Origin: a virus
Lineage: Duplodnaviria > Caudoviricetes
DNA length: 61,328 nt
Direction: 5' to 3' (one strand)
Virus record (IMG/VR): IMGVR_UViG_3300045972_000344
Location: 1-61,328 of that record
In this document: positions 1 through 61,328 of the stretch, one piece after another
How the letters are laid out: every line of letters starts with the position of its first letter
Numbering within the stretch: the stretch's first letter is position 1
Notes under the pieces: generated by a model
Seen by the model: only the letters and a program-made list of their open reading frames with translations
The model's database searches: none
Told to the model about the DNA's origin: nothing
Made by a program: the position numbers and the translations under genes

Positions 1-7
1 GTCTGCT

Positions 8-202
8 TCACTCGCCCGCCTTGAGGATCCGCATGGTCCTGCACTTCCGGCAGCACCAGACCTGGGCCTCGGTGATCGGCGTCTTCCCCCATGGCGTCTT
101 GATGTTGAGCGAGACCCCGTCCTTCTCTATCCGTTCCCGGCAGGTCCGGCAGCGTGGCGTGGTGTCAGGCCGCCCTTCGAGGAGCCCGTGGTGGATCATC
201 AT
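8..202 (-). CDS. small Cys-rich (Zn-finger-like) protein
   Basis: C-terminal part of ORF 8..394, restarted at ATG 202 which overlaps the upstream stop; CRTC...CCRKC. Confidence 0.55.
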   Translation of the reverse strand: MMIHHGLLEGRPDTTPRCRTCRERIEKDGVSLNIKTPWGKTPITEAQVWCCRKCRTMRILKAGE

Positions 203-537
203 GCTCGGCTCCGGCGCGGCAGAGGCCGCTTCGCCTTGAGCGCGCGGATGCCCGGCAGGATCCTGGGGCCGATGTCCTGCCCGAGCCCGACCTCCAGTTC
301 CTGGGCGACCGCCTGCAGGTTGATGCCGTCCAGGATGGCCGAGGCGGATTCCTTCCATGCGCGCAGGTCCGCAACCTCCCGCTGAAGGCTGCACAGGTCC
401 GGGCCGTTGATCTCCTCCACCAGCGCGGCGGCCAGCGCCTGGACCTGGGTCGAGCGCAGGTCCGCGTCCGGGTCATGGGGGTTTAGTTCCCGGATCTTGG
501 CCCGGGTCTTCGTGAGGATGGCTTCGAGGCTGATCAT
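199..537 (-). CDS. hypothetical phage protein, coiled-coil
   Basis: ATG 537 (MISLEA) preceded by GAGAGGAG; helical sequence. Confidence 0.6.
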   Translation of the reverse strand: MISLEAILTKTRAKIRELNPHDPDADLRSTQVQALAAALVEEINGPDLCSLQREVADLRAWKESASAILDGINLQAVAQELEVGLGQDIGPRILPGIRALKAKRPLPRRSRA

Positions 538-577
538 GTGGCTCCTCTCTCGGGGTGGCGGCTGCTGGACATATTCG

Positions 578-697
578 TTATTCGGTATCGGCGCGGCACT
601 CGTCACAGGGTTCATCCCAGCTAACCCCGTGCTCACAGAAACCGTCATCGCGCATGAAGTCGCGGTCCATTTCATCGAAGGCGATTTCATCGACCAT
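578..697 (-). CDS. 39-aa acidic microprotein with CEH...CDEC motif (not in ORF track)
   Basis: Hand translation MVDEIAFDEMDRDFMRDDGFCEHGVSWDEPCDECRADTE; GGAGG upstream. Confidence 0.55.
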   Translation of the reverse strand: MVDEIAFDEMDRDFMRDDGFCEHGVSWDEPCDECRADTE

Positions 698-719
698 GGT
701 TCCTCCAGATGGACAAAAG

Positions 720-923
720 CTATTCGGGGATCAATTCAAGGCGAGCCGCGCCACAGGTGAGGACGAAGTTGCATTTCTCACCGTCCTCGCGCTTCGTGCC
801 CACCCTGTTCGTGTTGTTCGTGTCTGTGATTTCCAGGACATCCCCAAGGGCGGCAAATCCGGGGGCACCGGCACCGACTACCTTCACCTTGTCGCCGGGT
901 TTAATGGTTTTGAAGTCGATCAT
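720..923 (-). CDS. small SH3/KOW-like protein
   Basis: ATG 923 after AAGGAAG; IKPGDKVKVV pattern. Confidence 0.55.
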   Translation of the reverse strand: MIDFKTIKPGDKVKVVGAGAPGFAALGDVLEITDTNNTNRVGTKREDGEKCNFVLTCGAARLELIPE

Positions 924-960
924 TGGTTCTTCCTTTCGAGGGTCGTGCAGATGGACAGGC

Positions 961-1194
961 TCACGCCTGGAATGTGGCAGCGACAGAGCCGTCAGGATTG
1001 AGATATGTGAGGTGCGAGGTCGGGTGGAAGTAGAGTGAGCAGTCCTCACCGTCCATCCATACCCTCAGCCGCGCCCCTGTGGAACCGACGATCACGCCCT
1101 CGCGGTGCTGCCCGTGGTTGGGGTCGGTGGACCGGACCCGCATTCCGCGCTTGGCAGGGACACCGTAGTTTTTTCGGATGTATTCCATGCTCAC
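961..1194 (-). CDS. small conserved phage protein
   Basis: MEYIRKNYGVPAKRGMRV N-terminus typical of a common small phage protein; GGAGG upstream. Confidence 0.65.
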   Translation of the reverse strand: MSMEYIRKNYGVPAKRGMRVRSTDPNHGQHREGVIVGSTGARLRVWMDGEDCSLYFHPTSHLTYLNPDGSVAATFQA

Positions 1195-1281
1195 AGGAGC
1201 CTCCGGATCATGGGTAGGAGGCGCGGGGCCGCGTCATTCCTGGGTTGGTTGGTTCCGGCTCCCGGCGCGTGTTCGGACACT

Positions 1282-1623
1282 TCATGCCCCCTGGACGCTC
1301 TGCGCGTCCTCCATGGCCCCCTTGACCGCCTTCACCAAGGATGGCTCTGCGTTGTTCTCCACCAGCACCCGCTCCGCCTCGCTGGCCGCGTAGGCAGCGC
1401 CCTTGCGCCAGCCCTCCCCGAAGCGGCCGTCACCCGGCTGCAGGCCCTGGCCCGGTGCCAGGAGTCCCTGGGCCCGCAGGTTCTCCGCGTGGCGGTGGAT
1501 GGTGCTGACCGCCCGGCTCGTCCGATGGGCGACCTCCTGGAGCGTGGCCGCCCTGCCCGTCTCCGCGCACACCGCGTAGACGGCATCCATGACCGTTTTC
1601 TGGAACCTCGACCCTGGCCTCAT
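1282..1623 (-). CDS. LexA-N-like winged-helix DNA-binding protein
   Basis: GRAATLQEVAH...STIHRHAENLRAQGLL; ATG overlaps the primase stop. Confidence 0.65.
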   Translation of the reverse strand: MRPGSRFQKTVMDAVYAVCAETGRAATLQEVAHRTSRAVSTIHRHAENLRAQGLLAPGQGLQPGDGRFGEGWRKGAAYAASEAERVLVENNAEPSLVKAVKGAMEDAQSVQGA

Positions 1624-3332
1624 CGTCCGCCTCCCCTCGTGATCCGCGCCATGCGCGCCCGGAGTTCCACGAGGCTGCACTGAAGCCCCGCCAGCACCGT
1701 CTGGTCCCCGGCGACCTCGCCGAGCCTCTGGATGATCATTCGCTGCTCCCTCTGGATGAATTCTCGCTCAAGTCGAAGCTGCAGCCGCTTGGGATCGACC
1801 TGCCCGGCCTGCTGCTCACGGGCGCATGCCGCGCGGATGATGGCCTGCTCATCGTGGCCGAGTTCCGTGGCGTCCCCCTGGGCCTCCAGGAGATCCTCAA
1901 GAACCCCCGCGCGCTCCCGCCAATCCCACCAGCCGAGAGGGATGTTCTGGACCCAGGTCACGAATGGCCCCGCCTTGGCCGCCATCGCCACCAGGGCGCT
2001 CACGGCGTCATCGGGCGGTGTCATGGGGCGGGCGACTGGCTTGGCCTGCTGCTGGGCCTGTTTGGGGGCCTGCTGCGCATGGAAGCTGGCCGCTGGCACC
2101 TTGAGTTCGTGGGCCGCCGCGAGGACGATCTCGTCTCTCTGGTGCCCGGGCAGGTAGGCGATCCACTGGGCGACCTCCCGGGCCGCCTGCAGCCTGTCTT
2201 CGAGGCGCCGCAGATCCTTCCCCGCCTTGGCCTTGTCCAGGGCGAAGGTGGCCCAGTCCGGTGCTGCTGCGACCGCCGACTTGGCCCCTGCCCCGCGCGT
2301 CCGGGCCCAGGTATCTGGGTCATCCCCTTCCGGCAGGATCAGGAGGCGAACATCGAAGCCCATGGGAAGGGCCAGCGTGAGCGCCTTGTGCGCCGCCCGC
2401 TGGCCCGCTTCGTCCCCGTCCATCGCCAAGGTGAGACGGTTCGTCCACCGCTTGATCGCGTTCAGGTGCCCCTCGGTGAGCGCCGTGCCCAGGGGGGCGA
2501 CCGCCCCTTGGATCCCCTGCTGGCAGAGCGCGATGGCATCGAAGTAACCTTCCACCACCACCGCCCCGCCGTCCCTCATGAATGCCTTGGCCCGGTGAAG
2601 GTGGAAGACGACCTCGGATTTGTGGAAGAGCGAGGTCTCCCGGGTGTTCATGTATTTCGGTGAATCCGCCGGGGCGTCTGGCATGGCCCTGCCCCCGAAG
2701 GCGATCACCCGGCCGCGTGTGTCCTTGATCGGGATGGTGATCCGCTCCCGGAGGAAGTCGATCATGGTTCCCCGTTGGCTGCGCACCGCGAGCCCGGCCG
2801 CCTCCAGAACCTCCGCGCTGAACCCGATCCCCTGCAGGTAGGTGATGGTCGTGTCCCAGCCAGCCGGGGCGAATCCGATCCCCTCCTCCTCGGCGACCGC
2901 CTGGGTGATGCCCCGCTCCTCCAGGTAAGCCCGGGCCTCGTAGGACTCGTGGAGGGTGGTTTCGTAGAAGTCCTGCGCCGCCGCCAGGGCCCGCAGTGCT
3001 CGATCTTCCGCCGGGTTGAGCGGCTTCTGCTCTCGGGATGGGAGGGTGATGCCCGTCCGCCGGGCCATCTCCTCCAGGGCGGTCTCGAAGTCCATGCCGT
3101 GGGACGCCTGGAGCCAGTCCATCGCGTCTCCCCCGGCGCCGCACGCGAAGCAGTGCCATTGTCCCTTGTCAGGCTGCACCGAGATGCACGGTGTTCGCGC
3201 TCCGCCTCCATGGGTTGGGCATGGCCCACCCATCCATCCCGTCCCTTGCTTGCGGAGTTTGATTGTCTCTCCGCACAGCCCTGGCAGGTCTGCGGCGTCC
3301 CTGATAGCGCGGATCGCTTGTGTGCGGTCCAC
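1620..3332 (-). CDS. dnaG: DnaG-type DNA primase
   Basis: Zn finger CPTH...CFAC, FGGR, KYMNT, VEGYFD, TOPRIM DGDEAG and DPD; GTG start at 3332 after GCAAAGGAG (track start 3365). Confidence 0.92.
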   Translation of the reverse strand: MDRTQAIRAIRDAADLPGLCGETIKLRKQGTGWMGGPCPTHGGGARTPCISVQPDKGQWHCFACGAGGDAMDWLQASHGMDFETALEEMARRTGITLPSREQKPLNPAEDRALRALAAAQDFYETTLHESYEARAYLEERGITQAVAEEEGIGFAPAGWDTTITYLQGIGFSAEVLEAAGLAVRSQRGTMIDFLRERITIPIKDTRGRVIAFGGRAMPDAPADSPKYMNTRETSLFHKSEVVFHLHRAKAFMRDGGAVVVEGYFDAIALCQQGIQGAVAPLGTALTEGHLNAIKRWTNRLTLAMDGDEAGQRAAHKALTLALPMGFDVRLLILPEGDDPDTWARTRGAGAKSAVAAAPDWATFALDKAKAGKDLRRLEDRLQAAREVAQWIAYLPGHQRDEIVLAAAHELKVPAASFHAQQAPKQAQQQAKPVARPMTPPDDAVSALVAMAAKAGPFVTWVQNIPLGWWDWRERAGVLEDLLEAQGDATELGHDEQAIIRAACAREQQAGQVDPKRLQLRLEREFIQREQRMIIQRLGEVAGDQTVLAGLQCSLVELRARMARITRGGGR

Positions 3333-3344
3333 GGTCCCTCCTTT

Positions 3345-3560
3345 GCAGGGATCAGCTTCGCCCATTCCGGTTATTTTTCAAGCACCTTTTGCGCCTGCCC
3401 CGTGAAAAAGCGTAATCCCGGGGGGGTGCAAAGGCTCTAAGCATGGCGTAACTCCTGGGTTTGAGGCTGGACACCCATTCTACTCCCATTGCCGACCCTG
3501 CGCTCTGGACAAAAAAAAGGGCTTGCGTGGAGTTCCGTTTGTTCCGAAACTCCAAGATGC
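3345..3560. promoter_or_regulatory. divergent promoter region
   Basis: AT-rich gap between divergent operons; plus strand A-tract then TTGCGT-17-GAAACT with a TGGAGTT/AACTCCA inverted repeat; minus strand TTGAAA-16-GAAGCT. Confidence 0.5.
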
Positions 3561-3572
3561 AAAGGAGGCCCC

Positions 3573-3965
3573 ATGGCCATGACGAAGAAGGAAATTGCCG
3601 AGGCAGAAGCCCTGCGCGCTCGGCTTCAGGAGGCCACCAGCCTCCGCGACCTCACCATCCACTCCCCGGTCCCCATCCCGGTTTCTTCCGAGTCCTCGGT
3701 CGCCGAGGGGCTCTGGTGGGTGAACAGCTACAGCCTGCTGAATTGGATGGGCCAGACCCCATGCGCCGCTGGCTGCGTTGGGCTCGGCCGCCGAAAGGGC
3801 AGCTATTCCCACTCGACCTCCCCCGAGGGCTCGTCCTGGTCCCAGGGCCCGGGGAAGTTCTACGGCTCCCGGAAGGCTGCCCTGTTGGCCGCCCGGGATG
3901 AGGTCGTGAAGAAGTTCGCCCTCGCTCTCGCGGCCGTGGACCGTGAAATCGAAAAGGAGCCGTGA
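3573..3965 (+). CDS. hypothetical phage protein
   Basis: ATG 3573 after AAGGAGG; overlaps next gene. Confidence 0.7.
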   Translation: MAMTKKEIAEAEALRARLQEATSLRDLTIHSPVPIPVSSESSVAEGLWWVNSYSLLNWMGQTPCAAGCVGLGRRKGSYSHSTSPEGSSWSQGPGKFYGSRKAALLAARDEVVKKFALALAAVDREIEKEP

Positions 3966-4366
3966 TGAGCATCGCCAATGTCGCCCGCGTCTCCCTCGAC
4001 CATCTCCATGCCGACCTGCAGGCCCGCTACAACCGGGTCAAGGCGTCCCTGGGCTCGCTGAAGCACCAGGAGTCGGAGTATGCCCGCCAGCACCGCGTCC
4101 TGCTGGCCGCCTACTCGGACCTGCTGGCCGTGGCCGCCGAGCACCTGGGCACCCTCGCTGCATCCACCCCCGCCCCGACCAACCCGGTCGAGGTCGCCGA
4201 TGGCCCGCCGTGCCCCGCATGCGCCCACCCCTCGTGGAAGACCGACCGCCCTGGGATCTGGCGCTGCACCCGCGCGGGCTGCGTCATCGGCCACTTCGGC
4301 ACCGGGGCCCCCGGCTTCCCCTCTTTCCTTGTCACCGACCCCGCAAAGGAGCACTCCCATGGCTGA
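3962..4366 (+). CDS. coiled-coil plus Zn-ribbon protein
   Basis: CPAC...WRCTRAGC; translationally coupled. Confidence 0.65.
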   Translation: MMSIANVARVSLDHLHADLQARYNRVKASLGSLKHQESEYARQHRVLLAAYSDLLAVAAEHLGTLAASTPAPTNPVEVADGPPCPACAHPSWKTDRPGIWRCTRAGCVIGHFGTGAPGFPSFLVTDPAKEHSHG

Positions 4367-5198
4367 AAACTCCGGCATCGCCTGGACCGACCACACCGTC
4401 AACCCCTGGTGGGGCTGCGCCAAGGTTTCCCCCGCCTGCGCGAACTGCTACGCCGAGGGCGTGGATCACCGCTTCGCCAAGAACGGCGATGCTCACTGGG
4501 GGGCCGATGCTTCCCGCCGGATCCGCGTGGAGGCCGCCGAGAAGGAGGCCCTCCGCTACGAGCGCCGCGCCATCAAAGAGGGCCGCCGATTCAAGGTGTT
4601 CTGTGCCTCGATGGCCGACTTCTTCGAGGACCGCCCCGACCTGGACCTGCCCCGCCTGCAGTTCCTGGATGTCATGCGGCGCACCCCGCACCTGGACTGG
4701 CTGGTGCTCACGAAGCGTCCCGATAATATCCAGCCCGCGCTCCTCCGGGCCTTCGAGGGCGTGATGGTGGACGGCCATGAAATCGCCGACTGGCTGGCCC
4801 ACTGGCTGGACGGGAAGCCGCCCGCGAATGTCTGGCTGGGCACCACGGTCGAGAGCCAGCAGTGGGCCAACCACCGCCTCACCTCTCTGCTCTCCGTCCC
4901 CGCCGCCATCCACTTCGTCTCGGTCGAGCCCATCCTGGGCCCCGTGGACCTGACGCCCTGGCTCGCCAAGGGCCCCCTGAACAGCCTGGACTGGGTCATC
5001 GTGGGAGGGGAGTCTGGCGCCCATGCCCGGCCGCTGGGCCTGCACTGGCTCATTGAGATTCGGAATGCCTGCCGCCGCGCTGGCGTGGCCTTCTTCATGA
5101 AGCAGCTTTCCCAGGAGGGCTGGTTCAATTCCTTTGACGACTTCGAGTCCTTCCCTATTGACCTTCAAATCCGCAAGTTTCCCGAGGATCTCCGATGA
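4359..5198 (+). CDS. phage Gp37/Gp68 (DUF5131) family protein
   Basis: IAWTDHTVNPWWGCAKVSPACANCYA, SMADFF, LTKRP, NVWLGTTVE, DWVIVGGESG, FFMKQ. Confidence 0.9.
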   Translation: MAENSGIAWTDHTVNPWWGCAKVSPACANCYAEGVDHRFAKNGDAHWGADASRRIRVEAAEKEALRYERRAIKEGRRFKVFCASMADFFEDRPDLDLPRLQFLDVMRRTPHLDWLVLTKRPDNIQPALLRAFEGVMVDGHEIADWLAHWLDGKPPANVWLGTTVESQQWANHRLTSLLSVPAAIHFVSVEPILGPVDLTPWLAKGPLNSLDWVIVGGESGAHARPLGLHWLIEIRNACRRAGVAFFMKQLSQEGWFNSFDDFESFPIDLQIRKFPEDLR

Positions 5199-5905
5199 TC
5201 GAACTCTCCAAGCACGACCTCCTGCAGTGCGTCCGGCGGCTGCCCGCCCAGGTGCGCGACCTCCTCAAATCCCGGCCCGACCTCATGGTCGCGGGCGGTT
5301 ATATCCGGGCCTGCGTGGCGGGCGAGAAGGTGTCGGATATCGACATCATGTGCCCCTCGGTGGATGCGGGCGGGGCCTGCGCCCTGCTGCTCTCCAAGGC
5401 TTCCGGGGATGCCCGGATCCACAAGACCGACAACGCCCTCACGGTGAAGCTGCGCCCTGTCCCGGCCCAGTTCATCACCCGCTGGACCTTCGCCAGCCCA
5501 CCCGAGGCCCTTGCGTCCTTCGACTTCACCATCGCCTGCGCCGCCTTCTGGTGGGATGGGCAGCAGTGGTGCTCCCTGGCCCACGGCGACTTCTACACCG
5601 ACCTCGCTGGGAAACGGCTCGTCTACCTCTCGCCCGTCCGCGAGGAGGAAGCTGGCGGCTCCATGCTGCGGATCCTCAAGTTCTACCAGAAGGGCTACCG
5701 CATCCCCCTCGATTCCCTGGGCGCCGTCATGGCCCGGATGGTGAAGGCCCTGGACTTCAAGCGGATTGAAGACCTACAGGACGAGGCCCGGGTTGGGAAG
5801 GTGCTCACGGGCCTGCTCCGCGAGGTGGACCCGAACATCGACCCCGACCACATCAGCCATCTCCCCTCGCTCCCGGATGCCGCCGACCTGGATGCCCCGG
5901 AATGA
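5195..5905 (+). CDS. nucleotidyltransferase (pol-beta fold, CCA/poly(A)-polymerase-head-like)
   Basis: AGGYIRA...SDIDI and SFDFTI motifs; RILKF...GY at C-terminus. Confidence 0.7.
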   Translation: MIELSKHDLLQCVRRLPAQVRDLLKSRPDLMVAGGYIRACVAGEKVSDIDIMCPSVDAGGACALLLSKASGDARIHKTDNALTVKLRPVPAQFITRWTFASPPEALASFDFTIACAAFWWDGQQWCSLAHGDFYTDLAGKRLVYLSPVREEEAGGSMLRILKFYQKGYRIPLDSLGAVMARMVKALDFKRIEDLQDEARVGKVLTGLLREVDPNIDPDHISHLPSLPDAADLDAPE

Positions 5906-6300
5906 GGATGGGCCGACCGTCCCTCGCCCTCGGCATCTGGCCCGCCATGATCCAGGCGGCCGGGGGCGTCCTCCCGCTGGCCCAGCGCCTGGGGGTGACT
6001 CCCCGCGCGCTCCAGTGGGTCTTCACAGGCCAGCGTTCCCTCCGCTCCTCCAATGCCCCGGCTGCGCGCGCCTTTGCCCGGCTGCACGAGATCCAGATCC
6101 GGGTGTTCCATCACCCTTCGTCCCGGGGCGCGCTTCTCGTCTCCTCCGCCTCCGGCTGGTTCCTCGTGCCCGCCGAACCCGGCGGCTGGGAGCGCGCCAC
6201 TGTTGCCCGGCGCCAGCCCACCGAGGACTGGTCCGCCCTCCCGGCCCTGGAGGTCGACTTCGCCTCCATCTGGCCCTCCATCTCACCCGGGGATGTTTGA
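5902..6300 (+). CDS. protein with N-terminal Cro-like HTH
   Basis: AAGGVLPLAQRLGVTPRALQW; ATGA overlap. Confidence 0.5.
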   Translation: MRMGRPSLALGIWPAMIQAAGGVLPLAQRLGVTPRALQWVFTGQRSLRSSNAPAARAFARLHEIQIRVFHHPSSRGALLVSSASGWFLVPAEPGGWERATVARRQPTEDWSALPALEVDFASIWPSISPGDV

Positions 6301-6323
6301 TCCCCTTGTTCCGAAAGGACACC

Positions 6324-6641
6324 ATGCCGCAAGGAAACGCTGCCAACACTTTCGATTTTTCTATCGCTCCGGCCTACCGCGCCAAGGGTGCAATCCTGGC
6401 CGTGCTCGACCACCGGGGCCCGGGGCACACGCTCTACTGCCTATCTCGCAACGCCCGCCACTCCCCGCATCGTGGCTGCCCCTCCCAGCCCGCGCTCTGG
6501 AAGGCCCCCGCCGGGCTCCTGGAGGCCCTACGCGCCCTCCTGGCTTCCGGCTGTGTGGATCGGGTGGGCGCCTACCACTGGTTGCGCCCTGGGCGCTCTC
6601 GTGGCATCGTTGTCCCTCTACGCGGGGTAGTTCAGCGGTAG
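6324..6641 (+). CDS. hypothetical, possibly winged helix
   Basis: ATG 6324 after GAAAGGA; stop lies inside the tRNA 5' end. Confidence 0.4.
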   Translation: MPQGNAANTFDFSIAPAYRAKGAILAVLDHRGPGHTLYCLSRNARHSPHRGCPSQPALWKAPAGLLEALRALLASGCVDRVGAYHWLRPGRSRGIVVPLRGVVQR

Positions 6642-6695
6642 AACGCTTGTCTCATACGCAAGAGGTCGCGGATTCAAATTCCGCCCCCGCACCCA
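6621..6695 (+). tRNA. tRNA with CAT anticodon (fMet-like acceptor stem), encoded CCA
   Basis: Cloverleaf: CGCGGGG/CCCCGCA acceptor, GTTC/GAAC D stem, CTTGT-CTCATAC-GCAAG anticodon arm, GCGGA-TTCAAAT-TCCGC T arm, C-CCA. Confidence 0.88.
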
Positions 6696-6798
6696 AAAGC
6701 CACGGCCCCCCACGCCTCTCCCGCAAGGGACGCGCACCCAGGGGGGCCCCTTTGCGTCTGGCCCCTGATAGGATGGAGCATCCCCCTCGGAGGCTTTC

Positions 6799-7440
6799 AT
6801 GGGCGCTCTCACCAATCTCGCCGAGAATAAGATCCAAGACGCGGTGTGGCGTGGGCAGGCCCTGGGCGCCCCGGCGACCCACTACTTCGCCCTGATCGCC
6901 GCCTCGCGCGGGTATTCGAGCGCAGTTCGCTCGGCCGTGGTCTCCATCGGCGACACCCTTCTCCCCACGACCCCGAACGGCCGCATGTATCGCTGCACCA
7001 CGGGCGGAACCTGCGGCGCGGGTGAGCCCACCTGGAGCACCGTGAACGGCGGCACGACCGCTGACGGCGGCACGGTGGTCTGGACCGAAATGACCCCCGA
7101 CTTCGAGGCCGGGACGAACCTCACCGAAGTGTCCGGCGGCGGCTACGCCCGGCAGCCCCTCGCGGCTTCGCTGGCGAACTTCGCGGGCACCCAGGCACTG
7201 CTCTCCACCACCGCCTCGACCGGAACGGGCGGCCAGACCGCGAACAATGTGGCGATCACCTACGGCACCCCTTCGGCGAACTGGGGAGTCATCGGCGCCC
7301 TCGTCACCGCCTCCTCGCTGGCTGGCGCGCTCTCCACGGATGCTTGGTCCTACCAGACCCTCACCACCCCCAAGACCGTGAACAACGGCGACTCGGCTCC
7401 CAGCTTCGCCATCTCGGCCTTCACGAACACCCTGGATTAA
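6799..7440 (+). CDS. virion structural protein (fibre-associated) with inserted CBM-like module
   Basis: LTNLAENKI...EVSGGGYARQ...ANWG pattern; insert MYRCTTGGT...EPTW...DGGTVVW. Confidence 0.7.
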   Translation: MGALTNLAENKIQDAVWRGQALGAPATHYFALIAASRGYSSAVRSAVVSIGDTLLPTTPNGRMYRCTTGGTCGAGEPTWSTVNGGTTADGGTVVWTEMTPDFEAGTNLTEVSGGGYARQPLAASLANFAGTQALLSTTASTGTGGQTANNVAITYGTPSANWGVIGALVTASSLAGALSTDAWSYQTLTTPKTVNNGDSAPSFAISAFTNTLD

Positions 7441-7449
7441 GGCTGACCG

Positions 7450-7734
7450 ATGGCCGCTACGGGAACCATCGTTATCGACTTCGGCGCCTTCCCTGGCGCG
7501 AACGAAGCCTATGTCGATGTCACGGGGCAGGGGACTATCCTCGCGGGCTCGCTCTGTGATGCCTGGATCCGCGCGGAGGCTTCCCCCGACCACGACCTGC
7601 AGGACCACACCTGGGCGCCGTGCTTCGTGGAAATCTGCACGGGTGTCCCATCGGCTGGCGTGGGCTTCCGCATCTACGCCCGGTGCGTGGAACAGATCAC
7701 TGGAAAATTTAACCTCGACTGGGCTTGGGCCTAA
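7450..7734 (+). CDS. small virion structural protein
   Basis: beta-rich, in structural operon. Confidence 0.55.
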   Translation: MAATGTIVIDFGAFPGANEAYVDVTGQGTILAGSLCDAWIRAEASPDHDLQDHTWAPCFVEICTGVPSAGVGFRIYARCVEQITGKFNLDWAWA

Positions 7735-7746
7735 AAGGAGCACCCC

Positions 7747-9210
7747 ATGGGATTCGGCGCATTCATCCTCGGTCTCACTGGCCTCCAGGCCGATGTAGAC
7801 GCCTTCAACAACCTAAAGGTCAACCTCCCGGCCACGCTCACGCAGGCTGGCTACGCGATCATCGCGGGGCAGATCCCCGGCTCGCCGAACCAGAACCGCA
7901 TCGTCAATGTCTCCGCTGAGGGCCGCCCCCATGTGGCCCTCGACCGCCCGATCTTCTACATGAACTTCGCGGGCTCGGCGACCTCCGCGAACGCCATCCC
8001 CCAGGACGCCCTGAAGCAGACCGCCACGACCATGACGGCCGCTGCGGGCTCGCCCTCCAACGGGTTCCTGCTGCTGAATGCCTCCGCGATCAACACCACC
8101 GCCACGGGCATCCAATACCAGACCTACGCGACCTTCGCCACCTACGCGGGCTTCGGCACTCGATATGAATTCGAGGCTGCCACGGTCAACGCCGGAAGCG
8201 CCGCCAACAAGACCATCGAACTGGGTTCGTTCCTGACGACCGATGCAAAAACGCCCGGCATCCTGGACGGCTTCTGCTTCCGCTGGAATGCCTCGGGTGA
8301 GTTCCGGGGCATCATGTCGATCAACGGCACGGAGACCTCCACCGCCCCGCTCGCTATCCCCTCGGACAATGTCATCCACCGCTACACCATCGTGGTGAAC
8401 CAGGGCGGCCTGGATTTCCTCGTGGACGGGCTCTGGGTCGCCACCCTGGCTGTCCCCACAGATCAGGTCGGCCCCGGCTTCCAGCCCAATCTTCCCCAGG
8501 CTGTCCGAGTCTACAATTCGGTCGCCACCCCCACCCTGGCCCCGCAGCTTAAGGTGGCCGAAATGTGGGTCACCCAGTGCGGCGTGGACTGGAACAAGCC
8601 CTGGGCCCACATCAAGGCCGGGGAAGGCCAGCACTGCTCCAATGTCCCCTTCGGCACGGCCATCGGCGAGACCACCAACGGTGGCAACGCCGTGGCGATC
8701 CCTGCGACCGCCGTTGGCTCCAACACCGCCGCACTCCTGAACGCTCTCGGTGGCACCGCCCGCATGACCGCCCAGGTGACCAATGTGGCCGCCGCTGGCG
8801 ATAACATTTTCTGCTCGTATCAGGTGCCCGTGCAGTCCGCGACCCAGGGCTCCAAGCGCCTTGTGATCACGGGCGTCCGCATCGCCGCTTCGAACGGCGG
8901 CGCCGTCATCGCCACCACGCCGACCCAGCTTCTCTGGGGTCTGGCTTGGGGCCACACGGCCGTCTCCCTGGCGACCGCCGATGCCGTGGGCGCCAAGGCA
9001 CCGCGCCACATGAAGCTGGGTCAGATGTATGGTGCCATCGGCAATGTGATCGGCCAGGGCTACGACCGCGATCTGGTGGCGCAGTTCTCCACCCCCATCG
9101 TGGTGAACCCTGGCGAGTTCATCGCCGTGACCCTGCGGTTCCTGCTCGGCACCGCGACCGCCCTCCAGGAAGTCGTTGGCTGCGTGGGCTTCGAGGGCTA
9201 CTGGGAGTAG
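7747..9210 (+). CDS. virion fibre/appendage protein with lectin-like beta sandwich
   Basis: AAGGAG RBS; HRYTIVV...FLVDG LamG/ConA-like pattern; ends GYWE. Confidence 0.6.
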   Translation: MGFGAFILGLTGLQADVDAFNNLKVNLPATLTQAGYAIIAGQIPGSPNQNRIVNVSAEGRPHVALDRPIFYMNFAGSATSANAIPQDALKQTATTMTAAAGSPSNGFLLLNASAINTTATGIQYQTYATFATYAGFGTRYEFEAATVNAGSAANKTIELGSFLTTDAKTPGILDGFCFRWNASGEFRGIMSINGTETSTAPLAIPSDNVIHRYTIVVNQGGLDFLVDGLWVATLAVPTDQVGPGFQPNLPQAVRVYNSVATPTLAPQLKVAEMWVTQCGVDWNKPWAHIKAGEGQHCSNVPFGTAIGETTNGGNAVAIPATAVGSNTAALLNALGGTARMTAQVTNVAAAGDNIFCSYQVPVQSATQGSKRLVITGVRIAASNGGAVIATTPTQLLWGLAWGHTAVSLATADAVGAKAPRHMKLGQMYGAIGNVIGQGYDRDLVAQFSTPIVVNPGEFIAVTLRFLLGTATALQEVVGCVGFEGYWE

Positions 9211-9236
9211 TGGCTCCCCCCGGGAAGGAGTAACCC

Positions 9237-9950
9237 GTGGGCCTTCTCCTCGCCCTCCAAGGAACCGGAACGACCGCCGCCGCCCTCGCGGCGGCTGGTT
9301 CGTCTTCATCCACGGGGAGCGGGGCGCTCACCACGGCCATCCGGCTGCTGGCCGCCGCCTCGGTTCTGGCGACCTCGACCGCCGACCTCACCACTTCCGC
9401 CGCCTCCCCCGCCATCTCCGCCTCCGGGGTTTCCTCCAGCAGCGGCACCGCCGCCCTCACGGCCTCGATTCGCCTCACAGCGGCCGGGGCCGAGTCCTCT
9501 ACGGGGGTTGCCGCCCTGGGGATGCCCTCGGCGCTCCTGGGGGCCTCTGGCGCGTCCAGCGCGTCCTCCACGGCTGCCCTTTCAACCTCCGGAGCCAAGT
9601 TCTCCGCCGCAGGGGTCAGCGGGGCCAATTCCACGGCCGCCTTCACCGCGTCCATCCGGTTCGTGGCCCAGGGCCAGGAGTCCTCCCAGGGCACGGCCGC
9701 CCTGACCACCTTCCAGGCCCTCGGCACCGCCCCGGGGTTCGTAACCTCCTCCGGGTCCGCGTCTCTCACCGTCCCCCGCCTGCTGTTCGCGGATGGGTTC
9801 GTGTTCTCCTCCGGGACGGCCGCGCTCTCCACGAGCGGGATGGAAGTGAAGCCCGCCGCCCCGGGCCGGGAGTTCCCCGTGTTCTCTGATCCCCGCGTGT
9901 TCAATGTCTACGCCGAGTCCCGCTTGATGGAGGTCCACAATGACCTGTAA
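9237..9950 (+). CDS. Ala/Ser/Thr-rich repetitive fibre protein
   Basis: repeated SSS(G/S)TAALT units; AAGGAG RBS with GTG start. Confidence 0.55.
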   Translation: MGLLLALQGTGTTAAALAAAGSSSSTGSGALTTAIRLLAAASVLATSTADLTTSAASPAISASGVSSSSGTAALTASIRLTAAGAESSTGVAALGMPSALLGASGASSASSTAALSTSGAKFSAAGVSGANSTAAFTASIRFVAQGQESSQGTAALTTFQALGTAPGFVTSSGSASLTVPRLLFADGFVFSSGTAALSTSGMEVKPAAPGREFPVFSDPRVFNVYAESRLMEVHNDL

Positions 9951-10278
9951 TTCCGATGCGATCCGCGAGCAGGCCCCGACCTCCCACCTGGACTACGGCT
10001 TCAATTGGGCCACGGCGCCCCTGGAGACGGGCGAGACCCTGGCATCCTCGACCTGGGATGTGGACCCCGTCACCGTGCCCCCGCTCGTGCTCGACAACCC
10101 CGGCCTGATCATGCCGGATGGCACGGAAGCCACGGGCGCGGGCGCCACGCGCTCGGTCGTCTGGGCCTCGGGAGGCTTGGCGGGCCAGGACTACACGGTC
10201 ACGAATCGCGTGGTGACTACGATGTCCCGGGGGGATTCCCGCTCGTTTGTCCTGCGGGTGCAGGAAGTGCTGGGGTGA
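9940..10278 (+). CDS. fibre-tail adaptor-like protein
   Basis: LDYGFNW...SSTW...VWASGG..GQDYTVTNRVVT..R.DSRSF. Confidence 0.7.
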   Translation: MTCNSDAIREQAPTSHLDYGFNWATAPLETGETLASSTWDVDPVTVPPLVLDNPGLIMPDGTEATGAGATRSVVWASGGLAGQDYTVTNRVVTTMSRGDSRSFVLRVQEVLG

Positions 10279-10528
10279 AGGGCAGGGCCGGGATCTCCCC
10301 GATCCCGCCCTTCTCCTGCGCCTGGGCCATTGCCTCCATGTGCCAGGACCAGTGATCCATGGCGTCCGGGTGCTCCTCCAGGTGCTGCGCGCCGTAGCGG
10401 CTGTGCATGTGGTGGGCGCCGTCCTGCAGCAGCTTCCGGTAATCGTGTTCCGCCGCCTGGGTCTCCAGGTCGGTTTCGGCGAGCGCGCGGGCCAGCCCGT
10501 GGCGGGGATCGGCTTCGGGGGTCTTCAT
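10217..10528 (-). CDS. hypothetical protein
   Basis: ATGA-coupled end of the minus-strand operon. Confidence 0.55.
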   Translation of the reverse strand: MKTPEADPRHGLARALAETDLETQAAEHDYRKLLQDGAHHMHSRYGAQHLEEHPDAMDHWSWHMEAMAQAQEKGGIGEIPALPFTPALPAPAGQTSGNPPGTS

Positions 10529-10686
10529 TGGAGCCTCGCTTGGTCGAAGGTCATGGTGTCCACCGGGGCGAATTCATCCACGCGAGGGTGCTGGCACCCG
10601 GCCATGACGAGCCACCCGCACTCCGGGCAGGCGTAGCTGCCCCGCCTCAGATCGGTGTCTTCGGGGTGGTGCTGGCATTGGCTCAT
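10525..10686 (-). CDS. 53-aa Zn-finger microprotein (not in ORF track)
   Basis: MSQCQHH...YACPECGWLVMAGCQHP; ATGA overlaps at both ends. Confidence 0.6.
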   Translation of the reverse strand: MSQCQHHPEDTDLRRGSYACPECGWLVMAGCQHPRVDEFAPVDTMTFDQARLQ

Positions 10687-13600
10687 GCGGCATCCTCGGT
10701 CTGCTGTGCCTTCCGGGCCCGGAGCGCGCGGAGCGTCATCCCGATCCCGCTGTCGTCCAGGTATCCCTCTTTCGACTGGTAGATGCCAGCCAGAACCTGC
10801 TTTTTCTGCACCCGGGCCCGGGCGTTCCGGTCGTAGGCGTGGTCAGCCAGCAGGTTGGTCACCTCCACATCGGAGGTCTGGCCCAGGCGGTCGATGCGCG
10901 CCGTCCTCTGCTCGTGGGTCTTGTAGGTCATCGGCTGGTCGAAGTGGATTAGGTGCTTCCCGCGCTGAAGGTTGGCACCCGTGGCCGCCGCGTCCGAGGC
11001 GATCAGGATGTCCGCCGTGGGCTCCCGGCCCGGCCCGCCCTGGAAGGCTGCCAGCTTGCCCGGCTTCTCCCTGGAGGAGTCCTTGCCGCTGATGGACGCC
11101 ACCCGCAGGCCCGCGTCCTCCATGGCCTTGTGGAGCGCCTCGACCGCTTCCAGGCGGTGCGCGAAGAGGACCACGGGCTTGCCTTCGGCGATGCTCTCCC
11201 GGGCCATCTTCACGGCGGCTGCCATCTTGGCCCCGCCGATGTTGATTGCTCGGTCCATGGCCGCCTCTCGGAAGGTGCCGACCGCCTTGCGCACCCCCTC
11301 TGCGATGGCCGGGTATTCCTCCTCCGGCTTCCCGATGAAGGAGCGCGGGGCGAGTTCCTTGGCCCATTTCAGGGTGTCTTCCCCGAGGCGCAGCTTCCCG
11401 GCCGCCTTCTCGATGGTGGCGATCTGGGTCTGCTGGTCCGCGTCCAGGCCGATGGTCTCGTCATGGTGGTGGGCCACCTTCCCGCTGCCCACGCGCTCGG
11501 TGAAGAAGTAGCGCGACAGTTCGCCCTTGAGGCCCCGCCGCGAGATCGCCGAGTCGGATCCGTAGCGCCGCAGGAATTCGTCTCGCCCCTGCCTCGGGTA
11601 GCGCACGGGATCGATCTTGTGGAGCCAGTCGTATGCCTCGCTCGGGTCGTTCTTCACCGGGCTCCCGGTGGCTCCGATGTAGTGGCTGGCGTTGTGCCCG
11701 TGGGCATCGATGATCTTGGAGAGGAGGCTGTCCGGCTTCCCCTTCCGGTTCAGGGCGTCATGCCCCTCATCGATCATCAGGGCATCGAAGCTGGCCCCTT
11801 CCTTGGCGAACGCCGCCTTCAGGTTGTCCTTCAGATCCTCCGGGGTGGCGCCCATGGCCCACTTCGCGGCATCGTCCTCGCTGATCCCCCGGTGGGACGC
11901 CAGCAGCTTCACTGAATCGTCCCGGACGGCCGCGTGGGTCATCACCACGGCATGCTTCTCTGGGTCTCGGTAAGCCTGCAGGCGCTGTTCAAAGGATTCG
12001 CCCGGGACGGCATGCAGCTTGATCCCGGTGGTGGGGTCCAGGAAGTTCGCCGCCTCGGCTCCGAACTGCTCCTGAACGATGCTCGGCACGGCCATGAGGA
12101 TCTTTTTGCCCTGCCCACTGTGAACCAGCGAGGAGGCGGCGCCCATCATGATCCCCGTCTTCCCGCTCCCGGCCCCGTAGAACAGCCCCATCCGGTGCAG
12201 GCTGTTGAACGCCTTGATCCCCCGCTGCTGGGCCCGGAAGTCCCGCCCGGTCCCGGCATCGTATCCCATGTGCATGCCCTCCTGGACCTTGACGGGCTTC
12301 ATGCTCCGGCTCTGAAATGGGGCCGATGCGTTGGGCATAGCGGCCGACAGTTGGGCCTCGATCCGCGCGCCCAGGCGGTAACGCTCGCCCGGCGCCGCTT
12401 CCGGCTTCTCCCATTTCTGGGGCTCATCGCTCTCGGGAGCACCCGACAGTTCATCGGAGCCGAAGAGAGCGCCCCCCTGCCCGAAGAGCCCGGCTTCGTC
12501 CGCCTGCTCCATGCGCTCGCGGACATTGACCGACCGGAACTTCCCGGCGCCGCCGCGCTGCATCTTGGCCTGCTTCGACCGCCGCTCCGCTTCGAGTTCG
12601 GCCGCCTTCTCCGCCCCGGCAGTCGCCTTGAGGTGCGTGGAGTAGTGGGCGATGTCCCCCGTCCCCATCTGGAGCACCTTGCCCGTCAGCTTGGAATAGT
12701 GGCCGTGGAACTTCTCTGCGAGGCTGCTCTGCATCTCGCCCTGGATCGATTCGGTGGCCGCCTTGAGGCCGCCCATCTTCTCGATGTAGTCCGCCCAGGG
12801 GCTGTGGGAATCGATGGCCGCGAGGCGCCGCTCCAGCAGGGCCCGCTGCTCCCCGTGGGCCGCCGCGAAGGTGGACCCTTCCGCCGGGGCCGGGCCGAGG
12901 TCGTCAAGCTGCTGCTGCAGATCCTGGCGCTGGGCCTCCCCGGGGGAGTTCTTGCGGATGATGGCGTTCTTTTTCCGCTGGTATTCCTGATACTCCGGGC
13001 TCTCGGTGGGGCCCATGTCCTCGAAGAGGCTCATGCCCCCGGTGGTCTCATCGAACTGCTCAGGGGCCGGGCCCAGGGCCTGGAGTGCGTTCGCCAGATC
13101 CTCGCCCTTCTTCCCGTGGTGCTCCCGGTAGAACCAGTCCCGGATGGCGTGGCGCTGGATCGTGGTGAGTTCCCCGATTCCGGCATGCGCAGCCTGCAGG
13201 CGGGGGTCTTCGGCGATGGCCCGGTGCAGGGCCTCCCGGAAGTCCGGGTGATCTGGGTCCAGGGTCTGCCCTTCCAGGGTTCCGGTGTCCCCGCTGGAGT
13301 CCAGGAACTTCCGGCCGAGGGCATCGATGCTCGCCTGGATCTGCTTCGGCTCCCGCATCTTCGTCTTGTAGACCGTGTGCCCCGCGCTGTCCCGCACGAC
13401 CTGCCCGTTGTGCATCTCGGCCACGGGCTCGCCCTGCTCATCCCGGACCATCTCGTGGGTGGGGACCAGCTTGTTGATGGTCTCCTCCATCTCCCCGTGG
13501 AGGTGGGGGGGGATCATGTCCCGCAGGGTCACGCCCCGCAGGTCCGAGTTGATGTCCGTCCCACGGTGCCCGTCCGCCCACCGCTGGCCGATGTAGCGCG

Positions 13601-16013
13601 CGATGGCAGGCTCCAGGTGCTGGGAATCCGCCCCCTCTGGGAGTTCGACCTTCCGGTTGAAAACGGGCGGCTCCATGAGTTCGTTGTCGTAGCGGCTGGG
13701 CGTCCGCTTGGCGAAGCCTGGGGGGATGTATCCCTCCTCATCCATCTCGCCCCGCTTGATGCTGAGGGCCAGTTCCCGCTCCGCCACGGCCGCGTGGTCG
13801 ATGGGCTTGATCAGCTTGTCCTGCCCGGCGCCCGGAATGGTGAGGACCGCCTCGCCCCCCTCGTGGTCTAGCTGGTAATCGTTCGGCATGAGGCCCATGG
13901 CCGCCGCCGCCTGGATCGCCCGTTCCGGGGTGCTCCGGCCGAGCGGAACCTGCAGGTTCTCCGCCGGGGTGCTCTGCAGGGCCGCGATGAGGGCCGCCCG
14001 CGCCTCGAAGCGACCAAGGGCGCCGCCCAGCACCGACCGGGCCTGCTTGAGCGCCTCCACCCGCGTCTTGTGCATCTCCGCCGCCGCCGCGAAGTCCTTG
14101 GGGGTGCTGAGAAGCTGTTCCTTCATGGTCTGGGCTTCCGCCCGCAGGCCCTGGGCCTCCTGGGTCGCCTGGGGCAGATCGTTCTGCTGCTCCTGGAGGT
14201 GGTGCGTCTCCAGGGCCTCCAGGATCGTCTTCTGGTCCGCAGGCTCAAAGCGCGACCGGATGGCCCGGCTCAAGACCTGGGCCGCGCACTCGGGCCCCAG
14301 GGTCTCGACCGTGTCCCGGTCCAGGAGCCCGGCGCCGAAGACCGCCAGCCCTGCCTCGTGGAGCGCCGTCCAGGCCGCGCTGCCCCGGGAGGCCGCCATG
14401 CCCTCCTCCTCACTCCCGTCCCAGGCGCCCTGCAGGGTGCTGCTCTCCGGGTTGGCCTTCTCCACTTCGTCCAGGAACTGGCTCACATGGGAGCGAAGGA
14501 TCTGCTCGGTCAGGTCCGCGACAAGAGCCTCTTTATCCTCGGGAGAAGGCTCGGAGGCTGTCGCCAAGAACCCCGGTTGAAAAACGCGCCCGGTCTTGGC
14601 CGCGACTGCCTCCTCATACGCCTCCCGGAGCGCCGCCCGTGCCTTGAGCATGCCCCCGAGGTTCGCATTGTCTGCCAGCGCATCCTTGATGGCCGTGGCC
14701 GTGGCCTCCGCCCTGCGCTGCTGGAGTTCCTTCGTGGCGATGTGGGCCTGGACGGCTGCCTGGGTCTGCTCCTCATTCCGGGGTGCCCCGGGCTCGGCAG
14801 GGTTGACGCGCGGGGCCAGCCCCTGGGATTCCTTCCATGCGGCCGTGGCGCCGACCAGCTTCTCCGCCGTCAGGCCGTTGGCTTCGGCGCGCTCTCGGAT
14901 CGCCCGGTCGTATCCGGGGCCCTTGTCCTGCTGGGTAGAGAGGATCGTGTCGATGGCGAGGCCGGGGGTGAGGTCGCCCCCCACTTCGGCGAGCCCGGCC
15001 GCGACCCGCGTCTCGGCATCGAGGGTGATCTTCCGCTGGGCTTCCTTGCAGGCCGCGAACGCCTGCTTCAACCGCTCCCGGTGGTAGGCACGGGCGACCT
15101 TGGGGTCTGCATCGGGGGTGTTGCTGAAGAGGTCCGGGGCCTCGGCTGCCTGGGAATCGTCCCCCAGAACCTGCTTGATGAAGGCGTCCTCCGCCTTCTT
15201 CCGGTGTTCCTTGGCTTGGACCGACTGCTGCACATGGGCCTCGCGCTGCTCGGGGGTCATGGCCTTGAGGGCTTCCTTCTCCGCCTGCTGCTTGGCCGTC
15301 CGGCGCTCGGTCGACTCCTGCTTGTATTGCTCGGGGCTCTTGGTCAGGTTGATGCGGAGGAAGTTCAGCTTTCCCCCGGCTCCTCCCACCACCCGGTGAA
15401 GACCAGGATGGCCTTCCACGGGGCGAAGAAGAACCGCATTGCCCTTCGTCCCCGGCCCATTAGGATGCACGGTGATCCAGCGGTCCCCGCTCTGGGGCGG
15501 GGTGTCTGCCTTGGCGACTTCGAGAGGTTCCTTTTCAGGATCCACCGCTTCAGCTTTGATCCGTTTCCCCTCAAAGAACGCCTCCAGTCCCCCGTGCTCA
15601 TGGGGCTTGCCGTGGTGGTCATGGGCCGTCTCCGCCCAGGATTCGCCCTCGCTGATCCAGTCCTCCAGGCTCCCGTTCGGGATCTGGCGGATGCTGCTGA
15701 TCGGGTGCTGCCCGGCGGGGTAGTGCTTCATCAGGACTTCGGCCGCGTGAACCGGGCTGTCGAACCCGAGGAGCACCTTCTCCTCATCGTGCTCGCCGTC
15801 CGGGTGGGTTTGCCCGACCACGAAGACGCTGGGGCTGTCCTTGTGCGGGCCCACCCACGCCTTGACCTCCCGGCGCCCCTCGCCATCGAGCCCCTTGATG
15901 ATCCCCCGTCCGGCCTTCATGCGCGTCATCCAGCCGATGCCGTCCGGGCCCTTCCCCAGCTTGAAACCGCCGGGCTCGTGGGTCATCTGGATCGGGATTC
16001 CTGCGATGTCCAT
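10683..16013 (-). CDS. large polyvalent protein: degenerate InPase-like N-terminus plus C-terminal SWI2/SNF2 helicase
   Basis: GAGSGKT, IDEGH, ATGSP, ATGANLQ, QRTARIDRLGQ; RWITVHPNG segment; ATG 16013 has GGAGG (track start 16034). Confidence 0.85.
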   Translation of the reverse strand: MDIAGIPIQMTHEPGGFKLGKGPDGIGWMTRMKAGRGIIKGLDGEGRREVKAWVGPHKDSPSVFVVGQTHPDGEHDEEKVLLGFDSPVHAAEVLMKHYPAGQHPISSIRQIPNGSLEDWISEGESWAETAHDHHGKPHEHGGLEAFFEGKRIKAEAVDPEKEPLEVAKADTPPQSGDRWITVHPNGPGTKGNAVLLRPVEGHPGLHRVVGGAGGKLNFLRINLTKSPEQYKQESTERRTAKQQAEKEALKAMTPEQREAHVQQSVQAKEHRKKAEDAFIKQVLGDDSQAAEAPDLFSNTPDADPKVARAYHRERLKQAFAACKEAQRKITLDAETRVAAGLAEVGGDLTPGLAIDTILSTQQDKGPGYDRAIRERAEANGLTAEKLVGATAAWKESQGLAPRVNPAEPGAPRNEEQTQAAVQAHIATKELQQRRAEATATAIKDALADNANLGGMLKARAALREAYEEAVAAKTGRVFQPGFLATASEPSPEDKEALVADLTEQILRSHVSQFLDEVEKANPESSTLQGAWDGSEEEGMAASRGSAAWTALHEAGLAVFGAGLLDRDTVETLGPECAAQVLSRAIRSRFEPADQKTILEALETHHLQEQQNDLPQATQEAQGLRAEAQTMKEQLLSTPKDFAAAAEMHKTRVEALKQARSVLGGALGRFEARAALIAALQSTPAENLQVPLGRSTPERAIQAAAAMGLMPNDYQLDHEGGEAVLTIPGAGQDKLIKPIDHAAVAERELALSIKRGEMDEEGYIPPGFAKRTPSRYDNELMEPPVFNRKVELPEGADSQHLEPAIARYIGQRWADGHRGTDINSDLRGVTLRDMIPPHLHGEMEETINKLVPTHEMVRDEQGEPVAEMHNGQVVRDSAGHTVYKTKMREPKQIQASIDALGRKFLDSSGDTGTLEGQTLDPDHPDFREALHRAIAEDPRLQAAHAGIGELTTIQRHAIRDWFYREHHGKKGEDLANALQALGPAPEQFDETTGGMSLFEDMGPTESPEYQEYQRKKNAIIRKNSPGEAQRQDLQQQLDDLGPAPAEGSTFAAAHGEQRALLERRLAAIDSHSPWADYIEKMGGLKAATESIQGEMQSSLAEKFHGHYSKLTGKVLQMGTGDIAHYSTHLKATAGAEKAAELEAERRSKQAKMQRGGAGKFRSVNVRERMEQADEAGLFGQGGALFGSDELSGAPESDEPQKWEKPEAAPGERYRLGARIEAQLSAAMPNASAPFQSRSMKPVKVQEGMHMGYDAGTGRDFRAQQRGIKAFNSLHRMGLFYGAGSGKTGIMMGAASSLVHSGQGKKILMAVPSIVQEQFGAEAANFLDPTTGIKLHAVPGESFEQRLQAYRDPEKHAVVMTHAAVRDDSVKLLASHRGISEDDAAKWAMGATPEDLKDNLKAAFAKEGASFDALMIDEGHDALNRKGKPDSLLSKIIDAHGHNASHYIGATGSPVKNDPSEAYDWLHKIDPVRYPRQGRDEFLRRYGSDSAISRRGLKGELSRYFFTERVGSGKVAHHHDETIGLDADQQTQIATIEKAAGKLRLGEDTLKWAKELAPRSFIGKPEEEYPAIAEGVRKAVGTFREAAMDRAINIGGAKMAAAVKMARESIAEGKPVVLFAHRLEAVEALHKAMEDAGLRVASISGKDSSREKPGKLAAFQGGPGREPTADILIASDAAATGANLQRGKHLIHFDQPMTYKTHEQRTARIDRLGQTSDVEVTNLLADHAYDRNARARVQKKQVLAGIYQSKEGYLDDSGIGMTLRALRARKAQQTEDAA

Positions 16014-16089
16014 GCCGTCCTCCGTGCTCGACATTCTCCCATGACAAAGGCCCGGTTGCCCGGGCCTCGTGTCACTTCCGTGCGGGGGT

Positions 16090-16596
16090 CTACGCCTTGG
16101 GGACGGGGGTGCCCACGGTGAAGACCACCTGAGTCGCGGGCAGGGGCGCGGGCGCCACGGCGGACACCGCGAAGTCCTGGCTTCCGCTCACGACCGATCC
16201 GTCCGGGTTGGTCCCGTGGACGGTGAGGGCCGAGTTCCCGGCCGCCAGACCCTGGACCGTGATCTCCGCCGTTTCGGCAGGGACCGAGGAGTCGTAGGGG
16301 GCGGTGAAGGCCGCGCCGATGACGCTGGGGTCACCGGGGACGAGGGTGATGTTGGTCACCTTGGCCGGGGCGCCGTTGGCGTCCAGGAAGGCGATGGAGA
16401 CAGGCACCTGCTGGGTGCTGTCGAGGAGGGCGGGGCTGCTCATGGGGATGCTCCAAAAAAGGAAGGGGTGGCGGAAAGCTATTGTGACAGCGTTCCGGTG
16501 GTGGTGGTGACGGTGTAGAAGGTGCCAGATAATCTGGCGGAGCCTCCCGAGGATGATGTTCAGGACCGTGGCGAAGATGCGGAGGTGGCGCCTCAT
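16090..16596 (-). CDS. Ig-like beta-sandwich protein (start may be 16443)
   Basis: beta-rich C-terminal ~117 aa; ATG 16596 overlaps upstream stop; alternative ATG 16443 after GGAG. Confidence 0.55.
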   Translation of the reverse strand: MRRHLRIFATVLNIILGRLRQIIWHLLHRHHHHRNAVTIAFRHPFLFWSIPMSSPALLDSTQQVPVSIAFLDANGAPAKVTNITLVPGDPSVIGAAFTAPYDSSVPAETAEITVQGLAAGNSALTVHGTNPDGSVVSGSQDFAVSAVAPAPLPATQVVFTVGTPVPKA

Positions 16597-19500
16597 CCTT
16601 GAGCCTTGGCCCGGTGGTAGCTGGCTGCGGCGTGGTGGGCTTCCCAGGCTTTCTGGTGGCCCTCGTGCTTGTAGTCGGTGTCTTCGTTGGCCTGCTCGTG
16701 ACTCATCTCAGCGGCCATGTGGCTCATCTCGGCAGCGTGGTGGTCTTCCTTCGTCCCGGTCTGCTCTGCCTTGACGGACGCGGCGTGGGCGGTCTGGGAG
16801 TAGGGGAGCATCTGCTTCCCCGTCCTGCCCTTGGTGCCCTTGGCAGCGGCGAGCGCCCTGTCGTGGTGGGTCTCAGGCGGGGTGCGCGCCTGCATCGCGG
16901 CGACCTGCCCATCGTGGTAGGCGGCCTTCGTTTCGTGCTGCCCCCGGACCTCGCTGTCGTATTGGATCGCGGCGGCGTGGCGGTGAGCGGCTGCAGCCTC
17001 CTCGTGGACCTTGGCGCCTCCGGCCGGGGCGAGGGTGGTCCGGCTGGCCGACTCCGCCCGCTTGGCTCGGAGGTTGATTTCATCGTGCCCCTTCGCCATC
17101 TCGGCTCGGTGGTGCTCGATCTTGGTCCGGTGTGCATCGGCCTTCAGGAAGTGGTGGTCGGCAGGGTATTGGTTGGCATGCGCCGTGGTGCCCATCTTGG
17201 TCGCAGCCTCCCGCGCCTTCCCGTGGGCCTCGATGGCGAGGAGGTGCTTGGCGGCATGCTGATCGTGGGACTGGTAGTTGTCCTCCAGCTTGTGGGCATC
17301 GGCATGCTCGCTCAGGTGCCCGGCGATCTTGGTGGCGTGTTCATAGGTTCCCTGGTTCCCCGTGTTCTCTTTCGCGTGGTCGACCGACATTCCGAAGTGG
17401 CGGCTGGCCGCGTGGTAGTGCTCGCTGCCATTGCCCTCGGCATGCGCCTGGAGGTGAGCCTCCCCGGCCTTCTCGTGGAGCAGGGCGGCCTTGCCGTGGG
17501 CATCCTCGTATCCCGCCTCCCCGCGCGCATGGGCAGAAGTCTCGCGGCTGGCCTTGTCTGCAGCCCGGGTGTGGTCATCCGGGGTGGCGGCCGAAGCCTT
17601 CCCCTCCTGGTGGGCCTTGGTCTCGCGGTCTGCCATCTCCATGGCCTCCTCTCGGGTCTTCCCGTGGCCCAGGATGGCGCCGCCGGAGGAGACCGAGTGG
17701 ATGGGCTGGCCCGTGGAGTCCTCCCCCTCGGTGTGCCGCATCCCGTTCGGGAGTTCGGTCACGATGGGGGTCTTCTTCGCCCGGGCCGCCGGGGCGAGTT
17801 CGGCCGCCTTCTTCGCGTGGCTGGAGGCGTAGTGGCCGTGCAGGTTGGCTTGGTCCTCATGGCCCCGCTGCTGCCACGCCTCGGGGGCATGCTGGGCGGC
17901 GGTGCGGTGGGCCTCGGCTGCCTGCTTGTGCAGGTCAGCAGCAGCGGCATGCTCCTCGTGGCCCTTGCTGATCGAGTGGGATGTCGCCATGGTGGCGTTC
18001 TTGCTGATCGCGTTGGCCGCGTTCATGTGGGTGTCGTATCCCGAGACCTGGACCGTCTTCCCGCCCACCACCCGGGTGTGCTGCTCCACATGGGCCTTGG
18101 CGACCGTCTGCCCCTTGGGCCTGAATCGTTCGGCCACCTGGAAGTGCAGGTTCCTGGTTTCGGCGTGGCCCCGGGAGAATTCGACCGGGCCATTGTTGGC
18201 GAGGGTGTTGTGCATGTCTGAGGCTTTCCGGTGCGCCTCGTAGGCTGCCTGGATGTCCTCCTGCTTCCCCCCCCCGGATCGGACCTTCCCCGTCAGGACA
18301 TGGGCCGCGCTCGACTGGGCCTCGGCCGCCGCCTTCTGGGCCGGGTAGCTGGTAGCGCGCGCATTCCGCTCCGGCGCTGGGATCCGCAGGCGCCTGGACT
18401 CCGTGGCGTTCCCCTCGTGCGCGTCCGCGCGGCCGTCATGCTGAATGTGGGCCGCCGTGTGGTCGGTGTTCCGGTTGGCGGTCATGTCGTCAACCTGGGC
18501 CCTGGCGGCGGCCTTGTGCATCAGCGCGGCGTGTCGGTGGAGCCGGGCGGATTCGAGGTATTTCTTCTCGCTCCCGGGCCCGTATCCGACCTTGTCGTGA
18601 TCCACATCCCCGGCCCTGGCAGCCTCGCTGGCCCTGGTTGCGGAGGCGCGCTTGCTCTCGTAGGCGCTGACCTGGACGACCCGTCCGCCCTGGGTTCGGG
18701 TGTGAGCCGCGACCTCGGACTTCCCGAAATCCTGGCCCTCGACCCCGGGGGTGGCCGCATCCTTCAGGGCGCGAACCTCCTCCAGATGGGCAGTGGCCGC
18801 GTCCTCGTGGTGGCGGGCGATGGCGTGGTGGGCCTCGATGACCTCCGGCATGATGTCCATCCGGTTCGTGTGGTCCTTGGCCCGGTCCCGATGGGCGTTG
18901 GCTGCGGCGCGGTGGGCATTGAAGGCGCGGGCGTGGGAGAGGGGGGTGTTCTTTTCCCCTGCTCGGATCGTCTGGCTGTGGGCATGCTCGCTCGCCTGCC
19001 GGGCGGTTCCGTTCCCGTGCAGGTTCAGGCCGACCACCTTCTCCATCGCCATCGTGGCGTGGTCCCCGGCGTCCGGCTTCTCCATGCTCCGCTGGATCCG
19101 GGTGTGCTCATCGGCGAAGGAGTGATGACCCATGGCGGCCGTGGCGTGGTGCAGCCGGAGGGCATCGTCCGTGGATGCGGCGGCGGCGTGGTCGTGTTCC
19201 TGGGCAGCCTCCAGATGCATATGCGCGGCGTATGCATGCTGGTCGTTCTTTTCGACCCCCAGTTCCTCGTTCCCGTGGGCCTCCTCGGACGCAGCCAAGG
19301 CGTTGTCCGTGGCGGTGGCGGCCCGGGGATGGCTGCTCTGGTGGTTCATGACCTCGCCGTGATGGGTCCACATGCGGTTGAAATCGTAAGCCGCGACCTG
19401 GACGACCTTGCCGTTAACCGTTCGGGTGTGGCCCTCCACATGGGATTTCCCGATCTCCTCCTCATCGTCCTCATCCTTCTTCCGGTCCTTCTCATCCGGG

Positions 19501-20645
19501 TGCCCTTCGACCGCCAGAGCGGCGCCGCCCGTCTTCGTGGCGATGTCCGTGCCCCCGCCGAGGGAGGTCATGCAGCCCTCGCCCTTGGCGACAGTCTGGG
19601 TCTCGACCTTGGCCCCCTCGGCTTCCTGGGCCTTCTTCGCGTGGAAGGCGTGGAGTTCCATGTGGCGCATCGCCATCTGGCCGTGGTGCCCGTCTTCGGA
19701 GTCCTCGTGGGCCCCGTGCAGGGACATGTGGTGGTCGATGGCGTGGGCATGCAGCGCGGCGGCCTTTCCGTGGTCGCCCTTGGTCCCGGTCTTCACGGCC
19801 TGGGTGGTGGCCTTCTCTGCCTCCCCGCTCGCCATGGCCGCCCGCTTGACGGTCGGGTAGGGGAGAGGGCCCATGCCTGCCTTAAAGCTGGCTTCGTGAG
19901 CCTGGGCCTGGATCTCGTGGCCTTCGGCCTGCTCCTCGTGTCCGGCGCCCGGCTTGGCCTCAGCCGCCTTCGCATGAGCGGTGGCGGCCGCTTGGTGGGC
20001 CGCGACCTTGCTGTGGGAATCGTAGGCTTCCCCGGCCGTCCGCGTGGAGGTCTCAGCCTTCGTCTTCGCCCGGTTGTATTTCTCCTCCCCTCGGAGGCTG
20101 TTGGCCTCGCTCCGGTGGTAGGCGACCGCGTTCAGGTGGGACGCCTTCAGCTTGGCATGCTCCTCCCCGACCTCCGGCACATCCATGGGGTGCACCGCGT
20201 GAGCCTCCCCGTGCTGCTTGGCCGCCTCCTCGTGGGACGCGGCGGCGTTCTCGTGGCCCTCGGCCGTCTTCGTCCGCATCGCGTGGAAGGTGGCCCCGTG
20301 CGCCAGGGTGGTCTGCTTCATGGCCGCCGTTCGGGCGTTCTCGTATGCCTTCACATTGACCGTCTTCCCGTTGGCGAGGGTCCGGGTGTGCTGCCCGACC
20401 ATCCCCTTGGCGATCTCCTCCACGGCGCCCAGGATCTCCAGGGCCTTGCCCTCGTCCCCGCCCATGGCCTTGACCACCTCCTCGACCACTTCCATGGGGG
20501 TGACCCCCTCGGCCGCGCCATCGGTCAGGGCCTTGGCGAAGGCGATCCCTTCCGGCGTCTTGTCGAGGCCCCGCAGGTCTCGGAGGAAGGAGCGGGAAGC
20601 CTGAAGCTGCCCCGCCATGGTGAAGATCCGGGTTAGGTGGTTCAT
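16593..20645 (-). CDS. 1350-aa His/Ala-rich repeat protein, probable internal head protein
   Basis: many HxxAAxxHxxA helices; four K[GSA]xVxxHTRxxxG[KR]xVxVxxY motifs; GGAGG RBS. Confidence 0.75.
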   Translation of the reverse strand: MNHLTRIFTMAGQLQASRSFLRDLRGLDKTPEGIAFAKALTDGAAEGVTPMEVVEEVVKAMGGDEGKALEILGAVEEIAKGMVGQHTRTLANGKTVNVKAYENARTAAMKQTTLAHGATFHAMRTKTAEGHENAAASHEEAAKQHGEAHAVHPMDVPEVGEEHAKLKASHLNAVAYHRSEANSLRGEEKYNRAKTKAETSTRTAGEAYDSHSKVAAHQAAATAHAKAAEAKPGAGHEEQAEGHEIQAQAHEASFKAGMGPLPYPTVKRAAMASGEAEKATTQAVKTGTKGDHGKAAALHAHAIDHHMSLHGAHEDSEDGHHGQMAMRHMELHAFHAKKAQEAEGAKVETQTVAKGEGCMTSLGGGTDIATKTGGAALAVEGHPDEKDRKKDEDDEEEIGKSHVEGHTRTVNGKVVQVAAYDFNRMWTHHGEVMNHQSSHPRAATATDNALAASEEAHGNEELGVEKNDQHAYAAHMHLEAAQEHDHAAAASTDDALRLHHATAAMGHHSFADEHTRIQRSMEKPDAGDHATMAMEKVVGLNLHGNGTARQASEHAHSQTIRAGEKNTPLSHARAFNAHRAAANAHRDRAKDHTNRMDIMPEVIEAHHAIARHHEDAATAHLEEVRALKDAATPGVEGQDFGKSEVAAHTRTQGGRVVQVSAYESKRASATRASEAARAGDVDHDKVGYGPGSEKKYLESARLHRHAALMHKAAARAQVDDMTANRNTDHTAAHIQHDGRADAHEGNATESRRLRIPAPERNARATSYPAQKAAAEAQSSAAHVLTGKVRSGGGKQEDIQAAYEAHRKASDMHNTLANNGPVEFSRGHAETRNLHFQVAERFRPKGQTVAKAHVEQHTRVVGGKTVQVSGYDTHMNAANAISKNATMATSHSISKGHEEHAAAADLHKQAAEAHRTAAQHAPEAWQQRGHEDQANLHGHYASSHAKKAAELAPAARAKKTPIVTELPNGMRHTEGEDSTGQPIHSVSSGGAILGHGKTREEAMEMADRETKAHQEGKASAATPDDHTRAADKASRETSAHARGEAGYEDAHGKAALLHEKAGEAHLQAHAEGNGSEHYHAASRHFGMSVDHAKENTGNQGTYEHATKIAGHLSEHADAHKLEDNYQSHDQHAAKHLLAIEAHGKAREAATKMGTTAHANQYPADHHFLKADAHRTKIEHHRAEMAKGHDEINLRAKRAESASRTTLAPAGGAKVHEEAAAAHRHAAAIQYDSEVRGQHETKAAYHDGQVAAMQARTPPETHHDRALAAAKGTKGRTGKQMLPYSQTAHAASVKAEQTGTKEDHHAAEMSHMAAEMSHEQANEDTDYKHEGHQKAWEAHHAAASYHRAKAQG

Positions 20646-20727
20646 CCCTGCCTCCGTATTCGGTGCCTCATTCTCCCACCTTCCCGAAAGATTGGCGGAT
20701 CTGGTATTTGGTCCTCACTCGAAATTA

Positions 20728-20759
20728 TGACTTGCGAAAAGTCAAGCGGGGGCTATACT
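20728..20759 (+). promoter_or_regulatory. sigma70-like promoter with overlapping palindrome
   Basis: TTGCGA(20732)-16 bp-TATACT(20754); TGACTT-N5-AAGTCA over the -35. Confidence 0.65.
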
Positions 20760-20784
20760 TCTAAGTGCAAAGGAGCCCCACCCC

Positions 20785-21897
20785 ATGAAAAACGCCGCCC
20801 TCTCCATCCCCGTCTTCTACTCCCCGAAGCAGGCTGCCAAGAACGCCACCGCCTTCTCCCCGTCCGCCGGGAAGCCCGCCATCGTGGCCCAGGCCCTGCT
20901 CGACCGTGGGTTCGCCGTCACCATCAAGGCGCCCCGCCCCCTGCTGTTCTCCGAAATGGAGCGCGTCCACGGCACCCGCCATCTCATGGGGATCCTGGAC
21001 GGGACCATCTCCAACGGCTTCGGGAACAAGGATCTGGAAGTCGCCCGGACCCTCCCCTACACCACGGGCTCGATGCTCTCGGCTGCCCTGGCTGCCACCC
21101 CGGAAATGCCCGCCGTGTCGCTGTCGTCCGGGTTCCACCACGCTGGCTACACCAGCCCCTCCGGCTTCTGCACCTTGAATGGCCTCATGATCACCGCCGC
21201 CGCCCTGCTGTCCCAGAAGAAGGCCCGCCGGGTCGCCATCCTGGACTGCGATGCTCACTACGGGAATGGCACCGATGAAATCCTCCGCATGTTCCCCGCC
21301 CTGGCGAAGCACATCATCCACCGCACGGTCGGCCAGGGCTCGGTCCACCACTCCGCCTACCTCCAGAAGGTCGAGCGGTTCCTGTCCGAGATCCGGGACT
21401 TCGGCCCCGATGTGGTTCTCTACCAAGCGGGCGCCGATCCCCACGAGTGCGACCCCTTGGGCGGCTACATCAGCACCGATGAAATGCGCCAGCGGGACCG
21501 GATGGTCTTCGAGTGGGCCAAGAAGAACAAGGTCGCGCTCTGCTGGAACCTCGCGGGCGGCTACAACAAGGGTGGCGTCACCGGGATCGATCCGGTGCTG
21601 GCCCTCCACCTGAACACCTTCCGGGAAGCCTGCGCGGTCTACGGGCTCCCCGTCCCGGCCGAGATGGTGGTGGCTGCCCTCAGCCCGAGCGCCAAGGCTT
21701 CACGCAGCGCCTACTGGGACCAGGACTGGGACAACCAGGATCGCTCCTACGGCGGCCGCTACTCCCGGCGCGAATCCTCCCGGCGGGCCCAGCGGGTCTC
21801 CTCCCACGAGAATTGGAGCGGTGGCAAGGGCGCGAAGGAACTGGAGCAGCCCCGGCGCCTCAGTGAACGCTCGATGTTCGACCTGGACCGCTTCTAA
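20785..21897 (+). CDS. Zn-dependent histone deacetylase (HDAC/AcuC) family protein
   Basis: GFHHA, GFC, LDCDAHYGNGT, YQAGAD...DPLG, AGGY all intact. Confidence 0.93.
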   Translation: MKNAALSIPVFYSPKQAAKNATAFSPSAGKPAIVAQALLDRGFAVTIKAPRPLLFSEMERVHGTRHLMGILDGTISNGFGNKDLEVARTLPYTTGSMLSAALAATPEMPAVSLSSGFHHAGYTSPSGFCTLNGLMITAAALLSQKKARRVAILDCDAHYGNGTDEILRMFPALAKHIIHRTVGQGSVHHSAYLQKVERFLSEIRDFGPDVVLYQAGADPHECDPLGGYISTDEMRQRDRMVFEWAKKNKVALCWNLAGGYNKGGVTGIDPVLALHLNTFREACAVYGLPVPAEMVVAALSPSAKASRSAYWDQDWDNQDRSYGGRYSRRESSRRAQRVSSHENWSGGKGAKELEQPRRLSERSMFDLDRF

Positions 21898-22085
21898 TCC
21901 TCGGCCTGCAGTTCTTCGGCGTGGAGGCATGTGGCCTTCGCCACCGCGAGCACCAGACAGTTGATCGCCTGCTCGGGCGTCCAAATTCCCACAGGGGGGT
22001 CAGCGATGGCCCCCTTGAGGTCGTTAACCGCGAGGACCACGCCCTGCTCTGCTTTGATCTTTTCGATGGCGGCTTGGGCGCTCAT
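21894..22085 (-). CDS. small hypothetical protein
   Basis: ATGA-coupled to the GNAT gene; 3' end overlaps the HDAC stop. Confidence 0.55.
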   Translation of the reverse strand: MSAQAAIEKIKAEQGVVLAVNDLKGAIADPPVGIWTPEQAINCLVLAVAKATCLHAEELQAED

Positions 22086-23617
22086 GCTGATCTCCGGGCT
22101 GCTTTGGCCTTCGTGTATTTAAGCATGCGTTGTAGGTGGCGGTCATCCCCCACCAGGAACCGACCACCGAAGTTCGTTCCAGGCATGAAGAACTGGCCGA
22201 GGGGATGGTCCGCGACCTCCCACTGGGCGTAGTTGTTCGTCTTCGCCACGAGGGCCTCGAATTCCCGGCGCTTGGTGGGGTTCGCCCAGATCGCCTTGGC
22301 CTCCTGCGCCTGCTGCAGCTTGTGGGCACTCGACCGCATCTTGGCTTGGTTCCCGGCGCTCGTGGCGGCCTGCAGTTCCCGCTGCCGCTTGACGATGTGC
22401 TGGTCGAAGTCGATCTGGGAATAGCGGGCCTGGATCTGGCTCTGCTGCGACCGCCAGCAGGAATTGTCCCTCGGCACGAACCCGTATCGGCTCCAGGCGA
22501 ACCCGCCCCCGCCGCAGGCCGCCGTCACATCGGCGTGGTGAAGGCCCCATGCCCGGTAGTAGTCCATCGAGTGGGCCAGGAACGCCTCGCTGTAACCCGA
22601 CCCCTGGACCGAATCGTCCGTGATCAGGTAGGCGTGGTAAACCGATTTTTCGGCCGGGTTGCTGAAATTGAAATTGCGCTGAAAGGTTCCGATCTTGCCG
22701 GGAAGGGCCGGGTCTCCGCCGAAGCTCAGGCTTGACGAACTCCCGTCAAATGCCAGCTTCAGCCCTGGCCCCCAAGGCACAAAGCAATCCTCGATCCACT
22801 GCCGAATGTCGCTCTTGCAGTGCAGATTCCAGCCGTTGATGAAGCCGTCCGTGAACCTGAAGGTCATCCCCCTGGCTGCGCACTCCCGGGTCACTGCATC
22901 GCAGATTGCCCTGCTGAGGGGTTCGGTCTGGGGGATCGGGTTCCCACCGAACATGCCGCCCGCGACTCGGACGGCGCCGAACAGCTTGGCGAATTCATCG
23001 TCAATGTCGGATTCAGAGGCTCCCGGGGTCTCCAGGCGCTGCCCGAAGATGCTGGCGAACTGGTCATCCGTCTCGGTCTCCGTGGGCCCGGTCGCAACCG
23101 GGGCACTTTGGGCCACGGCGGGGGCCACGGCGGGCGCGGGGGTGGCGAGTGGGACCACGGGCCGGGCAGGGGCCGTGCGCGCCCTGGTGGGCCTCACGGG
23201 CGCCGCTGCCATCGGGACGGTGTTCACGGTGGGAGGGGGTGCCTCCTGGCTGAACCCGCCATGGAAGGCCACGGCGTTCAGGAGGGCCCGGGCGTCCTGC
23301 GCGGTCTCGAAGTCCAGCACATCGTAGGCGCCTTGGCGGCCGTGGTGGTTCCCGCCTGCCCGGGTCCGGGTGTAGCGGATGCCGTGCCTGTCGGCGAGCC
23401 TCATCAGTTCTCGGGTGTCCGCCCCGTTGGTGGACCGGATCCGGGTGGGCCTCCCGTCCACGATGGTCGACCGCTCGTGAAGGTGGGCCTCCCGGCTGGT
23501 GGCCGCGATGGCGTGGTTCGCGTGGTAGTCGTGGACGAAGATCACCTTGCCGTTGACCACCCGGTAGTGGGCGTTCGTGTGGCGGTTCTCCTGGTGGGTG
23601 GCGGCGACAGCGGGCAT
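22082..23617 (-). CDS. multi-domain protein with C-terminal GNAT acetyltransferase
   Basis: VYHAYL...VQGSGYS (acetyl-CoA motif A)...GGFAWSRYGF; Pro/Ala linker; N-terminal domain shared with upstream gene. Confidence 0.72.
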   Translation of the reverse strand: MPAVAATHQENRHTNAHYRVVNGKVIFVHDYHANHAIAATSREAHLHERSTIVDGRPTRIRSTNGADTRELMRLADRHGIRYTRTRAGGNHHGRQGAYDVLDFETAQDARALLNAVAFHGGFSQEAPPPTVNTVPMAAAPVRPTRARTAPARPVVPLATPAPAVAPAVAQSAPVATGPTETETDDQFASIFGQRLETPGASESDIDDEFAKLFGAVRVAGGMFGGNPIPQTEPLSRAICDAVTRECAARGMTFRFTDGFINGWNLHCKSDIRQWIEDCFVPWGPGLKLAFDGSSSSLSFGGDPALPGKIGTFQRNFNFSNPAEKSVYHAYLITDDSVQGSGYSEAFLAHSMDYYRAWGLHHADVTAACGGGGFAWSRYGFVPRDNSCWRSQQSQIQARYSQIDFDQHIVKRQRELQAATSAGNQAKMRSSAHKLQQAQEAKAIWANPTKRREFEALVAKTNNYAQWEVADHPLGQFFMPGTNFGGRFLVGDDRHLQRMLKYTKAKAARRSA

Positions 23618-23620
23618 GGT

Positions 23621-26206
23621 CTACCTCCCCTGCAGCTTCGCGGCGAAGTCCCGGGCATGCTGGGCATGCTCCTCTGCCTTGCGGATCGCGGCCTTCCGCT
23701 CCTCACCCTTGGGCAGCGTCATGGCGTGGTGGTAGGTCGCCACCGCCGACTTCTTGTAGGCATCGAGTGCGGCCGTGATCTTGCCTCGGTCGGTGGTGCC
23801 CGTGGCGATGGCATGGGCCGTGGCCGCCGCCTGCTGGTGGGTCTCATGGGCCCGGGCAAAGCGGGGATCAGAGGTCTTCGGCCGGGATTCCAGGCGGGTG
23901 GCCTCCTTCGCGGCCTTGTCCGCAAGCTGGGCCAGCTTGTCCACCACGGGCTTCGTGGCCGATGCCCAGATCCCAGTGGGGTGCGCCATCACGGGGAGGG
24001 CTGCGTCCCGGGCCTGCCGGACGGCTTGGGCCATGGTGGTGGCGGCTGCCCGGGCGTCATCGGCCTCGGGGTGCTGCGCCAGCACTTCCGTGGTGGCTGT
24101 GTGGATCGTGTTCAGGTGCGCGAGGGCCCCCGCGAAGCGGATGGCGGCGGTCTTCTGCTCCCCGGTCATCCCGCCGTTGAGGGTCTCGCTGTTGATCGCC
24201 TGGATCTGGGTGGATACGGCCGTCTGGGGATTCTGTTCGGTGGTGGCGAACCGCTCCAGCTTGGCTCCGAAATCCAGGGCCGCGATCTGGCTGTCGATCC
24301 CGGTCTTGGCCTCGGTCAGCTTGGCCTCGGTCATCCCGGCGGGAAGCGCGGCGCCCGTGGGGCGCATGTCGATCATGTCCTTGGCATCGTTGGCCGCCTT
24401 CTTGGCCGCCTCGAATCCGCGACCGCTGCTGAGGGTGCTGGTGATCGCGGCCGGGTTCAGGCTGGTCATCGCGTTCCGCCACTGGTTCGCGGCGGTGGTC
24501 TTCCAGGCGGTCAGGCGCTCCTGGTGCCACCGAGGGCCCTTGCCCTGCTGGTCTGGGATGGCTCCACGGGTCGCCAGATCCAGGCCGATGGCATGGGTTC
24601 GGATGGCCTCCATGGAGTTCTGCAGGGCCTGCTTCGTGTGCTGGCTATCGGTGCCCCGGGCCCGGTCGCCAGCCGCGAAGGCAGCGTCCCGAGCGGTCTG
24701 GTATTGCGAGGCCGTGACGCCGGATCCGGCCGGTGGCCCGGTGACGGGCGCAGGACGGGGGGCCCCGGAAGGGCCAGCACCCGCGCCAGGGGCTGCCGGG
24801 CGGACGGGGATGGGGACGGAGGTTCCCTGGGGCGGAACAATCGCAGCGGCGGCAGCCTGGGCAGGCTGGTTCAGGCTCGGGTGCAGGTAATTGTCCATGG
24901 CCGTGTAGCGCAGGCGTGGCGAGGCGCTGTCCTCCCGGCCGACATACCCGCCCCGGACCTTCTCCGCCTTGATCTGGGTCACCAGGGCGTTCGCGGCGGC
25001 CTGGGACATGGGGGTGACCGTCTTGGTTCGGACGACCAGCGAGCGGCTGTCGATGCTCCCGTTCCCGGCGTTGACGACCCACTTCCCCTCCCCCACTTGG
25101 CGGAGGTCGATGATGTAGTGCTTGTTGTGCGTCCCGCTCGTGTTCTCCAGGACCACCCGGCGGTCAAGCTGCCCCGCGATGTGGTTGGTGAAGAAGCGGC
25201 GATCCTGGCTGAAACTCTGGGCGGCAGCGGCCAGGGCGGCGGAAGGAGACGGGGCCTGGGCGGCGGCGGCATTCGCCACGGCGGCATTGTTCGTCCGGGT
25301 GGCGGTCGCCATCCTCTGCAGCGCAGCCTGGACGGCTCCGGCGCCCCGGGTGGCGGTGTGGACGGTGTGCTCGTGGGCTCGGTCGCCGTGGCGGAGCCGC
25401 ACCGCGTCCATGACGGCGTGGGCCTCGGCAGTGCTGGCGAAGATCATGGTCGGGTATGCGCTTTGACGCCCGTGGTGGTTCGCCCCACTGGGCCGGGTCG
25501 CCACCGGGTTGACCCCCAGGCTGTGCGCGGCCGAGAGGACGAGGTCGCGGTCGTCCGAGTCGGTGGCCCGGATGAATGCCTGCCCGGACTGGTTCACTCC
25601 CACCACTGTCCGCTGGTGCATGGTGGCGCTCGGGTGCTCCCCGTTCACCGTCCGGTCGTAGTTCGGGATGTAGACGATTTTGCCGTTCACGATCCGGTAA
25701 TGCGCCTTCACATGCGCCGTCTCGGACTTCAGAACCGCCTCGTCCTGCAGATTCCCTTCCTCGATCCAGCGGCCGAGTTCGTCAATCGGGACGGTGATGA
25801 CCGAGCCCATCACATCGTCCGGGTTGTCGCTTCTCCCCGCCCTGAACGCGTGGATGGCCGCCTCCCGGCTGGGGTAACCGATGAAGACCTTGTGCTCATC
25901 GAATTCGCCCGTGGGCCCCTTCTGGTTGATGATGTGGGCCTCGGTGCCGCTGCCCATGAGGGGCCCGACCGCGCAGTCCAGGTGATCCCCGTCCGCGCCC
26001 TCGGTGCCCTTGATGTATCCGTAGTGGTAGGGCATCGTCACTTCCCACGGATCGCCCTTGTGGTTCACGCCGCTCCGCTTCGTGCCCGCCAGATTCTCGA
26101 TGGCGATGTCCATGCCGTGCAGGCGCCAGTGGGTCTTCGCGTAGTTCCCGGCTCGCTTCTGCGCCTCGGTCGGCGCATCGGGTGCGATGGGCGTGGCGGT
26201 CGTCAT
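23621..26206 (-). CDS. polyvalent protein: InPase + shared domain + WGR-like domain + helical tail
   Basis: AGNYAK...YGYIKGTEGADGDHLD...FDEHK; NKHYII...KAEKVRGGY; ATG 26206 after GGAGG. Confidence 0.8.
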   Translation of the reverse strand: MTTATPIAPDAPTEAQKRAGNYAKTHWRLHGMDIAIENLAGTKRSGVNHKGDPWEVTMPYHYGYIKGTEGADGDHLDCAVGPLMGSGTEAHIINQKGPTGEFDEHKVFIGYPSREAAIHAFRAGRSDNPDDVMGSVITVPIDELGRWIEEGNLQDEAVLKSETAHVKAHYRIVNGKIVYIPNYDRTVNGEHPSATMHQRTVVGVNQSGQAFIRATDSDDRDLVLSAAHSLGVNPVATRPSGANHHGRQSAYPTMIFASTAEAHAVMDAVRLRHGDRAHEHTVHTATRGAGAVQAALQRMATATRTNNAAVANAAAAQAPSPSAALAAAAQSFSQDRRFFTNHIAGQLDRRVVLENTSGTHNKHYIIDLRQVGEGKWVVNAGNGSIDSRSLVVRTKTVTPMSQAAANALVTQIKAEKVRGGYVGREDSASPRLRYTAMDNYLHPSLNQPAQAAAAAIVPPQGTSVPIPVRPAAPGAGAGPSGAPRPAPVTGPPAGSGVTASQYQTARDAAFAAGDRARGTDSQHTKQALQNSMEAIRTHAIGLDLATRGAIPDQQGKGPRWHQERLTAWKTTAANQWRNAMTSLNPAAITSTLSSGRGFEAAKKAANDAKDMIDMRPTGAALPAGMTEAKLTEAKTGIDSQIAALDFGAKLERFATTEQNPQTAVSTQIQAINSETLNGGMTGEQKTAAIRFAGALAHLNTIHTATTEVLAQHPEADDARAAATTMAQAVRQARDAALPVMAHPTGIWASATKPVVDKLAQLADKAAKEATRLESRPKTSDPRFARAHETHQQAAATAHAIATGTTDRGKITAALDAYKKSAVATYHHAMTLPKGEERKAAIRKAEEHAQHARDFAAKLQGR

Positions 26207-26324
26207 GGTGCCTCCGGGTTGGAGAATTTTCGCATATCCCGACAGCGCGCGGGTGAATCTGGAGTGAGGCACGGTCCCGCAACTGTTGGTTTTTCCTCAG
26301 AGTGCGGGTGGCATACTTCCCCCC

Positions 26325-27332
26325 ATGGACACTGGCGCTCTCCAAAACGCAGCCGCGCTCATCGCAGGGATGGGGCTCATGGCCTCCCCCGCCGAGATGC
26401 CGATGCTGACCCTCGATTGCGGAACCCAGTTCTGCAAGGCGACCCCTGCCATCGAGGGCGGTCACCGGGTGCTCTACATGGAGGCTTCGTCCGAGGCCCG
26501 CGATGTCCAGAACGAGCGGATCCTTGCGGCGGCGCTGGAGGACTCGAAGGACTATTTCCTGAAATACGGCCGGATCGACCTGGATCACGCCACCGTCTGG
26601 CAGATGATCCGCGAGACCAAGCTGGACCCGTCCAACCCCTACGCCCGGGAAATCGGCCGCCCCCTCGATGTCCGCGTGACCCGGAAGCCCGGCGATGTTC
26701 CCCGCGTCTGGGTGAAGTGCGCCATCTTCAAATCCTCCGACCCCTCCAACCAGTTCGCCCGCGCGGCTAATTGGTTCTGGGACACCCTGCAGGTCACCCC
26801 TCCCGCGATCTGGTATCCCTCGGTCGCAGGCTCGCTCCTCCCGGGTGGCCGCGAGGATGGCCCTGACGGTTCCCGCACCATCAAGAAGCTGCGGTGGCAC
26901 TCCATCGGCCTGTCCCGGAACCCGGTCAACACCGACCTGTCCCCCGCCTCGACCGTCCCCCTGGATGTCTTCGCCAAGGCCATGCGTCCCGGTAACGACC
27001 TCTCGGCTGCCCTGAACGCGCTCTCCCAGTTCTCTGCCCCTGCTCCGGCGGACGCGGATGCTGCCCTGCGGCATGCCGGGATCCAGCTTCCCCCCGTGGA
27101 CGGCGGTTCCATCCCTGCTGGCCTCGTGCTCACTGAAGAGCGCGGCGCCGTCATCCGGCGGGCCATCCTGGAAGCCCAGCCCCCCTACGCCATGACCGAC
27201 TGGCTCGCCAAGGTCGCGTCCATGGGAATCACGCCCGCCGAGGGCATGGCTTACCTCCTCGCCCTCCTCGGTGATGGACGGCGGTTTGCCATGACTCTCG
27301 ATCCCGCAGACAATAAGATCCAACCCCTGTAA
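26325..27332 (+). CDS. prohead protease
   Basis: EASSEARDVQNE...YFLKYGRIDLDH...PSVAG...IGLSRNPVN; first gene of head operon. Confidence 0.75.
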   Translation: MDTGALQNAAALIAGMGLMASPAEMPMLTLDCGTQFCKATPAIEGGHRVLYMEASSEARDVQNERILAAALEDSKDYFLKYGRIDLDHATVWQMIRETKLDPSNPYAREIGRPLDVRVTRKPGDVPRVWVKCAIFKSSDPSNQFARAANWFWDTLQVTPPAIWYPSVAGSLLPGGREDGPDGSRTIKKLRWHSIGLSRNPVNTDLSPASTVPLDVFAKAMRPGNDLSAALNALSQFSAPAPADADAALRHAGIQLPPVDGGSIPAGLVLTEERGAVIRRAILEAQPPYAMTDWLAKVASMGITPAEGMAYLLALLGDGRRFAMTLDPADNKIQPL

Positions 27333-27344
27333 AGGAGACCTCCC

Positions 27345-28202
27345 GTGAGCGCACTCTCGTTGCTTGAACTGGCCCAGCAGATGCTCAGTGGTTCCGTGGT
27401 CGCCAAGGCGGACGCGGCTCCCGCTCCTGGCGCCGAAGACCCCGACTCCATCCCGGGCAAGGATCAGCGCGCCGAGGGTGGCGCCCCCACCGAGGAGGCT
27501 CTGAACGCGGCCCGCACCGAGGCCCAGGCCGGGCAGCAGGCCCAGGGTGGCCCCGAAGGTGGCCCCGAAGGTGGCCCCGAAGGCGGCGCTCCTGGCGCTC
27601 CCGGCGAAGGCGGCGAGGGCGGAGAAGGAGGCGATGGCGGTTCAGGTGGCCCCGAGCCCGATGGGGACGAGGGCGGCGAGCCTGCCCCCCAGGTCACCAA
27701 GGCCGAGATCCTGGATTCCATCAAGTTCCTGGCCGACTTCCACGGATTGACGGGCGGCGAGGTCGCCAAGGCTTTCGCTGGCATGGAAGGCAACCCGAAC
27801 TGGGACGATGCCCCCGTGGGCGATGGGGTCGAAATGCTCCAGAAAATCGTGGAAGGCCAGCAGAACCAGAACAAGATTCTGGACGCCATCGCGGCGTTCC
27901 TGGCCGACCTGTCCAAGAACACCGTCAACCTCAAGACCGAGATCACGAAGTCCCTGGATGCCGCTGAGGCCGCCAAGGTCACGGCCAAGGAAGCCCTCGA
28001 CAGCATCTCGACCGCCATGCGCTCTGCTCCTGCCGCTCTCCCGAAGGCTGAGGTCATCGTGGCGAAGGCCCTGGGTCAGCAGGGCGGCGAGCGCACCCTC
28101 ACCTCCCAGGATCTGTTCAAGATCGCCCTGGAAGGCAAGATGAGCCCCACCGAGATCGCCTCGGCGAACCGCTCCCTCAACTACCAAACCACCGGGCGCT
28201 AA
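27345..28202 (+). CDS. capsid scaffold-like protein
   Basis: acidic Gly/Pro region, coiled coil, many xxK[AS] sites; between protease and capsid genes. Confidence 0.7.
   Translation: MSALSLLELAQQMLSGSVVAKADAAPAPGAEDPDSIPGKDQRAEGGAPTEEALNAARTEAQAGQQAQGGPEGGPEGGPEGGAPGAPGEGGEGGEGGDGGSGGPEPDGDEGGEPAPQVTKAEILDSIKFLADFHGLTGGEVAKAFAGMEGNPNWDDAPVGDGVEMLQKIVEGQQNQNKILDAIAAFLADLSKNTVNLKTEITKSLDAAEAAKVTAKEALDSISTAMRSAPAALPKAEVIVAKALGQQGGERTLTSQDLFKIALEGKMSPTEIASANRSLNYQTTGR
27546..27581 (+). repeat. tandem repeat (GGTGGCCCCGAA)x3 encoding GGPE
   Basis: three exact 12-mers. Confidence 0.9.
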
Positions 28203-28256
28203 CGCCCTCGTTCAAACCCCGTCCCGGCCCAGCCGGGCACATGAGGAGAAAGCGCC

Positions 28257-29744
28257 ATGAATGTTGGCCCCCTCGACATCCTCTCCGCCCTGGGTGACTC
28301 CGGGGCCTCCCCCGCTCTGGCCGAAATCACCAAGGCTTTGACCAGCATGGGTGCGGGCACGGACCTCGCCGCACTCACTGGCGGTGGTTCGTTCCGCGTG
28401 GAAAACATGGACCCCGTTCTCGCTTCCGCCACGGTGAAGCAGGAGCACTTCAAGTTCTTCAAGCGGCTGCTGCCCAACCGCCGCGAGTCCTGGTCGATCC
28501 TTGATCAGGCGGTCGTGAAGACCGGCATCGGCGCCTTCGCTGGCTCCGCGAACTCCAACGAACTCGGCAGCGGCCAGATCGAGCGGCAGGGTGACTACAC
28601 CCGCCTCATCACGGAACTCGGGACTTACTTCTCCCGGCGCTCCGCCTCGATCATCACCAGCATCCAGGCCACCCTGCAGAACAAGCAGGGCATCGTGGAT
28701 TTCAGCGCGATTGACGAGGAAGATGTCAACGCCGCCCTGGAAATCCTCTACTCCCTGGAGGCCGACCTGTTCCTGGGCGACAAGACCCAGAACCCCTTCG
28801 CCACCACCGGCCTGATCCCCTCGATCATCGCCAAGGCCCCCGCGAATGTGGTGGACATGAACGGCGAGCCCCTCGCCAGCCATGACCCCATCAGCCTCCT
28901 GGCGAACCGCATCACGGACGAAGGAAACTGGGGCAAGCCCAGCGTGGCCTTCATGTCCGGTCTCGTGAAGGCGGACCTGGATGCCTACCTGGAAGCCGGA
29001 TACCGCGTCAACCTCGACAGCGGCATCCCCTCCACCCAGATCGGCGTCCTCACTCGCGGCATGCATTACAGCAGCGTGGCCGCCGCCGATGGCGTGATCG
29101 ACTTCGATCCCAGCGCCTTCCTCAACGAGACCAAGATGCCCGTGGAGGCCACGAACTCGGCCTACTGCACCGCGGGCGCCCCGGTCTCCGTCACGAACAC
29201 CGTGCAGGGCTCTGCGAACCCCTCGGCCTTCTGGCTGGACAAGGCCGCTGGCACCTACCAGTGGACCGTGGGCGGCGCCTACACCTACCGGGTGGAAGCC
29301 TGCACCCCGGGTGAAGTTTCCCTGACCACGCTGTCCAACAGCGCCACCATGATCGCGGGCCGCGCCTTCGATCTGGTGATCACCGCCTCGGCCAGCAACA
29401 AGGAAACCCACTACAAGATCTACCGCAGCCGCAAGGCTGGCACGACCAACGCGAACGACTACCGTCTGGTGGCCATCGTGAAGAAGGCTGGCGCGACCAC
29501 GAACTGGACGGATCTGAATGCCTACATGCCGGGCACCAGCTACTGCGCCATCGTCTCCCCCGATCCCGCCAGCCTGCGCTGGGTCCAGATGCTCCCGATG
29601 ACCAAGATCCCCTTCGCGCTGAATGACCTCAGCTACAAGTGGGGTGCGTTCTTGGTCGGCGCCCTCCGGGTCGCCCTCCCCAAGCATCACGGGGTCATCA
29701 AGAACATCATCCCGAAGGGCGCGACCTGGAAGGCTTACACCTAA
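28257..29744 (+). CDS. major capsid protein with inserted Ig/FnIII-like domain
   Basis: KAL...GTDLAALTGGGSFRVE N-arm, LFLGD, YTYRVEA...YKIYRS insert, QMLPMTKIP; strong codon bias; terminator follows. Confidence 0.88.
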   Translation: MNVGPLDILSALGDSGASPALAEITKALTSMGAGTDLAALTGGGSFRVENMDPVLASATVKQEHFKFFKRLLPNRRESWSILDQAVVKTGIGAFAGSANSNELGSGQIERQGDYTRLITELGTYFSRRSASIITSIQATLQNKQGIVDFSAIDEEDVNAALEILYSLEADLFLGDKTQNPFATTGLIPSIIAKAPANVVDMNGEPLASHDPISLLANRITDEGNWGKPSVAFMSGLVKADLDAYLEAGYRVNLDSGIPSTQIGVLTRGMHYSSVAAADGVIDFDPSAFLNETKMPVEATNSAYCTAGAPVSVTNTVQGSANPSAFWLDKAAGTYQWTVGGAYTYRVEACTPGEVSLTTLSNSATMIAGRAFDLVITASASNKETHYKIYRSRKAGTTNANDYRLVAIVKKAGATTNWTDLNAYMPGTSYCAIVSPDPASLRWVQMLPMTKIPFALNDLSYKWGAFLVGALRVALPKHHGVIKNIIPKGATWKAYT

Positions 29745-29765
29745 ACCGAGACCCCCTCGGGATAC

Positions 29766-29793
29766 GAAAGGGCCCCCTTCGGGGGGCCTTTTT
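29766..29793 (+). terminator. rho-independent terminator
   Basis: GGCCCCC-TTCG-GGGGGCC then TTTTT. Confidence 0.85.
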
Positions 29794-29836
29794 CGTGCCC
29801 GCGAGTGTAGGATAGGGGAGACCCCAAGGAGGCCAC

Positions 29837-30244
29837 ATGGCTCGCGTCCTTTGCATCGGCAAACCCTACACCCCGCCCGTGCTCAACGGCTACACCTTCG
29901 CTCCGGTCGGAATCGACCCGGAAGTCACGCTGCCCGGCCCCGACACCTTCTGGGCTGCCGAGGTGGACGAGGAAGGCTACCGCCACTTCTGCGTCAACGA
30001 GGAAGGCTCCCCCTTCTTCCTGGACACCGATCCCCGCGCGGCGAGCCTGCAGCCCGGCTTCGGCCAGGGCGCTGGCAACGAGGCCGACCCGTTCCTCCCC
30101 TACGCCCAGTGCAAAAACAAGGCGGAACTCGTGGCGCTGGCGAAGGCCAACCTGGGCCTCGACTTGGACGAGACGGTCAAGCGCGCCGATCTGGACGCGG
30201 CCGTGCTGGCGGCGCTCGCCCTGCAGCCCCCCGTCACCACCTAA
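29837..30244 (+). CDS. head-associated protein with C-terminal helix-extension-helix-like motif
   Basis: AAGGAGG RBS; KAELVALAK...KRADL. Confidence 0.55.
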   Translation: MARVLCIGKPYTPPVLNGYTFAPVGIDPEVTLPGPDTFWAAEVDEEGYRHFCVNEEGSPFFLDTDPRAASLQPGFGQGAGNEADPFLPYAQCKNKAELVALAKANLGLDLDETVKRADLDAAVLAALALQPPVTT

Positions 30245-30259
30245 CCAGCCGGAGGGCTC

Positions 30260-31072
30260 ATGGCCTACAAGGTCGATGCCGCCTATGTCCGCGATACGGT
30301 CCTCGCGCCCCTGATCGGGCGCGGGGCCCGTTACGAGAACGCCGTCACGCTCACGACCATCGAGGAGTTCGTGGCCGAGGCGAAGCTGGCGACCGAGCAG
30401 CGCCTGTCAACCCGGTTCACCCCGACTGAATTCTCAGGGTGGGACGGGAAGGGCTCGCGGCCGAGCCCTACCGCCGCCGACCCCACCGCCGTGCCTGCTG
30501 TGCTCCCGGCCGAGGTCGAGCCCGCTTATATGTGGCCCGCCATCTCCCCCGGCCTGGGGTTCCTGAACTTCAGGCTGCGCATGCGCCCCATCCTCGAATT
30601 CTACGGCGGCACCCTCCGCCTGCCCGGCGCCCCGGCTCCTGGCGTGGACCTCCTCCCCGACTGGTTCCGGGTCGAGTCCTACACTTCCGAACTGACCCTC
30701 ATGCCGAACTTCGGCGGGGCCGCGCTCGTGATGCCCAACCTCCCCTTCGGCCTGTTCAATTGGATGAAGCAGCGGATCCCAGACGGGGTGCTGTTCAAAT
30801 ACCGGGCCGGGATGGACGACCAGGAGTGGAATCGCTTTCCCCAGGTGAACCGCCTTGTGGCCCTGCGCGCGGCCATCGCCTGCCTGCCCACTCTGGCCCT
30901 GCGCATCAATCCGACCCAGGTCACCAGCAAGTCCGCCGATGGGCTCTCGCTCTCCCGGGCCTCTGGGTATGTCTTCAAGGACTTCGAGGAGCGGCTGGAC
31001 AAGGAAGCCGAGGCCGTCCAGACGCAGATCCTTGACGCTTGGGAGGGCTCGTCTGCGCTCTCCATCCTTTGA
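30260..31072 (+). CDS. head-tail adaptor (neck) protein
   Basis: position; FKYRAG...SKSADGLSLSR pattern. Confidence 0.65.
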   Translation: MAYKVDAAYVRDTVLAPLIGRGARYENAVTLTTIEEFVAEAKLATEQRLSTRFTPTEFSGWDGKGSRPSPTAADPTAVPAVLPAEVEPAYMWPAISPGLGFLNFRLRMRPILEFYGGTLRLPGAPAPGVDLLPDWFRVESYTSELTLMPNFGGAALVMPNLPFGLFNWMKQRIPDGVLFKYRAGMDDQEWNRFPQVNRLVALRAAIACLPTLALRINPTQVTSKSADGLSLSRASGYVFKDFEERLDKEAEAVQTQILDAWEGSSALSIL

Positions 31073-31080
31073 GGTGAGCC

Positions 31081-32631
31081 ATGGCCCGAAATTCTGACGA
31101 CCTCGGTGTGCAAGCGGGCTACCTGCTCTCCGCCCTCGATGAAACCGGGAACCCGCCCACGGCTTTTGAATTCGGCGGCCTGTCCCCCGACCTCACTCTC
31201 CGCCTCCCCCCCCAGTCCCTGCAGATCCAGCGGTCCATTCGGGCCGAGGTTCTGAAGGATCTGGGCCGGGGCGTCTCCATCGTCACGGGCGGCGAGGGCC
31301 TGGGAAAGATCCAGATCCAGGGCACCCATGGCGTGGGCGCCTTCGTGGACGCCAACACCCAGTCCCCGGGGAAGGATGCCCGGGACGCGCTCCAGGCATT
31401 CTTCGCGGCCTTCGTGGGCTCCAACGATGAGCGGGGCCGGACGGGCAAGGAGGGCCTCCGCATGGTCTTCCGCATGGTGGGGGGTGGATTCTCCAACCCC
31501 TCGAACGAGGCTTACCTCGTCTGGCCCGAGGCGTTCCCCACGGACATTCGTTCCGTCTCCCGGCCCCATGCCTGGGACTGGTCCTGCGCGCTCACAATCC
31601 TGGCCCCCTACCGCTTGCCCACCACCGTGGACCCCTCCAAGCTGAAGAGTCCGGCCGAACTGGCAAAGGCTGTGAGTGCCCTCGACAAGCTGCTGGCCTC
31701 CGCCGCCTCGCTCTGGAAGGGCGCCCTGTCCGTGCTGCAGAACATCCGGGATCTCCGGTCGAAACTGGCCCTCATCAAGAACCGGATCACCGACTTCGTG
31801 GCCGGGGTGAAGGACGCGATCTATCAGGTCACCGACCTTGTCCGGGGCTCCGCCCAGCTTTGCACGAGCATCCTGCATGCCCTCTCGGTCACCGATTTCC
31901 TGGACACGGCCAAGACCGCGATCCGGGGGGCGGCCTACGAGGTCCGGCGGTTCCTGGGGCAGTGCGCCATCACCGCCAACCAGTTCAACCGCTCCGGCGC
32001 CATCCAGGCCAGCCTCACCAGCAGCCGCACCGCCTCCCCGGCCCGGCCGGTGGTGCTGGCCCTGTCCCCTGGGGATTCCCTGCAGGCCATTGCCGCCCGG
32101 AACCTGGGCGCGGCGTCCCGGTGGACCGAACTCGTCACCGTGAATGGGCTGGTCTTCCCCTTCGTGGACTTCTCCGGGCCCAACGGGGCGCCTGGGAGCG
32201 CCTACGCGGGCCTCCGGGTGCTCGGGGCCACTGACACCCTCAAGCTGCCCCTCCCGGTCGTCCCTGGGGTCGTGGGCGTCTCGGACGACCCAATTGGAAC
32301 GGACACCCCAGATGCCCCTGGCTTCATCGGGGATCTGCAGGGGGGCACGGACAACATGGTCGCCTCCCTCATGCGCCGCCTGTCCACCCCGCGCGGCCGG
32401 ATCCCCTGGCACCCCTCCTACGGCTCCGGGCTCAAGGCGCGCATCGGCTCCCCCTCGACCAGCGACCTCATCCTCGCGGCTATGGCGGACGCCCAGGACA
32501 CCCTCACTTCCGACCCCCGCGTCCTTGCCGTGAACCGGATCGAGGTCGCGTTCCTGAACGGGTTGGTGGATATCAATGCCGAGGTCGTCACCCCTCTGGG
32601 GGCGCTCTCCCTCGCCGGGGCGGTATCCTGA
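31081..32631 (+). CDS. baseplate protein: tube-initiator-like + LysM + gp25-like
   Basis: PGDSLQAIAARNLGAASRWTEL..NGL (LysM); RRLSTPRG...HPSYGS...DPRV (gp25). Confidence 0.75.
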   Translation: MARNSDDLGVQAGYLLSALDETGNPPTAFEFGGLSPDLTLRLPPQSLQIQRSIRAEVLKDLGRGVSIVTGGEGLGKIQIQGTHGVGAFVDANTQSPGKDARDALQAFFAAFVGSNDERGRTGKEGLRMVFRMVGGGFSNPSNEAYLVWPEAFPTDIRSVSRPHAWDWSCALTILAPYRLPTTVDPSKLKSPAELAKAVSALDKLLASAASLWKGALSVLQNIRDLRSKLALIKNRITDFVAGVKDAIYQVTDLVRGSAQLCTSILHALSVTDFLDTAKTAIRGAAYEVRRFLGQCAITANQFNRSGAIQASLTSSRTASPARPVVLALSPGDSLQAIAARNLGAASRWTELVTVNGLVFPFVDFSGPNGAPGSAYAGLRVLGATDTLKLPLPVVPGVVGVSDDPIGTDTPDAPGFIGDLQGGTDNMVASLMRRLSTPRGRIPWHPSYGSGLKARIGSPSTSDLILAAMADAQDTLTSDPRVLAVNRIEVAFLNGLVDINAEVVTPLGALSLAGAVS

Positions 32632-32646
32632 TTCTGGAGGTGTTCC

Positions 32647-33888
32647 GTGTCGTTTACTCCCCGCTCGCAGCAGGATGTCGTTGACTCCCTGCTTGCCTTC
32701 GCCGCCTCCGATCCCGCCGTCTCGGCTGGTGTTCTCCCGTCCGACCTGAATGTCGGCTCCCTGGAGCGCGCCCACCTGGAGTCCATGGCCCTGCTCATGG
32801 AAGAGGGCGAGCAGCGGATGGCGATGGCGGTGGTCTCGGCCATCTCGGAGTCCTGCTTCCGGGCCTTCGGCTTCGACTTCCTGCCCCCCCAGAAGGCGTC
32901 CGGCGGCGTGGTCTTCACCGCCTTCGTGGCGCCCGTGGCCGATGTGACGATCCCCTCCGGCGCCCAGCTTATGGGCCCCTCCGGGACCGTCTTCCAAACC
33001 ACCGCCGTGGGCACGATCCTGGCGGGCCAGCTTACCTCCGCGAATGTCCCGATCCAGAGCACCGTGGCCGGGGTGGTGGGGAATGTCGCCCAGAATTCCA
33101 TCACCCGCCTCGTGGCGCCCCTCGCTGGCGTGGACATGGTCACGAATTCATCCCGGACCATGGGCGGGGCGGACACCGAAACGGCGGACGCTCGGGCCGT
33201 CCGGTTCGCGGCGTTCCTGCGCACCCTGGTTCGCGGGACCAAGGAGGCCCTCGAATTCGCCGCCCTGTCAGCCTCCGGTGGGGTCTGGGACGCGCGCACG
33301 GTCGAGCCCTTCATGATCGATCCCAGGCCGGATGGGGTGCCCTACTCGGGCCTCGTGTGGCTGTTCGTGGACGATGGCTCGGACGCCACCCTGCTCGATG
33401 TGGGGGTCTCCTCGGAGGTCACGAAGCTGGTTGAGGGGTATGTGGACCTGACCGGGCTCCCCGTCCCTGGCTACAAGGGCGCGGGCACTCGGGTGGAACT
33501 GAAGAAGGTTCCCCGCACGAGGGTGCTGGTCCGTGGCAAGGTCGCGCTCCGTCCCGGCGGCGGGGCCCGGTGGGGTGAAATCCAGACCGCCCTTTCCTCG
33601 GCTGCCGCGTCCTACTTCGACCGCCTGCGCATCGGGGAAAAGGCCAGCTACCAGACCCTCGTCACCTTCCTGACCTCGGCCGACCCGGACATCGCCGAGT
33701 GCGACCTCGTGTTCTGGAAATACACCGACACCCCCATCGCCTACGATGCCTCGCTCTCGGCTGCGGACCTGACCTTCTACCTCCCCGCGAACCCCCTCTC
33801 CGTGGGCGCCCGTGGCGTCCTCTACTCCGGTGTGGCCCTGGGTCCGACAGGCTCCCCCGTGACCTACCCGGAGTGGATCCTTGCCTGA
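32647..33888 (+). CDS. baseplate J-like wedge protein
   Basis: DLNVGS, ASGGVVF, GVVGNV, GGADTET...R, RGTKEAL. Confidence 0.88.
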   Translation: MSFTPRSQQDVVDSLLAFAASDPAVSAGVLPSDLNVGSLERAHLESMALLMEEGEQRMAMAVVSAISESCFRAFGFDFLPPQKASGGVVFTAFVAPVADVTIPSGAQLMGPSGTVFQTTAVGTILAGQLTSANVPIQSTVAGVVGNVAQNSITRLVAPLAGVDMVTNSSRTMGGADTETADARAVRFAAFLRTLVRGTKEALEFAALSASGGVWDARTVEPFMIDPRPDGVPYSGLVWLFVDDGSDATLLDVGVSSEVTKLVEGYVDLTGLPVPGYKGAGTRVELKKVPRTRVLVRGKVALRPGGGARWGEIQTALSSAAASYFDRLRIGEKASYQTLVTFLTSADPDIAECDLVFWKYTDTPIAYDASLSAADLTFYLPANPLSVGARGVLYSGVALGPTGSPVTYPEWILA

Positions 33889-36064
33889 AGAATCGCTCCC
33901 CCAGCTTGGCCTCACGGCCGATCCCCTGTCTTCATCCGTGGAGGTGGTCGATGACGCGGCACCCGAGATCACCATCATCCGGCCGTTCCTCAAGGTCGAT
34001 ATTTGCGCGTCCATCGTCCCTGACTCAAAAATGGATAAGGGGCGCTGGTTCCGCTATTCGGCGGGGGTCTCCGCCACTCCCGGAGAGGATAACGCTGCTG
34101 TCCTGGACTACATCCGAGAGGACGGTCAGCGCGTCAATCTGGCAGGAAAAGCCTCGCTGATCTCCTGCAGCGCGGGCGACAGCCTGGGCGGCCAGTCCTG
34201 CGCCATGCGGTTCCCGCTCTCGGGGCTCATGGTGTTCCTGCTCCCCCGGCTCCGCCCCATGGACCGCGTCCGCGTCACGGTCACGGTTCCCGGGCACACC
34301 GACTGGCTCGTGTTCGATGGGCTGATCCGTTCCATCCGGTCGTCCCGCCGCGCAGGTTCCGGCTGGTCCTCGGAGGTCTCCATCACGGCCGGGGGCATCG
34401 ACACCCTGCTCTCCGGCGCCATCTTCAATTGGCAGGGCTTCGTCCATCCCGCCTCGGACATTCTGCAGGGCGCCGAAGGCACGACTCTCGTGGAGGCCCT
34501 GGGCAAGTCCGCCAAGGCCCCGCACCTTCTCCTCCAGGCGTTCCTGGAGTCCGCTCTGAATTCGGCCATGGGCCTGCAGATCGGCGACCCCGATGAGGAT
34601 GGGCTGGATGTCCTCGATTACGCCCTGTTCCCCCAGAACGATCCGAAGTCCTGGGGCTCCTGGAAGGATGTCGCCTATCCGCTCCCGTGGTCGCTCATCC
34701 AGGGGCAGTCCGGCCAGTCCTTTTGGGCCATCGCCCAGGCGATCTCCGAGCCCACCTTGCACGAGTTCTTCTCTGGCTACCGGAAGGCGGACACCGAATC
34801 CGGGGACGAGAATGCCCCGCTCCGGCCTGCCCTCATCCACCGCCCCCGGCCCTTCCCTGGCCGTGCCGAGTGGGATTCCTACTGGCTGGACCTGCCCGTG
34901 GTGAAGGTGGGCGGCGAGTTCTCCTCCGCCCTCATGGGCTCAGATGATGCCCTGTCCCTGGAGCGCCGCGCGAACACCTTCCACTGGGGCGGCATGGGGC
35001 TGGGCGACCACTCGACCGAAGCCTTCAACGCCAAGCTGTTCTGGGGCTGGGCCTCGTCATTTGAACTGGTGAACCGCTACGGCTACGCCTCCCACTCGGT
35101 CGTCTCGAAGCTGTCCCCCATCGCGCCCGGGGCCCCGATCCAGGATTACCTCCAGTTCGCCAAGGACCACCTTCTCCACTTCGCCTTCCAGGAGGCGCCC
35201 CTCACCATGCTCCAGACCCGCTCCGTAGAGGCCGTGTTCCTGCCCGTGCGCCCCGGCGAGGTGCTGGAGGACCACTCCCTCGGTTCCGACTCCACGAAGG
35301 TCATCACGGGCTATGTGGTCTCCACCGACTTCTCCCTGCGCGCCTCCGGGGATTCGGTCGCCATGTCCATGGGCGCCACCGTGGACCGCTGCATCGCGGG
35401 CACGGACGCGAAGGGGTATCCCGACAAGATCCGGGCCCTGCTGTCCGACCTGAAACTCCACGCCTACGCGGGGCAGGATGCTGGGCCTCCGGGCCCTCAC
35501 CCGGCCGTGACCTCGACCTATGTCCCCCCGCAGCCCTCCATCGAACCTCCGCCTGGGATCCCCGAGCAGGTCCGGGTCGCCATCTTCAAGGCCCGGGACA
35601 CCTTCCAGATCCCCGGCTGGCTCATCGGCCATGTCCTGCTGAACGAGACCTCGATGGGGCGGAACCTCGGCGGCGGCGCCACGGCCGCAAACGGCATCGC
35701 CCAGATCACCGATGTGGCCCTTGCCGACCTCGTGGCAATCGGGCACCTGAACCCGGATGGCACCCCCTTCGGTGCTGCTGACCGCCGGGATGTCTCGAAG
35801 TGCATCCATGCCTGCGGGCGCTACTTGAAGCGATGCCAGCAGCTTCTCGAGGCCATGCCCGGGGGCTTCCCGCCGACCGGCGCAGACTACTACTCGTGGG
35901 TCTGCCGCGCCTATCGCTATGGCGCTGGTTCCGCGCGCACCTTCGGGGCCGCGAACGCCTGGAGGTTCCCGGATGCAGGCGAGGTTGGCTTCCCCGACTA
36001 TGCGAGATACTGGAGTCCGGACGGCGTGGGCAAGGGCCAGAAGGTCTGGGGGTGGCTGGGATGA
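33881..36064 (+). CDS. baseplate hub with C-terminal lytic-transglycosylase-like domain
   Basis: hub-like N-terminus (VFDGLI, LHEFF); LLNETS...GIAQI...AYRYG. Confidence 0.7.
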   Translation: MPEESLPQLGLTADPLSSSVEVVDDAAPEITIIRPFLKVDICASIVPDSKMDKGRWFRYSAGVSATPGEDNAAVLDYIREDGQRVNLAGKASLISCSAGDSLGGQSCAMRFPLSGLMVFLLPRLRPMDRVRVTVTVPGHTDWLVFDGLIRSIRSSRRAGSGWSSEVSITAGGIDTLLSGAIFNWQGFVHPASDILQGAEGTTLVEALGKSAKAPHLLLQAFLESALNSAMGLQIGDPDEDGLDVLDYALFPQNDPKSWGSWKDVAYPLPWSLIQGQSGQSFWAIAQAISEPTLHEFFSGYRKADTESGDENAPLRPALIHRPRPFPGRAEWDSYWLDLPVVKVGGEFSSALMGSDDALSLERRANTFHWGGMGLGDHSTEAFNAKLFWGWASSFELVNRYGYASHSVVSKLSPIAPGAPIQDYLQFAKDHLLHFAFQEAPLTMLQTRSVEAVFLPVRPGEVLEDHSLGSDSTKVITGYVVSTDFSLRASGDSVAMSMGATVDRCIAGTDAKGYPDKIRALLSDLKLHAYAGQDAGPPGPHPAVTSTYVPPQPSIEPPPGIPEQVRVAIFKARDTFQIPGWLIGHVLLNETSMGRNLGGGATAANGIAQITDVALADLVAIGHLNPDGTPFGAADRRDVSKCIHACGRYLKRCQQLLEAMPGGFPPTGADYYSWVCRAYRYGAGSARTFGAANAWRFPDAGEVGFPDYARYWSPDGVGKGQKVWGWLG

Positions 36065-36780
36065 TCTACGCGGCGATTGTTCGGGAGGTCATGGTCGATC
36101 CCCCCGGGGTCCGCGTCCAGTTCAAGGATCTGGTTCGCTCCGGCTTCGCCCAGTATGACTTCGCCCGGGTGCTGGTCCCGAAGATGGCCCCCCTTGGCGG
36201 GGCCGCCTCGTGGCTGCCCGAGGTCGGGGAGTTCGGGGTCGTGGGGGAACTGGAGGGCGGCTTCTATGTCTGGCTCGGAGCACTCCCCTTCCTGGACAAG
36301 AACCAGAGCGACCCCACTCCGGGGATCGCCTACCTCCGGCACCAGTCCGGCGTGGTCCTCCAGGTGCGTGAAAACGGCGACTTCGAGGTCGCCCACCCCA
36401 GTGGCCTGCGCCTGACCGTCTCGCGCGATGGCGAGGCCCTACCGGCTCTCCAGGCGTCCTCCGCGCCCCCGGATGGGGACACGGTCGTCCCCATCCTCTC
36501 TCTCGTCCATCCCTCCGGCGCCGAGGTCATCGTGGACGCGGACGGGAATGGGGTCATCCATGGCTTCGCCTCCCTCGCCTTCCAGGACGGCACGAAGCGG
36601 TTCTCCATGGAGGGCCTGTTCAGCTATGTGAAGGACACCCTCGTGCCCTGGCTGAAAACCCACAAGCACACGGCCACGGGCGCGACCTCGATCACCACCG
36701 TCCCGACCTCGCTGCCCTCCGATCCAGTGGATTCGTCCTGTCTGTCCCCGGCCACCTTCCAGGGCCCACAGGGGGCGTGA
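36061..36780 (+). CDS. baseplate spike (gpV-like)
   Basis: WLPEVGE, repeated H(P/Q)SG beta segments, THKH tip motif. Confidence 0.75.
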   Translation: MIYAAIVREVMVDPPGVRVQFKDLVRSGFAQYDFARVLVPKMAPLGGAASWLPEVGEFGVVGELEGGFYVWLGALPFLDKNQSDPTPGIAYLRHQSGVVLQVRENGDFEVAHPSGLRLTVSRDGEALPALQASSAPPDGDTVVPILSLVHPSGAEVIVDADGNGVIHGFASLAFQDGTKRFSMEGLFSYVKDTLVPWLKTHKHTATGATSITTVPTSLPSDPVDSSCLSPATFQGPQGA

Positions 36781-37607
36781 TGGGCGACCTGTTCCGGGGT
36801 GGTCTCGATGTTGACTGGGCGGTGCTCTCCGACTGGTCCGAGTCCCTGCAGGCCATCATCCAGGGCGGCCACCTGGATGTCTTCACCAGCTACGCCGAAA
36901 CGGCCGGGGTGGTGGCGACCCATGCCCTCGTGCTCTATCAGGGCTACCTGAAGGGGAACCCCCTGCCCAATGGTTCCGCCGTGCAGCGCCCCTCCGGGAA
37001 CCTCGCCCGGCATGCCTCGCTGGACGAACCGTCCTTCCTGGACTTCCGCCTGGAGAATCCCGAGTCCTACGCGGAGGCCATCGAGAAGGGCACCCGCGAG
37101 CGGGACATGAAGGAAGTCCTGGCGACCGCCCCGAAGGCCCGGCGCGCGAAGGACGGAAGCCTCTACCTCATCATCCCCATGCGCCACGGCACCCAGTCCG
37201 ACTCGGTGGGCCTCAAGCCCATGCCCCAGACGGTCTACAAGATGGCGAAGGCCCTGCAGCGGTCCTCGGTCACTGGGCACCGGATGGAAATGTCCGGGAC
37301 TGGCTTTATGGTGCAGCGGAATACTTATAACTGGGGCGGGAAACTGACCCAGAAGGCCCTGCAGGAGTCTGGTCATTCGTTTAAGGAACAAAACCAATTT
37401 CAGGGCATGTATAAATTCGGAAACGCGGGCCACTCGTCTTATATGACCTTCCGTATCCTGTCCTCGAAATCGGCCGGGTGGGTGATCCCTGCGCGGCCGG
37501 GCCTGTTCCCGGCGCGCACGGCGGCTGAAGAAGCCTACCAAGACGGCAAGGAGCACCTTGCTGCGGCGCTCCTTGAGGATCTGCTCCGGCTGTCCGGCCT
37601 GGGTTAG
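36777..37607 (+). CDS. tail completion / neck protein
   Basis: SGNLAR...YAEAIEKG...YLIIPMRH...YMTFR...WVIPA; basic. Confidence 0.6.
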   Translation: MMGDLFRGGLDVDWAVLSDWSESLQAIIQGGHLDVFTSYAETAGVVATHALVLYQGYLKGNPLPNGSAVQRPSGNLARHASLDEPSFLDFRLENPESYAEAIEKGTRERDMKEVLATAPKARRAKDGSLYLIIPMRHGTQSDSVGLKPMPQTVYKMAKALQRSSVTGHRMEMSGTGFMVQRNTYNWGGKLTQKALQESGHSFKEQNQFQGMYKFGNAGHSSYMTFRILSSKSAGWVIPARPGLFPARTAAEEAYQDGKEHLAAALLEDLLRLSGLG

Positions 37608-39802
37608 AGGTAGGGCGATTTCATGTTGTGGACGAGGAACCAGGGGCCCTCGGCACTGGCGCCCACGAAGTAGGTTCCCGCCCGCGTCCCGATGGTGCTG
37701 CGCACGGGGATGGGATGGTCAGCCTCGACCAGCGTGGTGAGCGGGGTGTCGATCCCGTTGCCGTCCCCGGTCGTGATGATGCTGTCGCCCACCACGAGTT
37801 CGTCCGCCCGCTTGAAGTCCCGCTCCACCGCGAAGGGGTGGCCCTTGGTGCAGGTAATCCCCTGGACGACCATGGCGTTTGGGTCGCCTTCCTCGGCCTC
37901 CACTCGGGTCTTGTCCGTCACCAGCACATCGCGGATCTGGCGAAGGCCGAAGGGGAGCCCTTCCAGGTTGATCCCCTTCACCGTGTCCCCGGCGCCAACC
38001 AGGGCCATCTGCTTCCCGGTGCCGTCCTCCATTAAGACGAAGGTCAGGAGTTCATCGAAACAGCCGCCCCCGCCGCCCCCGCCGCCCCCGCCCCCGCCGC
38101 CCCCGCCGCCCCCGCCCACATAGTCCGTGGTCACGATGTTGATCACCAGTTCCACGACCTGCGGGGATCCGGCGCTGTCCGTGGCCCGCACCCTGGCCTT
38201 GGTCGTCCCGGCCGCCGCGACAGTTCCCGTGAGGTGGCCGCCCGCGACCGCCGCGCTCGGGAGGTTCGTGTCCACCCCGGTCACGAGGCTCCAGGTGATG
38301 GGGCTCTGGCCGCCGCTGCTCGTGAGGATGATGTCCACGGGGTATCCGTAGCTGCCCGCCACGAAGTTGTAGGTGCTCGCGTTCGTGATGACCAGGGTCA
38401 CCACCGAGTAGGCGGTCAGGGTGATGTTCACCGTCTTCGTGACCGGGACTCCGGTCGCATCCGTGGCCTGGACGCTGATGGTCCAGCTTCCGACCGATGG
38501 AAGGTTCAGGGTCATCAGGCCGTTGCCGTCCATGCTGGTGAACCCGGCCGCCGTGCCTCCGGTGATGGCCCAGGCCACGCTCCCCGTGGCGTTCTGCTTC
38601 GTGTTTTGGATGGTGATAATCTTCGGGTAAGCCTGCCCGTTGGCCGCCATCGCGTTCCAGTCCGGGGTGGTGATCGCCAGGGGGGCCGTGGCTGCCTGGA
38701 CGCCCAGGAAGGTGATTACGATCCTGGCCGAGTAGCTGCGCTTCCCGATGGTCTTGAAGTAGAGCCAGTCCCCGGCCGTGGCGCTCACGGTGGCAAGGAC
38801 TGGCTTGTCCACGCCGCCGTTGTTGTTCGGCATGCCCGCCGAGTATTCCTGCACATCGGCGCTGCCCGTGGTTCCGACCGGGCGCCGCCAGACCTCCACC
38901 ACGCAGTCGTGCTGGCTGCTGTTGTATTGGCCGAAGGTCTCCCCGAGGATCAGGTATTGCCCGGTGGTCTGCAGCTTCACGAGGGTGAGGTCGGTGTCGA
39001 AGACGATGTCCGAGCCGCTGGCGGCCGTCCGGTTGGCGACCGGGATGCTCTGCGTGGTGGGCGGGTTGCCCCAGGCGTCCGGAACCACGATCCAGAAACT
39101 CACCATGCTCGCGTATGGCTTGACGCTGCCCAGGACTTGGTCCTTCTTCCGCAGCACATCGAGGTCCGTGGTGGGGTCCACCGTGACCTGGAACCGCCCG
39201 GTGTGGACCTCGTCCCCGACCTTGTTGTGCTTCCCATCGATGAGCAGGCCCATCTCGGAAAGGTCCAGCATCGTGTTCGGGAGGAACTGGATGCTCGGTG
39301 TGCCCCCCTGGGGAAAGACGATTCGGGCCAGCACCACGGGCGGGCGCAGGGCGGCGTCCAGGGCGGCCACGGATGGGTCTACGGGCGTCAGGGCGTCCGC
39401 CCCCTGCACGATCTCGTAGAACGCCTGCTGATTGGCCGTCAGGGTGCCCAGGGGCTGTCCGTCCCCGCCAATGGGGCCCGCGATCCACCCCCAGCGCCCC
39501 ACCACGAGGATGTTGCGGCTGAGGCCCGCTGCAGGCTCAAGCTGGGCCGTCAGCACCGGGACAGTGGCGTCCTCCAGGATCTGGAAGGCTCCGGCGCCCT
39601 TGATCCAGGGCGTCCTCCAGGCCCAGAACCCGAGGGTGGCGTTCACCCCGAGCCCCACCGTCCACTGCTTGCTGGATCCGCTCCCGGTGCTGCTGACCGA
39701 AAGGACGGGCTTGGCGGTGATGCCGCTCCGGGCGGCGGCTGCTCGGGCGATGGCCTGATCCGTGCTGTATTCACCGAACAGGGGGGCGAGGAACTGGGTC
39801 AT
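37604..39802 (-). CDS. tail fibre-like protein with Ig-like repeats, poly-Gly linker and C-terminal Hint domain
   Basis: G18-CF...TKGHPF...TYFV...LVHN-MKSPYL. Confidence 0.78.
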   Translation of the reverse strand: MTQFLAPLFGEYSTDQAIARAAAARSGITAKPVLSVSSTGSGSSKQWTVGLGVNATLGFWAWRTPWIKGAGAFQILEDATVPVLTAQLEPAAGLSRNILVVGRWGWIAGPIGGDGQPLGTLTANQQAFYEIVQGADALTPVDPSVAALDAALRPPVVLARIVFPQGGTPSIQFLPNTMLDLSEMGLLIDGKHNKVGDEVHTGRFQVTVDPTTDLDVLRKKDQVLGSVKPYASMVSFWIVVPDAWGNPPTTQSIPVANRTAASGSDIVFDTDLTLVKLQTTGQYLILGETFGQYNSSQHDCVVEVWRRPVGTTGSADVQEYSAGMPNNNGGVDKPVLATVSATAGDWLYFKTIGKRSYSARIVITFLGVQAATAPLAITTPDWNAMAANGQAYPKIITIQNTKQNATGSVAWAITGGTAAGFTSMDGNGLMTLNLPSVGSWTISVQATDATGVPVTKTVNITLTAYSVVTLVITNASTYNFVAGSYGYPVDIILTSSGGQSPITWSLVTGVDTNLPSAAVAGGHLTGTVAAAGTTKARVRATDSAGSPQVVELVINIVTTDYVGGGGGGGGGGGGGGGGGGCFDELLTFVLMEDGTGKQMALVGAGDTVKGINLEGLPFGLRQIRDVLVTDKTRVEAEEGDPNAMVVQGITCTKGHPFAVERDFKRADELVVGDSIITTGDGNGIDTPLTTLVEADHPIPVRSTIGTRAGTYFVGASAEGPWFLVHNMKSPYL
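38063..38116 (-). repeat. poly-glycine tract (18 GGS codons)
   Basis: direct read. Confidence 0.9.
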
Positions 39803-39826
39803 GGGTGATCTCCGGCTGGTTCCATT

Positions 39827-40150
39827 CTACGGGGCTTTGGGTGGGTAGAGTTGGCCTGTGGTGGCATGGTCACCTCCGCCCCGCTCCTTGTAGATAGGCG
39901 GGAAGGTCAGGATGATCTGGCGGCCCATGGGTGGGGTTGGGATCCTGACAACGGTCTTGATCGCTAGGGGTGGCATCATCTGGGCGGGATACCACATTTC
40001 ATATTTCCATTTCGTCCAGACCATGGAAGCGGCGAGGTTCATCCCGAGTGATGCCGGGGTCGGGAAGGTGGTTGGCACCCGCAGGCTCCCGAAGTTGGGG
40101 CCTGTTGGATCGCTGTAGTTTTTCGTCTGCCCGTTAGGGACGGTGGCCAT
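39827..40150 (-). CDS. small protein with C-terminal TTGQLYPP motif
   Basis: TFPPIYKERGGGDHATTGQLYPP shared with 43115..43453. Confidence 0.7.
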   Translation of the reverse strand: MATVPNGQTKNYSDPTGPNFGSLRVPTTFPTPASLGMNLAASMVWTKWKYEMWYPAQMMPPLAIKTVVRIPTPPMGRQIILTFPPIYKERGGGDHATTGQLYPPKAP

Positions 40151-40159
40151 GGCTCAACC

Positions 40160-42076
40160 TCAAGTTGGTTTTTGGTATCCGCAGAACAGGGCTCCGTTGT
40201 TCAGCTTCACGAACCAAAGGCCCTGGCAGACCAGATCCTGGTCGAAGTGGGCGGCAGCGGTGGTCCCGTATTTCCCTCGGGTGCATCCCGAGAATCGGAC
40301 AGGGCCAGTCGCCAGAGAGGTGTATTGGATGATCTCGCTCTCAATCACGATGAACCCTGCGGATTGGAAACCTGCTGTGCTGGCGACCGGGATGTCTACT
40401 GCTGCCGCACTGACCGCGCCGGATTCGGTGGTTGTCGCAACGGTGTCAGCAACCAGCATCAGGGCCTCATCCGTGGCTGTGCCCACAAACTTATACCAGT
40501 CCTGGATATCCACACACGGCGAGACAGCGCGCATACTGTTAACGCCTGCGTTGGCGATGCTGCTCATGTATTCACCGATCATTGAGACCCTGTGAATCTG
40601 GAAATCGTTTCCAGTCACATCTGCGGCGCTGAATAGGTTGGAACCGTAAAGCGGGATCCCACTCAATGCCCATGATTGGCTTGGCATCGGCCCCTGGGCA
40701 TCAATAATTTTCAATCTTGGGCTGCACCTGTTGAACGGGTGCCCACCCTCGTATGTCCCCGTCAACCCCTGGGCCTTGGCGAAGGTGGCCTCGTCAATTC
40801 CATATGCGTGGCTCACCTTCCCGAGCGCACCAGTTTTCGTTGTATCTTCATCCCACCCGACAACAAGTTCGATTGGAGTGCATGGGATGCTCCACCCAGA
40901 ACTCGGGACCGCAGCGACCGCCTTGGCGTTGTCTCCGAAGCAGGCGTGAATTGGGCCATAAAAATTGGAGTTCGTCTTTGTGCCCAGACCGATGCCGCGA
41001 GAGTTCACCTGGATGTAATAAATAAATCCATTTACTAGGTCAACGGTCACATCGGTGTTGGTTGAACGAGCGCACATCCACCCAATGCCGGGGAGGGTGT
41101 TATTCCCGGTAATCTGGCCGTTGGTGTTCGCGTTGGGGGTAACAATGCAATTCGGGACATTCGTCTTCGCAACGCCAAGGATGTAGTCGTTGGTCCCGCT
41201 AGGGTTCTGTGGGCTGAGATACTGGTATTCCCAATTAAAATTCGTGAATGGCGATGCTCCGCTGGCCTTGATCGCCTCGTAAAGCAGGCGCAGGTTCTGC
41301 CTGGATGTGTTCCCTGCTCCACCTGTGGCACCCGTGACCGTGACGCCATCCAGAGTTACTCCGCAGGCCACGGCTCCCGCCGTCTTATCCCACAGGCTAA
41401 TGACCTGTGGCGTAAAGACAAGGCTCTCCTGGAAGGCAACGAATCGGATGTAGGTGCTCCCGTATTCGATGCGGAGGATGTCCCTGGCGGTGGCATTCCC
41501 GATGGTTTCACCAACAGGAGGAATAAAGTCAGAAAAAACCTGATTAGTAATAACCTGCCCACCCGCATCCTCAAGTGCGACAAGGCTCAGGTAGCCTCCA
41601 CCGGAGGCACCACTCTGCTGGGTGGTTGTGTTGATTCTCCAGTAAGGCTTAGATGGTGCGCCGGTAATGACATACCTCTTGATTTCCTCAAGGCTCCACT
41701 GTGTTTCGTTGAACGATTGGTGGACGGTGAAGCCCGTAGTCAAGCTTGTGTCGGACCATTCAAGCGTGAATGCCTTTGGCGCGTAGGTTTGCGGGCTGTT
41801 GGAACCCGAGCAGATCGTCAGCAGCGTTGGGGTGAACCCGGCAGTCTGAACTGCAACAGACCCGGCCGCACCTTGTGTTCCTGCGTAGGTCAGAAAATCG
41901 AAATCAAACGCGTTACTTGGTGTCGCCATCGTCCCGCCCACGGCGATGGGGACCAGAGACCGGCGCTTTTTCTGCCACCCCCTGGAGGTGAGGGCCGCAT
42001 CGATGGTGGTCTGCATCGTGGCGACATCAGCGCCGAGGGCAATCAGGAAGGACTCGAATCCGAGGAAGTTGCTCAT
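40160..42076 (-). CDS. putative receptor-binding/tail appendage protein, paralog 1
   Basis: full-length similarity to 43466..45358; discoidin-like FTLEWSD...YWRIN segment; lower GC. Confidence 0.7.
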   Translation of the reverse strand: MSNFLGFESFLIALGADVATMQTTIDAALTSRGWQKKRRSLVPIAVGGTMATPSNAFDFDFLTYAGTQGAAGSVAVQTAGFTPTLLTICSGSNSPQTYAPKAFTLEWSDTSLTTGFTVHQSFNETQWSLEEIKRYVITGAPSKPYWRINTTTQQSGASGGGYLSLVALEDAGGQVITNQVFSDFIPPVGETIGNATARDILRIEYGSTYIRFVAFQESLVFTPQVISLWDKTAGAVACGVTLDGVTVTGATGGAGNTSRQNLRLLYEAIKASGASPFTNFNWEYQYLSPQNPSGTNDYILGVAKTNVPNCIVTPNANTNGQITGNNTLPGIGWMCARSTNTDVTVDLVNGFIYYIQVNSRGIGLGTKTNSNFYGPIHACFGDNAKAVAAVPSSGWSIPCTPIELVVGWDEDTTKTGALGKVSHAYGIDEATFAKAQGLTGTYEGGHPFNRCSPRLKIIDAQGPMPSQSWALSGIPLYGSNLFSAADVTGNDFQIHRVSMIGEYMSSIANAGVNSMRAVSPCVDIQDWYKFVGTATDEALMLVADTVATTTESGAVSAAAVDIPVASTAGFQSAGFIVIESEIIQYTSLATGPVRFSGCTRGKYGTTAAAHFDQDLVCQGLWFVKLNNGALFCGYQKPT

Positions 42077-42088
42077 GGTGTGGCCTCG

Positions 42089-42226
42089 TCAGTCTGGATC
42101 GGGGGGCGGGTAAAGCTGCCCGGTGGTCGGCTTGGTCTGTCTCTCCATTCCAACCTGAAACCCTTGAATCGTGAAGGTCACTTTGGGCTCTGGGTTTGGA
42201 ACCTGCTGCTGGACATAGGTCGTCAT
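42089..42226 (-). CDS. 45-aa protein with TTGQLYPP motif (not in ORF track)
   Basis: MTTYVQQQVPNPEPKVTFTIQGFQVGMERQTKPTTGQLYPPPDPD fills the gap between two genes. Confidence 0.7.
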   Translation of the reverse strand: MTTYVQQQVPNPEPKVTFTIQGFQVGMERQTKPTTGQLYPPPDPD

Positions 42227-42229
42227 GGC

Positions 42230-43105
42230 TTAATCCCACCGGAGCATGAGGCCGATGCCCGAGGTTCCGCCGAGTTCCCCCTTGAGGTCGTGACCGCTGG
42301 CGAATGGCTTCCCGAAGCTGTAATAACTGCGCGTCACGAGGTCCGCTCCCACGATGGCGTAGACCGCGTTCACGGGGATGTCCGCGTGGAAGTATCCCAC
42401 GATGCAGGTAAAGGCCCCGATCTCTCCCGGGCTGTAGGCTCGGAATGGGAAGGTATGGATCGTGTTCGCCACATTCGGGTCCGCCGCGCTCACGGCGTTG
42501 TTCGGCGAGCAGAGCCCAGTGGTGTTCGGCGCCATCTGGACGGGGGCCAGCCCGTAGGGGAGCCAAGTCGCCCGGCGCCCGTAGCCATTGAATGAGACCA
42601 CCATCGCCCCGAGCCCATTGGCCGCTCGCTCGATGGCGAAGAGGTAGTTATAAGTCGTGGTGCTGGTTCCCCAGGACATGATGAACGCGGCGTATCCCGC
42701 CCCCCCGCATGCCGCCCACGACTGGGCCCCGGCGCCGCCCCCCGGCAGGTATCCGACCTGGGTTGCCGCCCACCCGCCGCCGAGGGTGAGCGCCCCGTTC
42801 GTGCTCTCCCCAATGTAGATGTAAAGCCCGAAGAAGTTGGAGGTCGCGCCCGTCCCGTAGCCGACCTTTACGAAGATCGGGTGGGTGCTCTGGGCGGCAT
42901 CGTTGAACCGATACATCCGGTATCCGAGGACCGCATAACCAACCCCGGGCTTGATGGCGGTGGTGAAATCAAGCTGCCCGGTGTCCGCCGTCTGGACGAG
43001 GCCCATGGCCCCCACCATGAAATTGTGGATGTCCGTGCACCGTGCCCTCCAGGTCGCATCGTCCCCGGTGTAGGTGTCGGCTGTTGCAATCGCGCTGTGG
43101 GCCAT
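42230..43105 (-). CDS. virion structural protein
   Basis: GLVQTADTGQLD...GYRMYRFND...PIFVKVGYG pattern; AGGAG RBS. Confidence 0.65.
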   Translation of the reverse strand: MAHSAIATADTYTGDDATWRARCTDIHNFMVGAMGLVQTADTGQLDFTTAIKPGVGYAVLGYRMYRFNDAAQSTHPIFVKVGYGTGATSNFFGLYIYIGESTNGALTLGGGWAATQVGYLPGGGAGAQSWAACGGAGYAAFIMSWGTSTTTYNYLFAIERAANGLGAMVVSFNGYGRRATWLPYGLAPVQMAPNTTGLCSPNNAVSAADPNVANTIHTFPFRAYSPGEIGAFTCIVGYFHADIPVNAVYAIVGADLVTRSYYSFGKPFASGHDLKGELGGTSGIGLMLRWD

Positions 43106-43114
43106 CGGTTACTC

Positions 43115-43453
43115 CTAGACGCCCGGGCGGTGCGGGGGATAAAGCTGCCCTGTGGTGGCGTGGCCGCCTCCGCCGTATTCCTTGTAGATCGGCGGGAAGG
43201 TCTTCACGGCTGCGGCTGCTGCGTCCCGGCGCTTGAAGACCACCCCCACCAGGGGGGCCCGGTTCGGGGCTGAGGCCAGCACTGCTCCGTTGGTGAATTG
43301 GTGCCAGATTGTGAGAATGTCCAGTGGGACGCGCTGCTGGACCCAGATGCTGGGCGGCTTGAAGGTGGCCGGAAGCGAGACAAGCAGGCGCCTCGCCGGG
43401 GCCATCCCCGAGGCCCCGGTCGCGTCCGCGAGTGCTTTGACGGGTGATGCCAC
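43115..43453 (-). CDS. small protein with C-terminal TTGQLYPP motif
   Basis: TFPPIYKEYGGGGHATTGQLYPP. Confidence 0.7.
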   Translation of the reverse strand: MASPVKALADATGASGMAPARRLLVSLPATFKPPSIWVQQRVPLDILTIWHQFTNGAVLASAPNRAPLVGVVFKRRDAAAAAVKTFPPIYKEYGGGGHATTGQLYPPHRPGV

Positions 43454-43465
43454 TGGCCCCTCTCT

Positions 43466-45358
43466 TTAGGTCGGTTTCTGGTAACCCCAGAAGATGAGGC
43501 CCGTGTTGATTTTCACATACCAGCCCACGATGCTGACGAGGGTTTGGTCGTATTGCTTGTAGGCCACCGTGGCGTATTTCCCACGGGTGCAGCCCAGGAA
43601 ATGGGTGGCGTCCTTGCTCGTGTATTGGATGATTTCGCCCTGAATGGAGATCCACCCCGAGGCCGGGAACCCGGCCGTGCTCGTCACGGGGATGCTCAGG
43701 TCCGTGGCGAGAAGGGTGCCCGTCACCTTCGTCTCGAAGTCGGTGTGGGGGGCGAGGACCATCTGCTCGTTGTTCAGGGTGCCCACAAACCGATACCAGT
43801 CCAAGCCGCTGAAAACGGGCCCCACGCAGCGGGCGCTATAACCTCCGCCGTTGACATAAGGGTAGGAGGTGTCTGGGTCACAGGCCATGCGGTGAACCGC
43901 CCACGCCACCCCGCTGTCGGCCCCGGTGAAGAGGCCCTCTCCTCGAAGGACGATCCATGGGTTGTTCAGGCCGCCCGCGCCCGCGACCGAGTTCGACCAA
44001 TCCTGGATGATGTTCGGGTGGTTCTGTCGCGTGAATGCGTGGCCGCAGAAGTTCACGCTGTAGTCGATATACCCGCCAACATAGGTGCTGGTGTTGGTGT
44101 CTCCCCAGTAGTGGGAGAAGCGCCCGACCGCCCCGGTGTTCGCGGCCACATCGTCATATCCGACCACCAGTTCCATCACGGTGCAGTTCGGGCCGTAATC
44201 CGTGGCTGGAACCTGGGCGACCGCCGTGGCGTTGTCTCCGTAGCAGGCATGCATCGGGCCATAGAACCCCAGGTTCGTTTTGGTCCCGAGCGCGAGCCCT
44301 CGCTTGTTCACCTGGAGGTAGTAGACGAACCCGTTAATGAGGTCGATGGTGATGGCTTCGGGGGTGGCAATGCCCGCGTATTGCATCTGTGGGGAAGCGG
44401 AGCACCCGGGGAAGTAGAGGGTGCAGTTGGCGACCGTGGGGACGATGTTCGAGGCCACCGTGTTCCGCTGGCCGTGGATGTAGCCGACCCAGGTCCACTT
44501 CCAATCCGTGAAGTTCGCATCCACGCTGGCCTTGAGTGCATCAAAGAGCCCGCGATTGTTGTCGTTGGTAGTGTTCGGGGCGCTCCCCGTGTAGGAGACC
44601 GTCACCCCGTTGATGGTCAGGCTCACGGTTACCGCGCCCGCCGTGGCCCCGCTGACAAGAATCTGCTGCCCTATCCCGGTTAGGAGTTCCTGGACTGGCC
44701 CCATGGAAATCCCGCCGCCGTTGAACTGCATTCGGACGGCTTCACGCGCCTTGCTGTCCCCGATGGCTTGGTCTGATGGGGGAATGAAGTCGATGAAATT
44801 CTGGCTCGAAATAACCTGCCCGGCGGCGTTCTCAAGCATCCACTGGTTCACAAGGCAATATGTTCCGGTGCCCTTCGCGGTGATGTTGAGGCGCCAGTAG
44901 GCATGGGGTGTCGCGCCCGAAACAATGAATTTCCGCCGCTCCCCGGTGAACCAAAGCATTTCATTCGTCCAGGTCTGGAGGGTGCCTCCAGTGACGCCCC
45001 CGCTCCAGGTCACGCCGTCATCCGACCAATCGAGGGAGAAGGTCTGGGGGTTGTAGTAAGCCTGGGACTGGCCGCTGTTGTCCCCTCCCCACAGATACAT
45101 GATCGTGGGCGTGAATGGGGAAGCCATGCGGCACCCCACCCACCGGGGGAGGGCGGAGTTATCACCAGCGGCAGATGATGTCAGGTCGAATGCGTTGGCG
45201 GGTGTCGTGATCGTTCCGAGGACCGCCAGGGGTGGGATGCTCTCGTGCAGAACCTGCCACCCGTAGCTGGTGAGGGACGCCTTGAAGGTGTTCTGCACAT
45301 CCTGAATGGACGCGCCGAGCGCGATCAGGAAGGATTCGGCACCGAGGAATTGGCTCAT
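43466..45358 (-). CDS. putative receptor-binding/tail appendage protein, paralog 2
   Basis: MSQFLGAESFLIALGA...GYQKPT; FSLDWSDDG...YWRLN. Confidence 0.7.
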   Translation of the reverse strand: MSQFLGAESFLIALGASIQDVQNTFKASLTSYGWQVLHESIPPLAVLGTITTPANAFDLTSSAAGDNSALPRWVGCRMASPFTPTIMYLWGGDNSGQSQAYYNPQTFSLDWSDDGVTWSGGVTGGTLQTWTNEMLWFTGERRKFIVSGATPHAYWRLNITAKGTGTYCLVNQWMLENAAGQVISSQNFIDFIPPSDQAIGDSKAREAVRMQFNGGGISMGPVQELLTGIGQQILVSGATAGAVTVSLTINGVTVSYTGSAPNTTNDNNRGLFDALKASVDANFTDWKWTWVGYIHGQRNTVASNIVPTVANCTLYFPGCSASPQMQYAGIATPEAITIDLINGFVYYLQVNKRGLALGTKTNLGFYGPMHACYGDNATAVAQVPATDYGPNCTVMELVVGYDDVAANTGAVGRFSHYWGDTNTSTYVGGYIDYSVNFCGHAFTRQNHPNIIQDWSNSVAGAGGLNNPWIVLRGEGLFTGADSGVAWAVHRMACDPDTSYPYVNGGGYSARCVGPVFSGLDWYRFVGTLNNEQMVLAPHTDFETKVTGTLLATDLSIPVTSTAGFPASGWISIQGEIIQYTSKDATHFLGCTRGKYATVAYKQYDQTLVSIVGWYVKINTGLIFWGYQKPT

Positions 45359-45361
45359 GGT

Positions 45362-46942
45362 TCACCCTTCGTTCATCTGGGTCTTGATCGTGACAGTGGG
45401 GGTGGCGGTGGCGCTGTGCAGGTTCACCACGGAGACGAATGCTTGATTGGTTGGGGTCTGGGCGTAGGCCCACGGGGCGAACAGGATGTCCAGGGCCCCG
45501 GCGGTGGTAACCGCCTCCGCCAGCAGTCCGTGGTCCCCGGTGGGGTCGGTTCCGGCCGCGCGGGCGGCGTCCGCCGCAAGCTGGGCCGCGCTCTCGTAGA
45601 TCCGAACCCGCACGGGCACATCGCTGCTGATCTCCTTGACCATCCACTTCTTCCCGAGGTCCAGGATGAAGAGGTCGGCGCTGCCCGGGGCGATGCTGAG
45701 GGTCGTGTGGTTGTAGGTCCGGGGGAAGGGCAGAATGTCCACCCAGGCGTCCCCGATGACCTGCACCAGCGTCCCGGCGACCGTGACCGTGCACACGAGG
45801 TGCACCCGGGCCCCGACCACGGGATCCGCTTCTCCGAGGCCGAAGATGATGGCCTCCGTCCCCTGGCCGCTGAGGATGTAGCCTTCGGTGGCCTGCCACT
45901 CGTAGAGGGCGTCCTGCCGGGCCGGGACGCTCGCGTGGTGCCCGGTCTCGCCTGCGGGCGCCATGGTCACATCGGTGGTCACCGCTCCAACCACGGCAGC
46001 GATGGCGTTGGTCTCCCGGCTCCCGGTCTTCCCGTTGCCCAGGCCCCCGGCCTGAAGGACGGCGGCGGTCACCATGCCCACGGCGGCGGGCTGGATCGTG
46101 ATGGTGTCCGTGCCCTGGCCGCTGAGGAGCGTTCCGTTGGTGATCGTCCAGGTGTAGGTGGCCCCGCCCTCGGGGTATGCCACCCGCGCGGTGTAGGGCT
46201 GGTTTACGGGCACGGCGGCCACGGCGATGACCTGGGGCGCCCGGCCGTCCGACACAATGGCTAGAAGGCGGTTCCCTGCCCCACGGCGGCGGTCAATCAG
46301 GGCCACTACCTGCTCCTGGGATGAAATGTCGGGCATGGCCGCCGGGAGGACCACCACGAAGGTGTTCCAGAGGGTCTCGGCTCCGAAGCCCCCGAACCCC
46401 ATCAGGCGGTGGCCGCCGTTCACCCGGTGCCCATCGTTCAGGCGCAGGCTCGTGAAGAAGGACTCCCCCTCCAGGACTCGGGTGCCCGTCATGCCGAGGA
46501 GGCGGTCGATCAGGGCGGCGAGGCCCATGTTCGTGGTGCTGGGGCTGATGACCTCCTCCACGATCCGGCGGGCGTAGGCTTGGTCGAGTTCGCTGTCGTA
46601 GCGGGGAACCTGAAGGGTCCGGCCCCACTGGTTCAGGAAGACCCCGGCGGCTCCGGGCACATCGTCCACGGCCGAGAAGCGCCACCCGGCGCTGTCCGCT
46701 TCGTCCCAGGCTCCCGGCAGGTCCGCGTTCACGGGCACCCAGGCTGAACCACTCCAGACGATGTCCGTCCGGCCCAGGGAGGCTGGCATCTTTAGCTGCT
46801 CGACTGCGTTCCCGGTCTGGATCTCCTCGTCCACCTGTCCCTTCGCCCAGAGGCGAATTCGGGAGAATCTGGGGCCCGTCTCGGGTGCCGGGAGGGGCAT
46901 GGTCCCGACCATCCTGGCTGTGAGGTCATCGATCCGGCTCAT
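45362..46942 (-). CDS. baseplate wedge (gpI-like) protein with Ig/PKD-like repeats
   Basis: FLNQWG...VPR...DQAYARRI; two Y.W....G..LSGQGT repeats; start taken at ATG 46942. Confidence 0.65.
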   Translation of the reverse strand: MSRIDDLTARMVGTMPLPAPETGPRFSRIRLWAKGQVDEEIQTGNAVEQLKMPASLGRTDIVWSGSAWVPVNADLPGAWDEADSAGWRFSAVDDVPGAAGVFLNQWGRTLQVPRYDSELDQAYARRIVEEVISPSTTNMGLAALIDRLLGMTGTRVLEGESFFTSLRLNDGHRVNGGHRLMGFGGFGAETLWNTFVVVLPAAMPDISSQEQVVALIDRRRGAGNRLLAIVSDGRAPQVIAVAAVPVNQPYTARVAYPEGGATYTWTITNGTLLSGQGTDTITIQPAAVGMVTAAVLQAGGLGNGKTGSRETNAIAAVVGAVTTDVTMAPAGETGHHASVPARQDALYEWQATEGYILSGQGTEAIIFGLGEADPVVGARVHLVCTVTVAGTLVQVIGDAWVDILPFPRTYNHTTLSIAPGSADLFILDLGKKWMVKEISSDVPVRVRIYESAAQLAADAARAAGTDPTGDHGLLAEAVTTAGALDILFAPWAYAQTPTNQAFVSVVNLHSATATPTVTIKTQMNEG

Positions 46943-47056
46943 GCGTCCATTCTGACACCCGCGCCCTTGTGCCTGCTGGGCTTTTGTGGGTTGTGCATCG
47001 CGCCCTGTCACAAGATATTTGGATCCTGCTCTCAGCCCCGCCGTTATTCTTTGCGC

Positions 47057-47890
47057 ATGGCCGCCCCCCTTTGGAACAGCTACGCGATTCGCCCGCTCGG
47101 GTTCCCGGGCATGGCGACTCTGACCGCGTGGGTGCTGCCCGGATCCGATGCTCCGACTGATGCCATCGCGGAGATCGTGGCGAAGGTGGGCTCTGCCCCC
47201 GTGGCGGTGGTCACTGATCCCACGGCCGCCTCGGTCTCTCTGGACCTGGGCGCGAATTCGTCCAGCTTCTCCCAGGATCTGTTCTCCGCCGGGCCCACCG
47301 TCATCTCGTGGTTCGCCAAGGATGCCGCTGGGATCTGGCACAAGGGCCCCGAGGTCACGGCCGACCTGTCTTCCTCTTGGGGCGCCGCCTTCCCCTACCT
47401 GAAGGGCTGGGCCATCAAGACCCTGCAGACCCTAGCCCTCGACCGCGCTCCGGTGCTGCCGGACGGCCGGAAGGTCACGATTCGCGGATCCTATCCCCGG
47501 GACACCTTCCCCCTCCCGGCCATGTCCGTTCAATTCGAGGCCGCTCCCCAGGGGCAGCGGTCCCTCGGTGAGCAGGGCCGTCCCCTTTCCGCCCTGCTGT
47601 TCCGGGAGGAGACCCCCTGGGCCGTCTCCCTGCGCATGGTGCTGTGGTCCGAGTTCCCCGAGGAGCGCGACACCCTGGCCCCCTGGTTCATCCAGACCAT
47701 GCAAGCCCTTTCCGCTCTGGCTCCCTACGCGGGGCTGGCGGAGCCCTCGTTCAACCTTTCCGAGTCCGAGGACTTCTCCGCTGCCCTGATGGAGAAGCCT
47801 CTTTTCCTGCTGTCGTGCGGGCTGAATGGGACGCTCTGGTCCCAGTTGACCCTCCCGCAGCGTAACTATCAGGGTCACCTAACCGTCTAG
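47057..47890 (+). CDS. tail terminator/completion-like protein
   Basis: directly upstream of sheath; YPR...PAMSV...LWSE.PEERD. Confidence 0.55.
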   Translation: MAAPLWNSYAIRPLGFPGMATLTAWVLPGSDAPTDAIAEIVAKVGSAPVAVVTDPTAASVSLDLGANSSSFSQDLFSAGPTVISWFAKDAAGIWHKGPEVTADLSSSWGAAFPYLKGWAIKTLQTLALDRAPVLPDGRKVTIRGSYPRDTFPLPAMSVQFEAAPQGQRSLGEQGRPLSALLFREETPWAVSLRMVLWSEFPEERDTLAPWFIQTMQALSALAPYAGLAEPSFNLSESEDFSAALMEKPLFLLSCGLNGTLWSQLTLPQRNYQGHLTV

Positions 47891-47900
47891 GAGGTGCAGC

Positions 47901-49706
47901 ATGGGTGCTGTCGGCGTCATGGCTGGGGGTCAGAAAGTCACGATCCCCGGTGTCATCCCGGAGGTCGATGCTTCGGCAATGACCCCCGTCTCTCCGGTCG
48001 GGGCGAAGATCCCGCTGGTCATCGGCACTTCGGATGGGGGCGATCCCACCGTGGTGTATTCCTTCCGGTCGTTCGATGAGGCCAAGGCCGTGATCCGCTC
48101 GGGTCGCATCCTGTCCTACATCGCCCGGCTGTTCTCCCCCTCCCCGGACCTGCCCGGCGCTTCCATCGTGAAGTTCATCCGGGCCAGCGCCACGGCTGCG
48201 GTGGCCGCGCTCACTTCGGCCGCGCTCACCTTCACCAGCCGGGACAAGGGGTTTTGGAACAACGGCATCCGGGTCGCCATCGCCCAGGACGGCACGGGCG
48301 ATCCCCTGCTCCCCATCGTGGGCGGCGGCGGCTTCTTCAAATGCTGGACCGTGACGATCAAGAACCTCGCGGATAAGCAGACCTTCAGCTACTACCTGCG
48401 CTCCGGCCTGCTGCTCACCAGCCCGGCCCTCGGTTCCTTCAAGGCCGACTTCACGAACAATGTCTTCGACCTGATCGTGAACGGCGTCACGGTGGACGAG
48501 ATCCCCTTCTCTGGGGCGCTCACCTTGCGGGATGTCACCGCCTGGATCAATGCCCACGCGGGCTGGACCGCCCAGACGATTGGCCCCTCCTGGTATCCCT
48601 CCACCGTGCTGAATTCGGGGACCACCGCCATCGGTGTGACCTCGATCTTCTACCCGGCCGAGTCCGGCCTGCTGATCTACCTGCTCGGCAGCCAGAACCC
48701 CCTGGTCACCCTCGCCCAGTCCGGCGTGAACGCCGCCCTCACGGCCATCACCGAGGCGCCCCTCGCGGGCGGCCTGGGGCGCTCCTACGACACCCTGGCC
48801 TCCGGCGACCTGAACCCGGCCCTCACTCTGGCGGCCGTGACCACGGCGCACGGCGTCTTCATCCAGTCCGCCACCCTGGCCCTCCAGCAGCTTGCCCTCA
48901 CCCACTGCATCACCATGGGCGGCACGGATTACCAGAAATACCGGATCCTGTTCGCGGGCCTGAACTTCGCCGCGACCTCCCCGGTGGACGGGAACGATGC
49001 CACCGCCTCCACGGATGCCCTCGCGGCTGCGGCTGCGGTCACCCGGGCCCAGGCTCTGGATGGCCCCGCCGTCATGTGCTTCAACGGCACGACCACCCCG
49101 AATCCCATCAGCGGTGTCGCCGAGCAGCTTGGCGGCCTGGGTGTCGCTGCCCAGGCCCTGGGTCTCTGGTGCGGGCTGAAGACGGCCATCCCCTTGACCC
49201 ACAAGCCCCTGATCTCCTCGGGCCTGGAATTCCCCAACCTCTCCAAGTCCCTGACCGAGTCCCTGCTGGACGCGGGCGCCTTCTTCCCCTACTTCGATGC
49301 GGACACCGGCCGGACGCGAATCGTCCAGGCAATCACCGCCTACCAGTCCACGAATCCCAGCTTCCGCAACCTGCAGGGGCTGACCATCCAGCACACCATC
49401 GAGCGCCTCTGGCTCTCCGTGCTGGCCGCTTACATCGGCGCCCCGCTCGACCTGCAGACGGGCGAGCGCATCAAGGCCGACTGTGCCGGTGCGATGGACG
49501 GCTCGATCCTCACGGGCAACAACCCGGACGGGTTCCTCACCGAAGGCCGGAAGGCTGGCGCTCGGCTCCCCGCTTGGGAGGGCCTGCGCGTCATCGGCGA
49601 TTCGACCGTGGGCGCCTGGACGATTGATGTCAATGCCCACCCCGTGGGAGAAACCGACTACATCCGGGTCCGCACGAAGCTGACCCCCGTCCCCATCGAA
49701 CTGTAA
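47901..49706 (+). CDS. tail sheath protein
   Basis: IPGV, VIGTSDGG, DKGFWNNGI, LAGG, PLTHK, IVQAIT; AGGAGG RBS. Confidence 0.88.
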   Translation: MGAVGVMAGGQKVTIPGVIPEVDASAMTPVSPVGAKIPLVIGTSDGGDPTVVYSFRSFDEAKAVIRSGRILSYIARLFSPSPDLPGASIVKFIRASATAAVAALTSAALTFTSRDKGFWNNGIRVAIAQDGTGDPLLPIVGGGGFFKCWTVTIKNLADKQTFSYYLRSGLLLTSPALGSFKADFTNNVFDLIVNGVTVDEIPFSGALTLRDVTAWINAHAGWTAQTIGPSWYPSTVLNSGTTAIGVTSIFYPAESGLLIYLLGSQNPLVTLAQSGVNAALTAITEAPLAGGLGRSYDTLASGDLNPALTLAAVTTAHGVFIQSATLALQQLALTHCITMGGTDYQKYRILFAGLNFAATSPVDGNDATASTDALAAAAAVTRAQALDGPAVMCFNGTTTPNPISGVAEQLGGLGVAAQALGLWCGLKTAIPLTHKPLISSGLEFPNLSKSLTESLLDAGAFFPYFDADTGRTRIVQAITAYQSTNPSFRNLQGLTIQHTIERLWLSVLAAYIGAPLDLQTGERIKADCAGAMDGSILTGNNPDGFLTEGRKAGARLPAWEGLRVIGDSTVGAWTIDVNAHPVGETDYIRVRTKLTPVPIEL

Positions 49707-49718
49707 GGAGGAGCGGCC

Positions 49719-50159
49719 ATGGCCAGCCAAGACGAAGCCCGCATCATTGGCGGGCATACTGCGAAGGTTCTGATCGGTGGGAAGGAGGTCGGGTTCTTCT
49801 TCGACCTGTCCTACTCGGTGGATTTCGGCCTCCAGGACGCCCCTGTCCTCGGCCAGACCACCGTGGTGGAACACCAGCAGACCCGCTACATCGTGTCCGG
49901 GGAATTCCGGCAGTATTTCATCCGGGACGAACTGGTGAACCCCGACAGCGCCATCCTGCCCAAGACCGCCGCCGAGGCGATCCGCCAGGGTGCCTTCGAT
50001 CTGGATGTCATCGACAAGGTCTCCGGGAAGGTTATCATTCGTCTGGAGGATGTCAGCTTGGCATCCGGGTCTGCCGGGTTCTCCACCGGGCAGCTTGTTT
50101 CCAAACGAGTCAGCTTCCGCGCCATCAACACCCGGTCTGGGAGCCAAGCCAGCGGGTAG
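49719..50159 (+). CDS. tail tube protein
   Basis: 146 aa after sheath; IGGKEVG...FDLDVIDK. Confidence 0.85.
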   Translation: MASQDEARIIGGHTAKVLIGGKEVGFFFDLSYSVDFGLQDAPVLGQTTVVEHQQTRYIVSGEFRQYFIRDELVNPDSAILPKTAAEAIRQGAFDLDVIDKVSGKVIIRLEDVSLASGSAGFSTGQLVSKRVSFRAINTRSGSQASG

Positions 50160-50162
50160 CCA

Positions 50163-50594
50163 ATGACCACCGATCCCCAGTCCGTAATCTCCAGGGCCTC
50201 CCAGTTGGGGGGCCCTGGTTCTGTCCCGGTGCTCGCCGATGGGGACATTTTCAAACTCCCCACCTGGGGGTTCGACTTCATCTCGGAGGCTTGGCCCCAG
50301 GTGAATGGCCGGATCGAACTCCGGTATCCCTCCTTCGGGGACGAGGTCGCCATCGAGCGGCTGGCCGTGATGAGCGGCGGCACCGTCTTGGCCCGGGCCC
50401 AGGCTGCCTTCATGGTCTGCCTGCACTCCGCCCCGCCCTGCTGGTGGCGCCCGAACCCCTCCCAGGCCCCGGACGCCCAGCCCCTCCCGGCGCCCGACCG
50501 GCTGCCCTGCTCCCCCGAACTGGTGGGTGCGTGGCAGAACTGGCTCGCCTGGAGGGACTCTTTTCGCAGCGGCGCTCCGGGCGCGGATCTCTGA
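50163..50594 (+). CDS. tail assembly chaperone
   Basis: after tube gene; RYPS...AP..W...DSFR. Confidence 0.7.
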   Translation: MTTDPQSVISRASQLGGPGSVPVLADGDIFKLPTWGFDFISEAWPQVNGRIELRYPSFGDEVAIERLAVMSGGTVLARAQAAFMVCLHSAPPCWWRPNPSQAPDAQPLPAPDRLPCSPELVGAWQNWLAWRDSFRSGAPGADL

Positions 50595-50820
50595 GGATCC
50601 TTCAAACAGGCAGGCCATCCTCTGGGCGGCCTCTGAAGCACTCCGGTGGTCGCCCTTCGACCCCCGGCTGCTCGCCTTGTCCCGGGTCCAGATGGAATGG
50701 GCTATCTTGATGGCCGAGCCTGCGAAGCGTGAAACAATCAAGGACGAGAAGGGCCTGGAGCGCGACCGTGCTGCTGTCCTGCTGCTGGAATGGTGCAGGG
50801 TTCACATTTCCAAGGGGTGA
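50563..50820 (+). CDS. chaperone extension, probably made by +1 frameshift
   Basis: no good start or RBS; LW...SPFDPRLLALSRVQMEW in the +1 frame. Confidence 0.55.
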   Translation, partial: FAAALRARISEDPSNRQAILWAASEALRWSPFDPRLLALSRVQMEWAILMAEPAKRETIKDEKGLERDRAAVLLLEWCRVHISKG

Positions 50821-50823
50821 CCG

Positions 50824-51432
50824 ATGGAGGGCATGGATTTCCAGGAACTGATTGACGAATTCCCCGTCACCGTTCGCTGGGAGGCTTCCAACCTCTGCCC
50901 CTGCACCGGGGCGGACGGCATGGCCGACCAGTCCTGCGTCATCTGTCTCGGCAAGGGCCGCTGGTTCTCTCCCCTCTCCAAGCCCTTCGAGGTCGGTCTC
51001 ATCTCCCAGTCCGCCCGGAACCGGGCCGCCATGGCGAACACGATGGGCCCGGGCGCCACGGGCTCCTCCGTGCTCATCGTCCCCTGCTCGGCCGTCTGCT
51101 ACGCGGGGATGAACTCCGGGGATCGGATCTACGACCAGCGGGTGCTGGACGCCCATCAGGTGCTCATGGTGCCCAACACCCGGGCCGCCCTCCCGGCCGG
51201 GTTCACGAAGCTGCGGGCCTGGGTCAAGTCGTCCGATGGGCTCTCTCTCGTTGAGGTTGCCCCGCCCGTGCCGAACGACAAGCGCCGCATCACCGTGGCC
51301 GTGGCGACCTCCTTCACCTTCGATGCCCCCCGCGCCTACGAGGCGGTGAAGGAATTCGGCTCGATCCGATCCTTCGGCACGGGGCTCCCGAAGCGGTGGA
51401 CCTTGAACCTCCTCGATCTCTCTGTCCGGTAG
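50824..51432 (+). CDS. head-closure/neck protein with Zn finger
   Basis: VRWE...CPC...CVICLGKG. Confidence 0.6.
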   Translation: MEGMDFQELIDEFPVTVRWEASNLCPCTGADGMADQSCVICLGKGRWFSPLSKPFEVGLISQSARNRAAMANTMGPGATGSSVLIVPCSAVCYAGMNSGDRIYDQRVLDAHQVLMVPNTRAALPAGFTKLRAWVKSSDGLSLVEVAPPVPNDKRRITVAVATSFTFDAPRAYEAVKEFGSIRSFGTGLPKRWTLNLLDLSVR

Positions 51433-51441
51433 GAGGCTGCT

Positions 51442-53331
51442 TTGGGCGTATCTCAACCCCTCGGGATCAACGACAAGCTGCGCGAGGCCCTGCGGGAAGC
51501 CCAGGGCATCCTCGATGAAGCCAACCTCACGGGCAAGATCAAACTGACCACCGATTCGGGCGCTGGCCCTGGGTCTCTCTCCTCGGTGGAGTCCTCCATG
51601 GACCGCACCGAGCGGGACGCGAAGGAGGCGGCCGAGAAGTCTCCATCTGGAGACGGCAGCAGCAGCGGAACGGCGAGCATCCTGGGGGGCCCGAACGACA
51701 AGCTGCTGACCGCCCTGGACAAACTCATCAAGGCCATCGAGGGCTCTGCCTCTGGTGGTGGGCGGGGCCGGAAGCGACAGGCTGCCCCGGGCGAGCCTCC
51801 GGCGGATGCCGGGGATGACGGCTCCCCTGGCTATGTGAACCCCTACATTCTCCAGGGCCTCATCCAGAACCCCCTCGGCACCACCCAGAACTCCATCATG
51901 GGCATGCTCATGGGCGGGGCTGGGATGGGCCTGAAGGCGCCCTCTGGGCTCATGGCTATGCTGGCTGGCTCGGGTGGAACCTTCCAGCCTGGGGCTGCCC
52001 TCGCGGCCGAGACGGGCGTGGCCTCGGCTGGTGCGTCCGGCACCTTCGCCTCGGCTGGCATGATCGGCGCCGCCAAGATCGCCGTCCCCGTGGCCGCCTT
52101 CGCCGGGACCATGATGCTCCAGAATTCCTGGGCGAACGACCGCCTGCAGGATTCCACGGATTACATGCAGGACACCCGCTGGGGCCGTGGCGCTGGGGTG
52201 AACTGGCGCGCTGGCGCCTGGGAGAATAAGTGGAACTCCCGGCGGGATATCTGGCAGAAAGACACCCGGGATGTCATGGACACTTCGGGGCTCGGCTTCC
52301 AGGGCATGCGCTCCCACCTTGGGGATTACGGCACCATCTCGGCCATGAACGGGGCGGTCGAGTCCGGCCTGTCCATGGGCGTCTCGTCTTCCCAGGTGGG
52401 CGGCCTGCTGGGCGCTGGGGTGCGCTCCGGCACCTTCTCCATGAACGGCGCGGACGGCTCCACCCAGATGACCTCCTACCTCGCCCGGATCGAGGGGTGG
52501 ACCGCCAAGACGGCCATGTTCGGGTTCTCCTCCAACGAGGCCCTGCAGAAGCTGTCGGAGGTCTCCCAGCGCGGCATGCACGGGACGAACATTCTCACTT
52601 CGGGCGCCCAGACCTCCCTACTCTCGATGGATGCCCGGATCCGCGAGCGCCTCCCGGATCACCTTCAGCGGTCGGTTGGGGACGCGACCTCGGCCGCCCT
52701 GGGCGCCGCCCCGCAGGGTGAAACCCAGACCGCGCTCATGATGAACCAGTTCCTCGGGGCTGACGGCCAGTTGAACGAAAACGGCGAGGCCACCGCCCTC
52801 AAAGCGTTCGGCCCGGAGCAGCTTGGGAAGATGAAGGCCCAGTGGGGCACGATGGCCGGGACCGCCATCGCCAACCAGCTAACCAAGACCGACCTCGGTG
52901 TCCGAACCTCCCGGGTGGGGCTCTACCAGGGAATGAAGCGGAACGGCGCCAGTGCGGCGCAGGCCATGCTCGCCCTCAACGGCGGCGACTTCCTGTCCGC
53001 CTCCCTGGCGTCCGATGCTTCCACTGATCCCAACATCCTGAAGGATATGGCCCTCTCCGGGCACAACGCTCTGGCTGGGGCGGGTGGCGTGGATCACAAC
53101 ATGGAGGCCGAACTCGCCCAATTCGGGCAGGTCGTGAAGCGCGTCTCCGCCATGACCACCGACACCGCCGTGTTCTTCCAGAAGGCCGGGCTCTCCGCCA
53201 ATGCTGCCTCGAAGGAACTCACGGAATTCGCCGACAACCTCCGCCAGTTGAAGAAGGAGGCGTGGGGGAACCCGCTCATGTGGCTGCTCAATCCTGGCGG
53301 TGCTCTCGCGTCCCGGGCCCTCGGTCGGTGA
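51442..53331 (+). CDS. tape measure protein
   Basis: Ala/Gly/Met-rich helical 629 aa downstream of chaperones; AGGAGG plus TTG start. Confidence 0.7.
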   Translation: MGVSQPLGINDKLREALREAQGILDEANLTGKIKLTTDSGAGPGSLSSVESSMDRTERDAKEAAEKSPSGDGSSSGTASILGGPNDKLLTALDKLIKAIEGSASGGGRGRKRQAAPGEPPADAGDDGSPGYVNPYILQGLIQNPLGTTQNSIMGMLMGGAGMGLKAPSGLMAMLAGSGGTFQPGAALAAETGVASAGASGTFASAGMIGAAKIAVPVAAFAGTMMLQNSWANDRLQDSTDYMQDTRWGRGAGVNWRAGAWENKWNSRRDIWQKDTRDVMDTSGLGFQGMRSHLGDYGTISAMNGAVESGLSMGVSSSQVGGLLGAGVRSGTFSMNGADGSTQMTSYLARIEGWTAKTAMFGFSSNEALQKLSEVSQRGMHGTNILTSGAQTSLLSMDARIRERLPDHLQRSVGDATSAALGAAPQGETQTALMMNQFLGADGQLNENGEATALKAFGPEQLGKMKAQWGTMAGTAIANQLTKTDLGVRTSRVGLYQGMKRNGASAAQAMLALNGGDFLSASLASDASTDPNILKDMALSGHNALAGAGGVDHNMEAELAQFGQVVKRVSAMTTDTAVFFQKAGLSANAASKELTEFADNLRQLKKEAWGNPLMWLLNPGGALASRALGR

Positions 53332-53357
53332 TAGGCTTGAAGCTGCTGGAGACGCCA

Positions 53358-54122
53358 ATGCCGCCAACAATTTCACAGGCCCGATCCTTGATGGATAACG
53401 GCGTCATGTTCGCCATCTCGATCCTGATTGTCTGGGCCTTGGCGCTGGGGATCTGGCTTCTTTACAAGGCCGCGAATCGCAGGCTGCAGCCAGCCGCCGA
53501 CCCCAGCTTCCGGCCCTGCGATAACTGCGTCTTCGCGGACGACTTCCGCTCCCCGAATGAACTGATCGGCCACCGCCTGTTCGGGTATGTCCGGCTGGCC
53601 CGGGCCTCGCTCATCCCCAATCTGCCAATCAGCGACCCCGGCCGGAAGAAGCTATTTTCGGACCTGCTGGACGCTCGGTTCCGAATCGTGACCGAGTGCT
53701 ACATCCAATGGCTGAAGGCCAATCTCCCTATCCTGGAGGACATGCGGGCCGACACCCTGGCGTCCGAGCAGCTTGCCCTCGTGGGCTCCATCGTGGAGGG
53801 CTTCGAGGCTGAGGCCCGGCGCCTGTCCGCTCCCGAGGTCGTGGTCGAGCGCATGCGCCACTGGGAAGGGCCCCGCATCGGCCACCTTCGCTCGGAGATC
53901 CAGCTTGTCTGCGAGTCCGAGTGGCTGTCCGACTCCTCCCAGCGCCTGGGGTTCATCCTCTCAGTGGTGGAGCAGATCATGAAGGCCACCGTCCTGGACG
54001 CCGAGCGAACCCTGGGCAGCCTCAATGGGAAGCTGACCGGGCTCACCTACCAGGGGGTCGTCATCGGGCCCTGTGACTCCAAGCGGGGCGGCGACCCCGG
54101 AACCCACCACGGGCTGAACTAA
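53358..54122 (+). CDS. single-TM membrane protein, possibly lysis-related
   Basis: VMFAISILIVWALALGIWLLY then soluble helical domain. Confidence 0.55.
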   Translation: MPPTISQARSLMDNGVMFAISILIVWALALGIWLLYKAANRRLQPAADPSFRPCDNCVFADDFRSPNELIGHRLFGYVRLARASLIPNLPISDPGRKKLFSDLLDARFRIVTECYIQWLKANLPILEDMRADTLASEQLALVGSIVEGFEAEARRLSAPEVVVERMRHWEGPRIGHLRSEIQLVCESEWLSDSSQRLGFILSVVEQIMKATVLDAERTLGSLNGKLTGLTYQGVVIGPCDSKRGGDPGTHHGLN

Positions 54123-54874
54123 AGCAGGATCACGAGGGCGGTCAGGGCTGCCCCTCCCAGGCCCCAGAACCATTTCTTCGGGCGCTCCGCTTTCAGCAGG
54201 TCGTTCGTCTTCACCACGAGGGCGTCCTTCGCGGCGCTCCCCTTGTCACACTCCACCAGGGCCTCGGCGCCCTTGTCGATGGCTACCTGCTTGGCCTGGA
54301 CCTCCTTTTCCTTGTCCGCCAGGGCCGTCTTCGCCTCGGCGATGTCTTGGTCCTTGAGGTCCAGGTCTTCCTGCATGGCCTCCACCCGGGCCAGGGCCTT
54401 CGGGTAGTTCAGCCCGTCAACCACGAGGCCCAGCGCCTTCTGGGCGCTCGGTGCGCTCAGTCCCACCCCCAGTTCCCCCACAGCGGGCGTCAAGGGGGCC
54501 GCTGGCACCCCCGCGTCCGTCAGGGCCTTGGCGATGGCCGGGGCGGCGGTGGGGAGGCTCTCCAGGGCCGTTGGCGGGGCCACGGGGCCCATGGCCGCCA
54601 GCTTGGCTTCCACGCCCTTCATCCGGCCCTCCAGGGTCGCCATTCGGGCCACAGCGGCGGCTGCTTGGGCCTTCCATTCGTTGCTCTGGGCCACGGCCGC
54701 CTGGACCTGGGCCTTGGCTGCAGCCTCCCCTGCCTGGGCCGCCCCGACCTGCTCCCGGAGTTTCTGGATCTCCGTGTCCGTGCCCCGCTGGTAGGAGGTC
54801 AGGGCCGCGCCCGCGATCACGCAGACGAGGAGGACGGCCACGAGGCCGAGGATGAACTTCGTCAGGGTGGTCAT
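54119..54874 (-). CDS. spanin-like coiled-coil membrane protein
   Basis: N-terminal TM, coiled coils, C-terminal hydrophobic segment; last in lysis cassette. Confidence 0.55.
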   Translation of the reverse strand: MTTLTKFILGLVAVLLVCVIAGAALTSYQRGTDTEIQKLREQVGAAQAGEAAAKAQVQAAVAQSNEWKAQAAAAVARMATLEGRMKGVEAKLAAMGPVAPPTALESLPTAAPAIAKALTDAGVPAAPLTPAVGELGVGLSAPSAQKALGLVVDGLNYPKALARVEAMQEDLDLKDQDIAEAKTALADKEKEVQAKQVAIDKGAEALVECDKGSAAKDALVVKTNDLLKAERPKKWFWGLGGAALTALVILL

Positions 54875-55248
54875 GGGGTGTCCTTGTCAGTTGGGGCGGG
54901 GGGGCCGCCCTGGATCGTGCCGTCTTTCTTGAAAATGTAGACGATGCCCGCGAGCCCCGCGACCGGGACCGTCAAGGCCGCGAAGGCGTAGACCGTGCCC
55001 ATGGGGACTTCGTTCCCCTGGTAGATCGTGTGGGCGATGGCTTTGGCGAGGATGATGGTTGCCCGGCAGAGGGTGAAGGTCGCCAGGAGCATCGCCAGCC
55101 GCTTCATGCTCTGGCTGGGGTTGGTGGCGTCAAAAAAACCGGCGCACCAGACCACGAAGGCATCCCCGACCCCCTTCTGCCGGACGAGGACTTCCTTCAG
55201 GGCCTGGAGGCCCTTGCTCGGGTTGGGGGCGTCCGGGACTTCGCTCAT
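54871..55248 (-). CDS. holin-like protein
   Basis: SMKRL followed by two hydrophobic helices. Confidence 0.55.
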   Translation of the reverse strand: MSEVPDAPNPSKGLQALKEVLVRQKGVGDAFVVWCAGFFDATNPSQSMKRLAMLLATFTLCRATIILAKAIAHTIYQGNEVPMGTVYAFAALTVPVAGLAGIVYIFKKDGTIQGGPPAPTDKDTP

Positions 55249-55700
55249 TCGACCGGGGCTTCGGGGAAATCATCGGTGATGCCCAGCCAGACCTGCTCCC
55301 CTCGGTCCAGGGCGATCTTCACCAGGGCGAAGAGGTCATGACTGGCCTGCAGGGTCTCGCTGAGGTGGAGGTCGCCGTCCTGCTTGTATCCAAGGAGGGG
55401 GCATCCCAGGGTGTCCTCCGCGTCCCGGCCGCCGTGCAGCCGGATCCCGGTGAAGCCCGGAACATCGTTGACCAGCATCATGTCCCGCTGGAATTTCTCG
55501 GAGAAGGTGATGGTCACGGGGTAGCGCCCGGCGGGGATGGCCGTCTTGCCGTAGACCTTGCCCTCGTTGATCGGGGTGTTCGGATCCGGGTCTTTGCGGA
55601 CGGGATCCTCCAGGGTCCAGCACTGGTGCAGGCTGTCCCGGGTCATTTCACCCGTGCATTGGGTCGTGTCGTTGTGTTTCCGGCTGATCGCAAGCTGCAT
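55245..55700 (-). CDS. DUF5675 family protein, putative endolysin
   Basis: TLED...KTAIPAGRY...DVPGFTGIRLHGG...DTLGCPLLG; AGGAGG before ATG 55700. Confidence 0.8.
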   Translation of the reverse strand: MQLAISRKHNDTTQCTGEMTRDSLHQCWTLEDPVRKDPDPNTPINEGKVYGKTAIPAGRYPVTITFSEKFQRDMMLVNDVPGFTGIRLHGGRDAEDTLGCPLLGYKQDGDLHLSETLQASHDLFALVKIALDRGEQVWLGITDDFPEAPVE

Positions 55701-55788
55701 GATAGGGCCTCCTGCCCCCATTCTACGCGCCTTCACAGGACATTTTCTGTCGTGTTTTCTGGCACTTCCGAAGCATGAAATTTAACTC

Positions 55789-55817
55789 TTGCGGAAGCGT
55801 GAATTCTGACCCATGCT
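55789..55817 (+). promoter_or_regulatory. sigma70-like promoter
   Basis: AT-rich UP, TTGCGG-17-CATGCT. Confidence 0.5.
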
Positions 55818-55839
55818 TTGGGTCTTGCAAAGGAGCACC

Positions 55840-57024
55840 ATGCCGAAACCAATCCTCTCCTACCGGGGGCTGCGGACAGCCCTCGTCTCCCGTCTCATGG
55901 ACGCGGATACCCTTTCCGCCGGGCGGCACCTGTATGTCGGCGCATCCGAGGTCGGAGGCTGTCCCCGCTTCGTCTCGTGGTCGAAGGCCACCGCTCGGGT
56001 CTGGATCCCCGATGCCGACTCCGCCGGGGTGATGCTGCCCGGCCGCCTCGTGGAAAACGAGGGAGTCCAGCTTCTCCGCCTCATGGGCCTCGACTCGGCC
56101 CTGTCCGCCACGGGCACCCGGCAGGCCAACCTCCGGGACGAGAATTCCGGGCTCGGCTGCCACCCGGACGGGTTCCTGTCCGCCGATGCCTTTGAACTGG
56201 ATGAACTCTCGACCTACTTCACCGAGGACGGGGGCCCCTGGAAGCTGGAGGAACTCCGGCCGCTGCTCGTGGGCCCAGGGATCGTGGAGTTTAAATCCGG
56301 CTCCTCCGCCGTCTTCCGGGAGACGGTGCGCCACGGCGTCTCTCTCCAATATGCGGACCAGACCCAGGTCAACATGGGCCTGTCCGGGCGCCACTGGACC
56401 CTGCTGGTGATGATCTGCCGGGACAACCTCTCCAAGATCGCCCTCGTCTTCATCCCCTTCCGGGAGGCCCGCTTCCGGGCGCTGCAGCTTCACGCGAACG
56501 CCATCCTGGGCTCCGCTGCCCTGGCCCGCGAGGCTCTGGAGGGCGCCCGGCTGTGGCGGGTGGCCGAGGATGACCCCGAGGACGAGAAGGTCATCGCCAC
56601 GGTCGCCATGCACCTGCTGGCCCCCGATGAAGCCCGAGGCTACTGCCGGAAGTGTCCCCTGGCCTCCTCCTGCCCCGCCCTCACCCGGCGCACGGACGAT
56701 GCCTTCTTCCCGGAGGGCATTCTCCCCGAGGTCGAGGCGCTGGCCGAAATCGCCGCCGCCGCCGGGGACACCGAGAAGGCCGCGAAGGAAGAAGCGGACG
56801 ATGCCAAGGACCGGCTGAAGGAACTGGCCGAGCAATACGGCGCCACGAGGGCCATGCTCTCCCCGCCCTTCACCACCCTTTCCGTGGGAACCACCCAGGG
56901 CCGCGAGTCGTGCGACCTGCAGCGCCTGAAGACCCTCTATCCCGCCGCGTTCGCGGATTGCGTCTCCCGTGGGGAAGACTTCAAAACCGTTCGCATCAAC
57001 CGAAAGAAAGGAGCCAAATCATGA
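55840..57024 (+). CDS. Cas4-like PD-(D/E)xK exonuclease
   Basis: GASEVGGCPR, HPDG, VEFKS, Q...M, CRKCPLASSC. Confidence 0.8.
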   Translation: MPKPILSYRGLRTALVSRLMDADTLSAGRHLYVGASEVGGCPRFVSWSKATARVWIPDADSAGVMLPGRLVENEGVQLLRLMGLDSALSATGTRQANLRDENSGLGCHPDGFLSADAFELDELSTYFTEDGGPWKLEELRPLLVGPGIVEFKSGSSAVFRETVRHGVSLQYADQTQVNMGLSGRHWTLLVMICRDNLSKIALVFIPFREARFRALQLHANAILGSAALAREALEGARLWRVAEDDPEDEKVIATVAMHLLAPDEARGYCRKCPLASSCPALTRRTDDAFFPEGILPEVEALAEIAAAAGDTEKAAKEEADDAKDRLKELAEQYGATRAMLSPPFTTLSVGTTQGRESCDLQRLKTLYPAAFADCVSRGEDFKTVRINRKKGAKS

Positions 57025-58058
57025 CCCAGCCGGAATCCGGTCTCGTCACCCGCGCCCCCATGGCGCCCTCCCGTGCCCCCTCCCCCGGTGGTGGTCTCGT
57101 CCAGATGGACAAGGCCGCGATCATGGAGCGGGTGAAGGTCATCCACTCAATCATGGAAGAGGTCATGGTCGAGGGGCATCACTACTTCACCTTCGGGACC
57201 ACCAAGCGGAAGTTCCGTCTGGAAAACGGCACGGTCGAGGAGCGGGAAGTCCCGCAGTTCTCTCTCGGCAAGGCCGGGGCCGAGGTCGTCTGCCTCACCT
57301 TCGGGCTCACTCCCGATCTCGATTCCGTGGTGGTGGCCGATGACCCCAACGCCCCGCGCACCATCCAGATTTCCGAATGGGTGGACGATCCCACCGCTGG
57401 CCGCTCGGGTCGCCGGAAGATCATCAGAGATCAGGTTGTGACGGGTTACTACGAGGTGAAGTCCACCTGTGCCATCTGGTCGAACCAGGGCACCCTCCTG
57501 GCCCGGGCCTCCGGCTCGTGCAATTCCTGTGAGACCGCCTTCGTGAACCAGGGCTACTCGAATGTGAAGAACTCCATCCTGAAGCGGGCGGAGAAGCGCG
57601 CGATGGTGGCGGCCGTGCTCATGGCCTCCGGCGCTGGTGATGTCTTCGTGCAGGATCTGGAGGACACCCCCACGGCGGTGGATCCGAACCAGGGTTTCCG
57701 TGCTGCTGCCACCCAGGGCAGCGCGCAGACCGGCACCCAGACGGGCGCCCAGGGCGGCTCCCAGAACGTGGGCGCTGCTCCGGCTGGCTGGCTCTCGGAG
57801 CCCCAGAAGAAGCTGCTGTTCGCCAAGGGGAAGAACCAAGCCCCCCCCGCCTCCGAGGAGGTCATCCGGCACATCATCCATGTGCTGGACGGCATGCCCA
57901 AGCCCCAGGCGAAGCCCTACTTCGATGCCATCGCGGACGGGAAGCCCCAAGGCGCCGAACTCTGGGCCCAGGCCCGGCAGACCGTGGAAACTGCCGCCGC
58001 CGCCAAGGCTGGCGCTGGCCCCGGTGGCGAGGTGCCGCCCGACCAGCCGCCCGTGTAA
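57021..58058 (+). CDS. putative ssDNA annealing/recombination protein
   Basis: LGKAGAE...GSCNS.E...NSILKRAEKRAMV...F.QDLED; coupled to exonuclease. Confidence 0.6.
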   Translation: MTQPESGLVTRAPMAPSRAPSPGGGLVQMDKAAIMERVKVIHSIMEEVMVEGHHYFTFGTTKRKFRLENGTVEEREVPQFSLGKAGAEVVCLTFGLTPDLDSVVVADDPNAPRTIQISEWVDDPTAGRSGRRKIIRDQVVTGYYEVKSTCAIWSNQGTLLARASGSCNSCETAFVNQGYSNVKNSILKRAEKRAMVAAVLMASGAGDVFVQDLEDTPTAVDPNQGFRAAATQGSAQTGTQTGAQGGSQNVGAAPAGWLSEPQKKLLFAKGKNQAPPASEEVIRHIIHVLDGMPKPQAKPYFDAIADGKPQGAELWAQARQTVETAAAAKAGAGPGGEVPPDQPPV

Positions 58059-58061
58059 CCC

Positions 58062-58295
58062 ATGGACGCCTCTGCCACCGTCCAGGCCCGGAGGGACCGT
58101 CTCTTGAAGGCGGTCCTCCGGTCCTCGGTTCCCCTCTCTACCGTTCGTCTCTCCCGGCGCATGGGTTGGTCCCTCCAGACCACCCGTGCCCACCTTCTGG
58201 TCCTGGCTGATCAGGGCCTGCTGGTCCGCCACAGCTATCGGCAGTGGTCCTCCCCTGCCGTCTTCTCCCGGAGCACTCATGCAGATCCTCTCTAG
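58062..58295 (+). CDS. winged-helix DNA-binding protein
   Basis: PLSTVRLSRRMGWSLQTTRAHL..L...GLL. Confidence 0.65.
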   Translation: MDASATVQARRDRLLKAVLRSSVPLSTVRLSRRMGWSLQTTRAHLLVLADQGLLVRHSYRQWSSPAVFSRSTHADPL

Positions 58296-59217
58296 CCGCT
58301 GGGGCGTCAGCTTCGGCGCCTTCACACTGAACGGCCGCCTCACGGGCGACATTCTGGACGAGGTGCTCCTCGGCTCCGCCCAGGCGTTCTCCATCCCTGC
58401 CCGGCCCGATGGGGAGGTCAAGCTGGCCGCCCCTTGCGGGATGTTCGACCCCGGGGGCCCCGTGGTGGGGCTCCGGTTCCTGGGCGAGAATGGCGACACC
58501 TGGGTTGGGGTGGGCACCCGCATGCTGGCGAACTCCCCGAACCCGGCGCTCGTGGAGGCATCCTTCCGCACCCGGGCCCACAACGAGATCGGGGAGAATT
58601 GGTCCTCCGCCAAGAAGAAGCGCCTGAATGGCCTTCGGAAAGCCTGCAGGCGCGACCTCGCGGCCACCACCCCCTTCCGGCTGTCCGAGTCCGGGGCCCT
58701 GTTCGTCTGCCTGGGCACTGGGGAGGTCGTCACCGTGGGGCAGGCGGGGCAGGCCGTGTGCCGCGACCTCGTGGGCCGCTCGGCCGTGCTCTCCCGGGTG
58801 GCCTTCACCCAGCCCGACAAGGCGAACGCGGGGAAGCTGCTCACCATTCTCCGGCGCCAGGAGGACTCCATCATCCCTTGGCCGACCGGGTCCGCCGCCC
58901 TGTTCCGGGTGCGCAGCGAGCAGAAGGAGTCCTGCGCCGTCCGCATGCTCTCATGGGCCCAGAACTCCACAGATGCCCAGGATCTGCTCTCCCAGCGGTG
59001 GAAACCCCGCAAGATCGAACTCCAGTGGGCAGACGAGCGGAAGGGCAGCCTGGACCTCTCCGGGGCTCTGTCCTCGGTGAAGTGGGCGGGCGGGATCCGG
59101 GTGGATGACCCCCAGCCCGCCATCGAGACCCGGCTGGCGATGCTCCTCACCATGAATTCCCAGGCCACCCGCCTCGTAGCGGAAGCAACGGCGCCCCTCT
59201 TGCCCATGGGGGAGTAA
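58279..59217 (+). CDS. hypothetical protein
   Basis: ATG 58279 after GGAG; GC3-rich codons. Confidence 0.6.
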   Translation: MQILSSRWGVSFGAFTLNGRLTGDILDEVLLGSAQAFSIPARPDGEVKLAAPCGMFDPGGPVVGLRFLGENGDTWVGVGTRMLANSPNPALVEASFRTRAHNEIGENWSSAKKKRLNGLRKACRRDLAATTPFRLSESGALFVCLGTGEVVTVGQAGQAVCRDLVGRSAVLSRVAFTQPDKANAGKLLTILRRQEDSIIPWPTGSAALFRVRSEQKESCAVRMLSWAQNSTDAQDLLSQRWKPRKIELQWADERKGSLDLSGALSSVKWAGGIRVDDPQPAIETRLAMLLTMNSQATRLVAEATAPLLPMGE

Positions 59218-59269
59218 GGCTGTAACCTATGGGCTTGGTGGGTTGCTTGGCAGCGACCTCCTTTGCGGG

Positions 59270-59300
59270 GATGGGGCTCTTTCGGGGGCCCCATCTTTTT
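59270..59300 (+). terminator. rho-independent terminator
   Basis: GATGGGGCTC-loop-GGGCCCCATC-TTTTT. Confidence 0.75.
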
Positions 59301-59307
59301 GCCTGCT

Positions 59308-59358
59308 CAAAAATAAATTGTATCCCCCGCTTGCTTTTTCTAAAGCATGCCTTAACCT
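59308..59358 (+). promoter_or_regulatory. sigma70-like early promoter
   Basis: AAAAATAAATT UP, TTGCTT-16-TAACCT, TGCTTT-N4-AAAGCA palindrome. Confidence 0.55.
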
Positions 59359-59408
59359 TTATCCAGCCGGGGGAATGGTTCCCCTGCCCCCCTCCCGCAG
59401 AGGTCACC

Positions 59409-60047
59409 ATGTCCCGTCCCGCCTCCCCCGCCCAGAAGTCCCTCATCGCCCGCCTCGTGGCCGAGCGCCCTGGCGTCCAGTTCACCGCCCCGATGGTCTC
59501 GCTGATCACCGCCGCGAACGCTGGCTCCTCCGCCTTCTCCATGCAGTCCGCCTCCTGGCTGATCGAGCAGCTTTTCGCCACCCCCAAGCCCACCGCCGCC
59601 GCCGCCCGCTCCAACGAGGCGCCTGCGGAACTCGGCTACTACCTCGTGGACGAGACCGTCTATGTGGTCGTGGCCTCCAAGACCTCCGGCAAGCACTACG
59701 CGAAGCGCATGAGCGTGGTCGATGCCCGTGGCCGCTGGGAATACGCCCACGGCATGGTCTACCATCTCGCTGGCGCCCACCGCCTCACCGTGGAAGAGGC
59801 CGCCATCCTCGGCCGCTCCCTGGGCTGCTGCATGATCTGCGGCGCCACCCTCACCGACCCCGTCAGCGTGGAGCGCGGCATCGGCCCCATCTGCGAGACC
59901 CGCGTGGCTGGCACCTACGCCCCCCGCTCCGCCTCCCGCCGCACCGCCCCCGCCATGGTCGTGGATTGCCCCGGCTGCGAGGACTGCGATGGCGAGGGTG
60001 GCACCCACCGCCAGGGCCCCGCCTACCGCGAAGCCCACGCCGTCTAA
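59409..60047 (+). CDS. DUF6011-type Zn-finger protein
   Basis: CMICGATLTDPVSVERGIGPIC. Confidence 0.75.
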   Translation: MSRPASPAQKSLIARLVAERPGVQFTAPMVSLITAANAGSSAFSMQSASWLIEQLFATPKPTAAAARSNEAPAELGYYLVDETVYVVVASKTSGKHYAKRMSVVDARGRWEYAHGMVYHLAGAHRLTVEEAAILGRSLGCCMICGATLTDPVSVERGIGPICETRVAGTYAPRSASRRTAPAMVVDCPGCEDCDGEGGTHRQGPAYREAHAV

Positions 60048-60097
60048 CCCAACCCTGGGGGCCCTTCGGGGCCCCCTCCTCCCCGCAAGGAGCCCCC

Positions 60098-60412
60098 ATG
60101 CCCACTCCCACGATCTCCCTGGACTTCTGCCGTGCGGAACTCAACGCCCCGACCTGCGTCATCCCGAACGGGCACATGCTCCGCATCATCGGCGGTGTCC
60201 AGGCGCCCATCGGTCTAGTTTCCCCCGGTGGCGCCAGCTTGGCCTCGAAGGCGAAAATGGCCGCCTACGCCCACACCTTCGCGGCCGGGCCCCGGATGCT
60301 GGCCGCCCTGAAGGGCGCCCTTGAATACGCCGACAACGGCACCCCCCTCCCCCCCGGCTCCCTGGCTGTCGCTGAAATGCGCGCCGCCGTGGCAGCCGCT
60401 GAGAATCGATAG
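60098..60412 (+). CDS. hypothetical phage protein
   Basis: AAGGAG RBS; AAGPRMLAALK pattern. Confidence 0.65.
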   Translation: MPTPTISLDFCRAELNAPTCVIPNGHMLRIIGGVQAPIGLVSPGGASLASKAKMAAYAHTFAAGPRMLAALKGALEYADNGTPLPPGSLAVAEMRAAVAAAENR

Positions 60413-60420
60413 GATCCTCG

Positions 60421-60630
60421 ATGCCGATATTCCCAGATACCTTCCCCCGCCCGCCGTTCGTGACCGATGAGCACCTGGAATTCCTGGACGACCTCCGCGA
60501 GTCCGGCGAGACCAATATGTTCGGTGCCCGGCCCTACCTCGCAGCCGCCTTCCCGGCGCTGTCCGAGCCTGAATCCTCGAAGGCCCTCAGCTACTGGATG
60601 GCCTCCTTCTCTGAACGCCACCCCCGCTAG
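60421..60630 (+). CDS. small conserved phage protein
   Basis: FLDDLRESGETNMFGARPYL. Confidence 0.7.
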   Translation: MPIFPDTFPRPPFVTDEHLEFLDDLRESGETNMFGARPYLAAAFPALSEPESSKALSYWMASFSERHPR

Positions 60631-60679
60631 TCCCTTTCCCAACCCAGGGCCGCCGCGCCCACCCCGCAAGGAGCACCCC

Positions 60680-61328
60680 ATGAAGCAAGGTCTTGAACTG
60701 AACGATCTGGCCCAGACCATCGTTCGCCACGCGTCCGGCAAGGAGGATTTCATCGCCCCTTCCTCGGCCCTCCGGTTCGGCGTCAACCCCGCCAACCAGA
60801 TCACCGTCTCCCTCCCGAACGACCGTTCGTTCGACCTCACCACCCTGGCCGAGAATCAGGTCGGCGACTTCCTCGGGATCCCCCGGCGCTTCGCCCAGCG
60901 GCTCTCCACCGAGGTGCCCGAACTGCTGGCGCACAACCTGAACACCCTCGGCGGCCGTTCCGACTCCCGGCGCATGCTGCGCACCCTGGACGGCGTGGGC
61001 CGCTCCTTCCTGTCCGACTCCTACAAGCGGGTGGACAACGAGGAGGTCTTCGATGGGATCTTCCCCTCGCTCATGCGCCTCGGGGCCCAGATCGAGTCCT
61101 GCAATGTCTCGGAGGACTACCTCCATCTGCAGGCCGTCATCCACCGCATGGAGGGCGAGATCCGGGTGGGCGATGCCGTGCGCTACGGCGTGGTCATCTC
61201 TAATTCGGAAGTGGGCCGGGGCTCGCTCTCGATCCGCCCGATCCTCTATCGGCTCCGCTGCCTGAACGGCATGGTCGTGGCCGACCAGACCCGGCGCCGC
61301 GCGCACATCGGCGGCTCCTACCTCGAAA
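60680..61328 (+). CDS. DUF932-like protein, truncated by window end (not in ORF track)
   Basis: MKQGLELNDL...RSFLSDSYKRVDN...ISNSEVGRGSL...RLRCLNGM; AAGGAG RBS. Confidence 0.75.
   Translation, partial: MKQGLELNDLAQTIVRHASGKEDFIAPSSALRFGVNPANQITVSLPNDRSFDLTTLAENQVGDFLGIPRRFAQRLSTEVPELLAHNLNTLGGRSDSRRMLRTLDGVGRSFLSDSYKRVDNEEVFDGIFPSLMRLGAQIESCNVSEDYLHLQAVIHRMEGEIRVGDAVRYGVVISNSEVGRGSLSIRPILYRLRCLNGMVVADQTRRRAHIGGSYLE

Follow-up and report, generated by a model that had tools for sequence, protein, structure and literature searches.

A conserved module of a candidate lysine cleavage site and a basic hairpin in polyvalent proteins encoded beside the head genes of a 61-kb phage genome

Three putative cargo proteins of the phage analysed here (the window is the whole stretch of 61,328 nucleotides) carry a module of about 30 residues that consists of a candidate Lys cleavage site and a small basic hairpin; the module is real and conserved. 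Its first part is a linker site, hydrophobic-x-Lys followed by Ala, Ser or Gly; the scaffold contains this pattern several times, and it recurs in the capsid propeptide and at either end of the prohead protease. Its second part, the tag proper, is a basic two-stranded β-hairpin of the form V-x-x-H-[TY]-R-x3-4-G-[KR]-x-V-x-V-x-x-Y. The reading that we prefer, and to which we give an even chance of being correct, is that polyvalent cargo is cut after Lys in the procapsid and that the resulting units keep the hairpin as a handle until ejection.

A search of all six frames with the pattern H.R.{3,4}G[KR].[VI].[VI]..Y gave exactly six matches, spread over three minus-strand genes that adjoin the genes for protease, scaffold and capsid (Table 1). 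Scored with a profile of 18 tags, the six copies reach 46-58 bits, and the best other stretch in any frame reaches 9 bits. The original prediction had placed four copies in the 1350-aa protein, one after the InPase domain and one at the N terminus of the GNAT-like protein, and its coordinates agree with the pattern matches. The longer form of the motif that it had given, K[SAG]x(1-2)VxxH, holds for the four copies in the 1350-aa protein only; the InPase protein has its Lys-Ser three residues farther upstream. The divergent encoding that it described is also seen, with every tag gene on the minus strand and the head genes on the plus strand. A long plus-strand open reading frame at 22820-26770 was discarded as a wrong-frame artefact.

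Table 1 Cargo genes, tags and head genes in the window.
Feature	Position	Strand	Pattern match	Description
1783-aa polyvalent protein	10683..16034	-		InPase (residues 8-127), candidate cut site LEVAK-AD, C-terminal SNF2-type helicase (residues ~1266-1748)
1350-aa protein	16593..20645	-		Ala/His-rich, helical (20% Ala, 10% His); four tags; three additional candidate Lys sites within the first 80 residues
Tag 4	18036..18098	-	18036-18080	Prefix TVAK-A, His 856
Tag 3	18660..18722	-	18660-18704	Prefix DFGK-S, His 648; predicted disordered linker; predicted hairpin E650-652/E655-657
Tag 2	19386..19448	-	19386-19430	Prefix EEIGK-S, His 406; predicted disordered linker; predicted hairpin E408-410/E413-415
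Tag 1	20343..20408	-	20343-20390	Prefix EEIAK-G, His 86; predicted hairpin E87-89/E95-97
Histone-deacetylase-family gene	20785..21897	+		Among the cargo genes, on the opposite strand; no tag; membership of the system uncertain
511-aa protein	22082..23617	-		Native N-terminal tag, ~90-aa 'NHHGRQ' domain, Ala/Pro linker, C-terminal GNAT-like domain (weak support)
Tag of 511-aa protein	23525..23569	-	23525-23569	Pattern match at residues 14-30; tag at residues 17-31, preceded by His at 14
883-aa protein	23621..26272	-		861 aa if the start is Met22; InPase (residues 36-171), linker with AVLK-S, tag, NHHGRQ domain, β-rich domain, long helical C-terminal part
Tag of 883-aa protein	25658..25735	-	25658-25702	Directly downstream of InPase, upstream Lys-Ser (Lys182) included; hairpin predicted at low confidence
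Prohead protease homologue	26286..27332	+		Candidate sites of self-cleavage close to either end (QFCK-A, VFAK-A)
Scaffold-like acidic protein	27345..28202	+		Six hydrophobic-x-K-A/S sites
Major capsid protein	28257..29744	+		phrog_752 family, related to SPO1 gp6.1; propeptide site AEITK-AL

Judged from their sequences, the minus-strand proteins encoded at 10683-26272 are polyvalent and DarB-like. Several unrelated domains share one polypeptide: the 1783-aa protein joins InPase to an SNF2-type helicase, and the 883-aa protein joins InPase to a β-rich domain that is WGR in homologues. Against the curated cut-off of 26.8 bits for InPase (PF18823), the 883-aa protein scores 137.2 and the 1783-aa protein 79.5 bits. 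The GNAT-like half of the 511-aa protein had no Pfam match at E ≤ 10, and its nearest ESM Atlas cluster (0.95) has Acetyltransf_1 in 20% of its members. A Foldseek comparison of the 861-aa model with the PDB gave non-specific helical-repeat matches only, none at E ≤ 0.001. The genes of these polyvalent proteins abut and diverge from the protease-scaffold-capsid genes, and this layout is repeated in three related records (L001, G001 and G002).

The major capsid protein is of the SPO1 type. It matches phrog_752 (E = 8.7e-52) and the SPO1 Gp6.1 structure 9vel (E = 7e-14). For the protease, the match to phrog_1028 (E = 1.9e-6) covers only about 45 residues and there was no PDB sequence match; the annotated PHB04 and Dolphis proteases are syntenic with it and can clearly be aligned to it by eye. 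All Lys sites named earlier are present: ITK-AL in the capsid protein, six in the scaffold, FCK-A and FAK-A in the protease and VAK-AD in the SNF2 protein. Chance alone makes the loose pattern hydrophobic-x-K[ASG] frequent, and all other open reading frames have 48 occurrences versus 42.8 expected; scaffold, capsid and protease together have 15 versus 6.4 expected (p ≤ 0.001), and the four cargo proteins are weakly enriched (38 versus 27.8, p = 0.036). With [VILMF].K[AS] the head proteins have 14 sites versus 2.5 expected (p ≤ 0.001), the cargo proteins a modest 16 versus 9.6 (p = 0.035) and all other open reading frames 19 versus 17.5 (p = 0.38). The original prediction had named the absence of such an enrichment beforehand as a result that would refute it; it withstood this test, because Lys-Ala/Ser sites are enriched in head proteins and not in tail or replication proteins.

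The pattern recurs in every examined relative of this capsid family. The scaffolds of Dolphis, Thermus phage Cumys and SPO1L1 have 6, 4 and 11 sites versus 0.6, 0.8 and 1.0 expected, their proteases are likewise enriched, and the same enrichment was read by eye from the printed sequence of PHB04. All six scaffold sites are conserved in the homologue of L001, whose scaffold is 59% identical, and K26-A27-L28 of the capsid propeptide is invariant in seven capsid homologues of 25-82% identity. Given the strong enrichment of the sites in the scaffolds and proteases of this family, together with the invariant propeptide Lys-Ala-Leu, the predicted cleavage after Lys is well supported by comparison. 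The original prediction took Lys cleavage of SPO1 and A511 capsids as established; a literature search, which did not extend to Loessner and Scherer 1995, found no published demonstration of it; a paper on Felix O1 was set aside as a source, its capsid being of a different type. In the cargo proteins, a Lys site stands 6-9 residues upstream of the tag His in all five internal tags, the background chance of an equally close site being 0.15 and 0.09 per position.

The module is widespread. Among 1.84 billion proteins, a 31-column tag profile detected 145 representatives at E ≤ 0.001. In 140 proteins 201 copies were counted, and 60 of the 140 have their first copy no more than 30 residues from the start. 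The tag is placed at the N terminus or between domains in many unrelated architectures. Fifteen of the 141 new matches, picked for size and N-terminal tags, were scanned for domains, and nine of these large members carry Pfam domains typical of polyvalent proteins; InPase, RadC, ART-PolyVal, Zeta_toxin, Topoisom_I, ParB, LPD1, methyltransferase, SNF2 and GNAT domains were found on the scanned proteins, and other tag-bearing proteins have two to six Pfam families apiece. Within the scanned large members no domain overlaps the tag, and no Pfam family covered it at E ≤ 10 in eight tag-bearing queries. Pfam includes the LPD domains of Iyer et al. 2017 (PMC5512222), yet the tag is unmatched there.

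No tag-bearing isolated phage was found, which counts against the preferred reading: tblastn of 50,697 records with a 32-residue tag and the tagged protein P0055 gave no match. The 1350-aa protein had no tblastn match and 19 kb of the genome no megablast match in isolated phages. Matches of protein P0045 in 467 phage records were to the InPase domain alone and were rejected as tags, as were those in PBC5 and LE1, which seemed to extend into the tag and where the HMM finds none; the tag HMM returned nothing from the six loci of related isolates (PBC5, LE1, PHB04, Dolphis, Cumys and SPO1L1).

How the Lys site is positioned relative to the hairpin bears on its nature. Lys-Ala/Ser is in register in 156 of the 201 copies, a figure that is biased because the profile included the Lys-Ala/Ser columns, and in an unbiased sample gathered with a degenerate DNA pattern it is in register in 21 of 91 contexts, 3 of those 21 resembling wrong-frame hits. 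K-A-H-V-K-x-H-T-R has the look of an amphipathic strand, and its Lys-Ala may therefore serve structure and not mark a cut. Lys-Ala would then sit uncut in the long β-strand of a spacer hairpin, the likeness to scaffold sites being a compositional coincidence. Such an explanation, which we regard as improbable, fits the repeating K-A-H-V / K-x-H-T pattern and the register fixed in the 156 copies. It also fits the many native N-terminal tags that retain Lys-Ala behind a leader of merely 2-8 residues, the phage lineage (L046) with Leu-Ser where Lys-Ala/Ser is expected, and the occurrence of the hairpin outside phages. It is hard to reconcile with the InPase proteins, in which a hydrophobic-x-K-A-E element downstream of the domain breaks the register: it lies at least three residues farther upstream, at variable spacing, and is sometimes doubled (P0029, P0113, P0136, P0160 and P0161), which is the behaviour expected of a linker cut site. 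P3 is hydrophobic in 153 of these 156, which agrees with the sites of scaffold and capsid, and two of the sites in this phage lie within predicted disordered linkers. Moreover, the native N-terminal tag of the 511-aa protein has no Lys-Ala/Ser prefix, and the tag itself is kept in seven of eight members of that family, the remaining one being N-terminally truncated; the fold thus does not need Lys-Ala.

A hairpin is predicted at all four modelled tags, with a pLDDT of about 30-60. A possible likeness to AbrB/SpoVT-type hairpins was considered and is not claimed, an ESM Atlas search with a small tagged protein gave no usable match, and a predicted complex of capsid, scaffold and tag scored 0.00, which is not evidence either way. 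Small Bacteroidales proteins other than phage cargo, and secreted tandem-repeat proteins, have the hairpin as well; it is therefore a general fold. The tags have a mean net charge of +4.4 per 29 residues versus +0.8 for the same proteins overall, and a conserved basic face K/H/K/H/R is legible in their alignments. Both features would suit a nucleic-acid-binding hairpin that keeps the released units on the packaged DNA, with which they would leave and on which they would act in the new cell, no capsid addressing being involved. That every unit has a tag suggests a function exerted after cutting; many of the free-standing members are very small and highly basic, and tagged proteins also bear the DNA-acting WGR, ParB and topoisomerase domains. 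Even so, we consider such a tether rather unlikely: the copies in the 1350-aa protein are weakly basic and lie within acidic linkers, some relatives of the tag are secreted repeat proteins with signal peptides, no DNA-binding family matched the tag in the eight Pfam queries, and a general DNA binder leaves the link to one capsid family unexplained.

This link is supported by the data: the tag travels with this capsid family. The same family was found in 7 of 11 other tag-bearing records, the four records without it having been searched using a single protein. In G001 the tag genes lie within about 2-7 kb of the capsid-family gene; in G002 they are its immediate neighbours. Co-occurrence with this protease and capsid lineage, and the position of the hairpin immediately beside the site in all five internal copies, would also be expected if the hairpin were an exosite at which the prohead protease or another processing enzyme docks and which steers the adjacent cut without any later role. 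We hold this to be very improbable, as the sites in scaffold, capsid and protease have no hairpin, the 511-aa family has the hairpin and no site, and many tags are C-terminal or stand alone.

The preferred reading, cleavage after Lys with retention of the hairpin, would work as follows. DarB-like proteins would be taken into the procapsid that the adjacent protease, scaffold and capsid genes specify, and the prohead protease would cut after Lys within it. Every released unit would now start with the hairpin, which would serve as a constant handle that makes very different effector domains compatible with one capsid lineage and would retain the units at the inner face of the capsid or on the packaged DNA until they are ejected. 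We infer packaging, cleavage, a partner of the hairpin and ejection. The capsid-cargo interpretation of the original prediction is partly supported, by the polyvalent class of the proteins, the enrichment of sites in head proteins, its recurrence in relatives, the placing of tags at N termini and domain boundaries, and the link to the capsid family. Its simplest form, a capsid address, is disfavoured by the hairpin in small non-cargo bacterial proteins and by the Leu in place of Lys in one lineage. Two proteins count against the proposed explanation: the 511-aa protein, whose tag lacks a site, and the SNF2 protein, which has a site but, by the tag profile, no hairpin. As a further, more tentative possibility, the module may be a portable 'cut here and keep this handle' cassette that works with SPO1-type capsids alone; any effector domain placed behind it would be loaded, released by the prohead protease as a unit of its own and held individually for ejection. 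We consider this less likely than not.

The choice of head cargo and the processing and delivery of polyvalent proteins are known experimentally for few model phages, such as T4, P1 and phiKZ-like phages, and to our knowledge none of these has a sequence signal shared across many cargo proteins. In the present case, a single short module, linked to one capsid lineage, is shared by at least 145 protein clusters whose enzymatic domains are unrelated. Should it act as a processing-and-handle signal, cargo selection and processing become directly testable, cargo and mature ends could be predicted by rule from sequence alone, and a ready-made tag would be at hand for loading chosen proteins into SPO1-type capsids. 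The cassette, if real, would account for the free shuffling of dozens of effector domains by such phages. Should DNA binding prove to be its only function, the hairpin would still be a small, widespread fold for which we found no description.

Altogether, the tag system is a variant of known capsid-targeting and head-processing systems, and a literature search found no description of the module or its tag in print. The T4 prohead protease cuts after Glu, and we know of no shared hairpin in the ejection proteins of phiKZ and SPN3US. Many of the latter are cut inside the head by the prohead protease, as stated in parts of PMC10052503; protease, site motif and capsid family differ from those of this phage. 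Polyvalent proteins have been predicted to be packaged and processed and are encoded beside virion genes (Iyer et al. 2017, PMC5512222, in part); InPase, SNF2, RadC, ART, Zeta, ParB and LPD1 domains within one polypeptide are common to them and to the proteins described here. The passages of that paper on hairpins, motifs, linkers and processing do not contain this module, a statement that does not extend to its supplements. They propose processing by built-in zincin metallopeptidases, whereas a domain search found no zincin in the four cargo proteins of this phage.

The Dar system of P1 resembles the present one in that a polyvalent protein of antirestriction type and very large size is encoded divergently from the head genes (in P1, darB faces prt-pro). 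According to parts of PMC9024508, the first 30 residues of DarB suffice for capsid targeting, a precedent for the preferred reading. An hmmsearch with the tag profile found no match in P1 DarB even at E ≤ 1000. The same parts state that the P1 capsid protein is cut after Glu120, unlike the candidate sites after Lys, and that the authors saw no consensus among Dar N termini. In the present system, many proteins share one sequence module, which is also repeated inside them. The capsid targeting sequence of T4 IPIII, removed by gp21 (PMC9024508, in part), combines, as the proposed module would, a short N-terminal signal with a prohead-protease site, on proteins that in T4 are packaged and injected. 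Unlike the T4 signal, the module is also internal and repeated. Moreover, the T4 signal lies upstream of the cut and is lost, whereas the hairpin lies downstream of the candidate site in all five internal copies and would be kept as the new N terminus.

The tag, a module of about 30 residues in which a candidate Lys-Ala/Ser/Gly cut site precedes a small basic beta-hairpin (H.R...G[KR].V.V..Y), is present in the window in exactly six copies: a strict core-motif regular expression, run on all six frames, recovered the same six positions that the original prediction had read from the sequence. With a profile built from 18 copies these six scored 46-58 bits, and no other part of the genome scored above 9 bits. 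The proposed consensus was borne out, but it is longer than first seen: two or three hydrophobic residues are followed by K, A/S, H/Y, V, K/E, x, H, T/Y, R and a turn of 3-4 residues, after which come G, K, V, V, x, V, x, x, Y/H and often D-K-R-x-K. Four copies are in the 1350-aa protein (prefixes EEIAK-G, EEIGK-S, DFGK-S and TVAK-A), one follows the InPase domain of the 883-aa protein (AVLK-S, three residues further upstream than in the other copies) and one is the native N-terminal tag of the 511-aa protein, which is without a Lys-small prefix. The Lys residues of these candidate sites are K80, K400, K642 and K850 in the 1350-aa protein and K182 in the 883-aa protein. Because of these prefixes, the His of all five internal tags is preceded, at a distance of 6-9 residues, by a hydrophobic-x-Lys-small site; in the background, a site is equally close at just 15% and 9% of positions of the two internally tagged proteins. 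In each of the four tags that were modelled, two short strands are predicted, at pLDDT 30-60.

The window spans an entire virus record of 61,328 bp with about 67% G+C, in which real genes were told apart by third-position G+C. Baseplate and tail-sheath genes come after the head genes and, therefore, the phage is contractile-tailed. A long plus-strand ORF across the cargo genes gave a Gly/Arg/Pro-rich nonsense translation and was rejected as a wrong-frame artefact. Elsewhere, a stretch of about 2.1 kb is without a confident ORF, and its G+C content falls to 0.56 (0.64-0.69 in the rest).

Positions of the features discussed, in the window unless another contig is named
Feature	Position	Strand	Remark
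1783-aa gene	10683-16034	minus	third-position G+C
168-aa gene		minus	listed between the 1783-aa and 1350-aa genes
1350-aa gene	16593-20645	minus	third-position G+C
Histone-deacetylase-family gene	20785-21897	plus	among cargo genes; Hist_deacetyl E=9e-32
511-aa gene	22082-23617	minus	third-position G+C
NHHGRQ domain, 511-aa protein	23250-23520	minus	directly after tag
883-aa gene	23621-26272	minus	third-position G+C
NHHGRQ domain, 883-aa protein	25340-25650	minus	directly after tag
1316-aa ORF	22820-26770	plus	rejected
Prohead-protease homologue	26286-27332		divergent from and adjoining the minus-strand cargo genes
Acidic scaffold-like protein	27345-28202		downstream of protease homologue
Major capsid protein	28257-29744		downstream of scaffold-like protein
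Stretch without confident ORF	39802-41946		low G+C
Variant-tag genes, contig L046	2095-5041	minus	three successive genes
288-aa protein, contig L056	59-925	plus	native N-terminal tag
Protease, Thermus phage Cumys (L015)	10191-11156		
Capsid gene, Thermus phage Cumys (L015)	11845-13335		

Two of the cargo proteins have an InPase domain, which was defined in a study of polyvalent proteins; for phage proteins of this kind, that study predicts loading into the head and injection (PMC5512222). It is N-terminal in the 1783-aa protein, which ends in an SNF2-type helicase, and at the start of the 883-aa protein; among the PHROG matches of the two are 'minor head protein', 'virion structural protein' and 'DarB-like antirestriction'. 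A candidate site, but no tag, is present in the 1783-aa protein. In its residues ~175-215 the candidate site LEVAK-AD is followed by RWITVHPNGPGTKGNAVLL, a stretch that may form a small hairpin of another kind and did not match the tag profile. Common to the 883-aa and 511-aa proteins is a paralogous stretch made up of the tag and a domain of about 90 residues with an NHHGRQ motif (invariant motif NHHGR-x-(G/S)-AY). This domain has no Pfam match and was modelled by AlphaFold as beta-beta-alpha-beta-beta-alpha at pLDDT 70-87. Beyond it, the 883-aa protein continues with a beta-rich domain (WGR in homologues) and a confidently modelled helical C-terminal half. Ala makes up 20% and His 10% of the 1350-aa protein; the model of its first 700 residues shows long bundles of helices (pLDDT ~90), and its tags 2 and 3 sit in predicted disordered linkers that separate the bundles. 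The 511-aa protein has a putative GNAT-like C-terminal half and adjoins the histone-deacetylase-family gene; the two may be an acetylation/deacetylation pair that targets host or phage proteins.

The looser site pattern of the original prediction is too frequent to be informative alone, and [VILMF].K[AS] was used to test for enrichment. The proposed excess of Lys sites in head proteins was indeed found: scaffold, capsid and protease together have 14 sites versus 2.5 expected (p<=0.001) and the four cargo proteins 16 versus 9.6 (p 0.035), whereas all other window ORFs have 19 versus 17.5 (p 0.38). The comparative evidence for these candidate protease sites is stronger than the enrichment in the window. 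The capsid protein belongs to phrog_752, and its relatives include SPO1 gp6.1 (PDB 9vel) and the capsid proteins of Bordetella phage PHB04, Pseudomonas phage Dolphis and Thermus phages. Observed versus expected sites are 6 vs 0.6 in the scaffold and 6 vs 1.0 in the protease of Dolphis, 4 vs 0.8 and 4 vs 0.6 in Cumys, and 11 vs 1.0 and 5 vs 0.7 in SPO1L1; by reading of the sequence, the PHB04 scaffold has seven. The whole capsid proteins of the relatives are not enriched. In each of the capsid proteins a single site lies about 15-18 residues ahead of a conserved TGGG motif, and seven sequences that are 25-82% identical all have K26, A27 and L28. Locus L001, with a capsid protein 82% identical, the same gene order as the window and five tags, has kept six of six sites in a scaffold that is 59% identical. 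Other InPase proteins have a hydrophobic-x-K-A-E element downstream of the domain, at a variable distance from the hairpin and sometimes doubled, a spacing that fits a linker cut site and not a part of the fold. In the literature searched, no printed confirmation of cleavage after Lys in SPO1/A511 capsids came up. Among the PDB capsid-related chains, 9row has 439 residues and the related 5lii 463, and the difference of about 24 might reflect a mature N terminus. The C-terminal part of the Cumys protease is a near-verbatim repeat of the capsid propeptide region (…AKA…TAGDPHALD.K.GL.GVPAIR.ESLE…), which, from sequence, suggests that this protease would mimic the capsid N terminus to be incorporated.

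The tag is widespread. A degenerate DNA pattern that left out the prefix found 10 stretches in viral contigs, 59 in metagenomes and 38 in genomes, which resolve into 91 different contexts, chance matches among them; K-[ASG] is in register in 21 (3 apparently in a wrong frame), nearby in 5 and missing from 65. A 31-column profile, searched against 1.84 billion proteins, matched 145 representative proteins at E<=0.001, 19 of them at E<=1e-10. The initial observation of six copies is both confirmed and extended. Re-scoring of the 141 new matches gave 201 tag copies in 140 proteins, with a mean net charge of +4.4 versus +0.8 in the background. Of the 201 copies, 156 have K-[ASG] in register (153 with a hydrophobic P3), a count that is biased because the search profile included those columns. 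The first tag starts <=30 residues from the N terminus in 60 of the 140 proteins; among the 97 with >=300 aa the number is 36. Native N-terminal tags often keep Lys-Ala behind a leader of just 2-8 residues. In the family of the 511-aa protein, seven of eight members have the tag and the eighth is truncated. The tag itself has no Pfam model. Of 15 larger proteins chosen from the 141 matches for a Pfam scan, six were without a Pfam family and nine had matches, all polyvalent in type: InPase, RadC, ART-PolyVal, Zeta_toxin, Topoisom_I, ParB, LPD1, S-AdoMet lyase, methyltransferases, DUF3560, SNF2, GNAT and WGR. In the proteins scanned, tags were always ahead of or between domains. The tagged L056 protein looks sigma-70-type-like in its remainder, by eye only.

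Apparently, the tag is linked to one capsid lineage. The window capsid protein is matched (tblastn) by just 60 of 50,697 isolated-phage records, and its family was found in 7 of 11 other tag-bearing records (G001, G002, G004, G006, G009, G010, G011); a single-protein search did not find it in G003, G005, G007 and G008, three of which are partial virus records with an estimated completeness of 45-81%. The positive records include low-G+C phages whose tagged proteins have no domain in common with those of the window. The tagged genes of G001 are divergent from the capsid gene, at a distance of ~2-7 kb; in G002 a tagged ORF begins at the capsid gene.

Some caution is in order, also in view of the short leaders of native N-terminal tags and of the 1783-aa protein with its untagged site. 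Searches of isolated phages found none with the tag, and the hairpin also occurs outside phage cargo, at the C-terminal end of many Bacteroidales proteins of 45-95 residues. Such very basic copies close ORFs of this size in Bacteroidales MAGs and rumen/gut metagenomes (L020, L025, L030, L039, L078, L079, L095, L096, L109 and others), with two families visible and at least two copies in one MAG. The small proteins P0084, P0086, P0087, P0107, P0115, P0116, P0133, P0165 and P0171 each consist of a related unit (VKGYTR..KSGK.V.VKGYTRK) repeated two or three times in tandem, and at least P0084 has, by eye, an apparent signal peptide. On L046, a 9.9-kb phage contig that does not carry head genes, three successive genes next to the terminase gene begin with variant tags that have Leu-Ser/Thr instead of Lys-Ala/Ser, and two of them have a second, internal copy.

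In the best-supported reading, for which we infer packaging, cutting, binding partner and ejection, the polyvalent proteins would enter the procapsid, where a Lys-specific prohead protease would cleave not only the scaffold and the capsid propeptide but also its own ends and the linkers of the cargo. The hairpin would thereby become the start of each cargo unit and would serve as the constant part through which diverse effectors are coupled to capsids of this type. Of the original prediction, which is partly supported, the Lys-site enrichment stood, and packaged polyproteins that are cut and ejected stay at the level of this reading. That every unit would bear a tag points to a role after the cut, either to hold the unit on the capsid wall or DNA or to take part in its exit, and a hairpin that serves initial loading only seems less likely. 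The removable loading signal could be the first 85 residues of the 1350-aa protein, a conserved part with three further candidate sites.

No description of the tag module was found in the articles searched; their supplementary material, that of Iyer et al. included, might bear on it. The nearest parallel is P1, whose polyvalent DarB is encoded divergently from portal and protease genes. According to the P1 study, the first 30 residues of DarB suffice for capsid targeting, and its authors see no consensus among Dar proteins (PMC9024508). The tag profile did not match DarB. P1 cleaves after Glu, whereas the window sites are candidate cuts after Lys, and in T4 the signal is upstream of the cut and removed, whereas the order is reversed in the window, with the hairpin downstream of the candidate site. 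For polyvalent proteins, Iyer et al. proposed processing via built-in metallopeptidases (PMC5512222), which were not found in the window cargo proteins. We classify the tag module with capsid-targeting and head-processing systems; defined by its sequence, widespread and open to testing, it is clearly of interest.

Follow-up and report, generated by a model that had tools for sequence, protein, structure and literature searches.

The His-rich protein encoded in the window analysed here, a stretch of 61,328 nucleotides that makes up positions 1 to 61,328 of IMG/VR virus record IMGVR_UViG_3300045972_000344, contains an internal copy of the tip of the N-terminal arm of the phage's own major capsid protein. 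The copy is conserved in the homologues of the His-rich protein, where it lies between two sites of the form hydrophobic-small-Lys/small, and copies of the same kind occur in the prohead proteases of related SPO1-type phages. We tentatively read the copy as an excisable handle through which the His-rich protein would be loaded into the procapsid and processed there, a reading that we find plausible without yet counting it as the probable one. The features on which the argument turns are located in the window as follows.

16593..20645 (-), His-rich protein of 1350 aa, putatively head-internal (packaged) and the carrier of the arm copy
19500..19574 (-), copy of the capsid N-arm tip, His-rich residues 358-382, with the BLASTP core (residues 359-380) at nt 19506-19571
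19446..19583 (-), predicted excisable module, residues 355-400, consisting of the arm copy and a charged linker
19584-19586 and 19446-19448 (-), module borders Lys-354 and Lys-400, both hydrophobic-small-Lys/small sites
19374..19430 (-), hairpin-like motif His-Thr-Arg ... Gly-Lys-x-Val-x-Val-x-x-Tyr, found by regex scan 6 residues past the second Lys site
28257..29744 (+), major capsid protein of 495 aa, SPO1/Twort-type HK97-fold, matching phrog_752 with E 8.7e-52 over residues 20-484
28257..28334 (+), capsid residues 1-26, a predicted propeptide whose end is placed by homology at Lys-26
28335..28409 (+), mature capsid N-arm tip, residues 27-51 (hhalign range), the original of the copy

In a single-pair BLASTP comparison, His-rich residues 359-380 align without gaps to capsid residues 28-49 (12/22 identical, 16/22 positive, E 7e-4). 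The likeness had been proposed in an earlier note on this DNA, which called for its significance to be checked against shuffled sequences, and it lies beyond chance: the Smith-Waterman score of 66 is equalled by 0/300 shuffles of the capsid, by 7/3000 when both proteins are shuffled and by 3/3000 shuffles that preserve local composition in 25-aa blocks. A further shuffle set of the His-rich protein against its own capsid (0/500 equal) likewise places it among the proteins that resemble the capsid of their own phage. When the whole window is scanned ungapped in six frames, the two 22-mers are each other's best non-self match at 66, the next best match scoring 33, and 100 shuffled queries of a capsid-arm 24-mer give best matches with a mean of 32.6 (sd 3.9, max 44). 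Pairwise significance is moderate (E 7e-4; 7/3000 shuffles) and profile-profile significance stronger, with hhalign aligning five cargo copies to 30 capsids at a probability of 91.8% and E 7.3e-7 over 25 columns that correspond to capsid residues 27-51. Among 13 more distant related virus records, the cargo-copy profile matched the capsid N-arm in eight and gave no match in five.

The nucleotide ranges given in the earlier note were correct, since ORF mapping places 19503-19592 at His-rich residues 352-381 and 28326-28403 at capsid residues 24-49, and its description of a capsid mimic holds good as a genuine, conserved likeness to the start of the mature capsid arm. Its alignment needs one amendment. 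The motifs do align without gaps and each is preceded by a Lys, but Lys-26 and Lys-354 themselves are not aligned, the motif starting 2 residues past the former in the capsid and 5 residues past the latter in the His-rich protein. The copy is restricted to the arm tip and does not include the helix after the arm, and it lacks Arg-47, which is invariant in 30/30 capsids. Copy and capsid arm share 41/66 bases in the DNA and encode their common Ser from different codon families, which argues against a recent duplication.

The window capsid belongs by whole-length homology to the SPO1/Twort-type HK97-fold family (phrog_752) and matches the solved chains of SPO1 and phi812-type capsids 9vel (E 8.9e-35), 5lii (E 6.5e-29) and 9row (E 9e-28). 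For the phi812-type capsid, the 439-aa chain of 9row equals the 463-aa precursor of 5lii minus its first 24 residues, so that the mature chain starts directly after the Lys that profile alignment places at Lys-26 of the window capsid. The Lys cleavage site that the earlier note postulated for the capsid is thus backed by homology, and Lys-26 is invariant in 30/30 capsids, across which the arm tip is conserved as well. The capsid is accordingly predicted to mature by a cut after Lys-26, in which case the copied part would be the start of the mature arm. An AF2 model of the capsid monomer (pLDDT 80.8, pTM 0.79) gives residues 30-46 a pLDDT below 50, as for an extended arm.

Conservation of the peptide, another check that the earlier note had named, is seen in 9/9 full-length homologues: a search of 1.84 billion representative proteins recovered 8 members of the family, every one with the copy, and the window protein has it too. 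The homologues of the window protein are 635-1323 aa long; the copy lies anywhere from residue 341 to residue 587 in proteins of 635-1350 aa, and the architecture around it differs. Two hydrophobic-small-Lys/small sites bracket the copy in 9/9 homologues at a distance of 36-64 residues (46 residues between the predicted cuts in the window protein), and the Lys site noted earlier in front of the cargo copy is itself conserved. The arm-like part is nearly invariant though the nine homologues are overall only 30-83% identical, whereas the linker that completes the module is strongly charged and poorly conserved. One homologue, L037, is left with a degenerate half-motif. Within or beside the module of G001/P0036, P0034 and P0037 there is a Cys-rich, zinc-knuckle-like stretch, and the hairpin motif follows the module in 8/9 homologues; a Pfam search with four copies of this hairpin motif returned nothing under E 0.1. 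An AF2 prediction of the module region from three sequences, of low confidence (pLDDT 49.6), shows the arm copy as coil followed by two short strands in the hairpin motif.

Three cargo-capsid pairs are known (the window, G001 and P0018/P0033, one of the pairings being putative), and their motifs are too conserved to show co-variation. The cargo copy of G001 is less like its own capsid, with a six-frame score of 47 where the null maximum is 48 and a Smith-Waterman score of 51 equalled by 2/500 shuffles. A scan of IMG/VR added one record with the cargo gene and without the capsid, and the one metagenome that was scanned added two short contigs. Relatives occur in Acidobacteria assemblies, and the clade is one of uncultured myophages; the window phage is itself uncultured and of soil type. 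P0007, P0010, P0020 and P0034 come from soil and peat metagenomes.

The remaining features of the head region and its surroundings bear on where else such copies, and such Lys sites, are found.

26286..27332 (+), homologue of prohead (head maturation) proteases that has no significant arm copy, its vestige lying near nt 26967-27023
27345..28202 (+), scaffold-like protein located after the protease and before the capsid, a placement shared with SPO1 and PHB04, with five hydrophobic-small-Lys/small sites
23621..26272 (-), 883-aa InPase-domain protein (PF18823, E 4e-40), polyvalent and putatively packaged, with one hairpin motif
22082..23617 (-), 511-aa protein of no known family, with a hairpin motif at its N-terminus
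10683..16034 (-), 1783-aa InPase + helicase protein (PF18823, E 2.8e-22; Helicase_C, E 2.3e-10; phrog_62), DarB-like and polyvalent

In 8/8 named phages, the prohead protease contains a copy of the cut site and arm of that phage's own capsid, with the observed score equalled by 0/500 shuffles, and the same is true of 10/10 uncultured loci (L014-L023), where scores reach 78-105 of a possible 115-117 against a null maximum of 54. The copy sits right behind the catalytic domain and directly after a Lys, and in SPO1, CP-51 and PMS2 the likeness between protease and capsid spans 48-63 residues. Protease copies track lineage-specific variants of their own capsid and share the codon with it at only 4/12 to 18/23 identical residues, a combination that is better explained by selection than by recent gene conversion. 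Our literature search found no paper on capsid-arm copies in SPO1-type proteases, and the paper on the Bas63 capsid has nothing on arm cleavage.

The protease of the window is 41% identical to the head maturation protease of PHB04 over 200 aa (E 3e-40), with an alignment that stops at the vestigial site, and it bears no significant likeness to its own capsid (E 1.7; Smith-Waterman 32, equalled by 160/500 shuffles). On these comparisons, the arm copy is lost from the protease in the window's clade, and the His-rich protein has one instead. The cargo profile matches protease copies weakly (Dolphis 11.0 bits, PHB04 7.3 bits) and capsids of its own clade with 8-26 bits. In the relatives L012, L013 and L039-L042, whose capsids are 40-50% identical, no second copy was found within 10 kb and the proteases also have none, from which it follows that phages of this lineage can manage without such a handle. 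We read the copy in the His-rich protein as this clade's version of a device that recurs across SPO1-type head modules.

The Lys sites themselves are concentrated in the same group of proteins. Counted with a hydrophobic-small-Lys/small pattern that was defined post hoc, after inspection of the same proteins, seven head and cargo proteins hold 18 sites against 5.3 expected, and the remaining 27 ORFs show no enrichment (8 observed, 7.1 expected). The scaffold alone has five sites against 0.39 expected, all five positionally kept in G001, and arm-like sequence follows none of them. Scaffold residues 107-138 weakly resemble capsid residues 13-43 (E 0.17; 2/500 shuffles equal). A 168-aa protein was considered as a further arm copy for its Smith-Waterman match to the capsid N-terminus (46, 0/500 shuffles) and set aside as unsupported by BLASTP, which pointed weakly to capsid residues 307-368 (E 0.015).

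From its gene neighbourhood and this site enrichment, the His-rich protein is probably packaged in the head. Its gene belongs to a cluster with those of InPase polyvalent proteins, a cluster that borders the head genes, and packaging has been predicted for the polyvalent protein class (PMC5512222). Pfam places no family in the His-rich protein, which does not show the multi-domain composition of phage-type polyvalent proteins; its neighbours do, one with InPase and another with InPase + helicase. The His-rich protein had no match among 50,697 phage records, and the ESM Atlas held no usable match to its N-terminal domain.

Under the excisable-handle model, the copy would bind the partner of the arm tip during procapsid assembly, be it the scaffold core or the shell's inner face, and this binding would bring about co-assembly of the His-rich protein inside the procapsid. 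The prohead protease would next cleave after Lys-354 and Lys-400, and the double cut would release the 46-residue peptide and free both halves of the protein within the head. In the procapsids of 80alpha and SPP1, the capsid N-arm is described as bound by scaffold proteins, with the scaffold contact made by the helix that follows the arm (PMC5644958; PMC6813328). Several observations speak against a handle: this scaffold-contacting helix of 80alpha and SPP1 is not part of the copy, the capsid-invariant Arg is missing from it, the relatives just named manage with no second copy, and the cargo copy of G001 is less like its own capsid. A complex prediction of two mature capsid chains with the 46-residue module, run without controls, scored 0.00 and is neutral on binding.

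A doubtful but substantial alternative is that the arm-like sequence serves as an extended recognition element presenting the preceding Lys to the prohead protease, so that capsid, cargo and the autoprocessing site of the relatives' proteases would share the arm on account of the same enzyme rather than the same shell partner. It accounts well for the position of the copy, always directly behind a Lys (Lys-26 of the capsid, Lys-354 of the cargo with its counterparts in 9/9 homologues, and the protease copies), and for the within-lineage co-variation of protease copy and capsid, as would be seen in a co-evolving enzyme and substrate; the protease is moreover the sole partner known to contact capsid N-termini. 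Yet no arm-like sequence lies behind the five conserved scaffold sites or behind the remaining Lys sites in the cargo proteins. Cutting at the scaffold sites therefore seems not to need the arm, and the arm should have a second role. From Lys to motif, the spacing in the cargo is also 3 residues longer than in the capsid, and the 48-63-residue likeness in SPO1, CP-51 and PMS2 far exceeds what an active-site cleft reads.

The earlier note had inferred a peptide that docks cargo in the N-arm groove of the inner shell or modulates assembly. In a permanent-docking version of this idea, a cut at Lys-354 would free an arm-like N-terminus that inserts in a socket of the inner shell, for example one left vacant where a penton is replaced by the portal, and so anchors the cargo. 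We consider this version unlikely. The copied part is indeed the part retained on the mature capsid, P1 offers a precedent for inner-shell cargo in 55 DarA-Hdf pairs (PMC12810830), and arm tips of SPP1 are described as contacting across capsomers, arm-to-arm contacts included (PMC6813328); but every capsid subunit has its own arm, so that few free sockets are to be expected, and the copy is without the capsid-invariant Arg-47. A cut at the second conserved Lys site, which lies 36-64 residues downstream, would part the copy from the remainder of the protein. With this site 46 residues on in the window protein, a processed copy would be severed from both protein halves, a fate more in keeping with a transient tag for loading than with a permanent dock, and the presence of the same kind of copy in the relatives' proteases points to a device for head loading and processing rather than a cargo-specific anchor.

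It is quite unlikely, in our estimate, that the carrier acts as a pseudo-subunit of the capsid lattice, its copy entering the socket in which the N-arm of a neighbouring subunit would otherwise sit or pairing with a partnerless arm. The usable sockets would then include the few that stay vacant where the portal takes the place of a penton, and the device would load the protease in most SPO1-type phages and would here have been passed to a His-rich ejection protein, which would be parked beside the portal and be first to exit with the DNA. We think it very unlikely that the released peptide is itself the product, a 46-residue piece that, once excised, would have its own role in the head as the internal peptides of T4 do, with its arm likeness secondary. 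Sites that bracket the module in 9/9 homologues, a highly charged linker and the Cys-rich, zinc-knuckle-like stretch in or beside the module of several homologues would all suit such a product, but conservation falls on the arm-like part and not on the linker, and the protease copies of related phages would be left unexplained. A relic of old head-gene recombination or a chance match of Gly/Ala/Thr-rich sequence, in either case of no present function, is disfavoured as highly improbable, for although pairwise significance is moderate, many pairs may have been compared before this likeness was picked and half of the L037 motif is lost, the profile-profile E of 7.3e-7, the unique reciprocal six-frame match, the near-invariance across divergent homologues and the DNA, in which no recent duplication is visible, all speak against both.

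To our knowledge, how tailed phages select the proteins packaged in their heads is understood in only a handful of systems, mainly T4 and, to some extent, P1 and the giant phages. If the capsid-arm copy is indeed a loading tag, it would add a second type, taken from the capsid protein itself, that serves the protease throughout the large SPO1, Twort and PHB04-type group and, in the window, a cargo protein. The apparent shift from enzyme to cargo in this clade amounts to a swap experiment done by nature, and it suggests that such a tag is portable. A loading tag of this type would provide a testable rule to predict packaged proteins of uncultured phages and a simple handle to load foreign proteins into SPO1-type capsids. 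Should it prove to be a protease-docking element only, it would still define how a widespread family of proteases recognises its substrates, with cleavage after Lys as the code.

The closest known counterparts are the SPO1-type proteases (SPO1 gp3.2, CP-51 gp32, PHB04 gp022, Dolphis gp8 and that of the Twort-type PMS2), in which the maturation site and N-arm of the phage's own capsid are copied behind a Lys. The window differs from them in its carrier, which is a His-rich, non-enzymatic protein, and in its copy, which comprises the arm tip only and is bracketed by two sites. In the nested protease-scaffold genes of herpesviruses and of lambda/P2-type phages, the protease enters the procapsid by means of a shared sequence that is the capsid-binding C-terminus of the scaffold; the shared piece here is the capsid's own N-terminal arm. 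Encapsulin cargo-loading peptides are short, Gly-rich linear peptides that dock cargo inside an HK97-fold shell, are terminal, are not excised and are unlike the shell protein. The window copy is internal rather than terminal. The tail of HK97 gp4 is said to be a procapsid-loading piece outside the working domain that is removed autocatalytically. The C-terminal propeptide of the SPN3US protease gp245 is likewise described as loading the procapsid and being removed autocatalytically (PMC7411985), and neither piece is reported to resemble a capsid arm.

The DarA/Hdf and Dar system of P1 is described as packaged anti-defence cargo, partly bound to the inner capsid surface (PMC12810830; PMC5512222), and the window resembles it in that the His-rich gene adjoins genes for DarB-like InPase and helicase proteins. 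P1 DarA and Hdf bind by helical bundles at penton-hexon junctions, in a description of which arm mimicry does not form part (PMC12810830). The CTS of T4, present on IPI-III and Alt, is a short peptide thought to target a later-ejected protein to the prohead core before it is removed by the protease (PMC7411985). It occupies the N-terminus, spans 10-20 residues, is cleaved a single time after Glu and is no copy of the capsid protein, whereas the window module is internal (residues 355-400 of 1350), has predicted Lys cuts on both sides and is capsid-arm-like. As a removable piece that targets a protein to the prohead, the CTS nonetheless resembles the proposed handle in function.

The window is the whole IMG/VR record (61,328 bp, about 70% complete, G+C 66.6%) and belongs to a myophage, with tail sheath and baseplate wedge genes; a primase gene is also present. 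A block of large genes diverges in transcription from the protease gene of the head module:

26286..27332, plus strand: protease homologue, head module
27345..28202, plus strand: scaffold-like gene, head module
28257..29744, plus strand: capsid gene, head module
16593..20645, minus strand: 1350-aa His-rich protein, divergent block
Also in this cargo block: an 883-aa InPase protein, a 511-aa protein, a 168-aa protein and a 1783-aa InPase-plus-helicase protein

For InPase proteins of this kind, virion packaging has been predicted (PMC5512222). The 168-aa protein (16090-16596, minus strand), encoded downstream of the His-rich protein, has a weak BLASTP match to capsid residues 307-368 (E 0.015), which may reflect a shared small beta domain. 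The lone plus-strand gene amid the cargo block (20785-21897) is of the histone-deacetylase family (PF00850, E 9e-32) and recurs at the same place in G001, a close relative. Elsewhere, the C-terminus of a 732-aa protein (37604-39802, minus strand) weakly matches a pretoxin HINT domain, below cutoff (E 0.0015). Capsid relatives of 40-50% identity are held by contigs from Acidobacteria assemblies, two of them above 300 kb, so the host phylum is probably Acidobacteriota. Those of L040 and L042 (41-44% identity) are embedded in long bacterial contigs of 331 and 342 kb; they are likely prophages and hint at the host phylum for the group as a whole.

A gapless likeness between the His-rich protein and the mature capsid N-arm, claimed in an earlier note, is borne out. 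His-rich residues 359-380 align with capsid residues 28-49 at 12/22 identical positions (BLASTP E 7e-4), the two sites are each other's sole strong match when the window is scanned in six frames (66 vs next best 33), and aligning the cargo copies with 30 capsids by hhalign gives a probability of 91.8% and E 7.3e-7 over 25 columns, equivalent to capsid residues 27-51. The alignment's Smith-Waterman score, 66, was attained in 0/300 capsid shuffles, 7/3000 double shuffles and 3/3000 block shuffles, which answers the note's proposed significance check; shuffled queries (n=100) of the capsid-arm 24-mer gave best matches of mean 32.6 and maximum 44. Each of the 30 capsids is matched by the cargo profile in its arm region, 23 of them with E < 0.001 as calculated for that small set. 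Run in six frames on 13 related but more distant virus records, the profile finds the capsid N-terminus in eight and has no match in the other five. The DNA of the two stretches is identical at 41/66 positions and their shared Ser uses codons from different families; the arm copy is therefore no recent duplication. A Lys does precede each stretch, as the note also held, though the motif starts 2 residues past capsid Lys-26 and 5 past His-rich Lys-354, leaving the lysines offset by three in the alignment. Among all capsids, the arm tip nearest the cargo type is that of P0015, a homologue 68% identical (25.9 bits vs 19.2 for the window capsid), and the cargo-type variant thus occurs in real capsids too.

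The copy is conserved in homologues, where the note had suggested looking. G001, complete at 87,976 bp with a capsid 82% identical, is the sole close relative in IMG/VR; its 907-aa His-rich homologue carries the copy almost unchanged near residue 595, in other surroundings. A word-based search with His-rich residues 335-440 yielded three further carriers, and a five-copy profile run against 1.84 billion representative proteins retrieved nine at E <= 0.001, eight of which are members of the His-rich family (635-1323 aa); the ninth, a 3506-aa repeat protein, was taken as spurious. Overall identity of the family to the window protein is only 30-83%. The partial contig L036 carries the copy too, and a degenerate half remains in homologue L037.

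The capsid profile matches the solved capsids SPO1 Gp6.1 (9vel), a 463-aa phi812-type precursor (5lii) and a 439-aa chain (9row), whose numbering is offset by 24 from 5lii throughout and which therefore starts directly behind a Lys. This Lys and the corresponding SPO1 Lys are placed by the profile at Lys-26, invariant in 30/30 capsids, and a predicted cut between Lys-26 and Ala-27 is supported by homology. From Cps of Listeria phage A511, 23 residues are removed. With a cut after Lys-26, the copied stretch would be exactly where the mature arm begins, and in the AF2 capsid monomer (pLDDT 80.8) residues 30-46 are unstructured, which fits an extended arm.

The pattern hydrophobic, small, Lys / small occurs at five scaffold sites, all kept in G001, and elsewhere once in the protease, in the capsid at Lys-26, seven or more times in the His-rich protein and three times in the 1783-aa protein. 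A narrower pattern has 18 sites in seven head and cargo proteins vs 5.3 expected from composition, and 8 vs 7.1 expected in 27 other ORFs; having been defined after these proteins were seen, it makes the enrichment indicative only. The arm copy lies directly behind such a Lys in 9/9 full-length His-rich homologues, and a second site follows 36-64 residues on in all nine. If both predicted sites were used, a 46-residue peptide (window residues 355-400) would be excised. A Cys-rich, zinc-knuckle-like stretch occurs in the linker of this module in P0034 and in the G001 homologue P0036 (L009 ~10147-10503), and just upstream of the module in P0037; the window linker is acidic only. Scaffold residues 107-138 (gene 27345-28202, plus strand), around its second Lys site, weakly resemble the capsid propeptide and cut site (13-43; 15/33 identical, BLASTP E 0.17, reached in 2/500 shuffles), a likeness that G001, within the comparison made, does not keep.

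Residues 1-340 of the His-rich protein (19630-20645, minus strand) form a conserved N-terminal domain with many invariant histidines, several 7 residues apart (for example 131/138, 163/170/177, 217/224, 236/243, 292/299/306), a spacing that points to ladders of His on helices, which may relate to metal or pH. A further motif, Lys / small-x-Val-x-x-His-Thr/Tyr-Arg, 2-3 residues, then Gly-Lys/Gly-x-Val-x-Val-x-x-Tyr, has six copies in three putative cargo proteins, starting at:

20390, 19430, 18704 and 18080, minus strand: His-rich protein
25702, minus strand: 883-aa InPase protein
23569, minus strand: 511-aa protein

It stands nearly always immediately behind a predicted Lys cut site, is found in G001 also and matches no Pfam family. 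AF2 models hint at a beta-hairpin, and the motif may be a general packaging or anchoring element.

Arm copies also occur in related prohead proteases. When every related locus was searched with its own capsid arm, 10/10 uncultured relatives (L014-L023; capsids 30-34% identical) had a near-perfect second copy about 1 kb upstream, scoring 78-105 of a possible 115-117 (null maximum 54). Among the five of these loci whose ORFs were inspected, L014 has it past the catalytic domain of its protease homologue, and in L017 and L020-L022 it likewise comes behind the protease's conserved Pro-Val-Asn stretch. Annotated proteases of eight named phages (PHB04, SPO1, Dolphis, ECML-606-1, Thermus Cumys, Mecenats66, CP-51 and Twort-type PMS2) all match the first 90 residues of their own capsid (scores 54-122, each 0/500 shuffles). 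Protease copies carry lineage-specific variants of their own capsid and share the codon at just 4/12 to 18/23 identical residues, a combination that selection would explain better than recent gene conversion. A full-text literature search surfaced no description of such copies, which leaves their absence from the literature unproven. The window protease is a clear homologue of that of PHB04 (E 3e-40; 41% identity over 200 residues), and their alignment stops at the position of the PHB04 Lys and arm copy. It has no significant match to its own capsid (E 1.7; Smith-Waterman 32, reached in 160/500 shuffles), nor has the G001 protease (93/500); the window protease has lost the copy. Relatives at 40-50% capsid identity have neither a protease copy nor a second copy within 10 kb; the device is thus widespread but dispensable, and in the window's clade it sits in a cargo protein instead of the protease.

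The scaffold sites have no arm-like sequence behind their Lys, so the arm is apparently not needed for cutting and the copy should have another role. Scaffold proteins hold the capsid N-arm in 80alpha and SPP1 procapsids (PMC5644958, PMC6813328), and removable targeting pieces are described for T4 cargo and the SPN3US protease (PMC7411985). Together these favour an excisable loading handle, a reading we hold tentatively: the arm tip alone is copied, the helix that contacts scaffold in model phages and the capsid-invariant Arg are missing, the G001 cargo-capsid pair is less alike, and that the His-rich protein is packaged at all is a deduction. That the copy, set behind a candidate cut site, serves as a protease-docking element is less likely. 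The earlier note's N-arm mimic stands as a true, conserved likeness to the mature arm start, but the cargo docking it proposed, taken as permanent, is improbable and less favoured than an excisable handle. Read as such a loading handle, the cargo copy falls with the signals for loading and processing of head-internal proteins, such as the T4 cargo and SPN3US protease pieces.

Follow-up and report, generated by a model that had tools for sequence, protein, structure and literature searches.

The idea that phage-delivered proteins carry GNAT modules dates from 2017, when Iyer, Burroughs, Anand, de Souza and Aravind predicted that polyvalent proteins are packaged and counted GNATs among their modules (PMC5512222). 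The part of that paper available to us does not mention deacetylases. A small gene downstream is common for another group of phage proteins, the MuF toxins: one survey reports such an ORF for 89.4% of 191 MuF toxin genes, and in its accessible text GNAT does not occur among the toxin domains named (PMC5576092).

Class IV deacylases are known for long-chain deacylation or for presumed non-peptide substrates rather than for plain deacetylation. The surveys of bacterial and class IV deacylases that report this do not mention phages in the portions at hand (PMC11532494, PMC13325672), and our literature searches returned no paper on a phage-encoded HDAC-type enzyme.

The window analysed here is a stretch of 61,328 nucleotides from a virus of the Caudoviricetes (IMG/VR record IMGVR_UViG_3300045972_000344). 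In it, an HDAC gene and a GNAT gene are separated by one small ORF. Every gene flanking the HDAC, from 10683 to 20645 and from 21894 to 26272, lies on the minus strand, with a GC3 of 0.78-0.89. The HDAC gene runs antisense within this head-proximal operon of cargo-type proteins (InPase, WGR, SNF2 helicase), and the protease, scaffold and major head genes abut the operon. The initial annotation had described the HDAC as inserted antisense in a cargo operon. The strands agree with this, as does the absence of the gene from L085, a syntenic relative.

A 1783-aa DarB-like polyvalent protein (10683..16034, minus strand) joins an InPase to an SNF2/DEAD helicase (PF18823, 2.8e-22; Helicase_C, 2.3e-10; phrog_62, 1.2e-71). 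The gene for a 1350-aa His/Ala-rich protein (16593..20645, minus strand), in which a motif scan found four copies of HTRxxxGKxVxVxxY, starts divergently from the HDAC gene; its N-terminus is kept upstream of the HDAC in the relatives L005 and L165. On the other side, an 883-aa cargo-type protein (23621..26272, minus strand) combines an InPase (PF18823, 4e-40), a tag domain, a WGR domain (WGR_XIII, 4.2e-11) and a helical tail.

The InPase domains of this operon match the PHROG minor head, virion and DarB-like families. Polyvalent proteins are recognised by having several effector domains and by being encoded with structural genes. The 1783-aa (InPase plus helicase) and 883-aa (InPase plus WGR) proteins qualify, with head genes adjacent; the 511-aa protein that carries the GNAT has a single catalytic domain plus a tag. 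From position and PHROG names, we infer that these cargo proteins may be packaged in the virion and delivered.

The HDAC gene, at 20785..21897 on the plus strand, encodes a 370-aa zinc deacylase of class IV (HDAC11-type), going by its Pfam match, structure matches and catalytic motifs. PF00850 (Hist_deacetyl) matches with an E-value of 9.2e-32 and 111 bits, where the gathering cut-off is 27.9, and the match was confirmed on the genome. The catalytic set of such enzymes combines a His-His dyad and a Tyr in a GGY motif with the metal ligands Asp/His/Asp. An alignment of 22 sequences shows no variation at H118, H119, D154, D156, H158 and Y260 (GGY260) and conservation of at least 90% at D218, and these residues align with the same motifs in 9RJE. 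With the full set present, the gene is intact, as had been claimed. The catalytic core spans aa 1 to about 295 and is followed by a basic/aromatic C-terminal tail of some 70 aa, which in this alignment only the closest relatives have. A Shine-Dalgarno sequence, AAGGAG, lies 9 nt before the ATG.

The solved structures that match the HDAC best are class IV: 9RJE (4.8e-24), 9GKV/9GKY (6.6e-18) and 9GZ5/9RJD (3.1e-15). HDAC8 scores about 1e-9, the polyamine deacetylases 3MEN and 3Q9B score 3.8e-10 and 3.2e-9, and the 4e-18 for HDAC6 is a sum over two domains. These scores place the phage enzyme nearest to class IV and further from class I, class II and the polyamine deacetylases, and an assignment as an APAH ('cluster 4') was rejected on the same comparison. 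Its signatures are mixed. It scores best against a clade A structure (9RJE), yet the residue preceding its His-His dyad is a Phe gatekeeper, as in the peptide-active enzymes of clade B. PADLOC and NCBIfam gave no match for the HDAC.

A consensus scan places a putative sigma70-like promoter, TTGCGA-16-TATACT, before the HDAC gene at 20732..20759 on the plus strand, inside a 139-bp intergenic gap. It is one of two such sites in 12 kb, where shuffles lead one to expect 0.8. Hexamers and spacing are kept at all loci aligned (3 of 3), among them L005 (TTGCTA/TACACT) and L165 (TTGACA/CATAAT), the latter although the remaining spacer has diverged. The initial annotation had given the HDAC both its own promoter and a palindrome, and the promoter holds up. 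The 6+6 palindrome TGACTT/AAGTCA is indeed present at 20728..20744, overlapping the -35 hexamer, but it is not kept in L005 or L165. A role as operator was rejected for this lack of conservation, and the palindrome is probably a chance occurrence.

The only candidate terminator for the HDAC, at 22096-22110, is weak, and terminator-like sites number 6 against 7.1 in shuffled sequence. No tyrosine integrase of family PF00589 was found in a complete relative, G001. Together with the host-type promoter, this suggests a phage of lytic style that expresses the HDAC early. For want of a tyrosine integrase in this relative, we disfavour a reading of the HDAC as a prophage 'moron' that is active in lysogens.

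Three parts make up the 511-aa protein, which is encoded on the minus strand: a shared N-domain, a linker rich in Pro and Ala, and a GNAT fold at the C-terminus. The N-domain, or tag (aa 1-125, 23243..23617), consists of a HYRxxNGKxVxVxxY hairpin and a small alpha/beta domain. It matches aa ~183-300 of the 883-aa neighbour (E 3.3e-17), is carried by 9 proteins, and could be aligned over 7 copies from 3 phages. Its structure model is moderate (pLDDT 71). Its best solved matches, to ring-building motifs of type III secretion systems (PrgK, with a Z of 6.9 and 58 residues at an rmsd of 2.3) and to ACT-like domains, are too weak to name the fold. The tag has no Pfam match, the protein atlas held no usable match, and the viral fold library had none below E 0.03.

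The Pro/Ala-rich linker (aa 126-214, 22976..23242) is evident from the translation and has 72.7% GC. Beyond it, aa 215-511 (22085..22975) form the acyltransferase domain, with a helical insert at about aa 385-478. The model of this domain has a pLDDT of 94.1. Among the Foldseek matches listed nearly all are GNATs (probability 0.72-1.0, E 2e-3 to 2e-2, about 95-175 columns), and so are the top VIA matches, whose Z scores of 5.5-6.7 over 102-139 residues fall short of a comfortable Z of 8. A profile search of the PDB aligned motif A to GNATs, with a best E-value of 0.0029.

Pfam gives no direct match for the region at E up to 0.1; it does so through relatives. A total of 654 representative relatives of the domain were found, and over the homologous region Acetyltransf_1 scores 38.7 bits in P0130 and Acetyltransf_10 32.6 bits in P0128. 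The remaining 7 scanned relatives are without a Pfam GNAT family, P0126 matching Phage_Mu_F only. On the modelled structure and these relatives, the C-terminal domain is assigned a GNAT fold. The GNAT that had been called at about 22473-22646 corresponds to the motif A/B core of this larger domain; the fold, the profile search and the transitive Pfam matches agree with the call, and the HDAC call stands as well.

Motif A of GNATs reads Q/R-x-x-G-x-G/A and serves the CoA pyrophosphate. The window has Q-G-S-G-Y-S; both glycines are kept in 45 of 50 relatives, and of these 50 relatives 27 end the motif with A, 15 with G and 5 with S. In several GNATs the general acid is a Tyr located where the helix that follows strand 5 begins. 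Here this is position 373, in the motif GG[Y]AW. Tyr is kept there by 46 of 50 relatives, and the window has Phe, a change limited to the window and its closest relatives: P0003 in the 50-member alignment and P0002 in the motif scan. The Foldseek list includes an entry for an AtaT Y144F mutant.

The GNAT family is common in phage polyvalent proteins, and relatives occur within giant proteins that also contain MuF and ART domains. Searches with the 511-aa protein gave no match in the GenBank phage collection, PADLOC or NCBIfam. Single-sequence scans of IMG/VR with the GNAT domain and with the HDAC found no close relatives beyond the window; profile-based scans did find relatives of both.

Composition separates the parts of the protein. 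The N-domain has 69.6% GC and a GC3 of 0.94, the C-domain 63.2% and 0.82. The GC3 of the C-domain and that of the 63-aa ORF behind it (p63, 0.78) are lower than that of the surroundings, 0.87-0.94. In P0273 another GNAT allele follows a tag that is 83% identical. The GNAT behaves like a module that can be exchanged while the N-terminal tag is conserved, and it is swapped between close relatives, much as the initial annotation had guessed from its higher AT content.

That annotation also placed the GNAT one small ORF away from the HDAC, and p63 (21894..22085, minus strand) is that ORF. It appears translationally coupled to the GNAT gene and is convergent with the HDAC, overlapping 4 nt at each end: its start with the GNAT stop (ATGA), its other end with the HDAC. 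GGAGA lies 7 nt upstream of its start. Its C-terminal 25 aa share 96% identity with L005. Pfam, PHROGs, PADLOC and NCBIfam hold no match for p63.

A small ORF follows the GNAT gene in the window phage and at three other loci, L085, L224 and L227. BLASTP of p63 against the L085 ORF gave no alignment, so the small ORFs share a position and no demonstrated homology. By eye, those of L224 and L227 resemble each other but not p63.

The initial annotation did not know HDACs and GNATs as regular phage genes, a view that has to be given up: profile scans found HDAC relatives in at least 119 IMG/VR contigs and the GNAT family in at least 235. The linkage between the two is real but facultative. The pair is retained in a complete 88-kb relative, and its adjacency in L165, which carries another GNAT allele. 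Within the window clade the HDACs are 57-100% identical and the GNAT allele is swapped. This clade seems to keep the pair throughout, as verified for L165 and presumed for three more contigs.

Adjacency of an HDAC and the GNAT family recurs in the unrelated L224/L227 lineage, which has about 50% GC and an HDAC only about 35% identical to that of the window. The order there is ART-GNAT, 72-73-aa ORF, HDAC, with the HDAC on the same strand. On the tree, the HDAC clades of the window and of L224/L227 are separate. The syntenic L085 has the orthologous GNAT and no HDAC; a DUF2793 gene occupies the slot.

Among phage records with the GNAT family, 79 of 80 have no HDAC anywhere and one has it; HDAC is found in none of the 12 such records that are at least 90% complete, and within 10 kb of none of 80 GNAT loci. 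Conversely, the GNAT family is absent within 10 kb at 77 of 80 viral HDAC loci, and 73 of 79 HDAC phage records lack it anywhere. The other 6 carry it, which likely exceeds background. The HDAC-bearing records contain 8 of these GNAT domains, and 3 of them are about 2 kb or less away from the HDAC, a larger share than would be expected from chance positions in genomes of 50-115 kb. The adjacency described at the outset is found again in L165 and L224/L227, and is missing from most records.

The 146 immediate neighbours of the 80 viral HDACs are most often HNH (11), YfbR/HD (6), Thy1 (4) and NrdR-like (4) proteins, and no GNAT family is among the top 25 neighbour families. Phage HDACs are placed mostly among nucleotide-metabolism genes. 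Of 80 metagenome HDAC loci none has the GNAT family, and only L005 is syntenic; these loci mostly look bacterial or island-borne and therefore have little bearing on linkage in phages.

The explanation we prefer, tentatively and at a little short of an even chance, is that one accessory slot houses two independent phage weapons, an acyltransferase that is ejected and a deacylase that is made early. It draws on gene structures, folds, families, promoter conservation, synteny and co-occurrence counts. The 511-aa protein would be a cargo effector, built from an N-domain common to the InPase and His/Ala-rich neighbours, a flexible linker and an exchangeable GNAT. It would be synthesised late, enter the head along with its neighbours and leave it when the DNA is ejected. 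The GNAT would then acylate a host amine at time zero, its target most likely being a protein of transcription, translation or defence. The coupled p63 would travel with the GNAT cassette and may restrain or chaperone the GNAT. The HDAC would be an independently acquired early gene that splits the operon and is transcribed by host RNA polymerase from the conserved promoter in front of it. As a class IV deacylase it would free lysines or some other amine of the infected cell from acetyl or longer acyl groups, and this would benefit the phage without need for the GNAT.

Set against independence are the recurrent adjacency in L224/L227, the 3 of 8 GNATs near an HDAC, and the pair being kept in the window clade.

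The two genes could instead form a write-erase module, in which the ejected GNAT acylates a host target and the early HDAC removes the mark, as a timer, or as a shield for late phage production or the infected cell against GNATs of its own kind. Such a module would resemble effector/metaeffector pairs. We consider it plausible, though less likely than not. The adjacency that survives in L165 and arises again in L224/L227 speaks for it, in both cases just downstream of a GNAT and small-ORF unit and with HDACs from separate clades; so do the 3 of 8 GNAT domains that adjoin an HDAC, and the opposite strands and different promoter types fit different timing. Acetylation of Cas12a by the phage GNAT AcrVA5, reversed by CobB, is a precedent (PMC9114340). 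However, 79 of 80 GNAT phage records do without an HDAC, L085 keeps the orthologous GNAT alone, and in the window clade the HDAC stays while the GNAT allele changes. The composition of the HDAC is unlike that of the GNAT and p63 cassette, phage HDAC neighbourhoods are mostly those of nucleotide metabolism, and the window GNAT has Phe where most relatives keep Tyr. Characterised class IV enzymes moreover favour long acyl chains or lack peptide activity (PMC11532494, PMC13325672). The fuller claim, a phage reversible acylation switch in which a capsid-delivered GNAT marks the host and an early HDAC11-type deacylase erases the mark or shields from it, assembled independently in at least two lineages, we regard as doubtful.

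A further alternative is that the HDAC has a small-molecule substrate, such as acetylpolyamines or some other acylated amine, and would tune the infected cell's metabolism in the manner of virus-encoded acetylpolyamine amidohydrolases. Polyamine deacetylases belong to the same superfamily, giant viruses encode active ones (PMC9992855), and non-peptide substrates have been proposed for clade A class IV enzymes, which are without peptide activity (PMC13325672) and include the best match, 9RJE. The nucleotide-metabolism neighbours of phage HDACs would suit such a role. The scores of 3MEN and 3Q9B are, however, far below those of class IV structures, the Phe before the His-His dyad is that of peptide-active clade B, and the virus survey, in its available text, reported homologs in giant viruses only and not in phages (PMC9992855). 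We consider a small-molecule substrate quite improbable. It is more improbable still that the window GNAT is weakened or dead and acts as a binding or decoy module, in which case there is no writer, whatever the HDAC does. Phe373 invites this reading, but the remaining CoA-binding motif is kept, with G125 and G127 conserved; a second Tyr is present (RYGF), and the Tyr is dispensable in many GNATs. Three diverged sequences (76-81% identical) all have the Phe, and such fixation suggests that selection continues.

Taken as a whole, the interpretation in the initial annotation is partly supported. The locus and its relatives offer three genes as a compact test bed: the acyltransferase with its tag, the small ORF coupled to it, and the deacylase with a promoter of its own. 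Natural controls come with it: L085 without the HDAC, L165 with another GNAT allele, and the window phage with its Tyr-to-Phe variant. If the two enzymes are partners, phages time host modification with an eraser of their own. If they are not, the HDAC is a recurrent, unexplained early enzyme in at least 119 viral contigs. Its substrate could expose host acylation that matters during infection.

Several known systems share features with this locus. Toxin-antitoxin pairs of the AtaT/TacT/KacT type consist of a small solo GNAT with an antitoxin gene upstream. This layout was rejected here: the GNAT ends a 511-aa protein, and the small ORF lies downstream and has no family match. The resemblance is limited to the fold, at 21-24% identity over about 95 columns.

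The MuF toxins of temperate phages (Jamet et al. 2017, PMC5576092) are alike in having a conserved N-terminal delivery part, a variable C-terminal effector and a small downstream ORF. The 511-aa protein differs in having no MuF domain, and no integrase turned up in a complete relative of the window phage. It was rejected as a MuF toxin for want of a PF04233 match; only the distant GNAT relative P0126 has MuF.

The Rac acetyltransferase of phiKMV-like phages (PMC7552054; cited in PMC7824862) is a phage GNAT for host takeover that acts on the alpha subunit of RNA polymerase. Unlike the tagged head-operon protein, it is an expressed early protein, and the accessible text describes no deacylase partner for it. 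AcrVA5 and CobB come closer to a pair, with a phage GNAT's acetyl mark on Cas12a that a deacetylase can reverse (PMC9114340); AcrVA5 (6IUF) is also among the weak fold matches of the GNAT domain, with Z 4.8. There, however, the eraser is a host sirtuin and not a phage zinc enzyme, and AcrVA5 is a small solo protein and not a tagged cargo protein.

For the HDAC the comparison is with the class IV set: V. cholerae HdaH (9GKV/9GKY), chrHDAC11-1/A (9RJE), Leptospira HDAC11 (9GZ5/9RJD) and human HDAC11 (PMC11532494, PMC13325672). These include its best solved matches, and it shares with them the His-His dyad, the Asp/His/Asp and GGY motifs, and a short core of about 300 aa. It differs in being phage-encoded, in its extra basic tail and in its mixed clade A/B signatures.

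The nearest likeness for the acyltransferase is to the GNATs of polyvalent proteins (PMC5512222): here too a GNAT module forms the end of a phage protein whose gene adjoins structural genes. Its neighbours are polyvalent proteins with InPase and helicase domains, and in L227 the GNAT has an ART partner. The difference is one of scale and design: the protein is short, at 511 aa, and has one catalytic domain, preceded by a shared tag that matches nothing in Pfam.

The histone-deacetylase-family (HDAC) gene at 20785-21897 on the plus strand is intact. It matches PF00850 (E 9.2e-32, 111 bits). Aligning 22 relatives shows the His-His dyad 118-119, D154/D156/H158 and GGY260 to be invariant and D218 to be at least 90% conserved. 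AAGGAG stands 9 nt 5' of the ATG, and a sigma70-like promoter (TTGCGA-16-TATACT) lies at 20732-20759. This is one of two such sites in 12 kb, versus 0.8 expected, and in two relatives nothing else in the intergenic spacer is as well kept. One of them, L165, has TTGACA/CATAAT here, which is nearer consensus. Every flanking gene from 10683 to 26272 is on the opposite strand. This means that the HDAC gene sits backwards in the operon, cutting it in two. The initial annotation had described an intact HDAC gene with its own promoter, antisense within a cargo operon, and that description stands. The palindrome it also mentioned is present near the promoter (6+6), but is not conserved.

Along the minus strand come an 883-aa InPase/WGR protein, a 511-aa protein, a 63-aa ORF and, beyond the antisense HDAC gene, proteins of 1350, 168 and 1783 aa. 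The 883-aa protein (23621-26272, minus strand) carries an InPase domain (PF18823, 4e-40) and, at aa 372-457, a WGR domain (PADLOC WGR_XIII, E 4.2e-11), a module associated with nucleic acids or poly-ADP-ribose. The 1783-aa protein combines InPase with a helicase. The 1350-aa protein (16593-20645, minus strand) has a very high content of His, Ala, Glu and Lys, and four spaced copies of the hairpin motif HTRxxxGKxVxVxxY. It matched no family except, weakly, phrog_27368 (E 0.001), and may be a scaffold or carrier for cargo proteins.

The InPase regions match PHROG families of minor head protein, virion structural protein and DarB-like antirestriction, and the operon adjoins the genes for head protease/scaffold and capsid. 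Iyer et al. 2017 (PMC5512222) describe 'polyvalent' proteins of this sort, InPase and two GNAT families among them, and predict their packaging and injection. By analogy, we infer from the operon context that the proteins encoded here may be packaged too. The annotated starts of the 883-aa gene (minus strand, 26272) and the head protease/scaffold-like gene (plus strand, 26286) are 13 bases apart. Two promoters would not fit in so small a gap; the 883-aa gene may therefore really begin at an internal Met about 22 codons in.

The 511-aa protein opens with a tag domain (aa 1-125; 23243-23617, minus strand), followed by a Pro/Ala linker. The tag has a counterpart at aa ~183-300 of the 883-aa neighbour (E 3.3e-17), and is also found in three proteins of L165 and three of L085, another relative. 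Its opening motif, H-Y/T-R-x-x-(N)-G-K-x-V-x-V-x-x-Y, has six occurrences in the operon, of which the 1350-aa protein accounts for four and the 883-aa and 511-aa proteins for one apiece. A loose scan for it in all frames of the window gave a single extra match, a poor one within the primase gene. The tag model is of moderate confidence (pLDDT 71), and fold searches with it gave no firm match. Its alpha/beta part (aa 56-122) resembles a T3SS ring-building motif (PrgK 4W4M: Z 6.9, rmsd 2.3, 58 residues), as well as ACT-like domains. The likeness is too weak to name a fold, but is suggestive for possible cargo docking in the head.

The domain at the C-terminus of the 511-aa protein is accepted here as a GNAT, as initially annotated, on the combined grounds of fold, profile and relatives. 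The model of aa 215-511 is of high confidence (pLDDT 94.1), and nearly all of the Foldseek matches listed against the PDB are GNAT acyltransferases (AtaT, KacT, SpeG, NatD, RimJ and others), with probabilities of 0.72-1.0, modest E-values of 2e-3 to 2e-2 and an aligned core of ~95-175 columns. A Foldseek-independent aligner also places GNATs on top, at Z 5.5-6.7, which is under the level safe for a fold match alone. With a profile of 50 family members, GNAT chains make up 12 of 18 PDB matches (best E 0.0029), aligned on the CoA-binding motif. A Pfam scan of the 511-aa protein itself gave no direct GNAT match; two distant relatives do have Pfam GNAT matches over the homologous stretch. The model has a helical insert of ~90 residues between the fifth strand/helix and the last strand. 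The family counts 654 representative clusters at E up to 0.001, and at least 235 contigs in IMG/VR carry it. Numerous members are embedded in proteins of 1,500-7,600 residues that have MuF and ADP-ribosyltransferase (ART) domains.

The GNAT part had been described as more AT-rich than the N-terminus, as if swapped in, and this is borne out. G+C is 63.2% in the GNAT domain (GC3 0.82) and 62.5% in the 63-aa ORF (GC3 0.78), against 69.6% in the tag (GC3 0.94) and a GC3 of 0.87-0.90 in neighbouring genes. One related protein, P0273, has a tag that is 83% identical, but another GNAT allele, that of the L165 type, which has GSYAWAR and lacks the long insert. Between L165 and the window, flanking proteins are 51-82% identical, the GNAT protein just 35%. 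A fixed delivery part joined to an interchangeable effector end, as here, is what polymorphic effectors show. The start codon of the 63-aa ORF and the GNAT stop overlap as ATGA, GGAGA stands 7 nt upstream, and the ORF's final 25 residues are 96% identical in L005, a short contig of a relative. A small ORF also follows the GNAT gene in L085, L224 and L227, although homology among these ORFs could not be shown. ORFs downstream of MuF toxins have been taken as immunity genes (as reported in PMC5576092), and by analogy an immunity gene is the best guess for the 63-aa ORF.

The IMG/VR virus record of the phage is linear and 61,328 bases long, with an estimated completeness of 70% and a G+C of ~67%. 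Its major head protein belongs to phrog_752 (8.7e-52), and baseplate proteins, a tail sheath and a primase are also encoded. The head, sheath and baseplate genes make this a contractile-tailed phage. The record of L165 (G001) is a complete genome of 87,976 bases with direct terminal repeats, and its major head protein is 82% identical. Neither record yielded a tyrosine integrase, which suggests that the phage is lytic. A single tRNA-Met (CAT) gene lies at 6621-6695 on the plus strand. At 40001-42000 G+C falls to 55-57%, versus 67% across the contig, and none of the long high-GC3 ORFs listed is found there; this stretch may be a recent acquisition or non-coding.

The initial annotation proposed that the GNAT writes a mark which the HDAC erases. 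Linkage among relatives speaks on both sides of this. L165 keeps order and orientation: helicase, His/Ala-rich protein, HDAC (plus strand, 69% identical), GNAT protein, InPase protein. In L005, what is retained is the His/Ala-rich gene, the HDAC and the last part of the 63-aa ORF. In three more cases HDAC relatives and tag-GNAT proteins list longest contigs of equal size (18,071, 5,427 and 75,336 bases), which suggests that the pair may be kept throughout this phage's clade. Among 80 HDAC-bearing viral loci, two further ones, L224 and L227, have this GNAT family within ~2 kb of an HDAC. These have a GC of ~50%, and their HDACs are ~35% identical to the one studied here. On one strand they encode an Acb1+ART protein, an ART+GNAT protein, a 72-73-aa ORF, a RelA/SpoT-like gene (L224 only) and the HDAC. 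The first is an Acb1 anti-CBASS phosphodiesterase fused to an ADP-ribosyltransferase (L224 4241-5935, plus strand, E 1e-35; L227 5331-6797, plus strand, 1.3e-37), and lies directly upstream of the ART+GNAT protein and the HDAC. Side by side, these genes form a dense counter-defence island. Since the HDACs of the two groups are far apart on the HDAC tree, the neighbourhood arose at least twice, and this second lineage supports a write-erase pairing. Whole records also speak for linkage: 6 of 79 HDAC phages have this GNAT family, and of the eight GNAT domains in those records three are next to the HDAC and five at 30-74 kb. Conversely, L085 is without an HDAC. This relative is syntenic, if more distant (its capsid is 41% identical), and on one strand it encodes the InPase protein, the GNAT orthologue, a small ORF, a DUF2793 protein, a His/Ala-rich protein and the helicase. 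The DUF2793 gene (L085 11166-11690, plus strand, E 8.2e-15) is at the HDAC position, which makes this a variable slot. None of 80 GNAT loci has an HDAC within 10 kb; among whole GNAT records 1 of 80 has one, 30 kb away, and among those at least 90% complete 0 of 12. This GNAT is absent from 80 metagenome HDAC loci. Commonest among the 146 immediate neighbours of the 80 viral HDACs are HNH, YfbR/HD nucleotidase, ThyX, NrdR-like and dCTP deaminase genes, with no GNAT family in the top 25. Almost everywhere, then, the GNAT family functions in the absence of an HDAC, and phage HDACs are mostly found elsewhere. The figures still suggest that the two are neighbours more often than chance. We tentatively favour two independent functions in a shared accessory slot: one would be a delivered effector, an acyltransferase that has a small ORF of its own as partner, and the other an early deacylase, separately acquired. 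A writer and its eraser is a less probable but plausible reading.

Among solved structures, the HDAC's top relatives belong without exception to class IV: 9RJE (an HDAC11 homolog of clade A), 9GKV/9GKY (V. cholerae HdaH, a reported de-decanoylase; PMC11532494) and 9GZ5/9RJD (Leptospira HDAC11). Polyamine deacetylases match 14 orders of magnitude worse. In the account given by a 2026 survey (PMC13325672), clade B enzymes strip fatty acyl chains of medium to long size, and those of clade A showed no activity on peptides. The window's HDAC scores best with clade A, yet Phe precedes its His-His dyad, the residue reported there for clade B. 'Deacylase' would be a safer name than 'deacetylase'. That the HDAC acts on a small molecule is unlikely. 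More unlikely still is that the GNAT of this phage is inactive. In favour of that reading, the Tyr of the family motif GG-Y-AW, which 46 of 50 members keep, is replaced by Phe in the window and its two closest relatives only; in several GNATs a Tyr in this position is the general acid.

The HDAC has a basic, Trp/Phe-ending tail of ~70 aa (aa ~296-370; 21670-21897, plus strand), with acidic-aromatic patches (WDQDWD ... RRESSRR ... DLDRF). Only the closest HDAC relatives have it, an island-borne one included; more distant ones lack it. The sister group is found in bacterial or island contexts. The nearest non-phage relative (62% identical) is on an island (L006 126-14002) carrying, in order, integrase, primase-polymerase, the HDAC and a type I restriction-modification system that includes a DUF4268 protein. 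This setting would fit a conflict role, but proves nothing.

Supplementary lists aside, literature searches found no study of a phage HDAC, and the polyvalent-protein paper (PMC5512222) has no mention of deacetylases. Phage HDAC genes have been annotated already, for example gp202 of Rhodococcus phage E3, and GNATs in phage cargo proteins have been published.
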